Shown here: positions 1 to 64,000 of the stretch, piece after piece | Layout of the letters: each line of letters begins with the position of its first letter | Position numbering within the stretch: the stretch's first letter is position 1 | Assembly (NCBI RefSeq): GCF_036588685.1 | Contig: NC_086376.1 | Span: forward strand, 73,201,630 to 73,265,629 | DNA: 64,000 bases | Reading direction: 5' to 3' | Origin: Mytilus trossulus | Taxonomy: Eukaryota | Translations under genes and position numbers: made by a program | The notes under the pieces: model-generated | Seen by the model: the letters and a program-made list of their open reading frames with translations, nothing else | Databases searched by the model: none | Told to the model about the DNA's origin: nothing

Positions 1-1377
1 GTGGAGGTAATACAAAATTAAAAACAAAAAAGTCGAGGAATGTGTGATTAGTGTAACGATGACGGTGCATTTTGTTTTGAATATCAGATGAGTGTTTTAT
101 ACATTTTGGGTTATATTATAATTAAATTAATGTTTCTGGTTGCATGAAGTTGCAGTTACGACTTTTATATCATTGTCAAATATAACCTTTCTCATACACA
201 TGTATTAGACTGGCCAGTGTTTTAAGTGGAAGTTTAATATTTTATAAGTATTGTTTGTTGTTTTTAGGATGTATCATTAACGTCTGATATTTCTTTTCAT
301 TTATACACAAGTCATATAAGACTCATACATTTGGTGATGGATAAATCAAGGAGGCTGTATCTCCTTTTATAAATAATATTCACAGCTATTGAGATATACA
401 TATGTGTATTGTTAAAGCAGGACTGATCGACCATGAGTTTCCATACTTCCGGCAAAAGTGAAAGGATTCGCGTTACAATTAACAACCTCGCTGATATAAC
501 AACTGAAATAAATTTAAATGAATAGCAAGAATAAAATAAATTGTCAAGTTATTACGCCATGTCATTTACACCTGATTTTAGTTATTAGAGACCTTATTTC
601 ACTATTTAACTTCTTTCTCTTTCTTTAATAGAAGTAAACAAAATTAATTTCAATTTTATTTCAAATTAATAAGATTAAGAGTGCTTCTCTCCGGTGGTCA
701 ATTTAAGGTGCTAAAATCAATACTCAAACTTTCAAGTTTTATAGGAAAATGTGTCAAAGATCAATATGGACTTGTTACAAGTTAGACAATTCCCGTCCGG
801 GTGATAATTCGGTTTTATGCCCCTAATTAAATCTTTGCATACAAAAGAAAAAACAAATTGAGCAAGAATACAGTTCTGTTTTGTCCATTATCTTCAAATC
901 TCATGTTGTCGGCTTCTTTAATGATATCAATTTGTAAGTGATAACAGGTAGATAAAGGTGTAAACAGGTAAGTATAGTTAAAATTGGTGTAAATATAGGT
1001 TAAAGATGGGCGATAATGATGCGCCTCTGGTGTCTATTATATAGTGCTTTCGTGTGATATTAAAACGCTATTCGTGTTGACAACTAGGAGGGGTTTTCTT
1101 CCATTTGGGTATTCGTGGGAAAGGCCAAACTTTTTTTATGTAATTTGAATGTAATTTGATATAATTTCTTGTAATTAAAAAAAATGTAAGAAAAGGCGAT
1201 TAGGTTATCAACTGATATGTGTGCATTATATACGCCTGAAAGAACATTGACTTCCTTACTTAACAATTAGTAAGTAAGGACTGTGTTGATAACATGATCG
1301 TCAAATTCAATATTCAATATGTTATTGGTACCTCATCTTGTAAAACATAAAACTCTCACATATTTATATATAGAAAT

Positions 1378-1505
1378 AAGATGTGGTCTGTGATATGGGT
1401 GCCAATGAGACAACTCTACATCCAAGTCAAAATTTGTAAAAGTAAACCATTATAGGTCGAAGTAAGGCCTTCAATTCGGAGGCTAGGCTTACACCGAACA
1501 GCAAC
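1378..1505 (+). repeat. Copy of an abundant dispersed repeat (core AGATGTGG..TGCCAATGAGACAACTCT..GCCTTCAA)
   Basis: The same core recurs at ~11405, 22757, 31604, 45923 and 58420, and on the - strand at ~2640-2830, 14285-14340 and 23870. Confidence 0.7.
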
Positions 1506-1576
1506 AGGGTTCCAGCTCTGATTATAGCTCTTCGTCATCTTTTTAATAAGCTTTGGATTTCAAATATTTTGACCAC

Positions 1577-1622
1577 GAGCGTCATTGAAGAGACATGTAT
1601 TGTCGAAATGCGCATCTGGTGC
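1577..1622 (+). ncRNA. Minimal type I hammerhead-ribozyme-like motif (Penelope/retrozyme type), C3->U variant
   Basis: gcgtca-TTGAAGA-gaca(tgtat)tgtc-GAAA-tgcgca-TC-tggtgc: stem II is perfect, stem III is the palindrome ATGCGCAT, and stem I pairs with G-U wobbles. Confidence 0.55.
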
Positions 1623-3407
1623 AGGAAATTTGGTACCGTTAATGTTATTCCAAAATGACATACACATACTATAATTATAAAAAATAGAGAATATTAACTA
1701 ATACATGTGTCGTTGAGAATAACGCGAGTTCAGTATTATAATATGTAATCACAATATTAGCTGTATACAAATATAGAGTTTGCTAGAGAAATGAAAACGT
1801 ACATCTAAAATTCTGAAATTCGTGTCTCTCCCTACACAAGGCCCATTACAGTCAGGACGACTCACAAATATCGTCACGAAGCCAAACATATTGTTTGTCA
1901 ATGATATATTACATCAACTAGAATATATATTAATGTTCTCTATTATTGAAACGAGATCGTTTTCCTACAGCCAAGAACATGAAATTAAATTTACAATAGG
2001 TGTTATTCAAAACTTATTTAATGAATTAAAAATAAATGATTAAGTCGTTTCGGACTTCACCTGTCTCGGTTAACCCCAGTTTTAAATATCATATATATAA
2101 ATGTAATTCGTTTCGTTTTATCTTATGGTAACTGTTTAGAAAGTAAATATAGATTGTTTATCTCAATAATAGCCAGAACCTGAAATAAGTAATTATACGT
2201 ATGATTTAATGAATTTCTGGATTAAAATTAAGTTTTAATGATGCTATCCATCAAGCACCTGCCTTCTTATTTTAGTTTGTAGATGAAAAATAAGTAAAAC
2301 AAATTTTCAAGACTTTTAGAAAATTACGAATTTGTATTCGAGCTATAATCTAGAGAGCAAAGTTTAGAAATACAAATTTGTGTTTACCAATATACAGGCA
2401 GAATACCATATATAAAGCCTTAGCTCTATTTGTGTTACTGTTGAAAATATAGTTGCTCTGTTTAATAAGTTGGCCCCAAGAATACCTACACGTTTGGTAT
2501 AATTAAGGACTGGTATTTCATTAAAAGAACATAATTGCTATTTTATAAGTAAGCGTTAGAGAGAGAAAATAATGGAATCAAAAACATATTCATATTATTT
2601 CAGGGTATGAAACAAGATGATGTCTTGTCCTTGTCATATTTGTTTTTCGTAAATTGTTTTGGTATAAATTAGACCGTTGATTTCTCATTTGAATTGTTCC
2701 ACATTTTTCATGTCGGTGCCTTTTTAAAGCTAACTATACGGTATGGGGTTTTTCATTGTTGATGGCCGTGCGATTGCCTGTGCATTTGAACTTTGTTGGA
2801 TAGTTGCCTCATTGGTGATATGCCATTGTCTTATTCATGATTTTCTTTACGACGAACTATTTTTTCGCTTGTAAGGTGTAAGATGTAGATGAATCGTAAA
2901 TAGTAATTCAGATATCTATTTTTTTCATTTATTCTTAAATGCATGTTTTGTTAGGTCACTGGTCGAGATTACGAAAAAAAGGAGATGGTCGAGTGTGCAA
3001 AAAACTACTTTGAACCCTACCACATCAGGGTTCACATATCGATCCCAAGTTAGTAACTTTTATTAGAAGTTGACATGCGTTATACGCTATTTGATTCATT
3101 TATTTTTAATTTGTTTTCATATATAGAATTGATATTGGTGCATGATCTTTCGTAGACTCTGTAGAATACCAGTATATTCAGAAATAGACACGCTGCCCCA
3201 ACAATTTTTAGCTTATTTAAGACACGTGTCTGTTATAGGTTGACTTCAACATGTCCTTTCGCGAATTAGGGTTGCTGTCTCATTGGTGTATACTGTACGT
3301 CGATTCGTAATATCTGGACAACAAACTTTAAGTGCCAAAAATGTTATAAAATTAAAAATTGTAGGCAGTACCATGTCTAACACTCTCAAAAAGAGTTTGA
3401 AAAATAA

Positions 3408-3565
3408 ATAGAAAGATATATGGCAAAAACTTAAAACAGAGAAACATGTGCGGAAAGGAACTAATTGGCAAGATATGACAATAGATAGAAAGATATATGG
3501 CAAAAACTTAAAACAGAGAAATATATGATAGTAGCTAATTGGCTGGATAAGACAATAGATAGAAA
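3408..3565. repeat. Local tandem duplication, ~77-bp period
   Basis: ATAGAAAGATATATGGCAAAAACTTAAAACAGAGAAA at 3408 and 3485. Confidence 0.8.
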
Positions 3566-4566
3566 AAACAAGACAAGAGATCCCCGACACTATAAACAAA
3601 CATTCACGATACCAACTTGAAACACAAAATATCCTTTAAGATTATCCTACGTTATTTAACTTTTTGGGACCGATGGTCCTATATATAAAGCATGCCAAGA
3701 AATAGAGGTTCCTTCACGATTTAAGTTATAAGTGGAAGAAATATTCTGTCATATTATTTCCATTGGAACAAATAAAAAAGAAAAAAAAAAGAAAAAACCT
3801 GTAAATTAATATTATTTTATATACACAAAATTGAACTATCTTTAATGTGATTTATATAAGTACTCGAATTGACCATTTAACAGTACCCTGAAAATCTCAT
3901 TATAAAATATTCCGATTTAAAGAAAATAAACGTAACAAGAAAAAACAACGATTTAAAGAGATTTCCTTGTGTAAATATTTAAACTCGTGGTTTGTATTGT
4001 TGAAGAATTAGGGACTTAAGACTGATGGGCTATTTAATATGATCCGATCAACTTTATTTACTTGTTGAAATTAACAATAAATGAGCTCCCGTATGTTTAT
4101 AATACTTATTCTATTAAAGACATACTTGTGCAGTATATGCGAACATAAATTCAATTTAAATATTAAATTACTTTTACAATAAAAGGCAGTAAAAATGTCA
4201 CAAGATTGGTCATAATTATTCATCAAAGTATAATTTAAACCAACGTAATGTCAATATTTTTGTCCGATCTACGTAATATAAATAACTTTCGCATTGCACA
4301 CCTGAAAACTTGTTTATGCCACTCTGATTCGGAAGCTTTTCATGTGGCTGCAAAAAAAACCTACCCGCCCCTTAAAATATTGTTCAGGAAGTAGTAACTG
4401 ATTATGATTCAGATATTTTAGAAATTTCAACAAAATTCAACGAAAATAATAGTAATCAATTTAAAATACATTGCAGAACTCATTATTATTGAGGTTTGTT
4501 TCGTTGCTGTTACTTCTGTTGCGAAATTGTCTGATACAGAGCTAGTACAAGATTTGAAAATAAGTA

Positions 4567-6096
4567 AGTCTGTTGAGTTGGAGGCCAAAAACAATCTGTG
4601 TCCAGAGTCTGTTGAGCTGGAGGCCAAAAACAATCTGTGTCCAGAGTCTGTTGAGCTGGAGGCCAAACACATTCTGTGTCCAGAGTCTGTTGAGCTGGAG
4701 GCCAAAAACATTCTGTGTCCAGAGTCTGTTGAGCTGGAGGCCAAAAACATTCTGTGTCCAGAGTCTGTTGAGCTGGAGGACAAAAACATTCTGTGTCCAG
4801 AGTCTGTTGAGCTGGAGGCCAAACACATTCTGTGTCCAGAGTCTGTTGAGCTGGAGGCCAAAAACATTCTGTGTCCAGAGTCTGTTGAGCTGGAGGCCAA
4901 AAACATTCTGTGTCCAGAGTCTGTTGAGCTGGAGGTCAAAAACATTCTGTGTCCAGAGTCTGTTGAGCTGGAGGCCAAAAACATTCTGTGTCCAGAGTCT
5001 GTTGAGCTGGAGGCCAAAAACATTCTGTGTCCAGAGTCTGTTGAGCTGGAGGCCAAAAACATTCTGTGTCCATGAGTCTGTTGAGCTGGAGGCCAAAAAC
5101 ATTCTGTGTCCAGAGTCTGTTGAGCTGGAGGCCAAAAACATTCTGTGTCCAGGGTCTGTTGAGCTGGAGGCCAAAAACATTCTGTGTCCAGGGTCTGTTG
5201 AGCTGGAGGCCAAAAACATTCTGTGTCCATGAGTCTGTTGAGCTGGAGGCCAAAAACATTCTGTGTCCAGAGTCTGTTGAGCTGGAGGCCAAAAACATTC
5301 TGTGTCCATGAGTCTGTTGAGCTGGAGGCCAAAAACATTCTGTGTCCATGAGTCTGTTGAGCTGGAGGCCAAAAACATTCTGTGTCCAGGGTCTGTTGAG
5401 CTGGAGGTCAAAAACATTCTGTGTCCAGAGTCTGTTGAGCTGGAGGCCAAAAACATTCTGTGTCCAGAGTCTGTTGAGCTGGAGGCCAAAAACATTCTGT
5501 GTCCAGGGTCTGTTGAGCTGGAGGCCAAAAACATTCTGTGTCCATGAGTCTGTTGAGCTGGAGGCCAAACACATTCTGTGTCCAGAGTCTGTTGAGCTGG
5601 AGGCCAAAAACATTCTGTGTCCAGGGTCTGTTGAGCTGGAGGCCAAAAACATTCTGTGTCCAGAGTCTGTTGAGCTGGAGGCCAAACACATTCTGTGTCC
5701 AGGGTCTGTTGAGCTGGAGGCCAAAAACATTCTGTGTCCAGGGTCTGTTGAGCTGGAGGCCAAAAACATTCTGTGTCCAGAGTCTGTTGAGCTGGAGGCC
5801 AAAAACATTCTGTGTCCAGGGTCTGTTGAGCTGGAGGCCAAAAACATTCTGTGTCCAGAGTCTGTTGAGCTGGAGGCCAAACACATTCTGTGTCCAGGGT
5901 CTGTTGAGCTGGAGGCCAAAAACATTCTGTGTCCATGAGTCTGTTGAGCTGGAGGCCAAACACATTCTGTGTCCAGAGTCTGTTGAGCTGGAGGCCAAAA
6001 ACATTCTGTGTCCAGAGTCTGTTGAGCTGGAGGCCAAAAACATTCTGTGTCCAGAGTCTGTTGAGCTGGAGGCCAAAAACATTCTGTGTCCAGGGT
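4567..6096. repeat. Minisatellite/VNTR, 39-bp unit GAGTCTGTTGAGCTGGAGGCCAAAAACATTCTGTGTCCA, ~39 copies
   Basis: Head-to-tail units with no spacers; occasional 40-bp (+T) variants shift the overlapping ORFs in the track. Confidence 0.97.
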
Positions 6097-6437
6097 GTAG
6101 TGGTTAGTGCATCTGACTACTAAAACAAAGGTTCCTGGTTCGATTCCCGTTCGTGATGAAAATTTCAGGAACTCAATTTTCGGCTCTCCCTTGACACCAT
6201 TTGCGAGTATGGTCTTGAGGAAACGATGATAGTCCGTCAGAAGGGGACGATAAATGGCTGACCCGTATTAAGAGAGAGCCATATCTCTTGCACGTTATAG
6301 ACACCCTTGTAGATTTCGAAAAAAGAGTAGGCTAATGTCGCTACAAGGCAGCACTCGCACTCGCAAAGTGGAAAGGGATTAATATAAGTTGCAAAACTTG
6401 TTTCCCAAGCCACTATAAATAAATATGTTTAAACTAA
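6094..6437 (+). mobile_element. tRNA-derived SINE (V-domain-like central region) with 16-bp TSD
   Basis: A-box GGTGTAGTGGTTAG, B-box GGTTCGATTCCC and A-rich tail; flanked by ATTCTGTGTCCAGGGT (6081-6096) and ATTCTGTATCCAGGGT (6438-6453). Confidence 0.8.
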
Positions 6438-6916
6438 ATTCTGTATCCAGGGTTGATTAACTCTAGGACTATTCAGATTTGGATTATATTTAGTGACTTG
6501 ATTTAGAGCAAAAAATATTTCCAAGAAAATTTGGCAATGAATCGATCATAGTCATTTCCTACAAAGCCTTAGACTTTTATACTAGTTCCAGACAAAGCGT
6601 TGAAAAAAAAACATAAAACAAACCCCACAACTGTAGTCCTTTCTTATCGTGTAATTTGATCTGTTGCTTTTTACAGGGTTCTGGAACTTTTTTTTCTTTC
6701 GATGAAGTGAAAAATTCACTGAATGAAAAGAAATCAGTTAGTCGTCATGGTGTTAAATGGGGGTGAAAAATTTAGGACCGTCAAAGGTTTTGTTTGGTGC
6801 CAGTAGAACCCTAAAAAGGGTTTTCCATTTAAATGATATCCCCCCTGTTGTTTTATAAGGGTAACAGTATATATCTCAACTTTTTCTTCTATTTCAGCTA
6901 AAGCAAAGTCTGAGTG

Positions 6917-7072
6917 CAGAGGCGGACTTAGGGGGGACAGGGAGCCCGGTCCCCCCTTCTTGAAAAAAAAATGATTGCTTATATAGGGAATCACTGAAGC
7001 GTGACTGGAGCGGGCCCCCTCTAAGGTCAGTCAGTGGGCCCCCACTTATGAAAATTTCTGGATCCGCCACTG
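6917..7072. mobile_element. MITE, CAG..CTG termini, 5-bp TSD GAGTG
   Basis: TIR CAGAGGCGGACTTAG / CTGGATCCGCCACTG; GAGTG at 6912-6916 and 7073-7077. Confidence 0.8.
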
Positions 7073-8316
7073 GAGTGTGTAATTTTTCCTCAGTATTCCA
7101 TATTTTGACTGAGAGTGGATTCGCATGAAGAACGCCTGTTGTCTCTAATTTAATTGATATAATTGATTATCTTTACTCCTGCTTAATTACTGTCTTGCTA
7201 AGCCTAAAGACAGGAAGATATCATCAATTTTACATTGTTCTAAGTGAGAGAAAAAAGGTTTAAATATGTAGTTTCCATTTCCAATTATGATGTAATGGGT
7301 GGCTGTACGTGTAAAAATTAGATAATTATATCACTAATAAATGAGGTGCTAACACTATTTTGCTGGATTTTTCCCCAATCGAATTATTTTGATAATATCT
7401 TAGGGGTATTATCTATATCAACTGTTTATTTCACTCTATTTACTAAATCTTTCAAATGTCCTTGTTTAATTTAGATTCCATTTAATTAATTCGTGGAAAA
7501 GAATTAACTTTTCACACTGAGGTAAATTTTGCGCAATCGTAAAACAAATTCGTGCAAACTAATTCGCCGCTAAATATGTTTTAGTAAGTCGGTTTGGTCT
7601 AAAATAAAAATAAATAGTTGATAAAAGGAAACAACTCTTATAAGTAATAACAATTAGAACTTTTTCGAATAAAACTGCGAGAAAACTGTCCGATGATATC
7701 TTTTGTATTTATTTATGTATCTGATTGTTTACAATTGTTTACAATTAGAAGGATATCGTCTTGAAGCAGTTACTTTTCACTGTATTTTTTTTAAAGTAGA
7801 TTATTACAAGCAATACTAGACTATCATATTTTAAATATGGAATAAAGCAAAATCTGGATATTCTGATTAGTAAACATTAACAATTATATATATAATTATA
7901 TCACATCTTATACCAACTTAATTTTTCAACATTTAATACACACTTGTTTTATTTAGAATAACGACTCAACACCTAAAACTTTTTTTCTCTCCAAAATTAT
8001 CGAGTATATATGCGAAACTATCAAATTTGAATACGATTTGAATGTACTGGAACAACAGATACTCCACATCAAGGATTTGTAAAGTTGTATTTGTCTAACT
8101 ATACAAATCCTTGTCCACATGAACCACTTTTAATTATTTTTAAATTTGATAATGTGTCTTCTCTTTTTGCCATTTCCAATATAGATTTTTAAATTTGAAA
8201 AAAGCACAACATACATTACTATTTCTAAGTAAATTGTATTACTTATATAGAGCTTTATTTTATTTTGCTTTTGGAATTGCTATACTGACAGAGTGCCTGT
8301 AGGATAATAAGAGTTG

Positions 8317-8353
8317 TGACGTGAAGGGCGGAGTTTGGATAATTTAATCCAAT
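8317..8353 (+). promoter_or_regulatory. Candidate proximal promoter of the homeobox gene
   Basis: TGACGT (8317), GC box GGGCGGAGT (8326), TAATCC (8345) and CCAAT (8349) cluster ~200 bp upstream of the ATG. Confidence 0.45.
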
Positions 8354-8539
8354 CAAATCAAGCCCGCATGATTTAGAAATTATAATTGAAATTACCGCAT
8401 TTAATCACCCATATCAATCTATTGTACATCAATAAAATAAATACTGAGATATCGCTAAATGACACCATACCAACACTTTTAACTCAATAGACACTCTTAA
8501 TTCTCTGAAAAAAAGTTGTTCTGCTCAATTTTTATTTCA

Positions 8540-8900
8540 ATGATGAATATAGGAGCACAACATCCGTTAGCTTTTCATCAAGGATTTTGGTCATTTCCAG
8601 GATGTGGAGTACATCCTGCGTTTCTTCAAAGTCAGTATTCAAATCTTCATGCACATCATACTGGGAGTTTCGGCAGCAAATCTAGTGCTTTTACCATTGA
8701 CGCTATACTAAACAGGGATCACGTTGAAGATAAACAATGTCCGCCTTCAAAAACATCCGAAGTTTACACATCTAGTCATGGGAAATATAAAGATTCAGAT
8801 GAGGTTCAAAGAAGACAACAGCGTCTTTTTGAAGCATCGCATCCTTACCTCTCACCCAAAGATAAAGTCACTCCTATCAAGAAAGTCACAGAGTTTTACG
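8540..8900 (+). CDS. noto: Not/Noto-family homeobox protein, exon 1 (eh1 Groucho-binding motif FTIDAIL at 8690-8710)
   Basis: ATG at 8540; donor G|GTAGGA at 8900/8901 (phase 1); joins exon 2 in frame; full CDS 729 nt = 242 aa. Confidence 0.8.
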
Positions 8901-11900
8901 GTAGGAATTCATTATTATCTTTTTATTATTATTATTATCATCATCATAAATATTATCATTGATAATATTCGCATGAAGCAACAAAAATAAAATTAAGTTG
9001 ATCGAACTTGAGCATACATTATGATTTTAATACTTTGCTGCAAGAAATACGATAACATTTTAATGTTTCTCTTTTATCAAATGAGGTAGAAATCCTGAGA
9101 AAAATGCAAATGTATGCAAACGATAACAGAGGGGTCATAGATATTTTTACTTTTGTAGGAACGCTTCATAAAACATGCATTTGCTTGCATCGTATATTGC
9201 GGCCAATTTTTACTATGAAATCAGGTTTTTGGATGGTTCGCTATTAAATATATTATATTTTTTGGGGGAAATATTTTTTAGAAGGTTTATAGTTGCAAGG
9301 CTAATATAGATGGTAAACATTGATACAAAAGCATCAGATAATTTAAAGAAGATAGATTAATATATACAGAGGGATATTTTAAACATATTCCATACAAAAA
9401 ATCATCAATTTGTTTGTTTCAAAAATTCGAGAAAAAAAATTAAAATTAAATTTTAGTGTCTTCTTGGCTGCAAAGTAAAAAATGGTTTGAGTTGTTGCGC
9501 TCATTGTTGATGACCACACAATACCATACAGTCGATTAATATAAATCTGTTCTTAGATATGCGACTTTGAAATCTGTCAAATTCCAAAACATTAATATTT
9601 TTAGACACGCAATTCCGTTAAACAATATCTATTAAGGACATATGCACCTCACTTTTTTACACAGTGAGAAATATTTTTCTAGCTCACTTTGGATTTTTTT
9701 TAATGAAAATATCTAAAAAATAAATAATAAAATTTATTGTAATGAGTGAAAATTCAAGATATCAAAGTTTCGTAAGTTAATGAGGTGTTGGTAAGAAACA
9801 AATTAACTGGTATCAAATAACTACTAACTCGATAGTAGAAAGAGAGCGTTCCCTCAAGCTCTTACGGTTATATTTAGTGTGAAAATAGAAAATAGTATAT
9901 TAGTTTCCGATTTAATAAATGTCATGCTGATTTTCAATTTGTTTGAATTTGTATAAATTAAAAAGTGTGGGAATATTGTATACTTTGTTAAATCAAGAAA
10001 GAAATGTATATTCGACTTTATAGAGCATTGAACTTTTTGTTATATGATAGGTGAAAAACGGTGTTTGGATTCAATTATAATTTTCTTCTAATTAAATAGC
10101 CCGTATGGGGAGATACTAAAATATTCTCTGAAATAATATTATAGTTTTGAAGTTCCATGTATGGGACTGAGAACTTTCTACCTCCAATTCAGTTCAAAGT
10201 ACGCAAAGTAAAGTTATTCGAACCACGAAGACTCACACCCATTCATTTTTTGAAAATTCAGTGCCGATAAGTTTTAAATTTAACATTGCATTTTCAAATT
10301 TGCATTTCCATCGCGCATACAGAGTAGACATATTATCATATTCAGAAAGTAAAAAATCTAATATTTAGTCTTCTCCAACTCTTCAGTTTATTATCAGTTA
10401 AATATTTGGAATTTTAAAGGAAAAAAGATGAATAAATATATTTGAAAATCAAATGACCCAATTAAATAGGAAGATGGAGATATAAAATGATAAATAAAAT
10501 GTGCGTTAAAAGGCAACTGAAAACATAAATACTTCCAAAAAAAATATCATTTATTGGTTCCACGAAATTTGTTTTAAGGATGTTCGGTTGACATGTTTTG
10601 TAAATTTTGTCAGATATCCGAAATCCCCTGGTTTTATCTATTAGAATGCCTTAAAAAAAATTGCCCATTGACCTCCATTTTCCTTTTCATATATATTTTA
10701 CATTTTTAAAGGCTAAAATTCTAAGTAAAACTCATAAGAAAATTACTGAACTGCACTTTCCATATAGAAAATGATTGACGAAATTAACCACAATCCAGAA
10801 AACATGAAATATATTAACCCTTTTTATAAGAGTACAAAAAAGGGGCAATCAGTAGGAGCTCGCCGAAGACATGCTTAGAATTTCATGTGAACGCCAGATT
10901 TGCATTATGTATACAAATCGAGACTCGTTAGTGGCTCTCGCTAGAATCAAAACAGTTGAAAAGCTAGATCAGATACCAAGTTGGAGATAATTGAAAACCG
11001 AAATTCCACAAAAGTTGTGGTCTATGCGGTTATGGTTATCTTTTCCACGGGTTAACAAATCCTCAGTGTTTTGAAAAACAAATGTTATATTTTTAACTTT
11101 AAATTGAAATTAAACTAATAAAAAAATCCCATATCCACGACTTAAAATAAAAACAGAAGAAGGAAATGCATCATCGAGGTAGAAACCCAACGAAGCACAT
11201 AAACTATAATACCATGCAGAAACCAAAAAAACATTCGGAGGTCGATAGAGGTCATACATGCAGTCTTAAACATTAGACAATCTAAAGTTCTAAGAGTTGT
11301 GAATTTAAAAACTGCACAGGAACACTAGGCAGGGCGAAAATATCTGTAACAAATATATTAATCAAACTCTAATCTTCGCCAGTGAACAATAAAAAAATAA
11401 AAATTGCCAATGAGACAACTCATTACCAGAGACCAAATGATAGAAGTTAAAAACTACAGTTCATCGTATATGGTCTTCAACAATGATCAAAACACATGCC
11501 GCAAAGTAAGCTATAAAAGACCCCACGATGACAAATGTCAAACAATTAACACTAGAAAAATAACGGCCAGATTTATTTTAAAAACAATAAACAAAATACC
11601 AAATTGATATTCAGTGGTATAACTCTTTAGAAAAAAATAATGAAAAAGCTTTTCATTGCTATCTGTGTACATTACTTACTCACTTGTTCATTTGTTTTTA
11701 TGTTGTTGTTTTTTTATTGCCGTTTTTTTTTCTGTTTTGTAGTTTTCTTTTTTGAAAGCGGATCAAAACAAATAGTTTCCTTCTTTCCTTTTTCAACCAA
11801 ATATTGCACAGACATTATATTATCCGATAATACTTGTAGTTTCATTTAATAAACACGATTAACTGTTACAGTATATGGTATCATTTGTTAGGTCTGAAGT

Positions 11901-13081
11901 GTTTTCTACATGCGAACCATTACAATATATGCATACAGATTAAATAAGATAACACTATTATGAAGAGAATGATTTAATGAGTCTGTGAATGCCGTAATTT
12001 CATGATTTGAAGTGGTTCTTCAAAAATGGAGACAATGAATTATCTTTTTGAATTATAGTAAATAAGAATGTGAATTTGTTTGCATAATGACCTTCACGAC
12101 ATTATTGGCCTCTGCTTAATTAATTTTGCAAAGTAACAAATCATCGCTGGTTAAGATTTATAGAAAATGCTTTCTTAAAAGTAAGCGGAAAACGTGTTCT
12201 AACGGAATGGAAAGTAAGTTTGCATTTTCTTACGTTAAAGGATCATAGGTTATTGGAAAGCTTCATTTTGGCTGAGATGGAAAGTCCTGAGTATGTACGT
12301 GTTTTGGTGTTGGTTTCGCGTGTGTAAACTGTTAGCTGAATGTTGTAAGCGTGTTTTCTTGCTACGGGATATGGTTTTGCGCATTAAGTATATTCTTCAA
12401 GTGCGAATAACATTTGTCGAAGGTATTTCTTAATGAATACATCGAAAAGGTCTTTGAACGTTACATAACTTTCACGTGGGAATTTTCGTTTAGTAATGAT
12501 GCAAACTAAAGCAAAAGAGAACTGTATAAATATAAAGGAGAGATCAACAGAACTTCTTTTAATATACTCTATCTAGTAAATAAACGATTTTTAATATTGC
12601 TGCGATAATTATATAGTTTTAATAGAAATATGAATACCTTTAGAGATTAATAGTTATTTAAAGTTTGTCACTTAGTTTTTTGGTTACTTCCCCGTTTTGT
12701 TCATTCTTTTCTGCGACAATTAATTTTGAAAGTTTTAAAAGGTTTGCAAACACCATTTAGAACGTTTTACAAAGTTCTGAGCAAACATCAGGTGTTTTTA
12801 GAATATTGTATTTTCGATCTCTCTAAAATGACATTAGCCTGTTCTATAAGTTAATTACACGCTACTCCTATTAAATACACACAGACCTATGTTCTTTTTT
12901 CTTCATACCCATTGATCATATTTTCACAGTTTGGGAAAGAAAAACTAGAGTATATTTGACCCGGAATATTTTATCAATAATTTTTTTATATTTTCATTTA
13001 ATATGAGTAAATTGTTCCCTGTCATTATCTCTGAGATAATCAAATATTGCCGGTATTTACCAATGAGAACGCAGGTGACGT

Positions 13082-13147
13082 GTTATAATTAAGCCGACCA
13101 CGCCCCCTTTACTAAAATGTTATAATTAAGCCAACCACGCCCCTTAC
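13082..13147. repeat. Short direct repeat GTTATAATTAAGCC(G/A)ACCACGCCCC x2 in noto intron 1
   Basis: Two near-identical ~26-bp units ~37 bp apart. Confidence 0.7.
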
Positions 13148-13942
13148 CCAAAATACAATGCATTGCCTTTTTGTCAATTTGGAATATCAATACGTTGAAT
13201 AATTTAGCATTTAAATATACCCCTCAAAGATACGAAGATGATTATTAAAATTAAATATTACTTTAATTACTGGATTGAAAAGTGAATTATTTCAATATCT
13301 GCAGATGGTCTTATTGACCAGGCAATAATTTCTATAAGTCGTATGTTTGGTTATTGAATAATTTCTCAAAATAGAAGTATAGTCCCTGGTCATGGACTTT
13401 TTCTTTCAAATATCTATATATCTTTTTTAAAAACACTGTTTAGTTGATGAAAGATTCCCTTGTTTATACAATGCTTTCGAATATCATTTTGATCATTTTT
13501 CATTGATCTTGAACATTTTTGTCGTCTTTATATTTATAATTGCTGGTTGCTTTACGCCGCATTAGCACAAAAAGGCTATATCGCGGCGACCTTTATATCT
13601 ATAAACGCATCTAAATAGGAAAAGAAAATAGAAACAAAAACAAAAAAGATGGTAAATAAGAGACACACACTTCATTTCAGTGTTTTCGCAATTTTTTTTA
13701 CACATTTTTATTTTAATCATTTTGAGGCTGAGCGCTTGCATCTATTACTTTAACTCTGTATATCGACCATTGGTTATTATTGCGTTCGGATGCTTTCGAT
13801 TTGACATATACGATATATAATTATATAAGTACAGTAGACGTCTGCATTTTATTTCTTGATTAAATTCGTTTCTATCTCAATTCATCAATATATTGTTGTT
13901 TTGACAATGCTTTCTAAGTTATAAATGTTATTATATTTCTAG

Positions 13943-14078
13943 ACCGACCAGATAAAGAACTGAAAGGTGACTGGAAACAAGGGAAAGGAAAACGAGTGAG
14001 GACCATCTTTACTCCAGAACAACTCGAGAAACTAGAGGCTGAATTTGAGAAGCAACAGTACATGGTCGGCACTGAAAG
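13943..14078 (+). CDS. noto: Not/Noto homeobox exon 2 (homeodomain N-half KRVRTIFTPEQLEKLEAEFEKQQYMVGTER)
   Basis: Acceptor TTTCTAG|, donor AG|GTGAGT; missing from the ORF track; KRVRTIF and QQYMVG are characteristic of the Not family. Confidence 0.9.
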
Positions 14079-14705
14079 GTGAGTCAATGTTAAAGTGTTG
14101 ACTGTTTACATTTGCGTGTGTCCTTATGATAAGTCTTGTACTATATATTCCTTTTTATTGTCTCGATCATGTAACAACTGTGCTTTGGCTTTGTGCTGAT
14201 GTTTACTTTCTATCGCGTTCTCTTGTTTGTGCTGACGCAATATTTCTTTCATATATACATGTACATGCATAATTTTGTAAATTTCTGTGCCAATTGGTCT
14301 TGTGAAAAGTTGTCTCATTGGCAATCATACGACATCTTCTTTTTTTTTTATATATTATTAGGATTAGAGTTTTATTGGTATTGTTGAATTGGTGTGTCAT
14401 TGAATACTTGAGTATAACTGAAAACTCCTGTTATTTATTTTCGAATACACATATAATTAGCAGAAAAAGGAGAATATTGATACTCCGAGAACAACAATGA
14501 TGAAAGATACATGCAAAAGTTTCGGTACAAATGTTAAAATTCATATTCCGTTTAAAATAATATAAATGAATAAGTTCCACGAACCATATATAATACTGCT
14601 AACAATTAGAAAATCAAACGAATCAATAAACGTTTAAAATCAGGACTAGTAAAGGACTTCTGATAATACCTATTCACGCACATATGATAAAATGTCATTT
14701 CAATT

Positions 14706-16053
<1,348 letters not shown>

Positions 16054-18109
16054 TGAAGAATGTGATATTTAGATGCGTATATTTATCTTCAATAATGGTA
16101 GTAGCATAACTACCCTGTATACTGTAAAATGATATTATGAGACCAGAACCGGCCGAGAATATCAGCTGAGTGTGTTTGGTAACCTGACGTTAACTGTGAT
16201 CGTTATTCAAGATTTGTTTACTGTGTAAATCTTTTAACTGTAAATTAAACCTTAATAGTGCTATAAAATATGTAATGACAGAATGAATGAGACTGAAAGA
16301 TTATTTAAAACTTAGATTTATAATTGTTGTTGAAATAATAAATTAAAATGATTTTGAACATTGTAGTTGTTTCCCTTAAACTGTCTTTACTAATTTGAAC
16401 GCACTATAACGAAAGCCTGTAAGGTTAAATGTACTCATTTCTTATATCATGTGGACCAGAATTAAGTCTTGGAGCTTTTTTTCTCCACCGTTCTTTGTTT
16501 CTAACGAATGCTACTTTTTCGATATACTCGCATATGGTGATGAAAACAACATGATAAACATCATACCAGGTTAGGTTGGAAGTAAAGCATAATACAGTTG
16601 TAACATGCTTCTTTTTACATCAGAAAATGCTATGTTAATATATTGAACTGTGTAATTCAACATTCTTAACATTAATGCATGAAAGGTTTGATGTAACAGA
16701 CCAATTTAAATGTGTTTACCGGTAGACAAATTTGAAGTATCAAATAAGTTCTTAAAACATCTACGTTTCTTTTTCATGAATTTTCTTTAGGATCTCATTT
16801 CCATAAATAAACAGTAAGATGGTGCTGACATTAATTTGTTTATTGGTCTTTTATTTGGATAATGACCAGCATGGAACACAGTCTTTAACATTATTGAATG
16901 ATTGTACACTTAAGTTTGCTTCTAATGTGGTTCCACGGCAACAAAAAACAATAATGTCTTCATTTAACGAGAAATAATGAAAATGAAGTGTCTGGTTCTG
17001 TGGACATAATTAAAACATCACTCAATAACGTAGAACTAATGATCAGGGTCTTTGACGGATCAGCTAATTTCCCGCGTTAAATATGGTCGCCATGTCAGCC
17101 ATTTCATTTGACGTTTTTAATAAAGACGATTAATGACAATGAGGCTGCACACTCCTGTTAATTCATTTACATGCTAGACGACTTAACTTTCCATTATTTA
17201 GACGTCTAGCGACATTACAGAGACAGAGACAGTAGCAAGGCTCAAGTAGATAATATTGATAAATGTCAGATGTAAACAAGGACATTTTGCACGCATTTTA
17301 AATTAAAAGAAGGAAATTGTAAGTTTAGAAATTGCGAATTCGTTCTTTACAATTGAAGACATATGAAGGTTTTATTTAAAGACAACGTATGAACTTTTGG
17401 TATTAGAATTCAAGTTATCGCTCGCTAAAATAATAAGCTTACATTGTGATTATTTACAATTGAATTGATGAGTTTCTTGTCGAAATATACATTTTACCTT
17501 CATATCGTTCTTTTGGCCCAACTTGGTTTTTTTTCTCTCAAGAAAACGAACGCGGATACATTAAGTATATAAAACAATCTTTTTGTTTTGTAAACATAGA
17601 AGTAGTTAACTGCTTTCTTATATCATACTATGTATAAATTGTCACTTTATGTGGTAACGCCGGGTCTAATAAAATCGAAAATTATAATATTTTTTTTCAC
17701 TGCCGACAAGCACATATCGTCTTAGGTTTTTCATCCTTGGTCGGCGGGATAACATCAGATTTGTACTTTGTATGAATAAACGTATAAATACTCTGCAACG
17801 TCCCGGGTCTGTATTTTAGTTGGATTTATTTCTGCTTAGGCCACACCAATTTGATTACTTGTTCGACGGACCCGCGCGCACGTGTTTTTTTCTAAACAGA
17901 AAAAAAATATTTTTTTTATTTTCCCGCTTCCCGCATCCGGAAACAAAATCGTGTCTTTTTCCCGCATCGGTTTTTTCGAAAAAATTTATAAAAACTCAAT
18001 TAAATCGCCAAAGTGTTTTAGTCCACGGCAAATCGCAATGATTTTACTGTTTATATCTAAAACACAGATTTCTTATCACAGTCAAAAACAAATAATTTCA
18101 ACAAGTATC

Positions 18110-21100
18110 ATGCCGATTTTTGTGGTAAGAATTAAGGACTCACAAGGAGGGGAGGTGTTGCCGTCCACGGCAATATCGTTTGCCGGTGGCAGTTTTGTTG
18201 AACTCTTTACGTATTGCGTCGGAATTAAAAAACTCAGCCTTTCATCTGACAATGTAACAGCAGTGTACTTGAAAGAGAGTATGAAGTCAGACCACATAGC
18301 GGCCGATAACGCTGACATGGACGTTTTGGATCTAACCACAGCATTGGGTTGTAAGTTTGTTGAGTATATTATACGTAGATCTGCATGTCCTGAATCTAGC
18401 ACTTGTACTAATATTATAAATAACATTGCTTCAGCTTCAAATAATTTACCCAGTAGGCCTAGCACAAATGCATTTAGTATACTTATGGGGAATAGGTGTA
18501 AAGTTGTTTTACCAGACAAACCTAAGACAGATGGTGCCAAGAAACTTTCTGGCCCTCAAAGACTTTTATGTCATGTAATTGACCTAATGGAGTCCAAAGG
18601 ATGTGGCTGGACTGTAGATTGCCTGGATACAGCTAACTTTGTTGCAAAGTCATTAAGAGACACATTGTGGTACATCGACCATGCCCATAAAAAACTATCA
18701 GATAGTGCTTGTCATGTTCCAAAGATCTTTGATAAATTTCAGGGTTATAATGAGTTCAAAAAGATACATCATCGACCCCCCATCATCACATCTCAAAGAT
18801 TAAATGAGCTCTCTGTTGACTTGTCAAAATCATTATCATTTCCCTCCATTTTATCTTCAAGGAATAAAAAATTCAGTGATGACATAGAACAACTTCTGGA
18901 ATGCATAACTAAATACAAAACACGTTTAGACAAGGACAATATTCAACATAAAGAGTCGTATCAGTCAGGTGACACACCAAGGCGTTCTCTTGAATCCGAT
19001 ACATCTTTGAAATACATACCTCCAACTACTGAGAGTCGTGAGTCCTATGGAACATTACAATCTGACCTTAATAAAATTGATGACTATAGATTTGTTGACC
19101 TTGATAAATATGCACCTGAAGATAGGGTTAAAAGAAGGATGTTCATAAAAAATCTAGAAATTGAAGTACCCATAATGTTGTATAGAATGGCTTATGGTGG
19201 CTCCATTGGAACCTTAAATTTTATATGGAAGGTACCAGAGGAACAGAGTAGTTATCGTGAAACAAGAAATGTCAAAATTGTAAATAAGATAAACGCAACA
19301 TTGCCCAAGTTTTCCACTAGGTCTATGCGCAGAGATTTTTTAAACAGATATTGTAAACTTGTAAAATCACCTAGGTCTGTATTGAGAAATATTTTTTTTG
19401 AGTTAACTGGTTGTGAAGCTGTATCTGAAACCAAGGAGCAAGCAGAAGTTGATGAGCGCGTAACTGAACTATTGCTTAATAGTGATGATTCAAACCTACT
19501 CCTTGATTATAGGACACTGAATGGAAAAGATATTGATACCAAATTTGGGACATTTTTCGAGGAAATGGGTAAATTTTTTGATGAACAGATTCTTCAGGTA
19601 AATGAAAGGCGACGAGGTCAGGAGCTATATTTACCAATGGCTATCTCATTGGAAGATCTAAGAAACCAGATCGTGAAACGATTGCCTAATGACACACCTA
19701 TACCTTGTACAGAAACTATAAGATTACAATTCCAACCAAACAGCGCTTTTCAAAAATCAGCATTAAAATACTCATGTAGATTTAATGTAAAATTCCGTGT
19801 TCAGACAAGACAAGCAAGAGTTTCGCACCCAGATGCAAGATATGTTGCCACATCATTAAAATATCTCAAAGAGTTCTGTGTAAAAAACAGGAAGTATTCC
19901 ACATTTGTTTGTTTAGATGACAAAGCTATTGTTCCGGTTGGAGAACCTGGTGTACCAATTAGCACTGGAGTTCGTGGTCACAACAAAGTGCTTGCTCCAG
20001 CAGATGGTCCGAAATTAGTAGCCACAGATCACGATTTTCATCTTGGTGGCCTTGTTCCCTCTGTGGCTTTTGTAAGCGATATTCCAAAGAACTCAAATGA
20101 TAGCTTCTTCAATGGACATATATATGTTACAACTAAAGATAAAGTTTTCCAAGCATCTACACCTTATCGTCATGCAACTGAGCTAACAAGAATTTTAAGA
20201 GAGAACTACTCTGATGATGATGTCAATCTAGAAACACCCATACTATGTTTAATGACAGATGGAGGTCCTGATCATAGGGTAACTTTCGGGACTGTCCAGC
20301 TATCACTGATTCAGCTATTTATCGCATTAGATCTAGATATGCTCATAGCATTAAGAACAGCACCGAATCACAGCTGGATGAATCCAGCAGAGCGTTGTAT
20401 GTCAATTTTAAATTTATCCCTGCAACATTGTGCACTTTCAAGGAAAGAGATGCCTGAGACCTTTGAAAAAGCAGTTAAACACAAGTCCACTCTTACAGCT
20501 GTCAGAAACTTGGCCTTCATAAAAACTGGGTTCAGAGAGGCTTATGATGAATCTATCAAAAGTGTTATTGATATAGTTAACTCTAGATTTGAGAGGATGA
20601 GATTTAAGGATGATTACCTCACAACTTATAAAGGAGTCACAGAAAACCAGATCATGGATGCTCTTGAAGTGGTTTGCCAGGTCTTGAATAAAGAATTAAA
20701 GGTAGACATGTCTAGTGGAGAATTGCGCAAGGTTAAACAAGTGCAGGTAATTTTTGAAGCGTTTTCTCATAGAGAAGATTTTTATATACCTGTCATTTAC
20801 TAGGGATGCGTTGCAGAAAAATGATAAAACACGGACTAGACTGTCCCTTACATTGTTATTAACAGTGTAAATTTATATTTTATATATATATATATAATAC
20901 TTGATACATGTACAGTATATGAGTAGACCAAATAGTAATTTAATTTATAGATTCTCATCTACATGACCAGAACAAAATGATGCAAGTTGCAGTCTAACTT
21001 TTATTGATTTGGTGCCAATTGCTTTAAATATTGTCATTAATTAAATAGCTTATTAATTGATGATTGAATACAGTTTATTTTCAAATTTGGATGTAAAAAT

Positions 21101-23550
21101 GATGGATAGGGATGAGAATCTACATATTAAATTGATTTTATAGCTTTATGCTTCTTTTAAATAGTATAGTATAACTAAATAAACATGACATTAAATAGCT
21201 AGTGTAATATACCCATATCTTTAGCACTGCATTCATGTATACACTCTTTATGTCATACAATCATATATGTCAGGCATGTGATCCAACATTTTATTCATAT
21301 ATACATTTTATACATGTACTGCATATTATATTGATCACTTCTGTTAAGATTTAAGATGCTTATATATAATACTACTATGCGTTCATACCATATACAGCTC
21401 ATGCAGCTCACACTTCTAATTTACTATCACAACAAACCGCAAAATATGTTATTTGATGTCAATAGTCTAGGATAAGATAATTAAAAAAAACAAAAACAAT
21501 ACTGATACTTGTACTTTAGACTTATGATACTCAATTGTTTTGTTCAATGGCAACATGCATAAAAATACATGAACAAAATAAAAGTTCAATCATCTTTTTT
21601 AAAAAGATGTTCTTGAATTCTCATATTCAACACCATTTTTATTTCTATAAAATTATCATTGAGTTCCCAAGGGTCACCTCTGACTGCTTATACTTATCTA
21701 GATAGGTTAGTTACTCTAAGACTTTAATATGCACATTGTTCATGCTACCTATTTATGTTTCATTTGAATAATATGAGGTTTTTTTCTTTACACAACTTCA
21801 GGATTTTATAGCCCGGCATGGAAGGAGCAGTCATTATGCATTCCAGCTGAAAAAGTGCAATGATTGTCCTTACTGTGAAATCAACCCCCCAAGGATACCA
21901 GAGGACAAATTTCAGGACCTGCATTTCCTACCCAACCCTGTGCCTGGAGAAAACAACCAATATAAGTCTTTCTCAGAGGTCAGTAAAGGATGTACATGTA
22001 GTTAAGAATATGTGACAAGGACTACATTCATGATCTTACATGATTAAAAAAAAAAGTATAAACATGATAAATACATGTCAGAAAGACAGCAATTCACAAC
22101 TTTCAAAGAAAATATATAAGAAACTAAACTATGTGTGATTTGTTTTTCTGGATTAACCTTCATCAGACATACATGTACTAATGGTCAATTCCTATTGACA
22201 CAGCAAACCTAAACTTAATATAGTCTCATGTCAGACAATGTCAATGTTTTAACAACAAAAGAAATAACACAATATGACAGTATTATACTATAAAGTAATC
22301 TGACAAAGGGTTCTTGTATTTATGAATATCCTAAGTAAAATAATTTCATACTGCACCAACTTGTCAATGCATTATTTATCCATGCCAAGAAATTAGCTTT
22401 TCTATGAAGTAAATTCATTTTATATATTACAGCTTTATGGACAAAATACTGGAGAGGAACAACACAGACCGGGGGCGGCACATAAAGCAGAAGAGAATGA
22501 AAATGATAAACAACGTAGAGATTTATTCAAAAACAACAAAGTCCGAGAAGTAATTTTGTGCAGTGAATGCTCAAAACCACGCTGTATTTTCAGTGAAAAG
22601 AAATTGTCCAGGGAACAGGTATTATACCTTTCATACTGCAGGTGTTTTTTTTACATCGATGACACCTATAATATAATCATCAGAATATTTTTATACATTC
22701 TTAAGATGTATAGATGTCCTACAAGGTCTTTACATATACACAATATAAAAAAAAATTGTGGTATGAGACATCTCTTTTCATTGAAGGGACCAAATGACAC
22801 AGAAATTATTAATTGTAGAACACTACAGTCTTCAACAATGAGCAAGGCCCATAACACATAGTCAGTACAAATGTAACTTTACACAAGGTTTTTCAATAAC
22901 CAATTGTATTAAACCATATGTCTTGGTTCTCTGACTTGGTTAAGGTTTTAATGTTTTCATATCTCTGACTCAGTAACAAGGTGACAAAGACTTCAAAGTA
23001 ATTCTTGCATACAAAAAACTGGGTTCGTATTTAATGAAGATTCTCTATGTTTAATATAATGTTTTACATGTTATTTATTCTTAATATTATAGAAGAGATT
23101 TGTTCTTTTTTTAGTATGTGTAAGCTTTACTATGATATACTGGTATTCTTAGGATGTGGTCAATTATAAAGCATTGTGATATTTTCATTTCAATTTTTAT
23201 CATTTCAGGATGAACTGATTCTCAGATTAAAAGAAGATTCCTTTTACACATGTGGTGGGGCTTTGGTCCAAGATGACTCAGAAACTGTTGACATTGTTGT
23301 TAGAGAGGCACTGGCATGTAATTCACCAATTGAAACGACATATTACAGTGCCTCACTAAAGCACTATCTTCCCCCTGTGTGTGTTCATTGCGGAACAGCT
23401 GAGGACCTCCTAGATGATAATAACCCGTATATATCAGCACTCTACGAACAATATTCTGTCGTACGACCTCTATGTGAAGTGTGTAGAAATTCAGGAAAGG
23501 ACACAAAAACATGGGGAAAAAAATTTGTTGGGAAAAAGGCAAAGCATTAA
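18110..23550 (+). CDS. Zator-type DD43E transposase, 4 exons: 18110-20746, 21802-21978, 22433-22618, 23209-23550 (~1,113 aa)
   Basis: Motifs CLDDKAIVPVG, DHDF, TDGGPDH and APNHSWMNPAERCMS; three GT-AG phase-0 introns join in frame; Cys-rich C-terminus. The start could instead be ATG 18038. Confidence 0.85.
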
Positions 23551-23727
23551 CTTTGTAAGCTGGGGCATCCATTGTGTAAATTTGTTTGATATCAGAGATA
23601 AATTAAACAATTGCACTCATTTAGATATTTTTTATTCTGCATGTAAATTATACCATTGGTTTTCCTATTTGAATTGGTTAACACTAGTAATTGTTGGGCC
23701 CTTTTAGTTTGCTGTTTCGTATGAGAC

Positions 23728-23870
23728 TAGGCTTTGGATTGAATGCTGTATGTTGACATATATAATAGTTAACTTTAAATACATTGTATTGTACTTTGTC
23801 TAGGCTTTGGATTGAAGGCTGTATGTTGACAAATAATTGTTAACTTTAAATACATTGTATTGTACTTTGA
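23728..23870. repeat. ~72-bp tandem duplication inside the transposon 3' region
   Basis: CTAGGCTTTGGATTGAA.GCTGTATGTTGACA..TAACTTTAAATACATTGTATTGTACTTT x2; present in all three TE copies. Confidence 0.8.
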
Positions 23871-24562
23871 TTGAGAGTTGTCTCATTGGCACTTGTACTA
23901 CATCCTATTTATATCAACAGGACAAAAAGATAACACCAAAAACAATGGAGACACAGAAAACCAACATTTAATACAAAAAAAATGAAAGTACAACCATTAA
24001 TGAACAGCATGAACCCCAAAAACTGGGTAAACTCAGGTTTTCGGAAAGGATGAACAGTTCCTGCTTCTTGCAAGACACTGCTGTGTTTCTAGCGGCATCA
24101 TGTAGATAATTTATAAGGCAGTTGAAGTTATTCATTTATTCAGTTCAAGATCTGATATCATCATGATCATCAAAAAGTAATGGTATTAAATACAAGAAGT
24201 CATAAATATGCTGAAATAAAATGTGAGGCAGTTGAGAAATTTAGCAAATATCAATGTAAAAGTGGTAATTCTAGTTTCAAACCATTTTATTTTTGTCAGA
24301 ACCTTTGATTTTATGTTTACAAAAAAAAAGTTAATCGCTCGCCTCTACTTTTTAAGCTTCGCCTCAAAAAATTTCAATTTCATTTTTTTTTTATTAAAAT
24401 TTTCAAATCGCTCGCTCGCCCCAATTTCTGGAGTGGAAAAATCCGTAGAACAAGAAATTAAATTGGTGTGGCCTTAGTATCGTTCTAATGAGTTAAGCCT
24501 TTTTCAACTTTTTTTTTATTATATTTTTGAAACTATATTTATTTCGATTTGGAATATCTTCG

Positions 24563-24631
24563 CTAGCCAAAAGTAACGATCAGCTCCCCTCCTCCTGGAG
24601 AGGAGGATAGTGGATCGTAACCCTTGGCTAG
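24563..24631. repeat. 69-nt GC-rich foldback (also at 38882-38950)
   Basis: CTAGCCAA..GTAACGATC..CCTCCTC / GAGGAGG..GATCGTAAC..TTGGCTAG. Confidence 0.6.
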
Positions 24632-25784
24632 AACGCGGGTGCACTCCAGATATAAAAATTGTTTACATGCTACACACAAGATTTTCAAATATTTTCCATA
24701 TACAATTGCAAACTGTTGGAATACAGGTATATAGAAGCTGCACGGTAGATCTAAAATTGTTTACATGTTACAACTCAACCAGCTAGCTGAAGTTCAAACA
24801 TAAAATCATCCCCTTTCCTAGAAATTTGACAAATGTTCTAAGGTCTTCAAGACGGAAGGACAGACTGATGTAGTCGAATGGCGTTAGCAACGCAGGTGCA
24901 AATTGTAATCAGTCAGCTATGAGTTATGGCTCTTTGGTCGACGATCAAAACCCTCCTAGTTGGCAAAAAGTGTTTAAAATTCATAAATTTCAGTAAATTG
25001 TCATATTTTTGATCCATTTTGCAACATTTTTAAAGTATCATTCCCTTCCTTTATGCCTGAAGATATTGAGTTGAACATCTCATCATCTGTTATTCTTTGA
25101 AAGCTTTTCATTATTAAATCTCTATGGTATTTTTTTCTATATCATTCATAATCATTGTATTACATATCTGTGCTGTTATGGGAATAACACTGTTCTCATA
25201 TATACATCACAATTCGAAAACGTTTCTAATTCTTTCTACATTGCTGAATTGAATGTAAAGAAAGTAAGTATCTTTACATATACCTATATACACGTATCTT
25301 AAAAATTAGTAATAACCCGATTTTTATCAAAAATTTCTTAAGTGTTCTTTTTTTTCAAATTCACAAATCAATCAGACAACGTTAACCATAGATAGACTTC
25401 AAAAAGGTATGACAATAATACCAAACGCCAAGGCAAATTAAAAAATAGGGGGAAGGCCATAAAAGTTTACTGACAAAATCAAAAGCAAACGTGACTTTAT
25501 AAACTTTAAAATAAGAATTTACAACTGTCACCGGATTTGTACTTACCGATCCCCGAAATTAAAATACAGTCTGTTAATTGCGTCAATTTAACTTTTGAAC
25601 AGCCGTATACTACAGTTGAATTTATTTACACTAAATCCATCATCGAATGTTGGATGTGTACTGATTGATATTTATGTCTTAGATACATGTTATTGACTTT
25701 GAATTATGCTGTTAGAAACTGCAAGTACTCTCAGACTTGTACTTTGTGTTTCTTTATTGTTTGAGACCGATATATTCTGATGAG

Positions 25785-26058
25785 TTAAGTTTGTACCCAA
25801 CACCTTCACTAAAATTAATTTGGCTCGTTCATAAAATTTCAACAAAGTATTTACTTTGACCCTTTGACAAAAATATAAAAATTTCAAAAAATTTAAACCA
25901 ACCAATTTATCAGAAAAATTACACTGGTTATATAGCAGTTTGACAAACAATAATTTTGATCATTGAGAAGCTTAATATTCCCTCAACAACACAACGGAAT
26001 TAAAACGTTTAGCTGATTTTACAGAGTTATCTCCCTGTAGTGTTAGGTACCACCTTAA
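25785..26058. mobile_element. TTAA-flanked MITE (Kolobok/piggyBac-type target), also at 40104-40377
   Basis: TTAAGTTTGTACCCAACAC / GTGTTAGGTACCACCTTAA; it interrupts the repeat CTGATGAG-TTAA-(T)GCTTTTTCA, which is uninterrupted at ~24487. Confidence 0.7.
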
Positions 26059-26445
26059 TGCTTTTTCACCTGATATTTATAGGTTGTTATCAAATTGTAA
26101 TAAGTTATCAAAGGTACCAGGAATGATTATAATTCAATACGCCAGACGTGCGTTCAGTGACGCTCAGATCAAACAATTATAAAGCCAAACAAGTACAATG
26201 TTGAAGAGCATTTAGGATAAAAAATTCCAAAAGTTGTGCCAAATACGACTTAGGTTGTTCTGAAGCACCACTGTCTCAGAGTTTGTCCAAAGCCATGATG
26301 AGGTAGTTCAGTGGTTTTTGTTGGTTTATGTATGTAATATGTGTTTTTCGTAAATTATTTTGATATAAATTAGACTATACGATATTGTTGAAGGCTTTAA
26401 GATTGTATTGATTGCTTACATTCACTTCATTTGAACTTTGGTGGG

Positions 26446-26804
26446 TAACGTGACGGTACCTAATTTGCACCTATTTTATCATTTTTCTCTCACCTTTTTG
26501 TATGATCTAGACAAAAGTTTCCATGTTGTGTTTTTTATAGATGTATTATTGTTTACTATATAATCACAGCAATTCAATTTTGAATCCATATTGAATCATA
26601 CCCTAATTGCATCCATGTTTAAATTTACACACTTAAAAATTGCATAACAAATGTTATTTCCTTTTCTTCAAATATTTAGAACAATTTGACATTAGTCCAT
26701 GTATATGTATATATAAATATTAAGTGTTAAGTCCCAAATAAAAACGTGTAAGATTTCTACAGCTATTTTTGTGGAATAGGTGCAATTTAGGTACTGTAAC
26801 GTTA
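26446..26804. mobile_element. TA-flanked MITE with ~30-bp TIR, also at 40765-41123
   Basis: TAACGTGACGGTACCTAATTTGCACCTATT / AATAGGTGCAATTTAGGTACTGTAACGTTA; inserted into a copy of the dispersed repeat. Confidence 0.75.
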
Positions 26805-27762
26805 GTTGTATTGTTGGTAACCATACCAAAATCTTCTTAATTTCATAAAGCTTACACAATATCATTGTGAATAAATTACTAATTGTTTTTTGTTGTTATT
26901 GCTATTTTTTGTATTTCTTGTCAAAGATGATGATTAGTGCAGCTTTAAAAATATATTAGAACCAATGATCATGGTTATGTACATTTTATTATAATAAGCA
27001 TAGAAATGTTATCATATGATAGAAAAAAGCTAAGATTTTGGCAATCAAACAAGAAAAGACAAGGTATCACAGCAATTATGATTGCCAAACAAATGCAGTG
27101 ACAAGATAGCATTTGATGACAGAAAAATAAACGCAATTAAGATCATTATATTTCTTGGCCTAAAGATCTTCTAAAAGTGTGGACTGCATCTGTAAAATTT
27201 TTGGACAATGACACTCACTGTTTTCTAATTGCTCTTTTTTTTTAAAGTTGAAATATTGATATATTCCCTCTGTGTAAATCAGATGTAATCTACTCATATA
27301 ATCAAGACTAACGTTTCTTAGATAGAAGAGTATAACATTGCATCGAATACATATACACTAATAGGGTTCAAATTCGACTACAAAAGTCCTTGTCGAAGTC
27401 TTATCGAACTAAAAGTACTGTTCTATTTATAACACGAGTAACCTTGAAATAAGGTTTATTGTAATCCTTCAATAGATTTAAAAGAACAGAATGTTATCGA
27501 ATTAAGTTTACATGTAAAGATCAGGGTTAAATGAAATAGTCCTGATGATGTGCCGTGTAGCAGTTCAATTTTCGTTTTTGAAAAAGTCCATAAAAGTATA
27601 CATATAAATTGCTATCTGGGTTATATTTGGTGTTGGATTTATAGCCATATCTGAAGACCTATAGCTGGATTATAAAGAGACTTTAAGCTATAAAAATAAG
27701 GCATACAATATAAGTATAATTTAATTAATGAGTCATTTAAATTTAATTCAACAATAAAATAT

Positions 27763-29690
27763 TCAAAAACAGACAGGAGACATCATATGATGTTCTCTTT
27801 TACTTTGTCGAATTTTGCTTTTAGCTAACCACTCCAATGGTTTAGATTGGACGGAATTATTTTCGTATGAATTAAAATCTTTGTTTTGAATATCACTACT
27901 ATACTTTCCAGTTTTTAATTCAGTTTTCTCACCAACACAACTGTCTTCAACTAAATGAACCGATTTTTCGACTTTATTCTCATTCTGTGTTCTTTGCAAT
28001 GCGTTGTTATCTTTTATTTGTACTATTGACTCGTGTCCGGTAGCGGCTATTTCAACTTTGTCTGTTTTTGTGTGGCCTTCCGAACAATATAGCATCAATT
28101 TTTCTGGTGAAACAAGATAAAGTTTTGAGTTTACCAAGAACTCACGTAAGTTTATAGCACTTTTTGTACTTCGTAGTGCTGCGTTGGTCGAAGATTTTTG
28201 TGAAATCGATACTATATCGTTAGAATCGATATCGTCCGAGTGACAAATTCGGGAAATCACATTGTCTTTTATTTCTGAGTTGTTGTTATCGTTTGGGTGT
28301 TTTTCTTTATTTACATCATCTAAACTTGACCATCGTTTCGTTTGTTTTAAATCTTTGACCATCGATTGTTTATTCAATTTAGAAAATCGATCAATACATG
28401 ATTTATCTAGATGACTGCTTTTCCTTCTTATTTCATTTTTATTTTCATCCTTATAAGAAGCCCTAAGTTGAGATATTCCATTAAAACTGGACCTTCTTTT
28501 CATATATTGCGAGTCTTGAAACACTGAATTCTCAAATTTCACGCTTCTGTTTAATTCGTTAACATCCATTTTATTCTCTTTTTCCGTATATGTCGAATAT
28601 TCATCGCATCCATAAGGAAACATTTGTGCTACATCATGTAAACTAGACCTTCGTCTTACACAAGACAAATTTTGATGTACTTTATTTTTATCTGAATTGT
28701 GCATCACGGTATAGTTCTCTTTTCGGCCAATTCTTGTTTCTGTATTTTCTTCTTGCGTACATCGTTTGACTGATTTAACGTTAACATTATCAGATTTTGC
28801 AGTGAATCTTAGCTTTTCAACTTTCTTTGAAATTGAATGGTCCAAAGTACTTTTGTCTTTATCGTTATTGAATGGACTGCTTTCTTGTGGACTGCAAGAA
28901 TCATCAAACAAATCTGAAACATGATAAGTGTTTTAATGGACGTACTAGAATTTGATTTGTTTTTTCAATGATTAAAGACAACGTAATACACATATATACA
29001 TATTTATCATACGTTTAGTAGTAAATACAGTAGTTTTGCATATTTGATAAATAGCCTGCTGTTTAATCCATATCGCGCAACTTTGATGCGCACCCTTTAT
29101 CGCATACCCTTTATCACACCCCTACCCTTTATCGCATACCCTAAGGGCCCTTGGGCTGATATTGATGTCTCGGGATGATACAACATATGATACGGATTTG
29201 CCATGTATTATTCCCTATATAAAGAATCAATTTATGCACGTTTTAACAACTGGATCTCAATGTCGTAAACTAAGAATAAAATAGTTTAACCTATTTTGAT
29301 ACTTTTTTCTAGCAATCAATGTCTTTGATATAAATTTATATAAAAATGTTATATATTAGATTGAAACTTCTGATATTGTTTTTTTTAGTATACTGTATGT
29401 TCATAATTCATTTTCATTGTAACACTAAGAAAAGGTCCACAAAATTAACCCTAATGTTAGTTAATTCACAATCTACAAAATACAAGCATTATCTCCATCA
29501 ACTATATACCTTCATTTTCTTCTGTAATTGTTTCCCCGAACCTTTCGAGAGCTGAGTACAAGTTGTATGGTCTAGAGGAATTTTGAAGATCTGATATCAC
29601 GAAACCGTCATCAGATTCTTCATCAAAGAAACTTTTTCCATTGGAATGTGGGATGGTTCCTTGAAGTGCATTTCTCTTGTTAAAATACAT
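27763..29690 (-). CDS. Uncharacterised, probably disordered Ser/Lys/Asn-rich protein (~443 aa), copy 1; coding exons 29690-29510 and 28913-27763
   Basis: ATG at 29690; donor G|GTATAT and acceptor TTTCAG| join in frame (phase 1); probable 5'UTR intron 30717-29723 (GTAAGT..TTTGCAG); colinear similarity to the ORF at 60346-61200. Confidence 0.7.
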
Positions 29691-31406
29691 CGTAACAGTT
29701 CACAAGCTGGTTCAAAATAAGTCTGCAAATATAAAATTTTCTATGAACACTACAAAAAGCAAGATTGAACTTGCTCTTTAACTTGAACTGAAGACTGTCT
29801 TTCAAGTTTGTAATTTGAAATTCAAAATTAGACGTCCTAATATTACTTATCCAAATTCATACGTCGATAAACCGATGACAAAACACGAAAACAAAACAAA
29901 TAGACAAATAACAATCCACAAAACCGAAAGTCTGAGCAACACATACATAACCACGACAACTTGAACAGATTTCAAGTGCTTCAGAAGGATAGAGAGATCC
30001 TGATCAACATGAGTAAATGACTACACAACCTACTGACTGAATGCAGACTATAGAGACGTTTAAAAGAATTGCTGGTCATCAATTGGAGTAAACAAAGAGC
30101 ATAAATTATCATTTTCATCGCCTATGACATGTGTCATTTAGGATTGAAAAGAGCAGTAGCAGTGTCTGTAAGTTGAGAACAAAGAAGCAACAAGTGTTGT
30201 GGCTAAATAGAATATTGTACGCAAAAAGACTTAATAACTTGTGTTCTCCCTACATATATATAGCTATGGCGTTGTCAGTTTATTTCGTTCTATCAGTTTG
30301 ACTGCACCTCTGGTATCTTTCGCCCCTCTTTTTTTGAATTTTTTGTCACATGATATTAGGCAGACACCATCTGAAAGGTCGACCTCATGGTTATGATGTT
30401 ACAACGTACGAGTTCTCCTTTCCAAATTCGGTACTGGCGACACAAATAAGTGGCCTCTTAATCATCGTTATCAATTATTTAAAAATCAACACCGAGTCTG
30501 TTTTAAATATAAATAGTTAGTGGAGTCGTACATGGGTCAATTTCAAAAACTATTCTTATTTTGAGGCAGATCCTCATATCAAACTCGAAATTGTGTACAA
30601 ATTCAAACATACTACGCATAAAATTTAAAAACGGGTAAAAACGTATTATTGTTAACGCATAGTTAATTTATGACTTTTTAATTTCTGATACTAATAATTA
30701 AAATTCATTTCACTTACCAAAGTTATGGTTAACAATCATATTCATGTATATAAAAAATGATTGGTGGTTTCCTCAACAGGTGAATATTGTCCCAAAACAA
30801 AAACCAAAATGTCCCACAGAGTTTCGACCCAACACAAATATAATAAAAGTCATATTGTAAATATGGTTAAATTGTGGCATGATCACATTTAACCTTGCAT
30901 AACCTTTAGATTGTTTACTAAACATGACATGTTTTTACGATCTAATTATATTCTGAAATAACAAATGGATAAAGGTCGTCATTGCTATACAACATGTCTC
31001 GGTACAACCAGAAGTTTGTTAGACAGGAATTTACGGAATTGTCTATTTTTGTCCTTCAGTATTCCAAAATATTCAACATCCCCAATTGCGCATGTTTTTA
31101 GACAACAAGTCGAAGGTTTGCAACTAGTCCAGAATAGTTTTTATTTTTTAAAGTTGTTAGATGTTAGATGTTAGAAATTGTTTTGAAAGATTTTACTGAA
31201 CAAACAATCAAGTTGTGAAAGTGTGAACACCCCAAAACTAAGCTTCTTACACGTTTGTTAACATCGGTCCATGTAATTTATTTCAAAACTTTAATCCTAC
31301 ATTATAACAACAAAATATAAATGTAAATTTAAAATGCTTGTTGCCATGTCTTCAATATTATCAATAGATTTGCATTAAAAACATGTTCTATAATATTTAA
31401 ACCTAC

Positions 31407-31438
<32 letters not shown>

Positions 31439-31464
31439 TCTTTTCTAGATATAGGATTTTGATT

Positions 31465-31592
31465 GATTTGGTTTTTTTATGTTTTAACGCCACTTTGGAG
31501 ACCCGCATTTAGGCTATTTCGTGGCGTCCAGTTTTTATTAGTGAAGAAGCCGGAGTGTCCTGAGAAAACCACCGTACTTCGATAGGAAAACT
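31465..31592 (-). mobile_element. SINE 3' fragment (Deu/Nin-domain-like), also at 45784-45911
   Basis: TTTAACGCCAC..GGCTATTTCGTGGCG..GAAGCCGGAGTGTCCTGAGAAAACCACCG resembles the mollusc SINE conserved domain; adjacent T-rich tract. Confidence 0.5.
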
Positions 31593-32157
31593 TGATATAG
31601 CGGAAGATGTGGTATGGGTGCCAATGAGACAACTCTCAATCCAAGTGACAATTTATAGAGGTAAATAATTATAGGTCATGGTACGGTCTTCAACACGGAG
31701 CAAAGGTTAACATCGAACAAGAAGCTATAAAGGGTCACAAAATTACTAGTGTAAAACCATTTAAACGGGGAAACATACGGTCTAATCTATATAAAAAAAC
31801 GAAAAACACTTATGAACTACATAAAACATATTCGACATTATACTACAACGGATTTGCAGGTGTTAATCTAAACGTGTATAAGAGAGTTGGTCAATTTTTG
31901 TTGATAAAATAATGTTAATCCTTTTCAGATAGCAATAAAAGTCAATAAGAAATAACATTTCTTTTTATGATAAACCATGAAAAGAAAGAAGATGGTATCA
32001 TTACCGAGATGATTGTTTATTTCAATATAATTTAGATCACCTTGAAACTTGAGGTAAAGTGGTATCGATTTTTTTGTGAAAACTTTGCAAAAATGTAGTC
32101 ACTGCATATGGATAACAAATACTTTGTCTCATTTCTGGGTTTATTTGATTGTTATAA

Positions 32158-35100
32158 GGCCACACCAATTTGATTACTTGTTCGACGGACCCGCGCGCAC
32201 GTGTTTTTTTCTAAACAGAAAAAAAATATTTTTTTTATTTTCCCGCTTCCCGCATCCGGAAACAAAATCGTGTCTTTTTCCCGCATCGGTTTTTTCGAAA
32301 AAATTTATAAAAACTCAATTAAATCGCCAAAGTGTTTTAGTCCACGGCAAATCGCAATGATTTTACTGTTTATATCTAAAACACAGATTTCTTATCACAG
32401 TCAAAAACAAATAATTTCAACAAGTATCATGCCGATTTTTGTGGTAAGAATTAAGGACTCACAAGGAGGGGAGGTGTTGCCGTCCACGGCAATATCGTTT
32501 GCCGGTGGCAGTTTTGTTGAACTCTTTACGTATTGCGTCGGAATTAAAAAACTCAGCCTTTCATCTGACAATGTAACAGCAGTGTACTTGAAAGAGAGTA
32601 TGAAGTCAGACCACATAGCGGCCGATAACGCTGACATGGACGTTTTGGATCTAACCACAGCATTGGGTTGTAAGTTTGTTGAGTATATTATACGTAGATC
32701 TGCATGTCCTGAATCTAGCACTTGTACTAATATTATAAATAACATTGCTTCAGCTTCAAATAATTTACCCAGTAGGCCTAGCACAAATGCATTTAGTATA
32801 CTTATGGGGAATAGGTGTAAAGTTGTTTTACCAGACAAACCTAAGACAGATGGTGCCAAGAAACTTTCTGGCCCTCAAAGACTTTTATGTCATGTAATTG
32901 ACCTAATGGAGTCCAAAGGATGTGGCTGGACTGTAGATTGCCTGGATACAGCTAACTTTGTTGCAAAGTCATTAAGAGACACATTGTGGTACATCGACCA
33001 TGCCCATAAAAAACTATCAGATAGTGCTTGTCATGTTCCAAAGATCTTTGATAAATTTCAGGGTTATAATGAGTTCAAAAAGATACATCATCGACCCCCC
33101 ATCATCACATCTCAAAGATTAAATGAGCTCTCTGTTGACTTGTCAAAATCATTATCATTTCCCTCCATTTTATCTTCAAGGAATAAAAAATTCAGTGATG
33201 ACATAGAACAACTTCTGGAATGCATAACTAAATACAAAACACGTTTAGACAAGGACAATATTCAACATAAAGAGTCGTATCAGTCAGGTGACACACCAAG
33301 GCGTTCTCTTGAATCCGATACATCTTTGAAATACATACCTCCAACTACTGAGAGTCGTGAGTCCTATGGAACATTACAATCTGACCTTAATAAAATTGAT
33401 GACTATAGATTTGTTGACCTTGATAAATATGCACCTGAAGATAGGGTTAAAAGAAGGATGTTCATAAAAAATCTAGAAATTGAAGTACCCATAATGTTGT
33501 ATAGAATGGCTTATGGTGGCTCCATTGGAACCTTAAATTTTATATGGAAGGTACCAGAGGAACAGAGTAGTTATCGTGAAACAAGAAATGTCAAAATTGT
33601 AAATAAGATAAACGCAACATTGCCCAAGTTTTCCACTAGGTCTATGCGCAGAGATTTTTTAAACAGATATTGTAAACTTGTAAAATCACCTAGGTCTGTA
33701 TTGAGAAATATTTTTTTTGAGTTAACTGGTTGTGAAGCTGTATCTGAAACCAAGGAGCAAGCAGAAGTTGATGAGCGCGTAACTGAACTATTGCTTAATA
33801 GTGATGATTCAAACCTACTCCTTGATTATAGGACACTGAATGGAAAAGATATTGATACCAAATTTGGGACATTTTTCGAGGAAATGGGTAAATTTTTTGA
33901 TGAACAGATTCTTCAGGTAAATGAAAGGCGACGAGGTCAGGAGCTATATTTACCAATGGCTATCTCATTGGAAGATCTAAGAAACCAGATCGTGAAACGA
34001 TTGCCTAATGACACACCTATACCTTGTACAGAAACTATAAGATTACAATTCCAACCAAACAGCGCTTTTCAAAAATCAGCATTAAAATACTCATGTAGAT
34101 TTAATGTAAAATTCCGTGTTCAGACAAGACAAGCAAGAGTTTCGCACCCAGATGCAAGATATGTTGCCACATCATTAAAATATCTCAAAGAGTTCTGTGT
34201 AAAAAACAGGAAGTATTCCACATTTGTTTGTTTAGATGACAAAGCTATTGTTCCGGTTGGAGAACCTGGTGTACCAATTAGCACTGGAGTTCGTGGTCAC
34301 AACAAAGTGCTTGCTCCAGCAGATGGTCCGAAATTAGTAGCCACAGATCACGATTTTCATCTTGGTGGCCTTGTTCCCTCTGTGGCTTTTGTAAGCGATA
34401 TTCCAAAGAACTCAAATGATAGCTTCTTCAATGGACATATATATGTTACAACTAAAGATAAAGTTTTCCAAGCATCTACACCTTATCGTCATGCAACTGA
34501 GCTAACAAGAATTTTAAGAGAGAACTACTCTGATGATGATGTCAATCTAGAAACACCCATACTATGTTTAATGACAGATGGAGGTCCTGATCATAGGGTA
34601 ACTTTCGGGACTGTCCAGCTATCACTGATTCAGCTATTTATCGCATTAGATCTAGATATGCTCATAGCATTAAGAACAGCACCGAATCACAGCTGGATGA
34701 ATCCAGCAGAGCGTTGTATGTCAATTTTAAATTTATCCCTGCAACATTGTGCACTTTCAAGGAAAGAGATGCCTGAGACCTTTGAAAAAGCAGTTAAACA
34801 CAAGTCCACTCTTACAGCTGTCAGAAACTTGGCCTTCATAAAAACTGGGTTCAGAGAGGCTTATGATGAATCTATCAAAAGTGTTATTGATATAGTTAAC
34901 TCTAGATTTGAGAGGATGAGATTTAAGGATGATTACCTCACAACTTATAAAGGAGTCACAGAAAACCAGATCATGGATGCTCTTGAAGTGGTTTGCCAGG
35001 TCTTGAATAAAGAATTAAAGGTAGACATGTCTAGTGGAGAATTGCGCAAGGTTAAACAAGTGCAGGTAATTTTTGAAGCGTTTTCTCATAGAGAAGATTT

Positions 35101-38100
35101 TTATATACCTGTCATTTACTAGGGATGCGTTGCAGAAAAATGATAAAACACGGACTAGACTGTCCCTTACATTGTTATTAACAGTGTAAATTTATATTTT
35201 ATATATATATATATAATACTTGATACATGTACAGTATATGAGTAGACCAAATAGTAATTTAATTTATAGATTCTCATCTACATGACCAGAACAAAATGAT
35301 GCAAGTTGCAGTCTAACTTTTATTGATTTGGTGCCAATTGCTTTAAATATTGTCATTAATTAAATAGCTTATTAATTGATGATTGAATACAGTTTATTTT
35401 CAAATTTGGATGTAAAAATGATGGATAGGGATGAGAATCTACATATTAAATTGATTTTATAGCTTTATGCTTCTTTTAAATAGTATAGTATAACTAAATA
35501 AACATGACATTAAATAGCTAGTGTAATATACCCATATCTTTAGCACTGCATTCATGTATACACTCTTTATGTCATACAATCATATATGTCAGGCATGTGA
35601 TCCAACATTTTATTCATATATACATTTTATACATGTACTGCATATTATATTGATCACTTCTGTTAAGATTTAAGATGCTTATATATAATACTACTATGCG
35701 TTCATACCATATACAGCTCATGCAGCTCACACTTCTAATTTACTATCACAACAAACCGCAAAATATGTTATTTGATGTCAATAGTCTAGGATAAGATAAT
35801 TAAAAAAAACAAAAACAATACTGATACTTGTACTTTAGACTTATGATACTCAATTGTTTTGTTCAATGGCAACATGCATAAAAATACATGAACAAAATAA
35901 AAGTTCAATCATCTTTTTTAAAAAGATGTTCTTGAATTCTCATATTCAACACCATTTTTATTTCTATAAAATTATCATTGAGTTCCCAAGGGTCACCTCT
36001 GACTGCTTATACTTATCTAGATAGGTTAGTTACTCTAAGACTTTAATATGCACATTGTTCATGCTACCTATTTATGTTTCATTTGAATAATATGAGGTTT
36101 TTTTCTTTACACAACTTCAGGATTTTATAGCCCGGCATGGAAGGAGCAGTCATTATGCATTCCAGCTGAAAAAGTGCAATGATTGTCCTTACTGTGAAAT
36201 CAACCCCCCAAGGATACCAGAGGACAAATTTCAGGACCTGCATTTCCTACCCAACCCTGTGCCTGGAGAAAACAACCAATATAAGTCTTTCTCAGAGGTC
36301 AGTAAAGGATGTACATGTAGTTAAGAATATGTGACAAGGACTACATTCATGATCTTACATGATTAAAAAAAAAAGTATAAACATGATAAATACATGTCAG
36401 AAAGACAGCAATTCACAACTTTCAAAGAAAATATATAAGAAACTAAACTATGTGTGATTTGTTTTTCTGGATTAACCTTCATCAGACATACATGTACTAA
36501 TGGTCAATTCCTATTGACACAGCAAACCTAAACTTAATATAGTCTCATGTCAGACAATGTCAATGTTTTAACAACAAAAGAAATAACACAATATGACAGT
36601 ATTATACTATAAAGTAATCTGACAAAGGGTTCTTGTATTTATGAATATCCTAAGTAAAATAATTTCATACTGCACCAACTTGTCAATGCATTATTTATCC
36701 ATGCCAAGAAATTAGCTTTTCTATGAAGTAAATTCATTTTATATATTACAGCTTTATGGACAAAATACTGGAGAGGAACAACACAGACCGGGGGCGGCAC
36801 ATAAAGCAGAAGAGAATGAAAATGATAAACAACGTAGAGATTTATTCAAAAACAACAAAGTCCGAGAAGTAATTTTGTGCAGTGAATGCTCAAAACCACG
36901 CTGTATTTTCAGTGAAAAGAAATTGTCCAGGGAACAGGTATTATACCTTTCATACTGCAGGTGTTTTTTTTACATCGATGACACCTATAATATAATCATC
37001 AGAATATTTTTATACATTCTTAAGATGTATAGATGTCCTACAAGGTCTTTACATATACACAATATAAAAAAAAATTGTGGTATGAGACATCTCTTTTCAT
37101 TGAAGGGACCAAATGACACAGAAATTATTAATTGTAGAACACTACAGTCTTCAACAATGAGCAAGGCCCATAACACATAGTCAGTACAAATGTAACTTTA
37201 CACAAGGTTTTTCAATAACCAATTGTATTAAACCATATGTCTTGGTTCTCTGACTTGGTTAAGGTTTTAATGTTTTCATATCTCTGACTCAGTAACAAGG
37301 TGACAAAGACTTCAAAGTAATTCTTGCATACAAAAAACTGGGTTCGTATTTAATGAAGATTCTCTATGTTTAATATAATGTTTTACATGTTATTTATTCT
37401 TAATATTATAGAAGAGATTTGTTCTTTTTTTAGTATGTGTAAGCTTTACTATGATATACTGGTATTCTTAGGATGTGGTCAATTATAAAGCATTGTGATA
37501 TTTTCATTTCAATTTTTATCATTTCAGGATGAACTGATTCTCAGATTAAAAGAAGATTCCTTTTACACATGTGGTGGGGCTTTGGTCCAAGATGACTCAG
37601 AAACTGTTGACATTGTTGTTAGAGAGGCACTGGCATGTAATTCACCAATTGAAACGACATATTACAGTGCCTCACTAAAGCACTATCTTCCCCCTGTGTG
37701 TGTTCATTGCGGAACAGCTGAGGACCTCCTAGATGATAATAACCCGTATATATCAGCACTCTACGAACAATATTCTGTCGTACGACCTCTATGTGAAGTG
37801 TGTAGAAATTCAGGAAAGGACACAAAAACATGGGGAAAAAAATTTGTTGGGAAAAAGGCAAAGCATTAACTTTGTAAGCTGGGGCATCCATTGTGTAAAT
37901 TTGTTTGATATCAGAGATAAATTAAACAATTGCACTCATTTAGATATTTTTTATTCTGCATGTAAATTATACCATTGGTTTTCCTATTTGAATTGGTTAA
38001 CACTAGTAATTGTTGGGCCCTTTTAGTTTGCTGTTTCGTATGAGACTAGGCTTTGGATTGAATGCTGTATGTTGACATATATAATAGTTAACTTTAAATA

Positions 38101-38792
38101 CATTGTATTGTACTTTGTCTAGGCTTTGGATTGAAGGCTGTATGTTGACAAATAATTGTTAACTTTAAATACATTGTATTGTACTTTGATTGAGAGTTGT
38201 CTCATTGGCACTTGTACTACATCCTATTTATATCAACAGGACAAAAAGATAACACCAAAAACAATGGAGACACAGAAAACCAACATTTAATACAAAAAAA
38301 ATGAAAGTACAACCATTAATGAACAGCATGAACCCCAAAAACTGGGTAAACTCAGGTTTTCGGAAAGGATGAACAGTTCCTGCTTCTTGCAAGACACTGC
38401 TGTGTTTCTAGCGGCATCATGTAGATAATTTATAAGGCAGTTGAAGTTATTCATTTATTCAGTTCAAGATCTGATATCATCATGATCATCAAAAAGTAAT
38501 GGTATTAAATACAAGAAGTCATAAATATGCTGAAATAAAATGTGAGGCAGTTGAGAAATTTAGCAAATATCAATGTAAAAGTGGTAATTCTAGTTTCAAA
38601 CCATTTTATTTTTGTCAGAACCTTTGATTTTATGTTTACAAAAAAAAAGTTAATCGCTCGCCTCTACTTTTTAAGCTTCGCCTCAAAAAATTTCAATTTC
38701 ATTTTTTTTTTATTAAAATTTTCAAATCGCTCGCTCGCCCCAATTTCTGGAGTGGAAAAATCCGTAGAACAAGAAATTAAATTGGTGTGGCC
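32158..38792 (+). mobile_element. Zator-like transposon copy 2 (hybrid flanks TAA / TTA)
   Basis: Matches copy 1 at +14,319; left flank equals the copy-3 left flank and right flank equals the copy-1 right flank. Confidence 0.9.
32429..37869 (+). CDS. Zator-type transposase copy 2; exons 32429-35065, 36121-36297, 36752-36937, 37528-37869
   Basis: Translation identical to copy 1. Confidence 0.85.
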
Positions 38793-41700
38793 TTAGTATC
38801 GTTCTAATGAGTTAAGCCTTTTTCAACTTTTTTTTTATTATATTTTTGAAACTATATTTATTTCGATTTGGAATATCTTCGCTAGCCAAAAGTAACGATC
38901 AGCTCCCCTCCTCCTGGAGAGGAGGATAGTGGATCGTAACCCTTGGCTAGAACGCGGGTGCACTCCAGATATAAAAATTGTTTACATGCTACACACAAGA
39001 TTTTCAAATATTTTCCATATACAATTGCAAACTGTTGGAATACAGGTATATAGAAGCTGCACGGTAGATCTAAAATTGTTTACATGTTACAACTCAACCA
39101 GCTAGCTGAAGTTCAAACATAAAATCATCCCCTTTCCTAGAAATTTGACAAATGTTCTAAGGTCTTCAAGACGGAAGGACAGACTGATGTAGTCGAATGG
39201 CGTTAGCAACGCAGGTGCAAATTGTAATCAGTCAGCTATGAGTTATGGCTCTTTGGTCGACGATCAAAACCCTCCTAGTTGGCAAAAAGTGTTTAAAATT
39301 CATAAATTTCAGTAAATTGTCATATTTTTGATCCATTTTGCAACATTTTTAAAGTATCATTCCCTTCCTTTATGCCTGAAGATATTGAGTTGAACATCTC
39401 ATCATCTGTTATTCTTTGAAAGCTTTTCATTATTAAATCTCTATGGTATTTTTTTCTATATCATTCATAATCATTGTATTACATATCTGTGCTGTTATGG
39501 GAATAACACTGTTCTCATATATACATCACAATTCGAAAACGTTTCTAATTCTTTCTACATTGCTGAATTGAATGTAAAGAAAGTAAGTATCTTTACATAT
39601 ACCTATATACACGTATCTTAAAAATTAGTAATAACCCGATTTTTATCAAAAATTTCTTAAGTGTTCTTTTTTTTCAAATTCACAAATCAATCAGACAACG
39701 TTAACCATAGATAGACTTCAAAAAGGTATGACAATAATACCAAACGCCAAGGCAAATTAAAAAATAGGGGGAAGGCCATAAAAGTTTACTGACAAAATCA
39801 AAAGCAAACGTGACTTTATAAACTTTAAAATAAGAATTTACAACTGTCACCGGATTTGTACTTACCGATCCCCGAAATTAAAATACAGTCTGTTAATTGC
39901 GTCAATTTAACTTTTGAACAGCCGTATACTACAGTTGAATTTATTTACACTAAATCCATCATCGAATGTTGGATGTGTACTGATTGATATTTATGTCTTA
40001 GATACATGTTATTGACTTTGAATTATGCTGTTAGAAACTGCAAGTACTCTCAGACTTGTACTTTGTGTTTCTTTATTGTTTGAGACCGATATATTCTGAT
40101 GAGTTAAGTTTGTACCCAACACCTTCACTAAAATTAATTTGGCTCGTTCATAAAATTTCAACAAAGTATTTACTTTGACCCTTTGACAAAAATATAAAAA
40201 TTTCAAAAAATTTAAACCAACCAATTTATCAGAAAAATTACACTGGTTATATAGCAGTTTGACAAACAATAATTTTGATCATTGAGAAGCTTAATATTCC
40301 CTCAACAACACAACGGAATTAAAACGTTTAGCTGATTTTACAGAGTTATCTCCCTGTAGTGTTAGGTACCACCTTAATGCTTTTTCACCTGATATTTATA
40401 GGTTGTTATCAAATTGTAATAAGTTATCAAAGGTACCAGGAATGATTATAATTCAATACGCCAGACGTGCGTTCAGTGACGCTCAGATCAAACAATTATA
40501 AAGCCAAACAAGTACAATGTTGAAGAGCATTTAGGATAAAAAATTCCAAAAGTTGTGCCAAATACGACTTAGGTTGTTCTGAAGCACCACTGTCTCAGAG
40601 TTTGTCCAAAGCCATGATGAGGTAGTTCAGTGGTTTTTGTTGGTTTATGTATGTAATATGTGTTTTTCGTAAATTATTTTGATATAAATTAGACTATACG
40701 ATATTGTTGAAGGCTTTAAGATTGTATTGATTGCTTACATTCACTTCATTTGAACTTTGGTGGGTAACGTGACGGTACCTAATTTGCACCTATTTTATCA
40801 TTTTTCTCTCACCTTTTTGTATGATCTAGACAAAAGTTTCCATGTTGTGTTTTTTATAGATGTATTATTGTTTACTATATAATCACAGCAATTCAATTTT
40901 GAATCCATATTGAATCATACCCTAATTGCATCCATGTTTAAATTTACACACTTAAAAATTGCATAACAAATGTTATTTCCTTTTCTTCAAATATTTAGAA
41001 CAATTTGACATTAGTCCATGTATATGTATATATAAATATTAAGTGTTAAGTCCCAAATAAAAACGTGTAAGATTTCTACAGCTATTTTTGTGGAATAGGT
41101 GCAATTTAGGTACTGTAACGTTAGTTGTATTGTTGGTAACCATACCAAAATCTTCTTAATTTCATAAAGCTTACACAATATCATTGTGAATAAATTACTA
41201 ATTGTTTTTTGTTGTTATTGCTATTTTTTGTATTTCTTGTCAAAGATGATGATTAGTGCAGCTTTAAAAATATATTAGAACCAATGATCATGGTTATGTA
41301 CATTTTATTATAATAAGCATAGAAATGTTATCATATGATAGAAAAAAGCTAAGATTTTGGCAATCAAACAAGAAAAGACAAGGTATCACAGCAATTATGA
41401 TTGCCAAACAAATGCAGTGACAAGATAGCATTTGATGACAGAAAAATAAACGCAATTAAGATCATTATATTTCTTGGCCTAAAGATCTTCTAAAAGTGTG
41501 GACTGCATCTGTAAAATTTTTGGACAATGACACTCACTGTTTTCTAATTGCTCTTTTTTTTTAAAGTTGAAATATTGATATATTCCCTCTGTGTAAATCA
41601 GATGTAATCTACTCATATAATCAAGACTAACGTTTCTTAGATAGAAGAGTATAACATTGCATCGAATACATATACACTAATAGGGTTCAAATTCGACTAC

Positions 41701-42081
41701 AAAAGTCCTTGTCGAAGTCTTATCGAACTAAAAGTACTGTTCTATTTATAACACGAGTAACCTTGAAATAAGGTTTATTGTAATCCTTCAATAGATTTAA
41801 AAGAACAGAATGTTATCGAATTAAGTTTACATGTAAAGATCAGGGTTAAATGAAATAGTCCTGATGATGTGCCGTGTAGCAGTTCAATTTTCGTTTTTGA
41901 AAAAGTCCATAAAAGTATACATATAAATTGCTATCTGGGTTATATTTGGTGTTGGATTTATAGCCATATCTGAAGACCTATAGCTGGATTATAAAGAGAC
42001 TTTAAGCTATAAAAATAAGGCATACAATATAAGTATAATTTAATTAATGAGTCATTTAAATTTAATTCAACAATAAAATAT

Positions 42082-44009
42082 TCAAAAACAGACAGGAGAC
42101 ATCATATGATGTTCTCTTTTACTTTGTCGAATTTTGCTTTTAGCTAACCACTCCAATGGTTTAGATTGGACGGAATTATTTTCGTATGAATTAAAATCTT
42201 TGTTTTGAATATCACTACTATACTTTCCAGTTTTTAATTCAGTTTTCTCACCAACACAACTGTCTTCAACTAAATGAACCGATTTTTCGACTTTATTCTC
42301 ATTCTGTGTTCTTTGCAATGCGTTGTTATCTTTTATTTGTACTATTGACTCGTGTCCGGTAGCGGCTATTTCAACTTTGTCTGTTTTTGTGTGGCCTTCC
42401 GAACAATATAGCATCAATTTTTCTGGTGAAACAAGATAAAGTTTTGAGTTTACCAAGAACTCACGTAAGTTTATAGCACTTTTTGTACTTCGTAGTGCTG
42501 CGTTGGTCGAAGATTTTTGTGAAATCGATACTATATCGTTAGAATCGATATCGTCCGAGTGACAAATTCGGGAAATCACATTGTCTTTTATTTCTGAGTT
42601 GTTGTTATCGTTTGGGTGTTTTTCTTTATTTACATCATCTAAACTTGACCATCGTTTCGTTTGTTTTAAATCTTTGACCATCGATTGTTTATTCAATTTA
42701 GAAAATCGATCAATACATGATTTATCTAGATGACTGCTTTTCCTTCTTATTTCATTTTTATTTTCATCCTTATAAGAAGCCCTAAGTTGAGATATTCCAT
42801 TAAAACTGGACCTTCTTTTCATATATTGCGAGTCTTGAAACACTGAATTCTCAAATTTCACGCTTCTGTTTAATTCGTTAACATCCATTTTATTCTCTTT
42901 TTCCGTATATGTCGAATATTCATCGCATCCATAAGGAAACATTTGTGCTACATCATGTAAACTAGACCTTCGTCTTACACAAGACAAATTTTGATGTACT
43001 TTATTTTTATCTGAATTGTGCATCACGGTATAGTTCTCTTTTCGGCCAATTCTTGTTTCTGTATTTTCTTCTTGCGTACATCGTTTGACTGATTTAACGT
43101 TAACATTATCAGATTTTGCAGTGAATCTTAGCTTTTCAACTTTCTTTGAAATTGAATGGTCCAAAGTACTTTTGTCTTTATCGTTATTGAATGGACTGCT
43201 TTCTTGTGGACTGCAAGAATCATCAAACAAATCTGAAACATGATAAGTGTTTTAATGGACGTACTAGAATTTGATTTGTTTTTTCAATGATTAAAGACAA
43301 CGTAATACACATATATACATATTTATCATACGTTTAGTAGTAAATACAGTAGTTTTGCATATTTGATAAATAGCCTGCTGTTTAATCCATATCGCGCAAC
43401 TTTGATGCGCACCCTTTATCGCATACCCTTTATCACACCCCTACCCTTTATCGCATACCCTAAGGGCCCTTGGGCTGATATTGATGTCTCGGGATGATAC
43501 AACATATGATACGGATTTGCCATGTATTATTCCCTATATAAAGAATCAATTTATGCACGTTTTAACAACTGGATCTCAATGTCGTAAACTAAGAATAAAA
43601 TAGTTTAACCTATTTTGATACTTTTTTCTAGCAATCAATGTCTTTGATATAAATTTATATAAAAATGTTATATATTAGATTGAAACTTCTGATATTGTTT
43701 TTTTTAGTATACTGTATGTTCATAATTCATTTTCATTGTAACACTAAGAAAAGGTCCACAAAATTAACCCTAATGTTAGTTAATTCACAATCTACAAAAT
43801 ACAAGCATTATCTCCATCAACTATATACCTTCATTTTCTTCTGTAATTGTTTCCCCGAACCTTTCGAGAGCTGAGTACAAGTTGTATGGTCTAGAGGAAT
43901 TTTGAAGATCTGATATCACGAAACCGTCATCAGATTCTTCATCAAAGAAACTTTTTCCATTGGAATGTGGGATGGTTCCTTGAAGTGCATTTCTCTTGTT
44001 AAAATACAT
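42082..44009 (-). CDS. Uncharacterised protein copy 2; coding exons 44009-43829 and 43232-42082
   Basis: Identical to 27763-29690 at +14,319. Confidence 0.7.
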
Positions 44010-45725
44010 CGTAACAGTTCACAAGCTGGTTCAAAATAAGTCTGCAAATATAAAATTTTCTATGAACACTACAAAAAGCAAGATTGAACTTGCTCTTTAA
44101 CTTGAACTGAAGACTGTCTTTCAAGTTTGTAATTTGAAATTCAAAATTAGACGTCCTAATATTACTTATCCAAATTCATACGTCGATAAACCGATGACAA
44201 AACACGAAAACAAAACAAATAGACAAATAACAATCCACAAAACCGAAAGTCTGAGCAACACATACATAACCACGACAACTTGAACAGATTTCAAGTGCTT
44301 CAGAAGGATAGAGAGATCCTGATCAACATGAGTAAATGACTACACAACCTACTGACTGAATGCAGACTATAGAGACGTTTAAAAGAATTGCTGGTCATCA
44401 ATTGGAGTAAACAAAGAGCATAAATTATCATTTTCATCGCCTATGACATGTGTCATTTAGGATTGAAAAGAGCAGTAGCAGTGTCTGTAAGTTGAGAACA
44501 AAGAAGCAACAAGTGTTGTGGCTAAATAGAATATTGTACGCAAAAAGACTTAATAACTTGTGTTCTCCCTACATATATATAGCTATGGCGTTGTCAGTTT
44601 ATTTCGTTCTATCAGTTTGACTGCACCTCTGGTATCTTTCGCCCCTCTTTTTTTGAATTTTTTGTCACATGATATTAGGCAGACACCATCTGAAAGGTCG
44701 ACCTCATGGTTATGATGTTACAACGTACGAGTTCTCCTTTCCAAATTCGGTACTGGCGACACAAATAAGTGGCCTCTTAATCATCGTTATCAATTATTTA
44801 AAAATCAACACCGAGTCTGTTTTAAATATAAATAGTTAGTGGAGTCGTACATGGGTCAATTTCAAAAACTATTCTTATTTTGAGGCAGATCCTCATATCA
44901 AACTCGAAATTGTGTACAAATTCAAACATACTACGCATAAAATTTAAAAACGGGTAAAAACGTATTATTGTTAACGCATAGTTAATTTATGACTTTTTAA
45001 TTTCTGATACTAATAATTAAAATTCATTTCACTTACCAAAGTTATGGTTAACAATCATATTCATGTATATAAAAAATGATTGGTGGTTTCCTCAACAGGT
45101 GAATATTGTCCCAAAACAAAAACCAAAATGTCCCACAGAGTTTCGACCCAACACAAATATAATAAAAGTCATATTGTAAATATGGTTAAATTGTGGCATG
45201 ATCACATTTAACCTTGCATAACCTTTAGATTGTTTACTAAACATGACATGTTTTTACGATCTAATTATATTCTGAAATAACAAATGGATAAAGGTCGTCA
45301 TTGCTATACAACATGTCTCGGTACAACCAGAAGTTTGTTAGACAGGAATTTACGGAATTGTCTATTTTTGTCCTTCAGTATTCCAAAATATTCAACATCC
45401 CCAATTGCGCATGTTTTTAGACAACAAGTCGAAGGTTTGCAACTAGTCCAGAATAGTTTTTATTTTTTAAAGTTGTTAGATGTTAGATGTTAGAAATTGT
45501 TTTGAAAGATTTTACTGAACAAACAATCAAGTTGTGAAAGTGTGAACACCCCAAAACTAAGCTTCTTACACGTTTGTTAACATCGGTCCATGTAATTTAT
45601 TTCAAAACTTTAATCCTACATTATAACAACAAAATATAAATGTAAATTTAAAATGCTTGTTGCCATGTCTTCAATATTATCAATAGATTTGCATTAAAAA
45701 CATGTTCTATAATATTTAAACCTAC

Positions 45726-45757
<32 letters not shown>

Positions 45758-46476
45758 TCTTTTCTAGATATAGGATTTTGATTGATTTGGTTTTTTTATG
45801 TTTTAACGCCACTTTGGAGACCCGCATTTAGGCTATTTCGTGGCGTCCAGTTTTTATTAGTGAAGAAGCCGGAGTGTCCTGAGAAAACCACCGTACTTCG
45901 ATAGGAAAACTTGATATAGCGGAAGATGTGGTATGGGTGCCAATGAGACAACTCTCAATCCAAGTGACAATTTATAGAGGTAAATAATTATAGGTCATGG
46001 TACGGTCTTCAACACGGAGCAAAGGTTAACATCGAACAAGAAGCTATAAAGGGTCACAAAATTACTAGTGTAAAACCATTTAAACGGGGAAACATACGGT
46101 CTAATCTATATAAAAAAACGAAAAACACTTATGAACTACATAAAACATATTCGACATTATACTACAACGGATTTGCAGGTGTTAATCTAAACGTGTATAA
46201 GAGAGTTGGTCAATTTTTGTTGATAAAATAATGTTAATCCTTTTCAGATAGCAATAAAAGTCAATAAGAAATAACATTTCTTTTTATGATAAACCATGAA
46301 AAGAAAGAAGATGGTATCATTACCGAGATGATTGTTTATTTCAATATAATTTAGATCACCTTGAAACTTGAGGTAAAGTGGTATCGATTTTTTTGTGAAA
46401 ACTTTGCAAAAATGTAGTCACTGCATATGGATAACAAATACTTTGTCTCATTTCTGGGTTTATTTGATTGTTATAA

Positions 46477-49400
46477 GGCCACACCAATTTAATTTCTTGT
46501 TCTACGGATTTTTCCACTCCAGAAATTGGGGCGAGCGAGCGATTTGAAAATTTTAATAAAAAAAAAATGAAATTGAAATTTTTTGAGGCGAAGCTTAAAA
46601 AGTAGAGGCGAGCGATTAACTTTTTTTTTGTAAACATAAAATCAAAGGTTCTGACAAAAATAAAATGGTTTGAAACTAGAATTACCACTTTTACATTGAT
46701 ATTTGCTAAATTTCTCAACTGCCTCACATTTTATTTCAGCATATTTATGACTTCTTGTATTTAATACCATTACTTTTTGATGATCATGATGATATCAGAT
46801 CTTGAACTGAATAAATGAATAACTTCAACTGCCTTATAAATTATCTACATGATGCCGCTAGAAACACAGCAGTGTCTTGCAAGAAGCAGGAACTGTTCAT
46901 CCTTTCCGAAAACCTGAGTTTACCCAGTTTTTGGGGTTCATGCTGTTCATTAATGGTTGTACTTTCATTTTTTTTGTATTAAATGTTGGTTTTCTGTGTC
47001 TCCATTGTTTTTGGTGTTATCTTTTTGTCCTGTTGATATAAATAGGATGTAGTACAAGTGCCAATGAGACAACTCTCAATCAAAGTACAATACAATGTAT
47101 TTAAAGTTAACAATTATTTGTCAACATACAGCCTTCAATCCAAAGCCTAGACAAAGTACAATACAATGTATTTAAAGTTAACTATTATATATGTCAACAT
47201 ACAGCATTCAATCCAAAGCCTAGTCTCATACGAAACAGCAAACTAAAAGGGCCCAACAATTACTAGTGTTAACCAATTCAAATAGGAAAACCAATGGTAT
47301 AATTTACATGCAGAATAAAAAATATCTAAATGAGTGCAATTGTTTAATTTATCTCTGATATCAAACAAATTTACACAATGGATGCCCCAGCTTACAAAGT
47401 TAATGCTTTGCCTTTTTCCCAACAAATTTTTTTCCCCATGTTTTTGTGTCCTTTCCTGAATTTCTACACACTTCACATAGAGGTCGTACGACAGAATATT
47501 GTTCGTAGAGTGCTGATATATACGGGTTATTATCATCTAGGAGGTCCTCAGCTGTTCCGCAATGAACACACACAGGGGGAAGATAGTGCTTTAGTGAGGC
47601 ACTGTAATATGTCGTTTCAATTGGTGAATTACATGCCAGTGCCTCTCTAACAACAATGTCAACAGTTTCTGAGTCATCTTGGACCAAAGCCCCACCACAT
47701 GTGTAAAAGGAATCTTCTTTTAATCTGAGAATCAGTTCATCCTGAAATGATAAAAATTGAAATGAAAATATCACAATGCTTTATAATTGACCACATCCTA
47801 AGAATACCAGTATATCATAGTAAAGCTTACACATACTAAAAAAAGAACAAATCTCTTCTATAATATTAAGAATAAATAACATGTAAAACATTATATTAAA
47901 CATAGAGAATCTTCATTAAATACGAACCCAGTTTTTTGTATGCAAGAATTACTTTGAAGTCTTTGTCACCTTGTTACTGAGTCAGAGATATGAAAACATT
48001 AAAACCTTAACCAAGTCAGAGAACCAAGACATATGGTTTAATACAATTGGTTATTGAAAAACCTTGTGTAAAGTTACATTTGTACTGACTATGTGTTATG
48101 GGCCTTGCTCATTGTTGAAGACTGTAGTGTTCTACAATTAATAATTTCTGTGTCATTTGGTCCCTTCAATGAAAAGAGATGTCTCATACCACAATTTTTT
48201 TTTATATTGTGTATATGTAAAGACCTTGTAGGACATCTATACATCTTAAGAATGTATAAAAATATTCTGATGATTATATTATAGGTGTCATCGATGTAAA
48301 AAAAACACCTGCAGTATGAAAGGTATAATACCTGTTCCCTGGACAATTTCTTTTCACTGAAAATACAGCGTGGTTTTGAGCATTCACTGCACAAAATTAC
48401 TTCTCGGACTTTGTTGTTTTTGAATAAATCTCTACGTTGTTTATCATTTTCATTCTCTTCTGCTTTATGTGCCGCCCCCGGTCTGTGTTGTTCCTCTCCA
48501 GTATTTTGTCCATAAAGCTGTAATATATAAAATGAATTTACTTCATAGAAAAGCTAATTTCTTGGCATGGATAAATAATGCATTGACAAGTTGGTGCAGT
48601 ATGAAATTATTTTACTTAGGATATTCATAAATACAAGAACCCTTTGTCAGATTACTTTATAGTATAATACTGTCATATTGTGTTATTTCTTTTGTTGTTA
48701 AAACATTGACATTGTCTGACATGAGACTATATTAAGTTTAGGTTTGCTGTGTCAATAGGAATTGACCATTAGTACATGTATGTCTGATGAAGGTTAATCC
48801 AGAAAAACAAATCACACATAGTTTAGTTTCTTATATATTTTCTTTGAAAGTTGTGAATTGCTGTCTTTCTGACATGTATTTATCATGTTTATACTTTTTT
48901 TTTTAATCATGTAAGATCATGAATGTAGTCCTTGTCACATATTCTTAACTACATGTACATCCTTTACTGACCTCTGAGAAAGACTTATATTGGTTGTTTT
49001 CTCCAGGCACAGGGTTGGGTAGGAAATGCAGGTCCTGAAATTTGTCCTCTGGTATCCTTGGGGGGTTGATTTCACAGTAAGGACAATCATTGCACTTTTT
49101 CAGCTGGAATGCATAATGACTGCTCCTTCCATGCCGGGCTATAAAATCCTGAAGTTGTGTAAAGAAAAAAACCTCATATTATTCAAATGAAACATAAATA
49201 GGTAGCATGAACAATGTGCATATTAAAGTCTTAGAGTAACTAACCTATCTAGATAAGTATAAGCAGTCAGAGGTGACCCTTGGGAACTCAATGATAATTT
49301 TATAGAAATAAAAATGGTGTTGAATATGAGAATTCAAGAACATCTTTTTAAAAAAGATGATTGAACTTTTATTTTGTTCATGTATTTTTATGCATGTTGC

Positions 49401-52400
49401 CATTGAACAAAACAATTGAGTATCATAAGTCTAAAGTACAAGTATCAGTATTGTTTTTGTTTTTTTTAATTATCTTATCCTAGACTATTGACATCAAATA
49501 ACATATTTTGCGGTTTGTTGTGATAGTAAATTAGAAGTGTGAGCTGCATGAGCTGTATATGGTATGAACGCATAGTAGTATTATATATAAGCATCTTAAA
49601 TCTTAACAGAAGTGATCAATATAATATGCAGTACATGTATAAAATGTATATATGAATAAAATGTTGGATCACATGCCTGACATATATGATTGTATGACAT
49701 AAAGAGTGTATACATGAATGCAGTGCTAAAGATATGGGTATATTACACTAGCTATTTAATGTCATGTTTATTTAGTTATACTATACTATTTAAAAGAAGC
49801 ATAAAGCTATAAAATCAATTTAATATGTAGATTCTCATCCCTATCCATCATTTTTACATCCAAATTTGAAAATAAACTGTATTCAATCATCAATTAATAA
49901 GCTATTTAATTAATGACAATATTTAAAGCAATTGGCACCAAATCAATAAAAGTTAGACTGCAACTTGCATCATTTTGTTCTGGTCATGTAGATGAGAATC
50001 TATAAATTAAATTACTATTTGGTCTACTCATATACTGTACATGTATCAAGTATTATATATATATATATAAAATATAAATTTACACTGTTAATAACAATGT
50101 AAGGGACAGTCTAGTCCGTGTTTTATCATTTTTCTGCAACGCATCCCTAGTAAATGACAGGTATATAAAAATCTTCTCTATGAGAAAACGCTTCAAAAAT
50201 TACCTGCACTTGTTTAACCTTGCGCAATTCTCCACTAGACATGTCTACCTTTAATTCTTTATTCAAGACCTGGCAAACCACTTCAAGAGCATCCATGATC
50301 TGGTTTTCTGTGACTCCTTTATAAGTTGTGAGGTAATCATCCTTAAATCTCATCCTCTCAAATCTAGAGTTAACTATATCAATAACACTTTTGATAGATT
50401 CATCATAAGCCTCTCTGAACCCAGTTTTTATGAAGGCCAAGTTTCTGACAGCTGTAAGAGTGGACTTGTGTTTAACTGCTTTTTCAAAGGTCTCAGGCAT
50501 CTCTTTCCTTGAAAGTGCACAATGTTGCAGGGATAAATTTAAAATTGACATACAACGCTCTGCTGGATTCATCCAGCTGTGATTCGGTGCTGTTCTTAAT
50601 GCTATGAGCATATCTAGATCTAATGCGATAAATAGCTGAATCAGTGATAGCTGGACAGTCCCGAAAGTTACCCTATGATCAGGACCTCCATCTGTCATTA
50701 AACATAGTATGGGTGTTTCTAGATTGACATCATCATCAGAGTAGTTCTCTCTTAAAATTCTTGTTAGCTCAGTTGCATGACGATAAGGTGTAGATGCTTG
50801 GAAAACTTTATCTTTAGTTGTAACATATATATGTCCATTGAAGAAGCTATCATTTGAGTTCTTTGGAATATCGCTTACAAAAGCCACAGAGGGAACAAGG
50901 CCACCAAGATGAAAATCGTGATCTGTGGCTACTAATTTCGGACCATCTGCTGGAGCAAGCACTTTGTTGTGACCACGAACTCCAGTGCTAATTGGTACAC
51001 CAGGTTCTCCAACCGGAACAATAGCTTTGTCATCTAAACAAACAAATGTGGAATACTTCCTGTTTTTTACACAGAACTCTTTGAGATATTTTAATGATGT
51101 GGCAACATATCTTGCATCTGGGTGCGAAACTCTTGCTTGTCTTGTCTGAACACGGAATTTTACATTAAATCTACATGAGTATTTTAATGCTGATTTTTGA
51201 AAAGCGCTGTTTGGTTGGAATTGTAATCTTATAGTTTCTGTACAAGGTATAGGTGTGTCATTAGGCAATCGTTTCACGATCTGGTTTCTTAGATCTTCCA
51301 ATGAGATAGCCATTGGTAAATATAGCTCCTGACCTCGTCGCCTTTCATTTACCTGAAGAATCTGTTCATCAAAAAATTTACCCATTTCCTCGAAAAATGT
51401 CCCAAATTTGGTATCAATATCTTTTCCATTCAGTGTCCTATAATCAAGGAGTAGGTTTGAATCATCACTATTAAGCAATAGTTCAGTTACGCGCTCATCA
51501 ACTTCTGCTTGCTCCTTGGTTTCAGATACAGCTTCACAACCAGTTAACTCAAAAAAAATATTTCTCAATACAGACCTAGGTGATTTTACAAGTTTACAAT
51601 ATCTGTTTAAAAAATCTCTGCGCATAGACCTAGTGGAAAACTTGGGCAATGTTGCGTTTATCTTATTTACAATTTTGACATTTCTTGTTTCACGATAACT
51701 ACTCTGTTCCTCTGGTACCTTCCATATAAAATTTAAGGTTCCAATGGAGCCACCATAAGCCATTCTATACAACATTATGGGTACTTCAATTTCTAGATTT
51801 TTTATGAACATCCTTCTTTTAACCCTATCTTCAGGTGCATATTTATCAAGGTCAACAAATCTATAGTCATCAATTTTATTAAGGTCAGATTGTAATGTTC
51901 CATAGGACTCACGACTCTCAGTAGTTGGAGGTATGTATTTCAAAGATGTATCGGATTCAAGAGAACGCCTTGGTGTGTCACCTGACTGATACGACTCTTT
52001 ATGTTGAATATTGTCCTTGTCTAAACGTGTTTTGTATTTAGTTATGCATTCCAGAAGTTGTTCTATGTCATCACTGAATTTTTTATTCCTTGAAGATAAA
52101 ATGGAGGGAAATGATAATGATTTTGACAAGTCAACAGAGAGCTCATTTAATCTTTGAGATGTGATGATGGGGGGTCGATGATGTATCTTTTTGAACTCAT
52201 TATAACCCTGAAATTTATCAAAGATCTTTGGAACATGACAAGCACTATCTGATAGTTTTTTATGGGCATGGTCGATGTACCACAATGTGTCTCTTAATGA
52301 CTTTGCAACAAAGTTAGCTGTATCCAGGCAATCTACAGTCCAGCCACATCCTTTGGACTCCATTAGGTCAATTACATGACATAAAAGTCTTTGAGGGCCA

Positions 52401-53111
52401 GAAAGTTTCTTGGCACCATCTGTCTTAGGTTTGTCTGGTAAAACAACTTTACACCTATTCCCCATAAGTATACTAAATGCATTTGTGCTAGGCCTACTGG
52501 GTAAATTATTTGAAGCTGAAGCAATGTTATTTATAATATTAGTACAAGTGCTAGATTCAGGACATGCAGATCTACGTATAATATACTCAACAAACTTACA
52601 ACCCAATGCTGTGGTTAGATCCAAAACGTCCATGTCAGCGTTATCGGCCGCTATGTGGTCTGACTTCATACTCTCTTTCAAGTACACTGCTGTTACATTG
52701 TCAGATGAAAGGCTGAGTTTTTTAATTCCGACGCAATACGTAAAGAGTTCAACAAAACTGCCACCGGCAAACGATATTGCCGTGGACGGCAACACCTCCC
52801 CTCCTTGTGAGTCCTTAATTCTTACCACAAAAATCGGCATGATACTTGTTGAAATTATTTGTTTTTGACTGTGATAAGAAATCTGTGTTTTAGATATAAA
52901 CAGTAAAATCATTGCGATTTGCCGTGGACTAAAACACTTTGGCGATTTAATTGAGTTTTTATAAATTTTTTCGAAAAAACCGATGCGGGAAAAAGACACG
53001 ATTTTGTTTCCGGATGCGGGAAGCGGGAAAATAAAAAAAATATTTTTTTTCTGTTTAGAAAAAAACACGTGCGCGCGGGTCCGTCGAACAAGTAATCAAA
53101 TTGGTGTGGCC
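46477..53111 (-). mobile_element. Zator-like transposon copy 3, inverted, TSD TAA
   Basis: Reverse complement of copy 1 (pos' = 70950 - pos); TAA at 46474-76 and 53112-14. Confidence 0.9.
47400..52840 (-). CDS. Zator-type transposase copy 3; exons 52840-50204, 49148-48972, 48517-48332, 47741-47400
   Basis: Translation identical to copy 1. Confidence 0.85.
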
Positions 53112-53834
53112 TAAAAGTAATTTTACTAATAATTTGAATGTGACGACATAACGAAAGAAAAGGTGTCGATTAAAATACGTATGTGAAAGGAATATATAAT
53201 CGTTTACCTCACCTCAATTACAATATAAAAAAGAAGATGATATAAAGTTACTTTTGAGTTATTACACATGCAATTGTATACAAAATTAAACTATTTGTAC
53301 TAACCTTGTTACCAGCCGTTGAGAAGTAATTTTGGTTATATTCCTTGGATAAACACTTTACCTTGTTATATAGCAGTTCAAGGCTAGATTATTTGGACAA
53401 TGGAAAACACCTGAAGGCCGTCGACACTGCCCAGTGGTGACCTTATCACAAGGTATACATATTTGTCATACGTATGTATACAAACTTATCATCAATTCAA
53501 GCTAAATATAAAAGAATATTTTGTTCACTCTGTTTAACCAAACCTTGAGTATATTTCGAGAAACTATATATTAAAGTCATACATCTATGAAATAAAGTTA
53601 CAGGAATGTAACATTGAAATCTTATATGGATTATGATAGAAAATTGGATAGTGTTCAAGTCAATTGAATTGTAGTATTTATGGATTAAAAATCATTATGA
53701 TATGTCCTAATCATTCATGCAATTTTTTAACATTTTAAAGAAGTTTCAAAACCAAGAACTGCCTCTGCGTGGTGGCTTAATTATTATCAATTAAACGAGT
53801 TATCAGAACATGTTGATCATTTGATATAATATAA

Positions 53835-53985
53835 CTCATCAAAGATACCGGGCTGAAAAGATTATACGCGAGACATTGTTTTCGTCTACATAAATCTCAT
53901 CAGTAACGTTCGAATCAAAATTTAAGTTAAAAGGCCAAATTAAGTGCGAAGTTGAAAAGCATTCAGGGCAAAGCAATACCAAATA
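53835..53985 (-). repeat. Dispersed repeat with degenerate hammerhead core
   Basis: Minus strand: ACGTTA-CTGATGA-GATTTATGTAGAC-GAAA-ACAATG-TC; same family at ~10890-11070, 26100-26255 and 54600-54810. Confidence 0.5.
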
Positions 53986-54599
53986 TAAGAGATGTTAGAT
54001 ATTGTTGACAAGTATAGAAAATATCCTCTACTAGTACTATTATTATGATAAAAATGTTACTTCCCAAAGTTCCCATTAGATCAGTTGAACACAATCATCA
54101 ACAGGATGATTTTTTCTGAAGGGTCAAAGTACCTACATACATTACCTTGTTGTCTGTGGAGAACGCCTGCCGGCAAAGGTTATTGCCATATTGTACGTCT
54201 TATTAGAATAAATTTGATTAATCTTTGAAAAAGGTCTCCCAACAATCATTCGACTAAAGACTAAACAGATTATGTTCTGTAGCGTCAGTGGAGAACTTTC
54301 AAAATGAAACAAACTGAATAAAAATTGATCGCTATAGTTTTTCAAATGTGACGTCATTTTTGTGCTGTTTCTGAAAATTCAGAAATTCAAATGTGACGTA
54401 ATTTTTGTGCCTTTTCACCACTTCGTATGTGACGTCATTTTTATGATTTTTTGCGTTGAGGCCTGGACTAAATCGGGTGTGTCTATTTTTCTGTGTTAGT
54501 CTTTGCATTATGTATTCGGGTTTTGTTTTCTGTAATTAGTTTTAATACTTCAGTTTCATTATGTATATCTTTTATATTCCTTTGATAAAATTTACTGTT

Positions 54600-54810
54600 T
54601 GCAATAGCATAAATTGTTCTAAATAATAAGGATGTTCTTATCCCAAGCATAAAAACATAGCCGTATTTGACACAACCTTTTTCAACTTTTGATTTTCAGT
54701 GCTGTACAACTTTGTACCTTTTTTCTTCACTTTCGACCTTTGTATCCGGGCGTCACTGGTGAGTCTTGTGTGGACGAGGCGCGTTTTTGGCGAATTGATT
54801 TTAAACCTGA
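54600..54810 (+). repeat. Dispersed repeat with degenerate hammerhead core at 54749-54792
   Basis: GGCGTCA-CTGGTGA-GTC(TTGTGTG)GAC-GAGG-CGCG..TGGCG; core substitutions present. Confidence 0.5.
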
Positions 54811-57009
54811 TGCCTTTTGTTATCTATTAATCATGTGTTTCTTTGTCTAATACGTTCTCCTATTTATTTGTATTGTAGTCCTGTACAGTAATATTATGTT
54901 GTATTTTTAATGTTATATTTTACATAGCCATGCAAGTGCGAGGTTAGGCATGCCGCAAAACTATGTTCATTCAACCCACCATTTTCATCTTTAAAAATGT
55001 CTTGTACCAAGTCAGGAAAATGGGCTTTGGTACTTCATAGTTCGTTTCTGTGTGTGTAACGTTTTAACGTTGTGCTTCCGTTGTGTCGTTTGTTTTCTCT
55101 TATATTTGAGTGTGAATTCACATTACTATAAGACGTGTCACGGTACTTTTGTATCACAAATTCATGTATTTGGTTTTGATGTTATATTTGTTATACTCAT
55201 CGGATTTTGTCTAATGCTTGGTCCGTTTCTGTGTGTGTTACATTTTAATGTTGTGCCGTTGTTCTCCTCTTATATTTAATGCGTTTCCCTCAGTTTTAGT
55301 TTGTTACCCCAATTTTGTTTTTTGTCCATAGATTTACGAGCATCTTGAACAGCGGTATACTACTGGTGCCTTTATTTTGCAGCCATATTTTTCTTCGGAT
55401 TAAAGACAAATGAGGAAACTCCAATATACCTTTCTTAAATTGTTCCTGCCAATCTAAGTCCAAATTGACAGTGGCATAGGGGAACATAAAACTTTCAGTT
55501 AATTGGGTGTATTTGAATAAAGTAGCTCACCCGGGCTTGCCCTTTGCTATAGGTGCGGTGAGGTCCGCGATCAGGATAACAAAAAATATATTTGTTGCTA
55601 TAACATTTGGCGTAAAATAATTCGACGTTGAAAATAAAATGCTTATATTTCCCATTTCAGTAAATTCGGTGTAATTCTCTAAAGAAATACTTCAGAGTAT
55701 TCGTTATAATTGTTTGGTTATGACATATTATGCCTAATAAAATACGACAAGCTTCATTACCTCACCCAAATCATTTGGAAAAGAGACGTGATAAAGATGT
55801 CTCTATCAATAGACTGACGATAGTTTATTGTTCAAATAACGTATGGTCGCTTGAATAGTTCATATACTCATTTCATGCTAGTTTCATAAGGCCACGATAC
55901 TGCTTGGATACGAAATAGATATCATTAGCCTCTGTCGTAGTGTAATAGACCAATTAATCTACTCAGTTCTCAATCAACGCTTAATTAGCGAACTTAATTG
56001 GATTTAAGTCCAGGATATGTCTCCCATACACTGTTTGATGATCTGCTTTATTCCCAACATATACTCACACAAACATTATAAATGACTCAATGAAACCAAT
56101 GAAAATGTTAACGTTTCATAAGATATACGTTTTAGAGGTGATCCTCATGTACTGTCGATGCTATTCGTGGCAGGCGCGCTACGTTTGGGCGAACAAAAAT
56201 CCATGTTTGGGCGACAAAACCTCGGGCGACATTGACCTGCTCAAAATTTACTTTATACGTTTGCACATATCAGTCATTGTCTTTTTATGAAACAACAAAA
56301 ATATCATAGATTTTTGTGTAATTATAACACAATCATAATTTCTGACATAAAGCAAAATACTGCAGCAAAAAAAAATAAAGTAAAACGACAAGGTGAAAGC
56401 GGCATGTAAGATTGTGTTTACTATCTCAGTGACCAACAAAGGAAAGTACTTGATAGTCGATGGATAGTCTTTGCGTGTAGATACAGGGTTTTCTATAGTG
56501 AAAATAGAACAATTTTCTGAAAATGAACAGAGAAATTATGCAAATATCGCGAATGTCATGTTTTGCGTCTTGGAAAACAATCAGCACATTCGTGAAAGTG
56601 CGAATGTAAATTAAAAAGAACACAAATCATACTGATTAAACTGAGAGTTCTTGTGATTACTCTTGTCAAAATACACAGTGGCTAATATCACAGCCTGTCA
56701 TGACCGTTTCACATCAAATGATAACATTTTTCGACAATTGCATATAATGTTGGTAGTGATGCAATATACGACCCACCAACTCATGCTTTTATTTTGCAAA
56801 TAAAAAATCATTATTGCGGAAACACAAAATTTGATTTCAGAAAAAAACAAATGAAAAGGTAGCTAAATTATAAACAAAATTAACAATAACAAAGCTACTG
56901 GATTAGATGCATTCCAGGAAGTGAAATATTGTTAACCCATAGTCGTGCTACAGTTAACAACATTCATACATTTATCTGTGGAAACTATTTTGGGATAAGC
57001 CGAATTTGA

Positions 57010-57280
57010 CCTACCGAATAAGACTATTTACCGGATTTGTAATATCATGAGCAACACGATGAGTGATACATGTGGAGCAGGATCTGCTTACCCTTCCGGA
57101 GCACCTGAGACCACCCCCAAATTTTGGTGGGGTTCGTGTTGCTTTGTCTTTAGTTTTCTATGTTGTGTCTTGTGTACTATTATTTGCCTGTTTGTCTTTT
57201 CTTTTTTAGCCAACCTGGCGTTGTCAGGTCAGTTTGTTTTCGAAGTTTGACGGTCCTTTTGGTATCTCCCCCTCTTTTAA
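57010..57280 (+). repeat. Dispersed repeat (GGAGCAGGATCTGCTTACCCTTCCGGAGCACCTGAG family, Helitron-like non-autonomous)
   Basis: Diverged reverse copies at ~23990-24075 (inside the TE) and ~29930-30010. Confidence 0.55.
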
Positions 57281-57389
57281 GTAAGCTCAAGTAACAAAAC
57301 TGGACAGAAATAAACCAACCAACTTGACAAAGCCAACTGTAGGCCTGTCAGTTTTCTCAATCTATAAAGATACATGTATTAAGATGTTC

Positions 57390-58416
57390 GTTAGAATCTC
57401 ATTAGGAACATCCATGCCATGTTTGGTATTATTCTATTCTAAGCTACTCTAAAAGAAGCATTGGTATGTATTTCCCATAAAATAAAGTCCCCTGCTATCG
57501 GCCATTTTTTTTTATAATGGTTCGGCTACAAAGTGACAACACTTTGTCAGCACCTCATTATGAACATTCATGCAATGTTTGATTTAATCCTCTTCGGTAA
57601 TACGCTAGAAGAAAATATTTGTATGTATTTCCCATCTTAGCTGATGGATTTGCTACAAAGTAACACCACTTGGTCAGCACATCAAAAGTAGCATTCATGT
57701 CTTGCTTGGTTTTATTCCATTCAGTCGTTCCTCAAAGGAGAATTTAGCATGTGTTTCACATTGGATCCTATGTTAAACTAATTTTCCATTTGGTAGCCAT
57801 TTTGGATGATTGATTGGCTAAAAAGTAACAAAACTTGGTCAGCACCTCATTTGGAACATTCATGGCGTGTTGATTCCATTTCATTCAGTGATCTAAAAGA
57901 TAAAAATTTGTATGCATTTCCCATAGGGTCCTATGTAATACTAAGTCCCTGCTGGAGGCCATCTGGGATGATTGATCGCCGACACAGTTACAGCCTTTGG
58001 TCAGCACCTTATAAGGAATAAATAGGACACTTGTATGTACTGTGCATAGGGTCCTATGGTTAACGATGTCTCCCCACTGGCGGCTATCTTAGATGATAGA
58101 TCAGCTACAAAGTAACATCACTTGGTTAGCACCTCATAAGGAGCATTCATTCCATTTAGTGGTTCTTTCAAAGAAGACATTTTTATGTATTGTCTAAAGG
58201 GTCCTATGTTAAACGAAGTCCCCTCTGATGGGTCAGTTACAAAGAACAACACTTGGTCAGCACCTCATAAGGAATATTAATTCAATGTTTTATTTCATTT
58301 CATTTAGTTGTTCTCTAAAAAGTTCAAAATGTAAAACGTTTCTGACGACGACAGACGACGGATGTTAAGAAATTAGAAAAGCATATTTGTCCCTTCGGAC
58401 CAGGTGAGCTTTAAAA
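57390..58416 (+). mobile_element. Pearl/Helentron-associated (HINE)-like element with internal ~130-150-bp tandem repeats
   Basis: ~6 degenerate units (GCTACAAAGTAACA.CACTTGGTCAGCACCTCAT..CCCATAGGGTCCTATGTTAA), then a GAC microsatellite, hairpin GTCCCTTCGGAC and GGTGAGCTTTAAAAA end. Confidence 0.65.
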
Positions 58417-59539
58417 AGAAGATGCATGTAGTATGATTGCCAACGAGACACCACTTTACAAGAGACCAAATGATACAAACACATTACAATTATAGAGCAC
58501 CTTACATCCTTCAGCAATGAGCAAAGCCTATACCGTATTGTCAGCTATAAAAGGCCCCGAAATGACAAATGTAAAACAATTTAACCCAGAAAACTTACGA
58601 CCTAATTTATGAACAAGATGAAGGTAAAACAAATATGTAACACAGCAAAAAACGACATTCACTGAATATCAGGCTACTGGCTTGAGACAGGCACATACAT
58701 ACAATAGCTGGTGGGGTTGACGATGAACCTTCCTCTTAACCCTGGGATGGTATGAAACAGTACAACATACGAACGTACTACGATTACTGAAGGTAGTTGA
58801 TATGATGCCCATTCATGATGGCGTGACAAATCGTCACTTATATCCAATCAGCCTTCCTATTGTACAAAGTTTGACAGATCATTTATTGGTATAAAACCCA
58901 AATATTGGATTGTTACCCAGACAAACATGAAAAAAACCCCAAACATATAATGTTTAAATCTTAGTAGCATTCATATTCAATAAGTTATATATTTAGATAT
59001 TTTGGAGGAGGTAATACTTTTTCAAATTTGAATGTAAAATTGTAATATTCCTTTTGCAATTGTTAAAAAATATAACATAATATAAATATATAAGAAATAT
59101 ATAAAATACCCCTACATTTATCTTGCATGTACATATTATTTTTTGCTATCAGCTAGGCCATGTCTTAATGCATATAAATCATTAACTTCCTTGACAATAA
59201 TTTTATTTATGCCATACTAATTTATTGCAAACAAAATGTTAATTTTTCCTCAACAGACAGTTTGTTGAAAGATGGAACCGTACTCTATACTATCCAAAAA
59301 AGTTTTTGTCCACATTTTTCTTAAATTTGACATTTCAAAGCAAAATGTTATTCATCTTCTTCCTCCTTTATACAAAGGAAGATATTTTTGTCCAAAGGTA
59401 TACTCATAAAAAGATGTCATGTATCGGTATAAATCTACTAATAAATACAAATTCAATTTGTAATATTTTTGTTAATTTACTGTCTGTTCTTAGTTTGATT
59501 TCATTAAGGTTATTCTGGTCGTTAAAAAAGACTTTATAA

Positions 59540-59800
59540 CAGAAATCTGGATATATGTCAGCTTCATTTTCCTTGAAGCATTAACCAGGCAATTTTTTAT
59601 AAAGTATTTTGATTTTCACAAACATGATTGAACCATATTCTGATTTTATCTTTTGCATTCATTAAATGACACTCAAACTCTACAGAAGCCTTTACAGCAC
59701 CAATATCAATAGGTAACATACCTATTTCTGCTAAAACCGCTGTGAAAACTACAGCTTTATTTACACCAACAAGATATTTTAGCAAATTTCATTTGAAATT
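59540..59800 (-). pseudogene. Non-LTR retrotransposon (LINE) ORF2 fragment
   Basis: KFAKYLVGVNK..FTAVLAEIGMLPI resembles the post-RT region of LINE ORF2; disrupted. Confidence 0.5.
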
Positions 59801-59980
59801 TTGATGACCAAAAATGATAAATATCAAGACTTAATTGGTCTAACAAATTTCATTAAAATAGAGTAGAATAGTTTTGAAACAATTTCAAACAGTAAATATT
59901 TAGTTTATCAGAAATAAAATGCATCAACATTGCTTTTGAAGCTTAATTACAAAGATTATTTACAGCATTATTGTGGCAGC

Positions 59981-60107
59981 ACTTAGTACCAATCTCCCAT
60001 ACAAACAGAGTTGTCGTCCTTTCCTCCTCAATACAGACAGTCTTGTCGTCCCTTATCTATAGGAGGAAAAGACAACCAACTATGTCTGTATAGGAGATTG
60101 ACTAAGT
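59981..60107. repeat. Small foldback element/MITE
   Basis: ACTTAGT..CAATCTCCCATACAAACAGAG / CTATGTCTGTATAGGAGATTGACTAAGT. Confidence 0.6.
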
Positions 60108-60345
60108 ACACTATGACAATCAATAGCTAAAATCAATATTGCTGTTCATGAATATAAACCTTGTTTTCGTACAATTACAGAACACCAACAAAGAAAACCG
60201 CCATGAACTATTGAAAGTGTCCCCCATGCAACTGTACCAAAACACAACTTCTTCACTTCTCAAAGTAATGGAAGTAACAGTAAATAACTCTAAACAATAA
60301 AATTCAATATCAAATAAACATGCTCGAAACATTATGGTAAATACA

Positions 60346-61200
60346 TCAAAAAGTTGGCTGAGAAAGCATATTTTGTTCACTTCCACTTTGTCGGACCTTG
60401 GTTGTCGAGACCCATTGTAAAGTTTGTTTCTGCAAAGAAGTATCCTGCTCTCCACTATGACGATGTTCGGATTTCACGTGTTTTGATCCTGTATTTGTCT
60501 TATTTTTCAAAGTTTTAACTTTTGATAAGTTATGGTCTTGAGAAGAATTGTTAGTCTCATTTGTGTTTGAAGAATGTTTGACAGTCGTTATGTGTCCTTC
60601 AAGGTCAATTGTACTCAGTTCATTTCCAGGATAAACTTGAATAGATTTGGTATCTCCAACAATATTACAATCTTTCACGTTCTGCAAAGCTGTGCTAGTA
60701 GATGAATTGGATGGAATATCGGCAATGTTATTTAAATCTAATATATCGAAATGTCCATATTGGCCAAGCTTGTCGTTCTTTAATTCTTCAGCATTTTTCT
60801 CTTTGAAATAATTGCCTTTTCTTGACATTGAATATTGCGAATCTTCAAACAATTCACTTCTTGTATATCCTGTCGAGAAACGACTGTCGTTATTTTCGTC
60901 CAGATTACATTCATTCTCGTCAATTTTAGAACTTTTATCATCATATACCGGTTCAGCAGTTAATCCTAACCTATTAACCTCTTCAGAAATTGCATGCTCA
61001 CTGCTATTTCTTCTTTTGGCAGTCTGTGGAAACGAATTAACCCTTGGTCTGAAGGTTAAATTGGTAGTATCTACAATAGAGAAGAACTTTGAAGATGGCA
61101 TAACTACAGGCGTGTGCAGGGTTTCTGAAGGTTTTATACCAAATTTATTGCAGAAGCCTTTGTCAATTGTTGAAGACTGCGTGGTTAACCTCACATTCAA
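60346..61200 (-). CDS. Uncharacterised protein, diverged paralog of the B-segment gene (first in-frame ATG 61101; may have an upstream exon)
   Basis: 284-codon ORF in AT-rich DNA; colinear blocks shared with 27763-28911, including the C-terminal LxWxxxxKxRQSxxExxMxSxxxF*. Confidence 0.7.
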   Translation of the reverse strand: MNVRLTTQSSTIDKGFCNKFGIKPSETLHTPVVMPSSKFFSIVDTTNLTFRPRVNSFPQTAKRRNSSEHAISEEVNRLGLTAEPVYDDKSSKIDENECNLDENNDSRFSTGYTRSELFEDSQYSMSRKGNYFKEKNAEELKNDKLGQYGHFDILDLNNIADIPSNSSTSTALQNVKDCNIVGDTKSIQVYPGNELSTIDLEGHITTVKHSSNTNETNNSSQDHNLSKVKTLKNKTNTGSKHVKSEHRHSGEQDTSLQKQTLQWVSTTKVRQSGSEQNMLSQPTF

Positions 61201-61403
61201 ATTGATTCATTTTATTTCATTTGTTTTTTTTAGGAAACAAATGTTTTATAAGTAATCAGGCATTGAACATATATTTAGTATAATACATATAAGTAATATA
61301 TACATATATATATATATATGTTACACTCTCAAACGTGTCCATCACCAAACGTGTTCTATCCTCCAAACGTGTACGCTTTTCATCCCCCCAAATGTGTCCG
61401 ATA

Positions 61404-61610
61404 CTGTAGATTCATTAATATAAGTTGGATACAAATTATCGTGGATTTCATGGGTAAAACTGAACAATTAAATTAATTGTTCAACGAATGCAAACTTTCT
61501 TTAGGCTTGAGCGGAGACTTCGGTAAAATTGCAAAACCAAATTTCCACGAACATGCAAGTTTTCTTTAATCCACGAAAATTTGTACCCACGAAAATAAAT
61601 GAAACCACAG
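61404..61610. mobile_element. TA-flanked MITE (Tc1/mariner-type target)
   Basis: TA-CTGTAGATTCATT..TCGTGG / CCACGAAAATAAATGAAACCACAG-TA. Confidence 0.75.
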
Positions 61611-61659
61611 TAAATGATATTCGCCAAAACGTGCCAAGTTTAAAACCCCATTACTTTCA

Positions 61660-61981
61660 AAACTTTTGCTCATTGTAAATTTAGAGATGTGAAGGATGAA
61701 TATAATTTTTTATTTCAATGTAATAAATTTAATGATGACCGCATTCATCTATTTCTAGAAATTACTAAAAGGTGCCTCAATTTTTTAACTCTTAACTCAG
61801 GAGATAAACTAATATGGCTTATGAACACAGAAGATAAGTCAATTATCACTGCTGCTGGTAAATTTAGGTGTATAATATGAATGTCATTTAAAATACTGTA
61901 TGCTATTACGATTATATTTGTTATGTGTGTATGCTCCTCTGGAGATCTAATTCGAAAATAAAATATCTTATCTTATCTTAT
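61660..61981 (+). pseudogene. 3' end of a LINE with degenerate Cys/His knuckle and (TCTTA)n tail
   Basis: CK..DVKDEYNFLFQC..F...R region, then AATAAAATATCTTATCTTATCTTAT. Confidence 0.6.
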
Positions 61982-62399
61982 GGTGCTAATATGTTTTCAG
62001 TGACGTCAATCACATTCACAGCTATTCAATGACAGGGAACACGATTGGAGACGTTGGTTTTCGGATGGATTCTAAAATAAAAGAAGATCAAAGCCGCTAT
62101 TCAAAAATATATGAAGGTAATGTGTAGTGGTCAATATACAGACAAATGTCCAAACGTGCAACACAATAACTTTTGCTTTCTTCTAAACAGACAAGAAAAA
62201 GAAAGGCACTATAAAAAAAGTTGTATTTACTGGCAGTGGCTTTTTTATTTTTAATTAATATCATTTATATTAGTATTATTCATTTATTAGCATTTGTTTC
62301 TCCATCGCCTGTTTTAGAATTTCTTCCCTCGTTTATCTATTTTTCAAATTCAACAGATCTCTATAATTTGATGCAATAAGTGGTTAACAAAATAACAAG

Positions 62400-64000
62400 A
62401 AACATGATTAAGAAATACACAAAATGAATGTGGATATTAACGTTTATAATTCGTGCATCGCCTACCGAAACAAGACTTTGAATGCAAAACTTATTCTGAT
62501 CCATATGATACTTCACAACACGAAGAGAGATGTGTGCACTTGACATAGGATGCATAAATACAGTTTCTCCAAGAAATAAAAAAAAATACAGTATAGATTG
62601 TGATGTATCTCTTTGCCATCTTTTTAAACCAGTAAGATCGGAACCTTTACATAAGAAAAAGAGGAAGTTTCTTCCTGTTCAGTTTACCAAGAGAGGAATT
62701 GATACAATCAACATCTGCAACGTTCAACACCAGAAGCAGGTAAAATCTAAAATTCCACTTTTTTTTATTTTCAAAATCAGTAAAAAATTTTGTACCTATT
62801 GTATCATACAGTTACAAACCATTGCATCCAACGTATTTAACTATAAACAAGCATCGGAGGGCCTTGATTTGGCACAATACCTAAAGCAACCTCTGACATG
62901 TGACTGTTTTCACTTGCCATATATTAACATCTTCTATGGTCATGTTATAACTGGGGGTCTAAACATTAATCAACATGAACATCTCCGAAAGTTGATATTT
63001 CATGGTCCTAAAATTTAGAGAACCCCAACATATTAATTGGAACCATAACTTCAAAATAAGAATGTTTTCCATTGAGGACTACGCCAGAGCATGGTCTAAA
63101 CTTAAATATTGTTCATGGCTTCAATGGACATTACATTGAACAACCAATCGAGATACCTACCTTGTTTGTATTGGATACCAAAGCTTCACAAAATTCTGAA
63201 CAAACAAGGGTACATTGCCGGCTCATCTGGATGTTCGACTTTATAATTGTCCATTAAATTGACAAAAATTCTGTCTGAAGTGAAAGAGGTCTTCAGAAAT
63301 AATGTGACACTGGTTACTGACGTATTGGCATTAACCATATGTGGATTCTGAAAAACTCTAAAGATTTTCTGAATAATTTTGAATCTCGATTTTTTTTCCT
63401 GCAATTAGTTCAATGAAAACTTTATACTTTTCAATCCTGTATACCACCATTTCCCATGTGAAATTGAAAAATCGTCTTAAAGAAAAAATCCACAATACTT
63501 TGAACATAAAAGTTGTAGCATACGCTATATTTGTTTCTTTTTGAAACTATACGGCATATTTTGTTAATTATGAACAAAAAGGTAAAAAATGCTATACAGA
63601 GGAACAAGTGATCAGTATGCTGGAGTTACTTATGGACAACATATGTGTTGGATTTGGAAATAGACTGTTTGTCGGCCTTCTTTGCTGACCTCTTCTTTTT
63701 TTCATGTGAATCGGAGTTCAGTCAGCCACTTGTCAAAATCATAGATGCCAGGCCATTTAATTTCACATTCAGGTATATTTATAACGTTCTCCATAAATAA
63801 TCTAAACTTTTCTGATTAGGTTTTGTTGATATATCCTCCAGAACTAGAAATTAAGGAAACAACAGACACGGCTTCCGCCGTCTCAAATTTAGACTTACCT
63901 CGAATTTGACATACACGGTCATCTCAGTACCAGAATGTATGACAAACGGAACGATTTTAATTTTGAATATCAATTTCCCCCACCTAACAAAATACAATAT
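62400..64000 (+). pseudogene. Decayed Penelope-like retroelement reverse transcriptase; runs off the window end
   Basis: CDC..GHVITG.LNI..LRKL..GPK(F)REP; FS.LYTTI.H..LK (~63430); FTFRYIYNVL, where YIDD is lost (~63765); YPPELEIKETTD; YDKRNDFNF; many frameshifts. Confidence 0.8.

What the first reader, a model, noticed from the sequence alone, without database searches (positions are those of the whole stretch)
17839..24473. Apparently intact and very recently active Zator-type element with a spliced ~1,113-aa transposase
Seen in sequence: two independent insertion sites only 7.7 kb apart (local hopping) carry copies with no difference I could find, even in introns. The ORF is uninterrupted and the candidate triad is D (19916, LDDKA), D (20258, TDGG) and E (20390, NPAE), with 43 residues between the second D and E. 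Established knowledge: GG..CC termini, short TIRs and a 3-bp TWA TSD match Zator, which is related to bacterial TP36 and the IS630/Tc1 fold. The ORF track's 973-aa call has the wrong N- and C-termini; three further phase-0 exons complete the protein. It is a candidate for a live element of a poorly studied superfamily, and possibly a mollusc transgenesis tool.
Basis: partly seen in the sequence, partly recalled or inferred. Interest (0 to 1): 0.7.

Follow-up and report, generated by a model that had tools for sequence, protein, structure and literature searches.

The report
Fresh Zator transposon duplicated mussel gene
Four letter-identical copies of an intact 6.6-kb Zator-like jumping gene lie within 194 kb of one mussel chromosome; three are separate, likely very recent jumps and the fourth is a hybrid from a 14-kb duplication, likely made at the element's own ends, that also copied a host gene's whole coding sequence, which makes it a good candidate for testing a little-studied transposon group.

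Summary
Observation confirmed and extended. The element is 6,635 bp with 32-bp TIRs and TWA target duplications. Its 1,113-aa transposase has a predicted RNase-H/mariner-like core with D603-D717-E761 (43 residues between D and E). The core aligns motif by motif, though weakly, with bacterial TP36/ISAzo13 and not with Harbinger. Zator membership is likely but indirect: no Zator reference sequence was available.

There are four identical copies, not three; the fourth is 141 kb beyond the window. Three are true insertions. The middle window copy is a hybrid with mismatched flanks (TAA/TTA). It comes from an exact 14,319-bp tandem duplication that breaks inside the 14-bp identical TIR tips and copies the coding sequence of a 443-aa host gene. 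Read depth fits a real duplication and four copies on one haplotype, but the junction itself was not seen.

RNA contigs from two studies splice introns 2 and 3. They keep intron 1, which truncates the protein at 897 aa, so the full-length mRNA is not yet shown. Verdict: a new, likely recently active member of a known superfamily, with two testable extras: end-swap gene duplication and a possible P-element-like splicing brake. Activity is inferred, not assayed.

The parts
17839..24473 (+). E1, full-length 6,635-bp element, true insertion with TTA/TTA TSD (17836-17838, 24474-24476)
17839..17870 (+). 5' TIR, 32 bp; outer 14 bp identical to the 3' TIR
24442..24473 (-). 3' TIR, 32 bp, 3 mismatches to the 5' TIR; 394 exact copies of this 32-mer in the genome
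18110..20746 (+). Transposase exon 1 (aa 1-879); Met1 matches the start of oyster homologues
18110..18379 (+). Predicted N-terminal ubiquitin-like (beta-grasp) domain, aa 1-90; missing from the 988-aa NCBI model
   Evidence: (Z 7-8.3 to many ubiquitin-like folds)
19811..20617 (+). RNase-H-like DDE core, about aa 568-836; best structural match Mos1/Metnase
19916..20392 (+). Predicted triad D603 (19916), D717 (20258), E761 (20390); D2-E spacing 43
20747..21801 (+). Intron 1, seen only retained in RNA contigs; in-frame stop at 20801-20803 gives an 897-aa product
21802..21978 (+). Exon 2 (aa 880-938), conserved C898/C901/C904
   Evidence: intron 2 joint seen
22433..22618 (+). Exon 3 (aa 939-1000), CxxC; carries the lineage marker A at 22485 (K956; T/Ile in all other runs covering it)
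23209..23550 (+). Exon 4 (aa 1001-1113 plus stop), further conserved Cys pairs
   Evidence: intron 3 joint seen
24474..32157 (.). Spacer S1 (7,684 bp host DNA), identical to S2
27763..29690 (-). Host gene, complete two-exon CDS of an uncharacterised 443-aa protein (P0172), copy 1
   Evidence: spliced in RNA contig
32158..32171 (+). Duplication breakpoint: 14-bp TIR tip shared by the E3 3' end and the E1 5' end
32158..38792 (+). E2, hybrid copy: left flank of E3 (TAA), right flank of E1 (TTA)
38793..46476 (.). Spacer S2, second copy
42082..44009 (-). Host gene CDS, copy 2
46477..53111 (-). E3, inverted full-length copy, true insertion with TAA/TAA TSD (46474-46476, 53112-53114)

Best explanation
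This is an intact 6,635-bp DNA transposon, likely of the Zator superfamily, present as four identical copies that likely arose very recently on one chromosome copy: three by local cut-and-paste jumps into TWA sites, and one by a 14.3-kb tandem duplication that likely joined the cut or invaded tip of one copy to the matching tip of another. SHOWN: ends, TSDs, identity, a marker base shared by all four copies, the hybrid flanks of E2, the breakpoint in the TIR tips, the duplicated host CDS, and splicing of introns 2 and 3. PREDICTED: RNase-H core with triad D603/D717/E761, N-terminal beta-grasp domain, Cys-rich C-terminal region. INFERRED mechanism: the transposase binds the 32-bp TIRs, excises the element in mariner/IS630 fashion and inserts it at TWA with a 3-bp duplication, often nearby. 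With E1(+) and E3(-) in place, the E1 5' TIR and the E3 3' TIR are direct repeats. A break at the E3 tip on one sister chromatid, joined crosswise to or repaired by template switch onto the E1 tip, gives A-E1-S-E2-S-E3-B in one step. INFERRED regulation: most transcripts in the sampled RNA keep intron 1 and would give an 897-aa protein lacking the Cys-rich end; the full enzyme would need intron-1 splicing, perhaps only in the germ line.
For: Identity and junctions. E4 sits in a 59-bp minisatellite that closes up cleanly when the element and one TAA are removed. Only four 100% copies were found in three own-genome searches, all on C4 within 194 kb. Marker A22485 versus T in X2, X16, X17, X18, X23 and Ile in the related-species protein P0122. 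Depth in DNA run X1 (possible source): element 107.6, spacer reference contigs mean 51.9 (9 values), spacer alternative-allele contigs mean 28.5 (6 values), ratio about 3.8:1.8:1, fitting 4 elements and 2+1 spacers. No third spacer-gene copy in the assembly. TSDs match in 21 of 22 complete non-autonomous relatives, so the TAA/TTA mismatch of E2 is atypical. Two identical 1,458-bp relatives with different TSDs lie 43 kb apart on C12, an independent recent hop. D603 96/96, D717 96/96, E761 95/96; spacing 43 in 94 of 95. Fold: Mos1 is the best match, Foldseek E 1.9e-4; VIA Z 10.5, rmsd 3.4, 171 aligned. TP36 ORF L072 is the best hit of the core profile among ORFs from 39 TP36, Harbinger and IS630 loci (E 8.8e-5), with collinear motifs. 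Homologues without intron 1 read through aa 879/880 in frame, including an intronless TIR-bounded element with TTA TSD.
Against: The E2 left junction was not seen in X1. One X1 contig (46349-46498, depth 48) runs unbroken across the point where it should branch, and no empty-site joint was listed for E3; this needs pruning of a short contig and a diverged homologue there. The profile-profile match to TP36 is weak (probability 2.5%, E 0.019) and IS630 scored higher (15%, E 0.0017). Pfam PF07592 does not hit the element. No Zator reference sequence was compared. No intron-1 splice was seen, so a functional mRNA is not shown. X1 may be the assembly's own source and is not independent. No activity assay.
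Confidence: 0.75

Rival explanations
1. The element is real, but E2 and the second spacer are an assembly error; E3 is homozygous and the extra spacer depth comes from an unassembled paralogue.
For: The junction was not seen in short-read contigs and the X1 contig is unbroken across 46490; 14,319 bp with 0 differences; E3x2+E1+E4 also gives four copies.
Against: It needs a homozygous spacer plus a hidden diverged copy, whereas 2:1 allele depths are exactly what the assembly predicts. The window has no N. An assembler is unlikely to invent a join at a 14-bp overlap at an exact transposon end (inference).
Confidence: 0.12
2. The duplication took two steps: a + copy inserted at the TAA site, unequal crossover between the two direct 6.6-kb copies duplicated the spacer, and the last copy later flipped in place.
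For: Three elements bounding two repeats is the pattern expected of unequal crossover (PMC3744419 Discussion); identical copies cannot date the steps.
Against: It needs an extra precise inversion; one tip-to-tip swap explains all junctions.
Confidence: 0.2
3. The copies are young but the element is now silent: intron 1 is simply poorly spliced or the RNA is decay-bound, with no tissue-specific switch and no current transposase.
For: No intron-1 joint in X2, X16 or X17; a frameshifting alternative intron-3 donor in X18; low depth in raw reads X23.
Against: Intron 1 has strong GT/AG sites and its position is conserved in oysters and other bivalves with intact ORFs. Contigs drop rare forms and the tissues are unknown. 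Zero-difference hops exist on two chromosomes.
Confidence: 0.3
4. It is a PIF/Harbinger element or another TWA-targeting superfamily.
For: TWA TSD and GG..CC ends are also typical of Harbinger (recalled).
Against: No PF13359 hit; no profile alignment to 15 mussel Harbinger loci (probability 0.06%, 23 columns); single ORF; mariner-like best fold.
Confidence: 0.03
5. Copy identity comes from gene conversion among old insertions.
For: Close spacing favours conversion (general knowledge).
Against: The host spacers are also identical; depth suggests no copy on the homologue; copies elsewhere in the species differ slightly.
Confidence: 0.04

Closest known systems
Zator superfamily (Bao et al. 2009, not held here; seen only as cited in PMC7386202 and PMC12239620, passages)
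   Same: Single DDE transposase related to TP36 within the IS630-Tc1-mariner group; about 33-bp TIRs and TAA/TTA TSDs as reported for amphioxus Zator-1 (PMC12905397, passages).
   Different: No direct sequence comparison was possible. This member has three introns, a predicted N-terminal beta-grasp domain and 1,113 aa; whether the described Zators share these was not checked.
Amphioxus Zator-1 composite carrying tesDwb (PMC12905397, passages)
   Same: Two inverted Zator copies flank a host gene, as E2(+)-S-E3(-) or E1(+)-S-E3(-) do here; same TSDs; recent activity inferred.
   Different: There the unit appears at new loci. Here no movement of the composite was found (only two spacer-gene copies); instead a tandem duplication broke at the TIR tips.
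Bacterial TP36 / ISAzo13 transposases (PF07592)
   Same: Collinear HPD, DxK, HDF, DxG and PxxSxxNxxE motifs; 42 residues between D and E in L067 against 43 here (counted).
   Different: About 410 aa, no introns; similarity only at the detection limit.
Maize Ac reversed-ends tandem duplications (PMC3744419, abstract and Discussion)
   Same: Tandem direct duplication whose endpoints coincide with termini of two nearby elements; middle element with non-matching TSDs.
   Different: In maize one endpoint is a new target site with a fresh TSD and no element. Here both endpoints are pre-existing element tips and no new TSD was made.
Drosophila P element IVS3 retention (PMC7776569, passages)
   Same: One intron is kept while others are spliced, giving a C-terminally truncated transposase.
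   Different: Unrelated superfamily. In P the short protein is a proven repressor; here nothing is shown about the 897-aa form, which would keep the whole triad, and the retained intron is the first, with two splice junctions downstream of the stop.

Membership tests
Zator | 3-bp TWA target site duplication | tested here: met
   E1 TTA/TTA, E3 and E4 TAA/TAA; 21 of 22 complete relatives. Feature from PMC12905397 passages (TAA, TTA); 'TWA' as the superfamily rule is recalled.
Zator | Short TIRs (about 25-35 bp) with GG...CC ends | tested here: met
   32 bp, GGCC; 33 bp reported for amphioxus Zator-1. The GG..CC rule is recalled.
Zator | Single DDE transposase with RNase-H fold of the IS630/Tc1/mariner group | tested here: met
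   Predicted model, pLDDT 84.6; best matches Mos1 and Metnase; conserved triad.
Zator | Closest bacterial relatives are TP36 transposases | tested here: inconclusive
   Best HMM hit is TP36 (E 8.8e-5) with collinear motifs, but hhalign ranks IS630 above TP36 and both are weak. Atlas named clusters are PF07592 at 0.85 and 0.83, lead only. No PF07592 hit by hmmscan or genome search.
Zator | Clusters with Repbase Zator transposases in a tree | not testable with these tools
   No Repbase/Dfam library; the defining papers are not held; 12 of 33 supplements of PMC10294476 searched, no 'Zator' hit.
PIF/Harbinger | DDE_Tnp_4 (PF13359) transposase | tested here: not met
   No hit on the four exons although the family hits 150 scored places in this genome; no profile alignment.
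PIF/Harbinger | Second Myb/SANT ORF | tested here: not met
   No Pfam hit on any exon; the other frames of 100 aa or more in the element are exon frames or short antisense overlaps; the antisense frames were not scanned.
Tc1/mariner | TA dinucleotide TSD and DD34-41D/E spacing | tested here: not met
   TSD is 3 bp and orientation-matched; spacing 43.
Sola | 4-bp (Sola1/2) or TTAA (Sola3) TSD (recalled) | tested here: not met
   Flanks match over 3 bp, not 4, at E1, E3 and E4.
Currently active autonomous transposon | Full-length spliced mRNA and measurable excision or insertion | tested here: inconclusive
   Introns 2 and 3 spliced, intron 1 only retained in contigs; no assay possible.

The most novel reading that the evidence does not exclude
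A live Zator whose activity is gated by a P-element-like splicing switch (intron 1 kept in most tissue, removed in the germ line), whose transposase carries a ubiquitin-like N-terminal domain, and whose near-symmetric ends let it swap tips between neighbouring copies to duplicate whole host genes within a few generations: a natural source of the gene copy-number variation of mussels and the first Zator ready for a bench test.
Probability: 0.22. Interest if true: 0.78.

Novelty: new member of a known kind. Interest (0 to 1): 0.52.

Why it matters
Zator is a rare, little-studied superfamily. A bivalve survey counted 44 Zator ORFs among 14,275 DDE elements (PMC10294476, passages), and my search for Zator with 'transposition assay' and 'active' listed four papers whose titles concern other elements. 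An intact copy with zero-divergence insertions, defined ends, a triad and about 400 cognate ends in the genome makes cleavage chemistry, end use and activity directly testable. The locus also shows a transposon-bounded duplication of a complete host coding sequence, likely very young, and a candidate splicing brake. If activity is shown, it could become a gene-delivery tool for bivalves; that is speculation at present.

Tried and rejected
Pfam on the four exons: no family. On 14 homologues: nothing above cut-off except a kinase fused in one gene model, plus a weak zf-CW hint in one, E 0.0057. PDB sequence search with the 96-sequence profile: best E 0.12, nothing meaningful. tblastn of the core against plasmids: one IS630 hit at E 4, not counted. 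PF07592 search of the own genome: 0. Two hits in prokaryote genome bins are judged eukaryotic contaminant contigs (long CA microsatellites), not bacterial Zators. No listed holder run is on record as RNA. Raw-read RNA run X23 had depth of about 1 or less over exon 1 and its joint table was cut (313 rows not shown), so it says nothing on intron 1; X18 has no cover at intron 1. Oyster contig ORFs that end at aa 879 were rejected as evidence of conserved retention, since the companion single-exon ORFs point to DNA contigs. No fold match for the Cys-rich C-terminal part, but it was not folded alone; the viral library gave only a generic transposase hit. The Atlas gave no confident family for aa 1-94 (best 0.88). 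Single-event models starting from E1 alone were rejected by reasoning: both E2 and E3 use the same left target end, which needs E3 or a + copy in place first. Literature: 'Zator'+'DD43E' gave 0 papers; 'Zator'+'TSD'+'Sola'+'Harbinger'+'3-bp' gave 0; subscription papers and 21 of 33 supplements of PMC10294476 were not seen and may describe a close oyster Zator. Earlier scan notes: none.
Full report
1. Observation. The element spans 17839-24473 (6,635 bp), starts and ends with GGCC, has 32-bp TIRs with three mismatches (outer 14 bp identical), and is flanked by TTA on both sides. Two more copies in the window, E2 32158-38792 (+) and E3 46477-53111 (-), differ from it at 0 bases. Four phase-0 GT-AG exons (18110-20746, 21802-21978, 22433-22618, 23209-23550) give 1,113 aa with one terminal stop; the triad positions and the 43-residue spacing are as stated. 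An NCBI model labelled Mytilus trossulus (P0002, 988 aa) equals my model from aa 126 on. An oyster protein (P0004, 1,115 aa) aligns from Met1 to the end at 65% without a break at any junction.

2. Copies. Three own-genome searches (5' end, core protein, exon 4) each returned exactly four 100% copies, all on C4 (only the best candidates are scored). The fourth, C4:73406472-73413106, is identical, has a TAA/TAA TSD and interrupts a 59-bp minisatellite that closes up when it is removed. All four carry A at 22485 (K956). The five other runs covering this base read T, and the related-species protein P0122 has Ile, so the four descend from one molecule. With an assumed mutation rate of 0.5-1 x 10^-8 per generation (assumption, not measured), zero differences bound the insertions to under about 15,000-30,000 generations and the duplication to under about 10,000-21,000; these are upper bounds only. 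The exact 3' TIR occurs 394 times, control 0. Of 26 related loci examined (L005-L030), 22 were complete non-autonomous elements of 1.2-1.5 kb, 21 of them with matched TAA or TTA TSDs; 3 showed one end and 1 none. Among 21 members of the 1.45-kb family the median divergence is 4.7%, but L008 and L009 are identical, 43 kb apart on C12, with different TSDs: a second, independent recent local hop.

3. The duplication. Positions 17838-32171 repeat exactly 14,319 bp downstream. E2 has the left flank of E3 and the right flank of E1, so its TSDs do not match. The breakpoint lies in the 14 bp shared by the E1 5' tip and the E3 3' tip, which are direct repeats because E3 is inverted. The 7,684-bp spacers are identical and hold the whole two-exon CDS of an uncharacterised 443-aa protein, seen spliced in an RNA contig. 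In DNA run X1, which may be the assembly's source, the element interior is one 5,663-bp contig at depth 107.6. Nine spacer reference values average 51.9 and six alternative-allele values 28.5 (values I picked from the tables). This fits four elements and two spacers on one haplotype plus one diverged spacer on the other; the assembly holds no third spacer-gene copy. Against: the E2 junction and the empty sites were not listed, and one contig runs unbroken across the expected branch. The junction contig would be only about 43 bases beside very deep TIR nodes and could be pruned (inference). I put the duplication at about 85% real. A one-step tip swap is the simplest route; unequal crossover followed by a flip is the main rival.

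4. The protein. In 96 aligned sequences D603 and D717 are invariant, E761 is present in 95, and the spacing is 43 in 94 of 95. The AlphaFold model of exon 1 (mean pLDDT 84.6) has RNase-H order: D603 on the first strand, D717 just after the fourth, E761 on the following helix. Best structural matches are Mos1 (Foldseek E 1.9e-4; VIA Z 10.5, rmsd 3.4, 171 aligned) and Metnase. Residues 1-90 (pLDDT about 90) match many ubiquitin-like folds at Z 7-8.3, a middling score. Exons 2-4 hold ten or more Cys conserved in nearly all of 48 full-length homologues, likely metal-binding (inference), and a predicted helix runs across the intron-1 junction. A core profile, run on ORFs from 9 TP36, 15 Harbinger and 15 IS630 loci, scored a TP36 ORF best (E 8.8e-5). 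hhalign showed collinear TP36 motifs but low probability (2.5%); IS630 gave 15% and Harbinger 0.06% (2 of the 15 Harbinger ORFs were short pieces). With the TSD and TIR this makes Zator likely (about 90%), but indirectly.

5. RNA. The runs are contigs guessed to be RNA, of unknown tissue. Intron 3 is spliced in X2, X16 and X17; intron 2 in X2 and X17. Intron 1 is different. An X2 contig runs unbroken from exon 1 through the whole intron and is then spliced at intron 2. An X17 contig with introns 2 and 3 removed carries 135 bases of intron 1. X16 contigs cross both intron-1 ends. The joint table, which was not marked as cut, lists no intron-1 joint. That is 3 of 3 informative runs, from two studies; X18 and X23 were uninformative. 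X2 also holds unspliced intron 2 and 3 contigs at lower depth (4.5 and 14.7), and contigs drop rare forms, so this shows retention, not absence of splicing. Retention gives 897 aa with the triad but without the Cys-rich end. The intron position is shared with oyster and other bivalve elements, while more distant homologues read through in frame, so the enzyme likely needs the splice. X18 shows a frameshifting alternative donor for intron 3.

6. Comparison with what is known. Zator and its TP36 link are known (passages of PMC7386202, PMC8533490, PMC12239620; the defining paper was not held). Bivalve Zators are known but rare (passages of PMC10294476). An amphioxus Zator-1 pair in inverted orientation carries a host gene, with 33-bp TIRs and TAA/TTA TSDs (passages of PMC12905397). 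Duplications at element termini are known for maize Ac (abstract and Discussion of PMC3744419), and intron retention as a brake for P elements (passages of PMC7776569). Searches listed no paper whose title or abstract start describes a Zator assay, Zator splicing or this element; subscription papers and Repbase were not searchable.

7. Verdict. A real, intact, likely very recently mobile element, best filed as a new member of Zator. Its added value lies in the TIR-bounded gene duplication, the retained intron and the predicted ubiquitin-like domain, each with known parallels elsewhere and none yet proven here. Interest 0.52.

Noticed in passing
window 8501-16053 (+): Homeobox gene ending about 1.8 kb upstream of E1; homeodomain hit PF00046 in 15724-16050, eh1-like motif in the 8501 frame; the helix-3 sequence resembles Not/Noto genes (recalled).
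   Followed up: partly
window 4567-6093: 39-bp minisatellite, 39 copies, 97% matches, with long open frames that look incidental.
   Followed up: no
window 60346-61206 (-): 286-aa ORF with weak similarity (25%, E 4e-6) to the C-terminal part of the duplicated host gene; probably an older paralogue.
   Followed up: partly
L008 and L009 (G000:C12:23747971 and 23704274): Two identical 1,458-bp non-autonomous elements 43 kb apart with different TSDs.
   Followed up: yes
L005 / L032:1059-2292 (C7): 1,234-bp internal-deletion derivative, 90-94% identical to the element ends, TAA TSD.
   Followed up: yes
L042, L043, L044, L046, L048: Other related transposases in the same genome (43-55% identity in the core) with open frames of 681-904 aa; possibly further intact families.
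   Followed up: no
L065:2472-7185 and L066:3440-7311: Related TIR-bounded elements with TWA TSDs inside two prokaryote genome bins; likely eukaryotic contamination; L065 is intronless.
   Followed up: partly
window 22784-22865 and 23727-23910: Fragments of high-copy host repeats inside intron 3 and the 3' untranslated part of the element, including a 71-bp tandem pair.
   Followed up: no
L037, about 4-9 kb downstream of E4: Coding-looking frames on the + strand, one resembling a TIR (Toll/IL-1R) domain by eye (recalled); E4 may lie in or near that gene.
   Followed up: no
window 57508-58313: Degenerate repeats of about 70 bp at 125-165 bp spacing.
   Followed up: no

Follow-up and report, generated by a model that had tools for sequence, protein, structure and literature searches.

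A probable recent tandem duplication of a host gene and a Zator-type transposon between inverted element copies in Mytilus trossulus

Structure of the locus

The window, a 64-kb stretch of Mytilus trossulus chromosome 4 without any N, carries three mutually identical copies of a 6,635-bp transposable element, which alternate with two copies of a host segment, here called B (Table 1). A repeat search of the window returned two pairs of complementary arms at 100% identity (17836-24476 with 46474-53114, and 32148-38795 with 46474-53121), and in direct orientation the stretch 17838-32171 matches 32157-46490 over 14,334 nt with no mismatches or gaps, at a period of 14,319. This run of identity, together with the junctions read directly, confirms the arrangement TE(+)-B-TE(+)-B-TE(-) with a hybrid middle element that an earlier sequence-only reading had proposed. 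Segment B occurs twice in the 1.3-Gb assembly, both times at this locus. B contains both exons of the host gene LOC134715929 together with 2.5 kb of upstream and 3.3 kb of downstream sequence, and the proposal that a whole host gene was duplicated therefore holds as far as its complete coding sequence is concerned; a direct Pfam scan of the encoded protein returned no match. Taken together, a 14,319-bp unit made up of the transposon and LOC134715929 has probably been duplicated in tandem, in what would be a genuine and very recent event.

Table 1. Features of the duplicated locus (positions in the window)
Feature	Position	Strand	Details
TTA target-site duplication, left of copy 1 (end of flank A)	17836-17838		Read directly; matches 24474-24476
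Element copy 1, Zator-type (indirect assignment)	17839-24473	+	6,635 bp; TTA/TTA flanks; 100% identical to copies 2, 3 and 4
Transposase gene of copy 1, LOC134715936	18107-23547	+	Exons approx. 18107 (or 18485)-20746, 21724-21981, 22367-22618, 23179-23547; tblastn with P0001 and the Ostrea homologue P0003
Host segment B, copy 1	24477-32154		7,678 bp; identical to 38796-46473
Host gene LOC134715929, copy 1	27766-29690	-	Exons 29690-29505, 28914-27766; complete 443-aa CDS; tblastn with P0018 (100%) and orthologues P0020 and P0021
Exchange interval, new B-end/left-end junction	32157-32171	+	15-mer found both at the left end of copy 1 and at the right end of inverted copy 3
Element copy 2	32158-38792	+	Flanks mismatched: TAA left (B-end type), TTA right (B-start type)
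Host segment B, copy 2	38796-46473		Identity at offset 14,319
Host gene LOC134715929, copy 2	42085-44009	-	Exons 44009-43824, 43233-42085
Element copy 3, inverted	46477-53111	-	TAA/TAA flanks at 46474-46476 and 53112-53114

The flanks of the three copies identify the middle one as the anomaly. Read directly, the junctions of copy 1 are ...ctgc TTA / GGCC...GGCC / TTA gtatc... and those of copy 3, in its own orientation, are ...actt TTA / ... / TTA taaca..., which on the plus strand corresponds to TAA/TAA. Copy 2, by contrast, reads ...tgtta TAA / GGCC...GGCC / TTA gtatc..., and its flanks are hybrid in that the B-end flank is that of copy 3 and the B-start flank that of copy 1, as the earlier reading had noticed. 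A fourth identical copy lies 141 kb away and has a normal TAA/TAA duplication. Among ten insertions of the family that were examined, nine are flanked by the same triplet, TTA or TAA, on both sides (copies 1, 3 and 4, one deleted copy, on C7, and five of the non-autonomous kind, 1.45 kb each), and copy 2 is the sole exception. All four identical full-length copies are found within 192 kb and the transposase gene is intact with its four exons; judged from these sequence features, the element looks active and appears to hop locally.

The join itself can be placed within a short interval. It must lie in the 15-mer AGGCCACACCAATTT, at 32157-32171, because the run of identity at offset 14,319 ends at 32171 and the left and right element ends first differ at 32172, where G is the left type and A the right type; the suggestion that the new junction falls inside a 15-mer shared by the ends is thereby borne out. 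The element ends form a perfect inverted repeat of 14 nt, or 15 nt if the last A of the target-site duplication is counted, and continue to match up to 29 of 32 positions. Six matches to the 15-mer were found in the window, all of them at element ends, where 0.01 would be expected. At the breakpoints there is 15-nt identity on both sides, the join is clean without inserted bases, and the copy is exact over the 14,334 nt. Extended homology between the two breakpoint flanks was considered and rejected, as local alignment of the end of A with the end of B revealed none beyond chance (score 18, compared with 16.6 +/- 2.8 for shuffles). The terminal 15-mer (29/32 in the terminal repeat) is the only directly oriented homology between the two inverted parent copies.

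Assignment of the element

Zator and ISAzo13 elements are characterized by 3-bp target-site duplications (PMC10045372), and the matching TTA or TAA flanks of the nine independent insertions agree with this. The transposase has homologues in bivalves, and 46 family members were collected, all of which the family profile recovers at E <= 1e-83. The transposase in the window has no direct match in Pfam, even at E values up to 10, and a six-frame search of the genome for PF07592 (ISAzo13 / TP36) found no match. Nevertheless, PF07592 is matched by four of the 46 family members (best E 1.8e-7), a transitive link that concerns the relatives and not the window protein itself, and it is the only Pfam family matched by more than three of them, with zf-CW being matched by three. 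A Zator transposase would be expected to have a DDE/D catalytic core with an RNase H-like fold, close to the IS630-Tc1-mariner group; in this respect, D478/D479, D592 and E636 are fully or almost fully conserved in the 46 relatives. An AlphaFold model of the transposase is of mediocre quality (pLDDT 61), and its Foldseek matches are weak and all RNase H-like, including TnsB and the Mos1 mariner transposase (probability 0.97, E 8e-4). Searches of the family profile against PDB sequences gave no match, and the protein atlas placed the transposase in unnamed clusters only. The Zator label given in the earlier reading is thus supported indirectly, through the 3-bp duplications and through the relatives that match the ISAzo13 Pfam model.

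Sequencing depth at the locus

Depths were taken from Logan contigs rather than raw reads, in the best public run (X1), which possibly represents the source data of the assembly. In X1, contigs carrying the reference allele of B have a depth of 49.9-50.7, while contigs of a divergent allele at the matching places in B have 22.5-26.3 and the element contig (5,663 nt, 0 differences) has 107.6, which gives a ratio of 2 : 1 : about 4.3. The second haplotype differs in B by about 5% (12 differences in 260 nt). Depth favours a real duplication because the assembled structure predicts two copies of B and four elements on one haplotype, whereas an artefact predicts one and three; the element-to-B ratio is 2.15, for which a value of 2.0 would be expected with a real duplication and 3.0 without one. 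The depth check proposed for B has therefore come out at about twice the other allele, which speaks against an assembly artefact, and the X1 depths fit a duplication that is real and located on one haplotype.

The B-end/left-end junction is present in none of the X1 contigs listed, which are few of 46,000 pieces. The sole listed contig that crosses 32157 (X1 record 6) carries the two right-end letters and thus represents the junction of copy 3. Logan contigs lose branches beside high-copy repeats, and a missing junction contig is not evidence of absence. For the contig leading from the end of B into the right-end form, the mean depth is 48.1, whereas contigs consisting purely of B reach 50-50.7; this small deficit is a weak hint in the direction expected if only some B-ends continue that way. 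A 41-nt pattern spanning the new junction had no match in JGI metagenome contigs, an uninformative dataset for this purpose, and patterns for empty sites 1 and 2 had no match in this assembly, as expected for an assembly of one haplotype. Contig 12 of run X2 departs from the reference at 32156, and the 158 letters that follow do not match it, as would fit empty site 2 in another mussel.

Proposed route of the duplication

We favour an ectopic exchange or break repair between the directly oriented ends of two inverted element copies as the probable origin of the structure. The ancestor would have been A-TE(+)-B-TE(-)-C, the outcome of two ordinary insertions that took place locally, at TTA/TAA sites. 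In it, the left end of copy 1 would point in the same direction as the right end of the inverted copy, 14.3 kb away, and the two ends would have 15 perfect bases in common. An exchange within these 15 bases, between sister chromatids or homologues, would yield exactly A-TE-B-TE-B-TE(-)-C. Crossing-over between the 6.6-kb bodies cannot give a direct duplication because the parent copies 1 and 3 are inverted, a point on which the sequence-only reading was correct; likewise, an inversion through recombination of the element bodies was rejected, as it makes no B-end/left-end junction.

Such an exchange may have begun with a double-strand break at the left end of copy 1, for which the element's own transposase, which cuts there, would be the obvious source. 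The 3' tail of the broken end, consisting of the terminal repeat, could then anneal ectopically, on the sister chromatid, to the identical repeat at the right end of the inverted copy and prime synthesis back across B and the element into A, where the newly made strand would re-anneal. The same product could arise via a template switch during replication or an unequal crossover within the 15-mer. Repair that copies from a second copy of a repeat is well established as a model for fly duplications whose junctions contain transposons (PMC3276153), and microhomology-guided gap filling has been documented for TIR elements in animals (PMC8277862). Counting against this exchange model, 15 nt is short for homologous recombination, and the 100% identity of all copies is also what mis-assembly would produce.

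Alternative explanations

In the case of a mis-assembly, the true haplotype would be A-TE(+)-B-TE(-)-C and the assembler would have threaded the 14.3-kb unit twice. Besides the perfect identity of the two units and of all element copies, the lack of the new junction among the listed X1 contigs is in keeping with this. It is nevertheless very unlikely, given the doubled depth of the reference allele of B and the element-to-B ratio; moreover, a B-end/left-end join would require reads that carry it, and 15 nt would be far too short for overlap assembly. A retained haplotig was rejected as the form of such an artefact, as the other allele is about 5% different. Extremely improbable is an origin of copy 2 by independent insertion into an older B-B duplication, or by Ac-type transposition with reversed ends. 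Local hopping makes repeated insertions nearby plausible, but an independent insertion would leave matching flanks, as in all nine other cases, whereas copy 2 is flanked by TAA on one side and TTA on the other within a region free of mutations over 14 kb, and copies 1 and 2 would each have to strike the identical base of B. The reversed-ends form of Ac/Ds-type alternative transposition, which the earlier reading had entertained, is incompatible with the geometry: it would use the right ends facing across B and create new junctions at right ends only, while the new junction here is at the outer left end, and the new target site to be expected from the model in PMC3744419 is absent. Ac-type transposition between sister chromatids (whose products are a chromatid bridge and an inverted duplication) and composite transposition of TE-B-TE (which would yield four copies) were rejected as well.

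On sequence grounds, homology-guided repair and an exchange catalysed by the transposase would fit alike, although we regard the latter as unlikely. Such an exchange could take the form of an end swap, where copy 1 contributes its left end and copy 3, on the other chromatid, its right end, and the two, having the same terminal sequence, are synapsed, cut and religated with swapped partners. It could also be a P-element-style hybrid element insertion, where copy 1 supplies a left and a right end from sister chromatids that together insert at the TAA beside copy 3, on another chromatid bearing copy 1. Each would lead to the observed structure and a reciprocal deletion. The join is compatible with the boundary between target duplication and terminal repeat, where the enzyme cuts, and activity and local hopping of the element are evident. 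Furthermore, each repeat starts exactly at the transposon, the flanks of the first copy match and the middle copy has only one flank in common with it, which is the signature of transposition-induced duplications in maize (PMC3744419), and hybrid element insertion leaves duplications beside a retained P element, according to the summary in PMC2775673. However, ligation of a flank to an element end is not normal transposase chemistry, and hybrid element insertion demands as target the exact 3-bp site by copy 3, a coincidence that is not needed under the homology model. In addition, the event left no new target-site duplication, and copies at both boundaries and in the middle are the pattern of recombination rather than transposition (PMC3744419). 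The broader notion that the Zator transposase synapses a left and a directly oriented right end across chromatids and swaps their flanks, as a recurrent source of whole-gene duplications and deletions in mussels, is in our view quite unlikely.

Comparison with known systems

Ectopic recombination between transposon copies generated the Galileo-associated inversions of Drosophila buzzatii (PMC2775673), and in duplications by NAHR the duplicated segments lie between three copies of the transposon, one at each boundary and one at the junction (PMC3744419). The mussel locus resembles the NAHR pattern in having the element at both boundaries and at the junction, two parent insertions with their own target duplications, and a product copy with exchanged flanks. 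It departs from it in that the parents are inverted, such that the 6.6-kb bodies would give an inversion instead of a duplication, and in that the direct homology amounts to 15 perfect bases or 29/32, compared with the usual hundreds of bases.

Tandem direct duplications at maize Ac/Ds have been attributed to reversed-ends transposition (Zhang, Zuo and Peterson 2013, PMC3744419) and to re-replication (PMC4270019). Here, as in maize, there are exactly two repeats that each start precisely at the transposon, the flanks of the first copy match while the middle copy shares one, and the element is active with copies close together. In contrast to maize, the new junction does not involve facing ends, there is no new target site or duplication, the flank being that of the pre-existing copy 3 site, a third copy occupies the distal boundary, and the element belongs to the Zator superfamily, on the indirect evidence above, and not to hAT. 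Hybrid element insertion of P elements, as summarised in PMC2775673 and PMC3744419, predicts TE-B-TE-B beside a retained element, with ends contributed by different chromatids. It would give a reciprocal product bearing the new target duplication as well, but would here need an insertion exactly at the 3-bp site by the inverted copy. The locus also shares with microhomology-mediated tandem duplications a short stretch common to the breakpoints, the lack of filler and an exact, very young tandem copy whose junction carries a class II element, along with local copying and a break plausibly made by the element. It is distinct from these in that the microhomology is the element's own terminal repeat, common to two inverted copies, and in that a whole element and a whole gene were copied rather than a fragment captured within an element.

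Implications

Transposon-mediated tandem duplication is a well-known class, of which this locus represents one event and a clean natural example. Two inverted copies are normally expected to give rise to inversions, and it is the geometry that is unusual, with the same-direction terminal repeats of inverted copies probably serving as the site of an exchange that results in a tandem duplication. The locus offers a natural case at zero divergence in which a DNA transposon has probably duplicated a complete animal gene and the breakpoints are still unblurred. A nearby inverted TIR pair may accordingly be viewed as a latent duplication/deletion cassette for the elements and the DNA between them. 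If the exchange of ends by the transposase were true, it would be a contributor to the massive gene presence/absence variation of mussels, and by whichever route, such events, if they recurred, could be one source of gene presence/absence variation.

The duplicated unit and its junctions

The window (C4:73201630-73265629 of assembly G000, 1.3 Gb in 541 contigs) comes from Mytilus trossulus, as exact protein matches show, and is free of any N. When it was compared with itself shifted by 14,319 nt, positions 17838-32171 equalled 32157-46490 with zero differences over 14,334 nt. The repeated unit joins a 6,635-bp element to the host segment termed B, and a third element copy, inverted and 100% identical, stands beyond the second B. 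The flanks of all three copies were read directly at the junctions (see table), and those of copy 2 proved to be hybrid, as the sequence-only reading had described, combining copy 3's flank on the B-end side with copy 1's flank on the B-start side. Both element ends carry GGCCACACCAATTT, a 14-nt perfect inverted repeat, which extends to a 15-mer when the final A of the target duplication is counted in; this 15-mer occurs six times in the window against 0.01 expected, always at one of the six element ends. Since left and right ends are identical through this 15-mer and first differ at the base directly after it, the join is confined to 32157-32171, in agreement with the earlier claim that the new junction falls inside the 15 nt shared by the ends. 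A sequence comparison between the flanks of the two breakpoints found no homology beyond chance.

Features of the window and related element copies elsewhere in the assembly
Feature	Position (strand)	Description
Element copy 1	17839-24473 (+)	TTA left, TTA right
Element copy 2	32158-38792 (+)	Left TAA with B-end flank of copy 3; right TTA with B-start flank of copy 1
Element copy 3	46477-53111 (-); 46474-53114 with flanks	TAA/TAA on + strand, TTA in own orientation
Segment B	24477-32154; 38796-46473	7,678 bp
Transposase gene LOC134715936	within element	Four exons
71-bp unit, two repeats	23727-23869 (and 38046-38188)	3' part of element, downstream of last transposase exon
Short repeats in B	30159-30492; 31495-31828	
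Minisatellite	4567-6093	39-bp unit, 39 copies, 97% identity, G+C-richer than surroundings
Paralogous segment	60349-60795 (-)	Flank C
Element copy 4	G000:C4:73406472-73413106 (L004/L005)	141 kb downstream of window; TAA/TAA duplication; inserted in 59-bp satellite array
Internally deleted copy	C7 (L011)	1.2 kb, 90-94% identity

Sequencing depth and the reality of the duplication

Depths were taken as means of Logan contigs from one public sequencing run, X1, which contains 83% of sampled words and may be the assembly's own source data. B contigs identical to the reference have a depth of 49.9-50.7, against 22.5-26.3 for a second, approximately 5% divergent B allele in the same places, so that the doubled depth of B proposed earlier as a check was indeed seen. 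An element contig of 5,663 nt without a difference reaches 107.6. If the haploid depth is taken as near 24-25, these values correspond to two reference B segments, one B on the other haplotype and about four elements; two and about four are the numbers of the assembled structure, whereas a mis-threaded assembly predicts one and three. The listed X1 contig that crosses 32157 carries two right-end letters and represents the copy-3 junction, with a mean depth of 48.1, slightly below that of pure B contigs. No contig with the new B-end/left-end junction is among those listed, a handful of 46,000 pieces; because contigs beside high-copy repeats are pruned and so few pieces are listed, this absence is a gap in the evidence and not a refutation. 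Moreover, as identity between left and right ends stops at 15 nt, overlap assembly would presumably be unable to make the new junction unless reads carried it. We consider it very probable that the duplication is real.

Origin of the duplication

Parsimony points to A-TE(+)-B-TE(-)-C as the ancestor, with A and C the outer left and right flanks. The bodies of its two copies lie in opposite orientations, and recombining them would therefore invert B. In this inverted pair the terminal repeats alone run in the same direction, and an exchange within these would give the observed product together with the reciprocal deletion A-TE(-)-C. In the preferred route, copy 1 would break at its left end, and the terminal repeat of the broken end would anneal ectopically to the sister chromatid at the identical repeat of the right end; synthesis would then run across B and the element and enter A, followed by re-annealing. 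This route matches the microhomology-guided gap filling known at TIR elements in animals (PMC8277862).

The known schemes of alternative transposition, among them the maize Ac/Ds type that the sequence-only reading had put forward, were judged by criteria from PMC3744419 and PMC2775673. Reversed-ends transposition is excluded, as it uses the pair of right ends facing one another on either side of B and can only yield new right-end junctions. Ac-type sister-chromatid transposition, which predicts a bridge and inverted duplications, and composite transposition, which predicts four copies, were likewise rejected. The observed structure would result from a P-type hybrid element insertion, but this requires a target that coincides exactly with the 3-bp site next to copy 3; a cut-and-swap of two identical element ends would yield it as well, although by a chemistry that is abnormal for a transposase. 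Since the preferred repair route, hybrid element insertion and cut-and-swap each place the join inside the shared 15-mer, the sequence cannot separate them. The lack of any difference between the two units, or among the four element copies, suggests that all events were very recent. Tandem duplication mediated by transposons is already well known; a published account of a terminal-repeat exchange between inverted copies giving such a duplication was not found in the literature searched.

The duplicated gene and neighboring repeats

Segment B, which has no further occurrence in the assembly outside the window, includes both coding exons of LOC134715929 with margins of 2.5 kb upstream and 3.3 kb downstream. 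The product is a low-complexity protein of 443 aa with no assigned function and has orthologues in M. edulis (85%) and M. californianus (66%). As flank C holds a distant paralogue of its C-terminal part (25-29% identity over ~173 aa), the locus may be a small gene-family cluster. In all four runs the two short repeats in B reach an enormous k-mer depth, with a maximum of 1.4 million in X1, and at ~90% they match hundreds of genomic sites, on which grounds they are classed as very abundant MITE-like elements. The minisatellite has several frames open on both strands and is therefore probably non-coding.

The element and its family

The transposase protein of the window has no Pfam match, and PF07592 (ISAzo13 / TP36) was not found in the genome. 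A profile of the transposase family matched 7,236 representatives; PF07592 was matched by 4 of 46 representatives (best E 1.8e-7). No other Pfam family was matched by more than three, the count reached by zf-CW. A fold search with the transposase gave only weak, RNase H-like matches, Mos1 among them. Similarity to ISAzo13 is what defines Zator, and target duplications of 3 bp are common to the two groups (PMC10045372; PMC7386202). The earlier assignment to Zator is thus reasonable, although the link is transitive, running through relatives of the window protein.

Homologues of the transposase with 50-68% identity occur in oysters, scallops, pearl oysters and clams. Full element copies in the assembly number only four, all identical and all inside 192 kb of chromosome 4. 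Non-autonomous relatives of ~1.45 kb, with more than 700 candidate copies, have terminal repeats in common with the element, and about 160/240 nt of their ends match its ends at ~84%. The six further family members fetched, namely non-autonomous copies L006-L010 (on C5, C1, C12, C8 and C3) and the internally deleted copy, show TTA or TAA flanks that match on both sides (6/6), so that all nine independent insertions (9/9) follow the rule, copy 2 being the one exception.

An element variant in X1 with one extra G at window position 33603 has a depth of 22, about one haploid copy, against 107.6 for the reference form, which suggests a fifth, slightly different copy that the assembly lacks and that may lie on the other haplotype. 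Two runs labelled as other organisms, X3 and X7, contain the element at ~98-99% identity, as placed on window 32182-34657, and its depth in X7 is roughly fourfold that of B-like contigs. These observations point to an element family that is common to several Mytilus taxa and possibly active across them.
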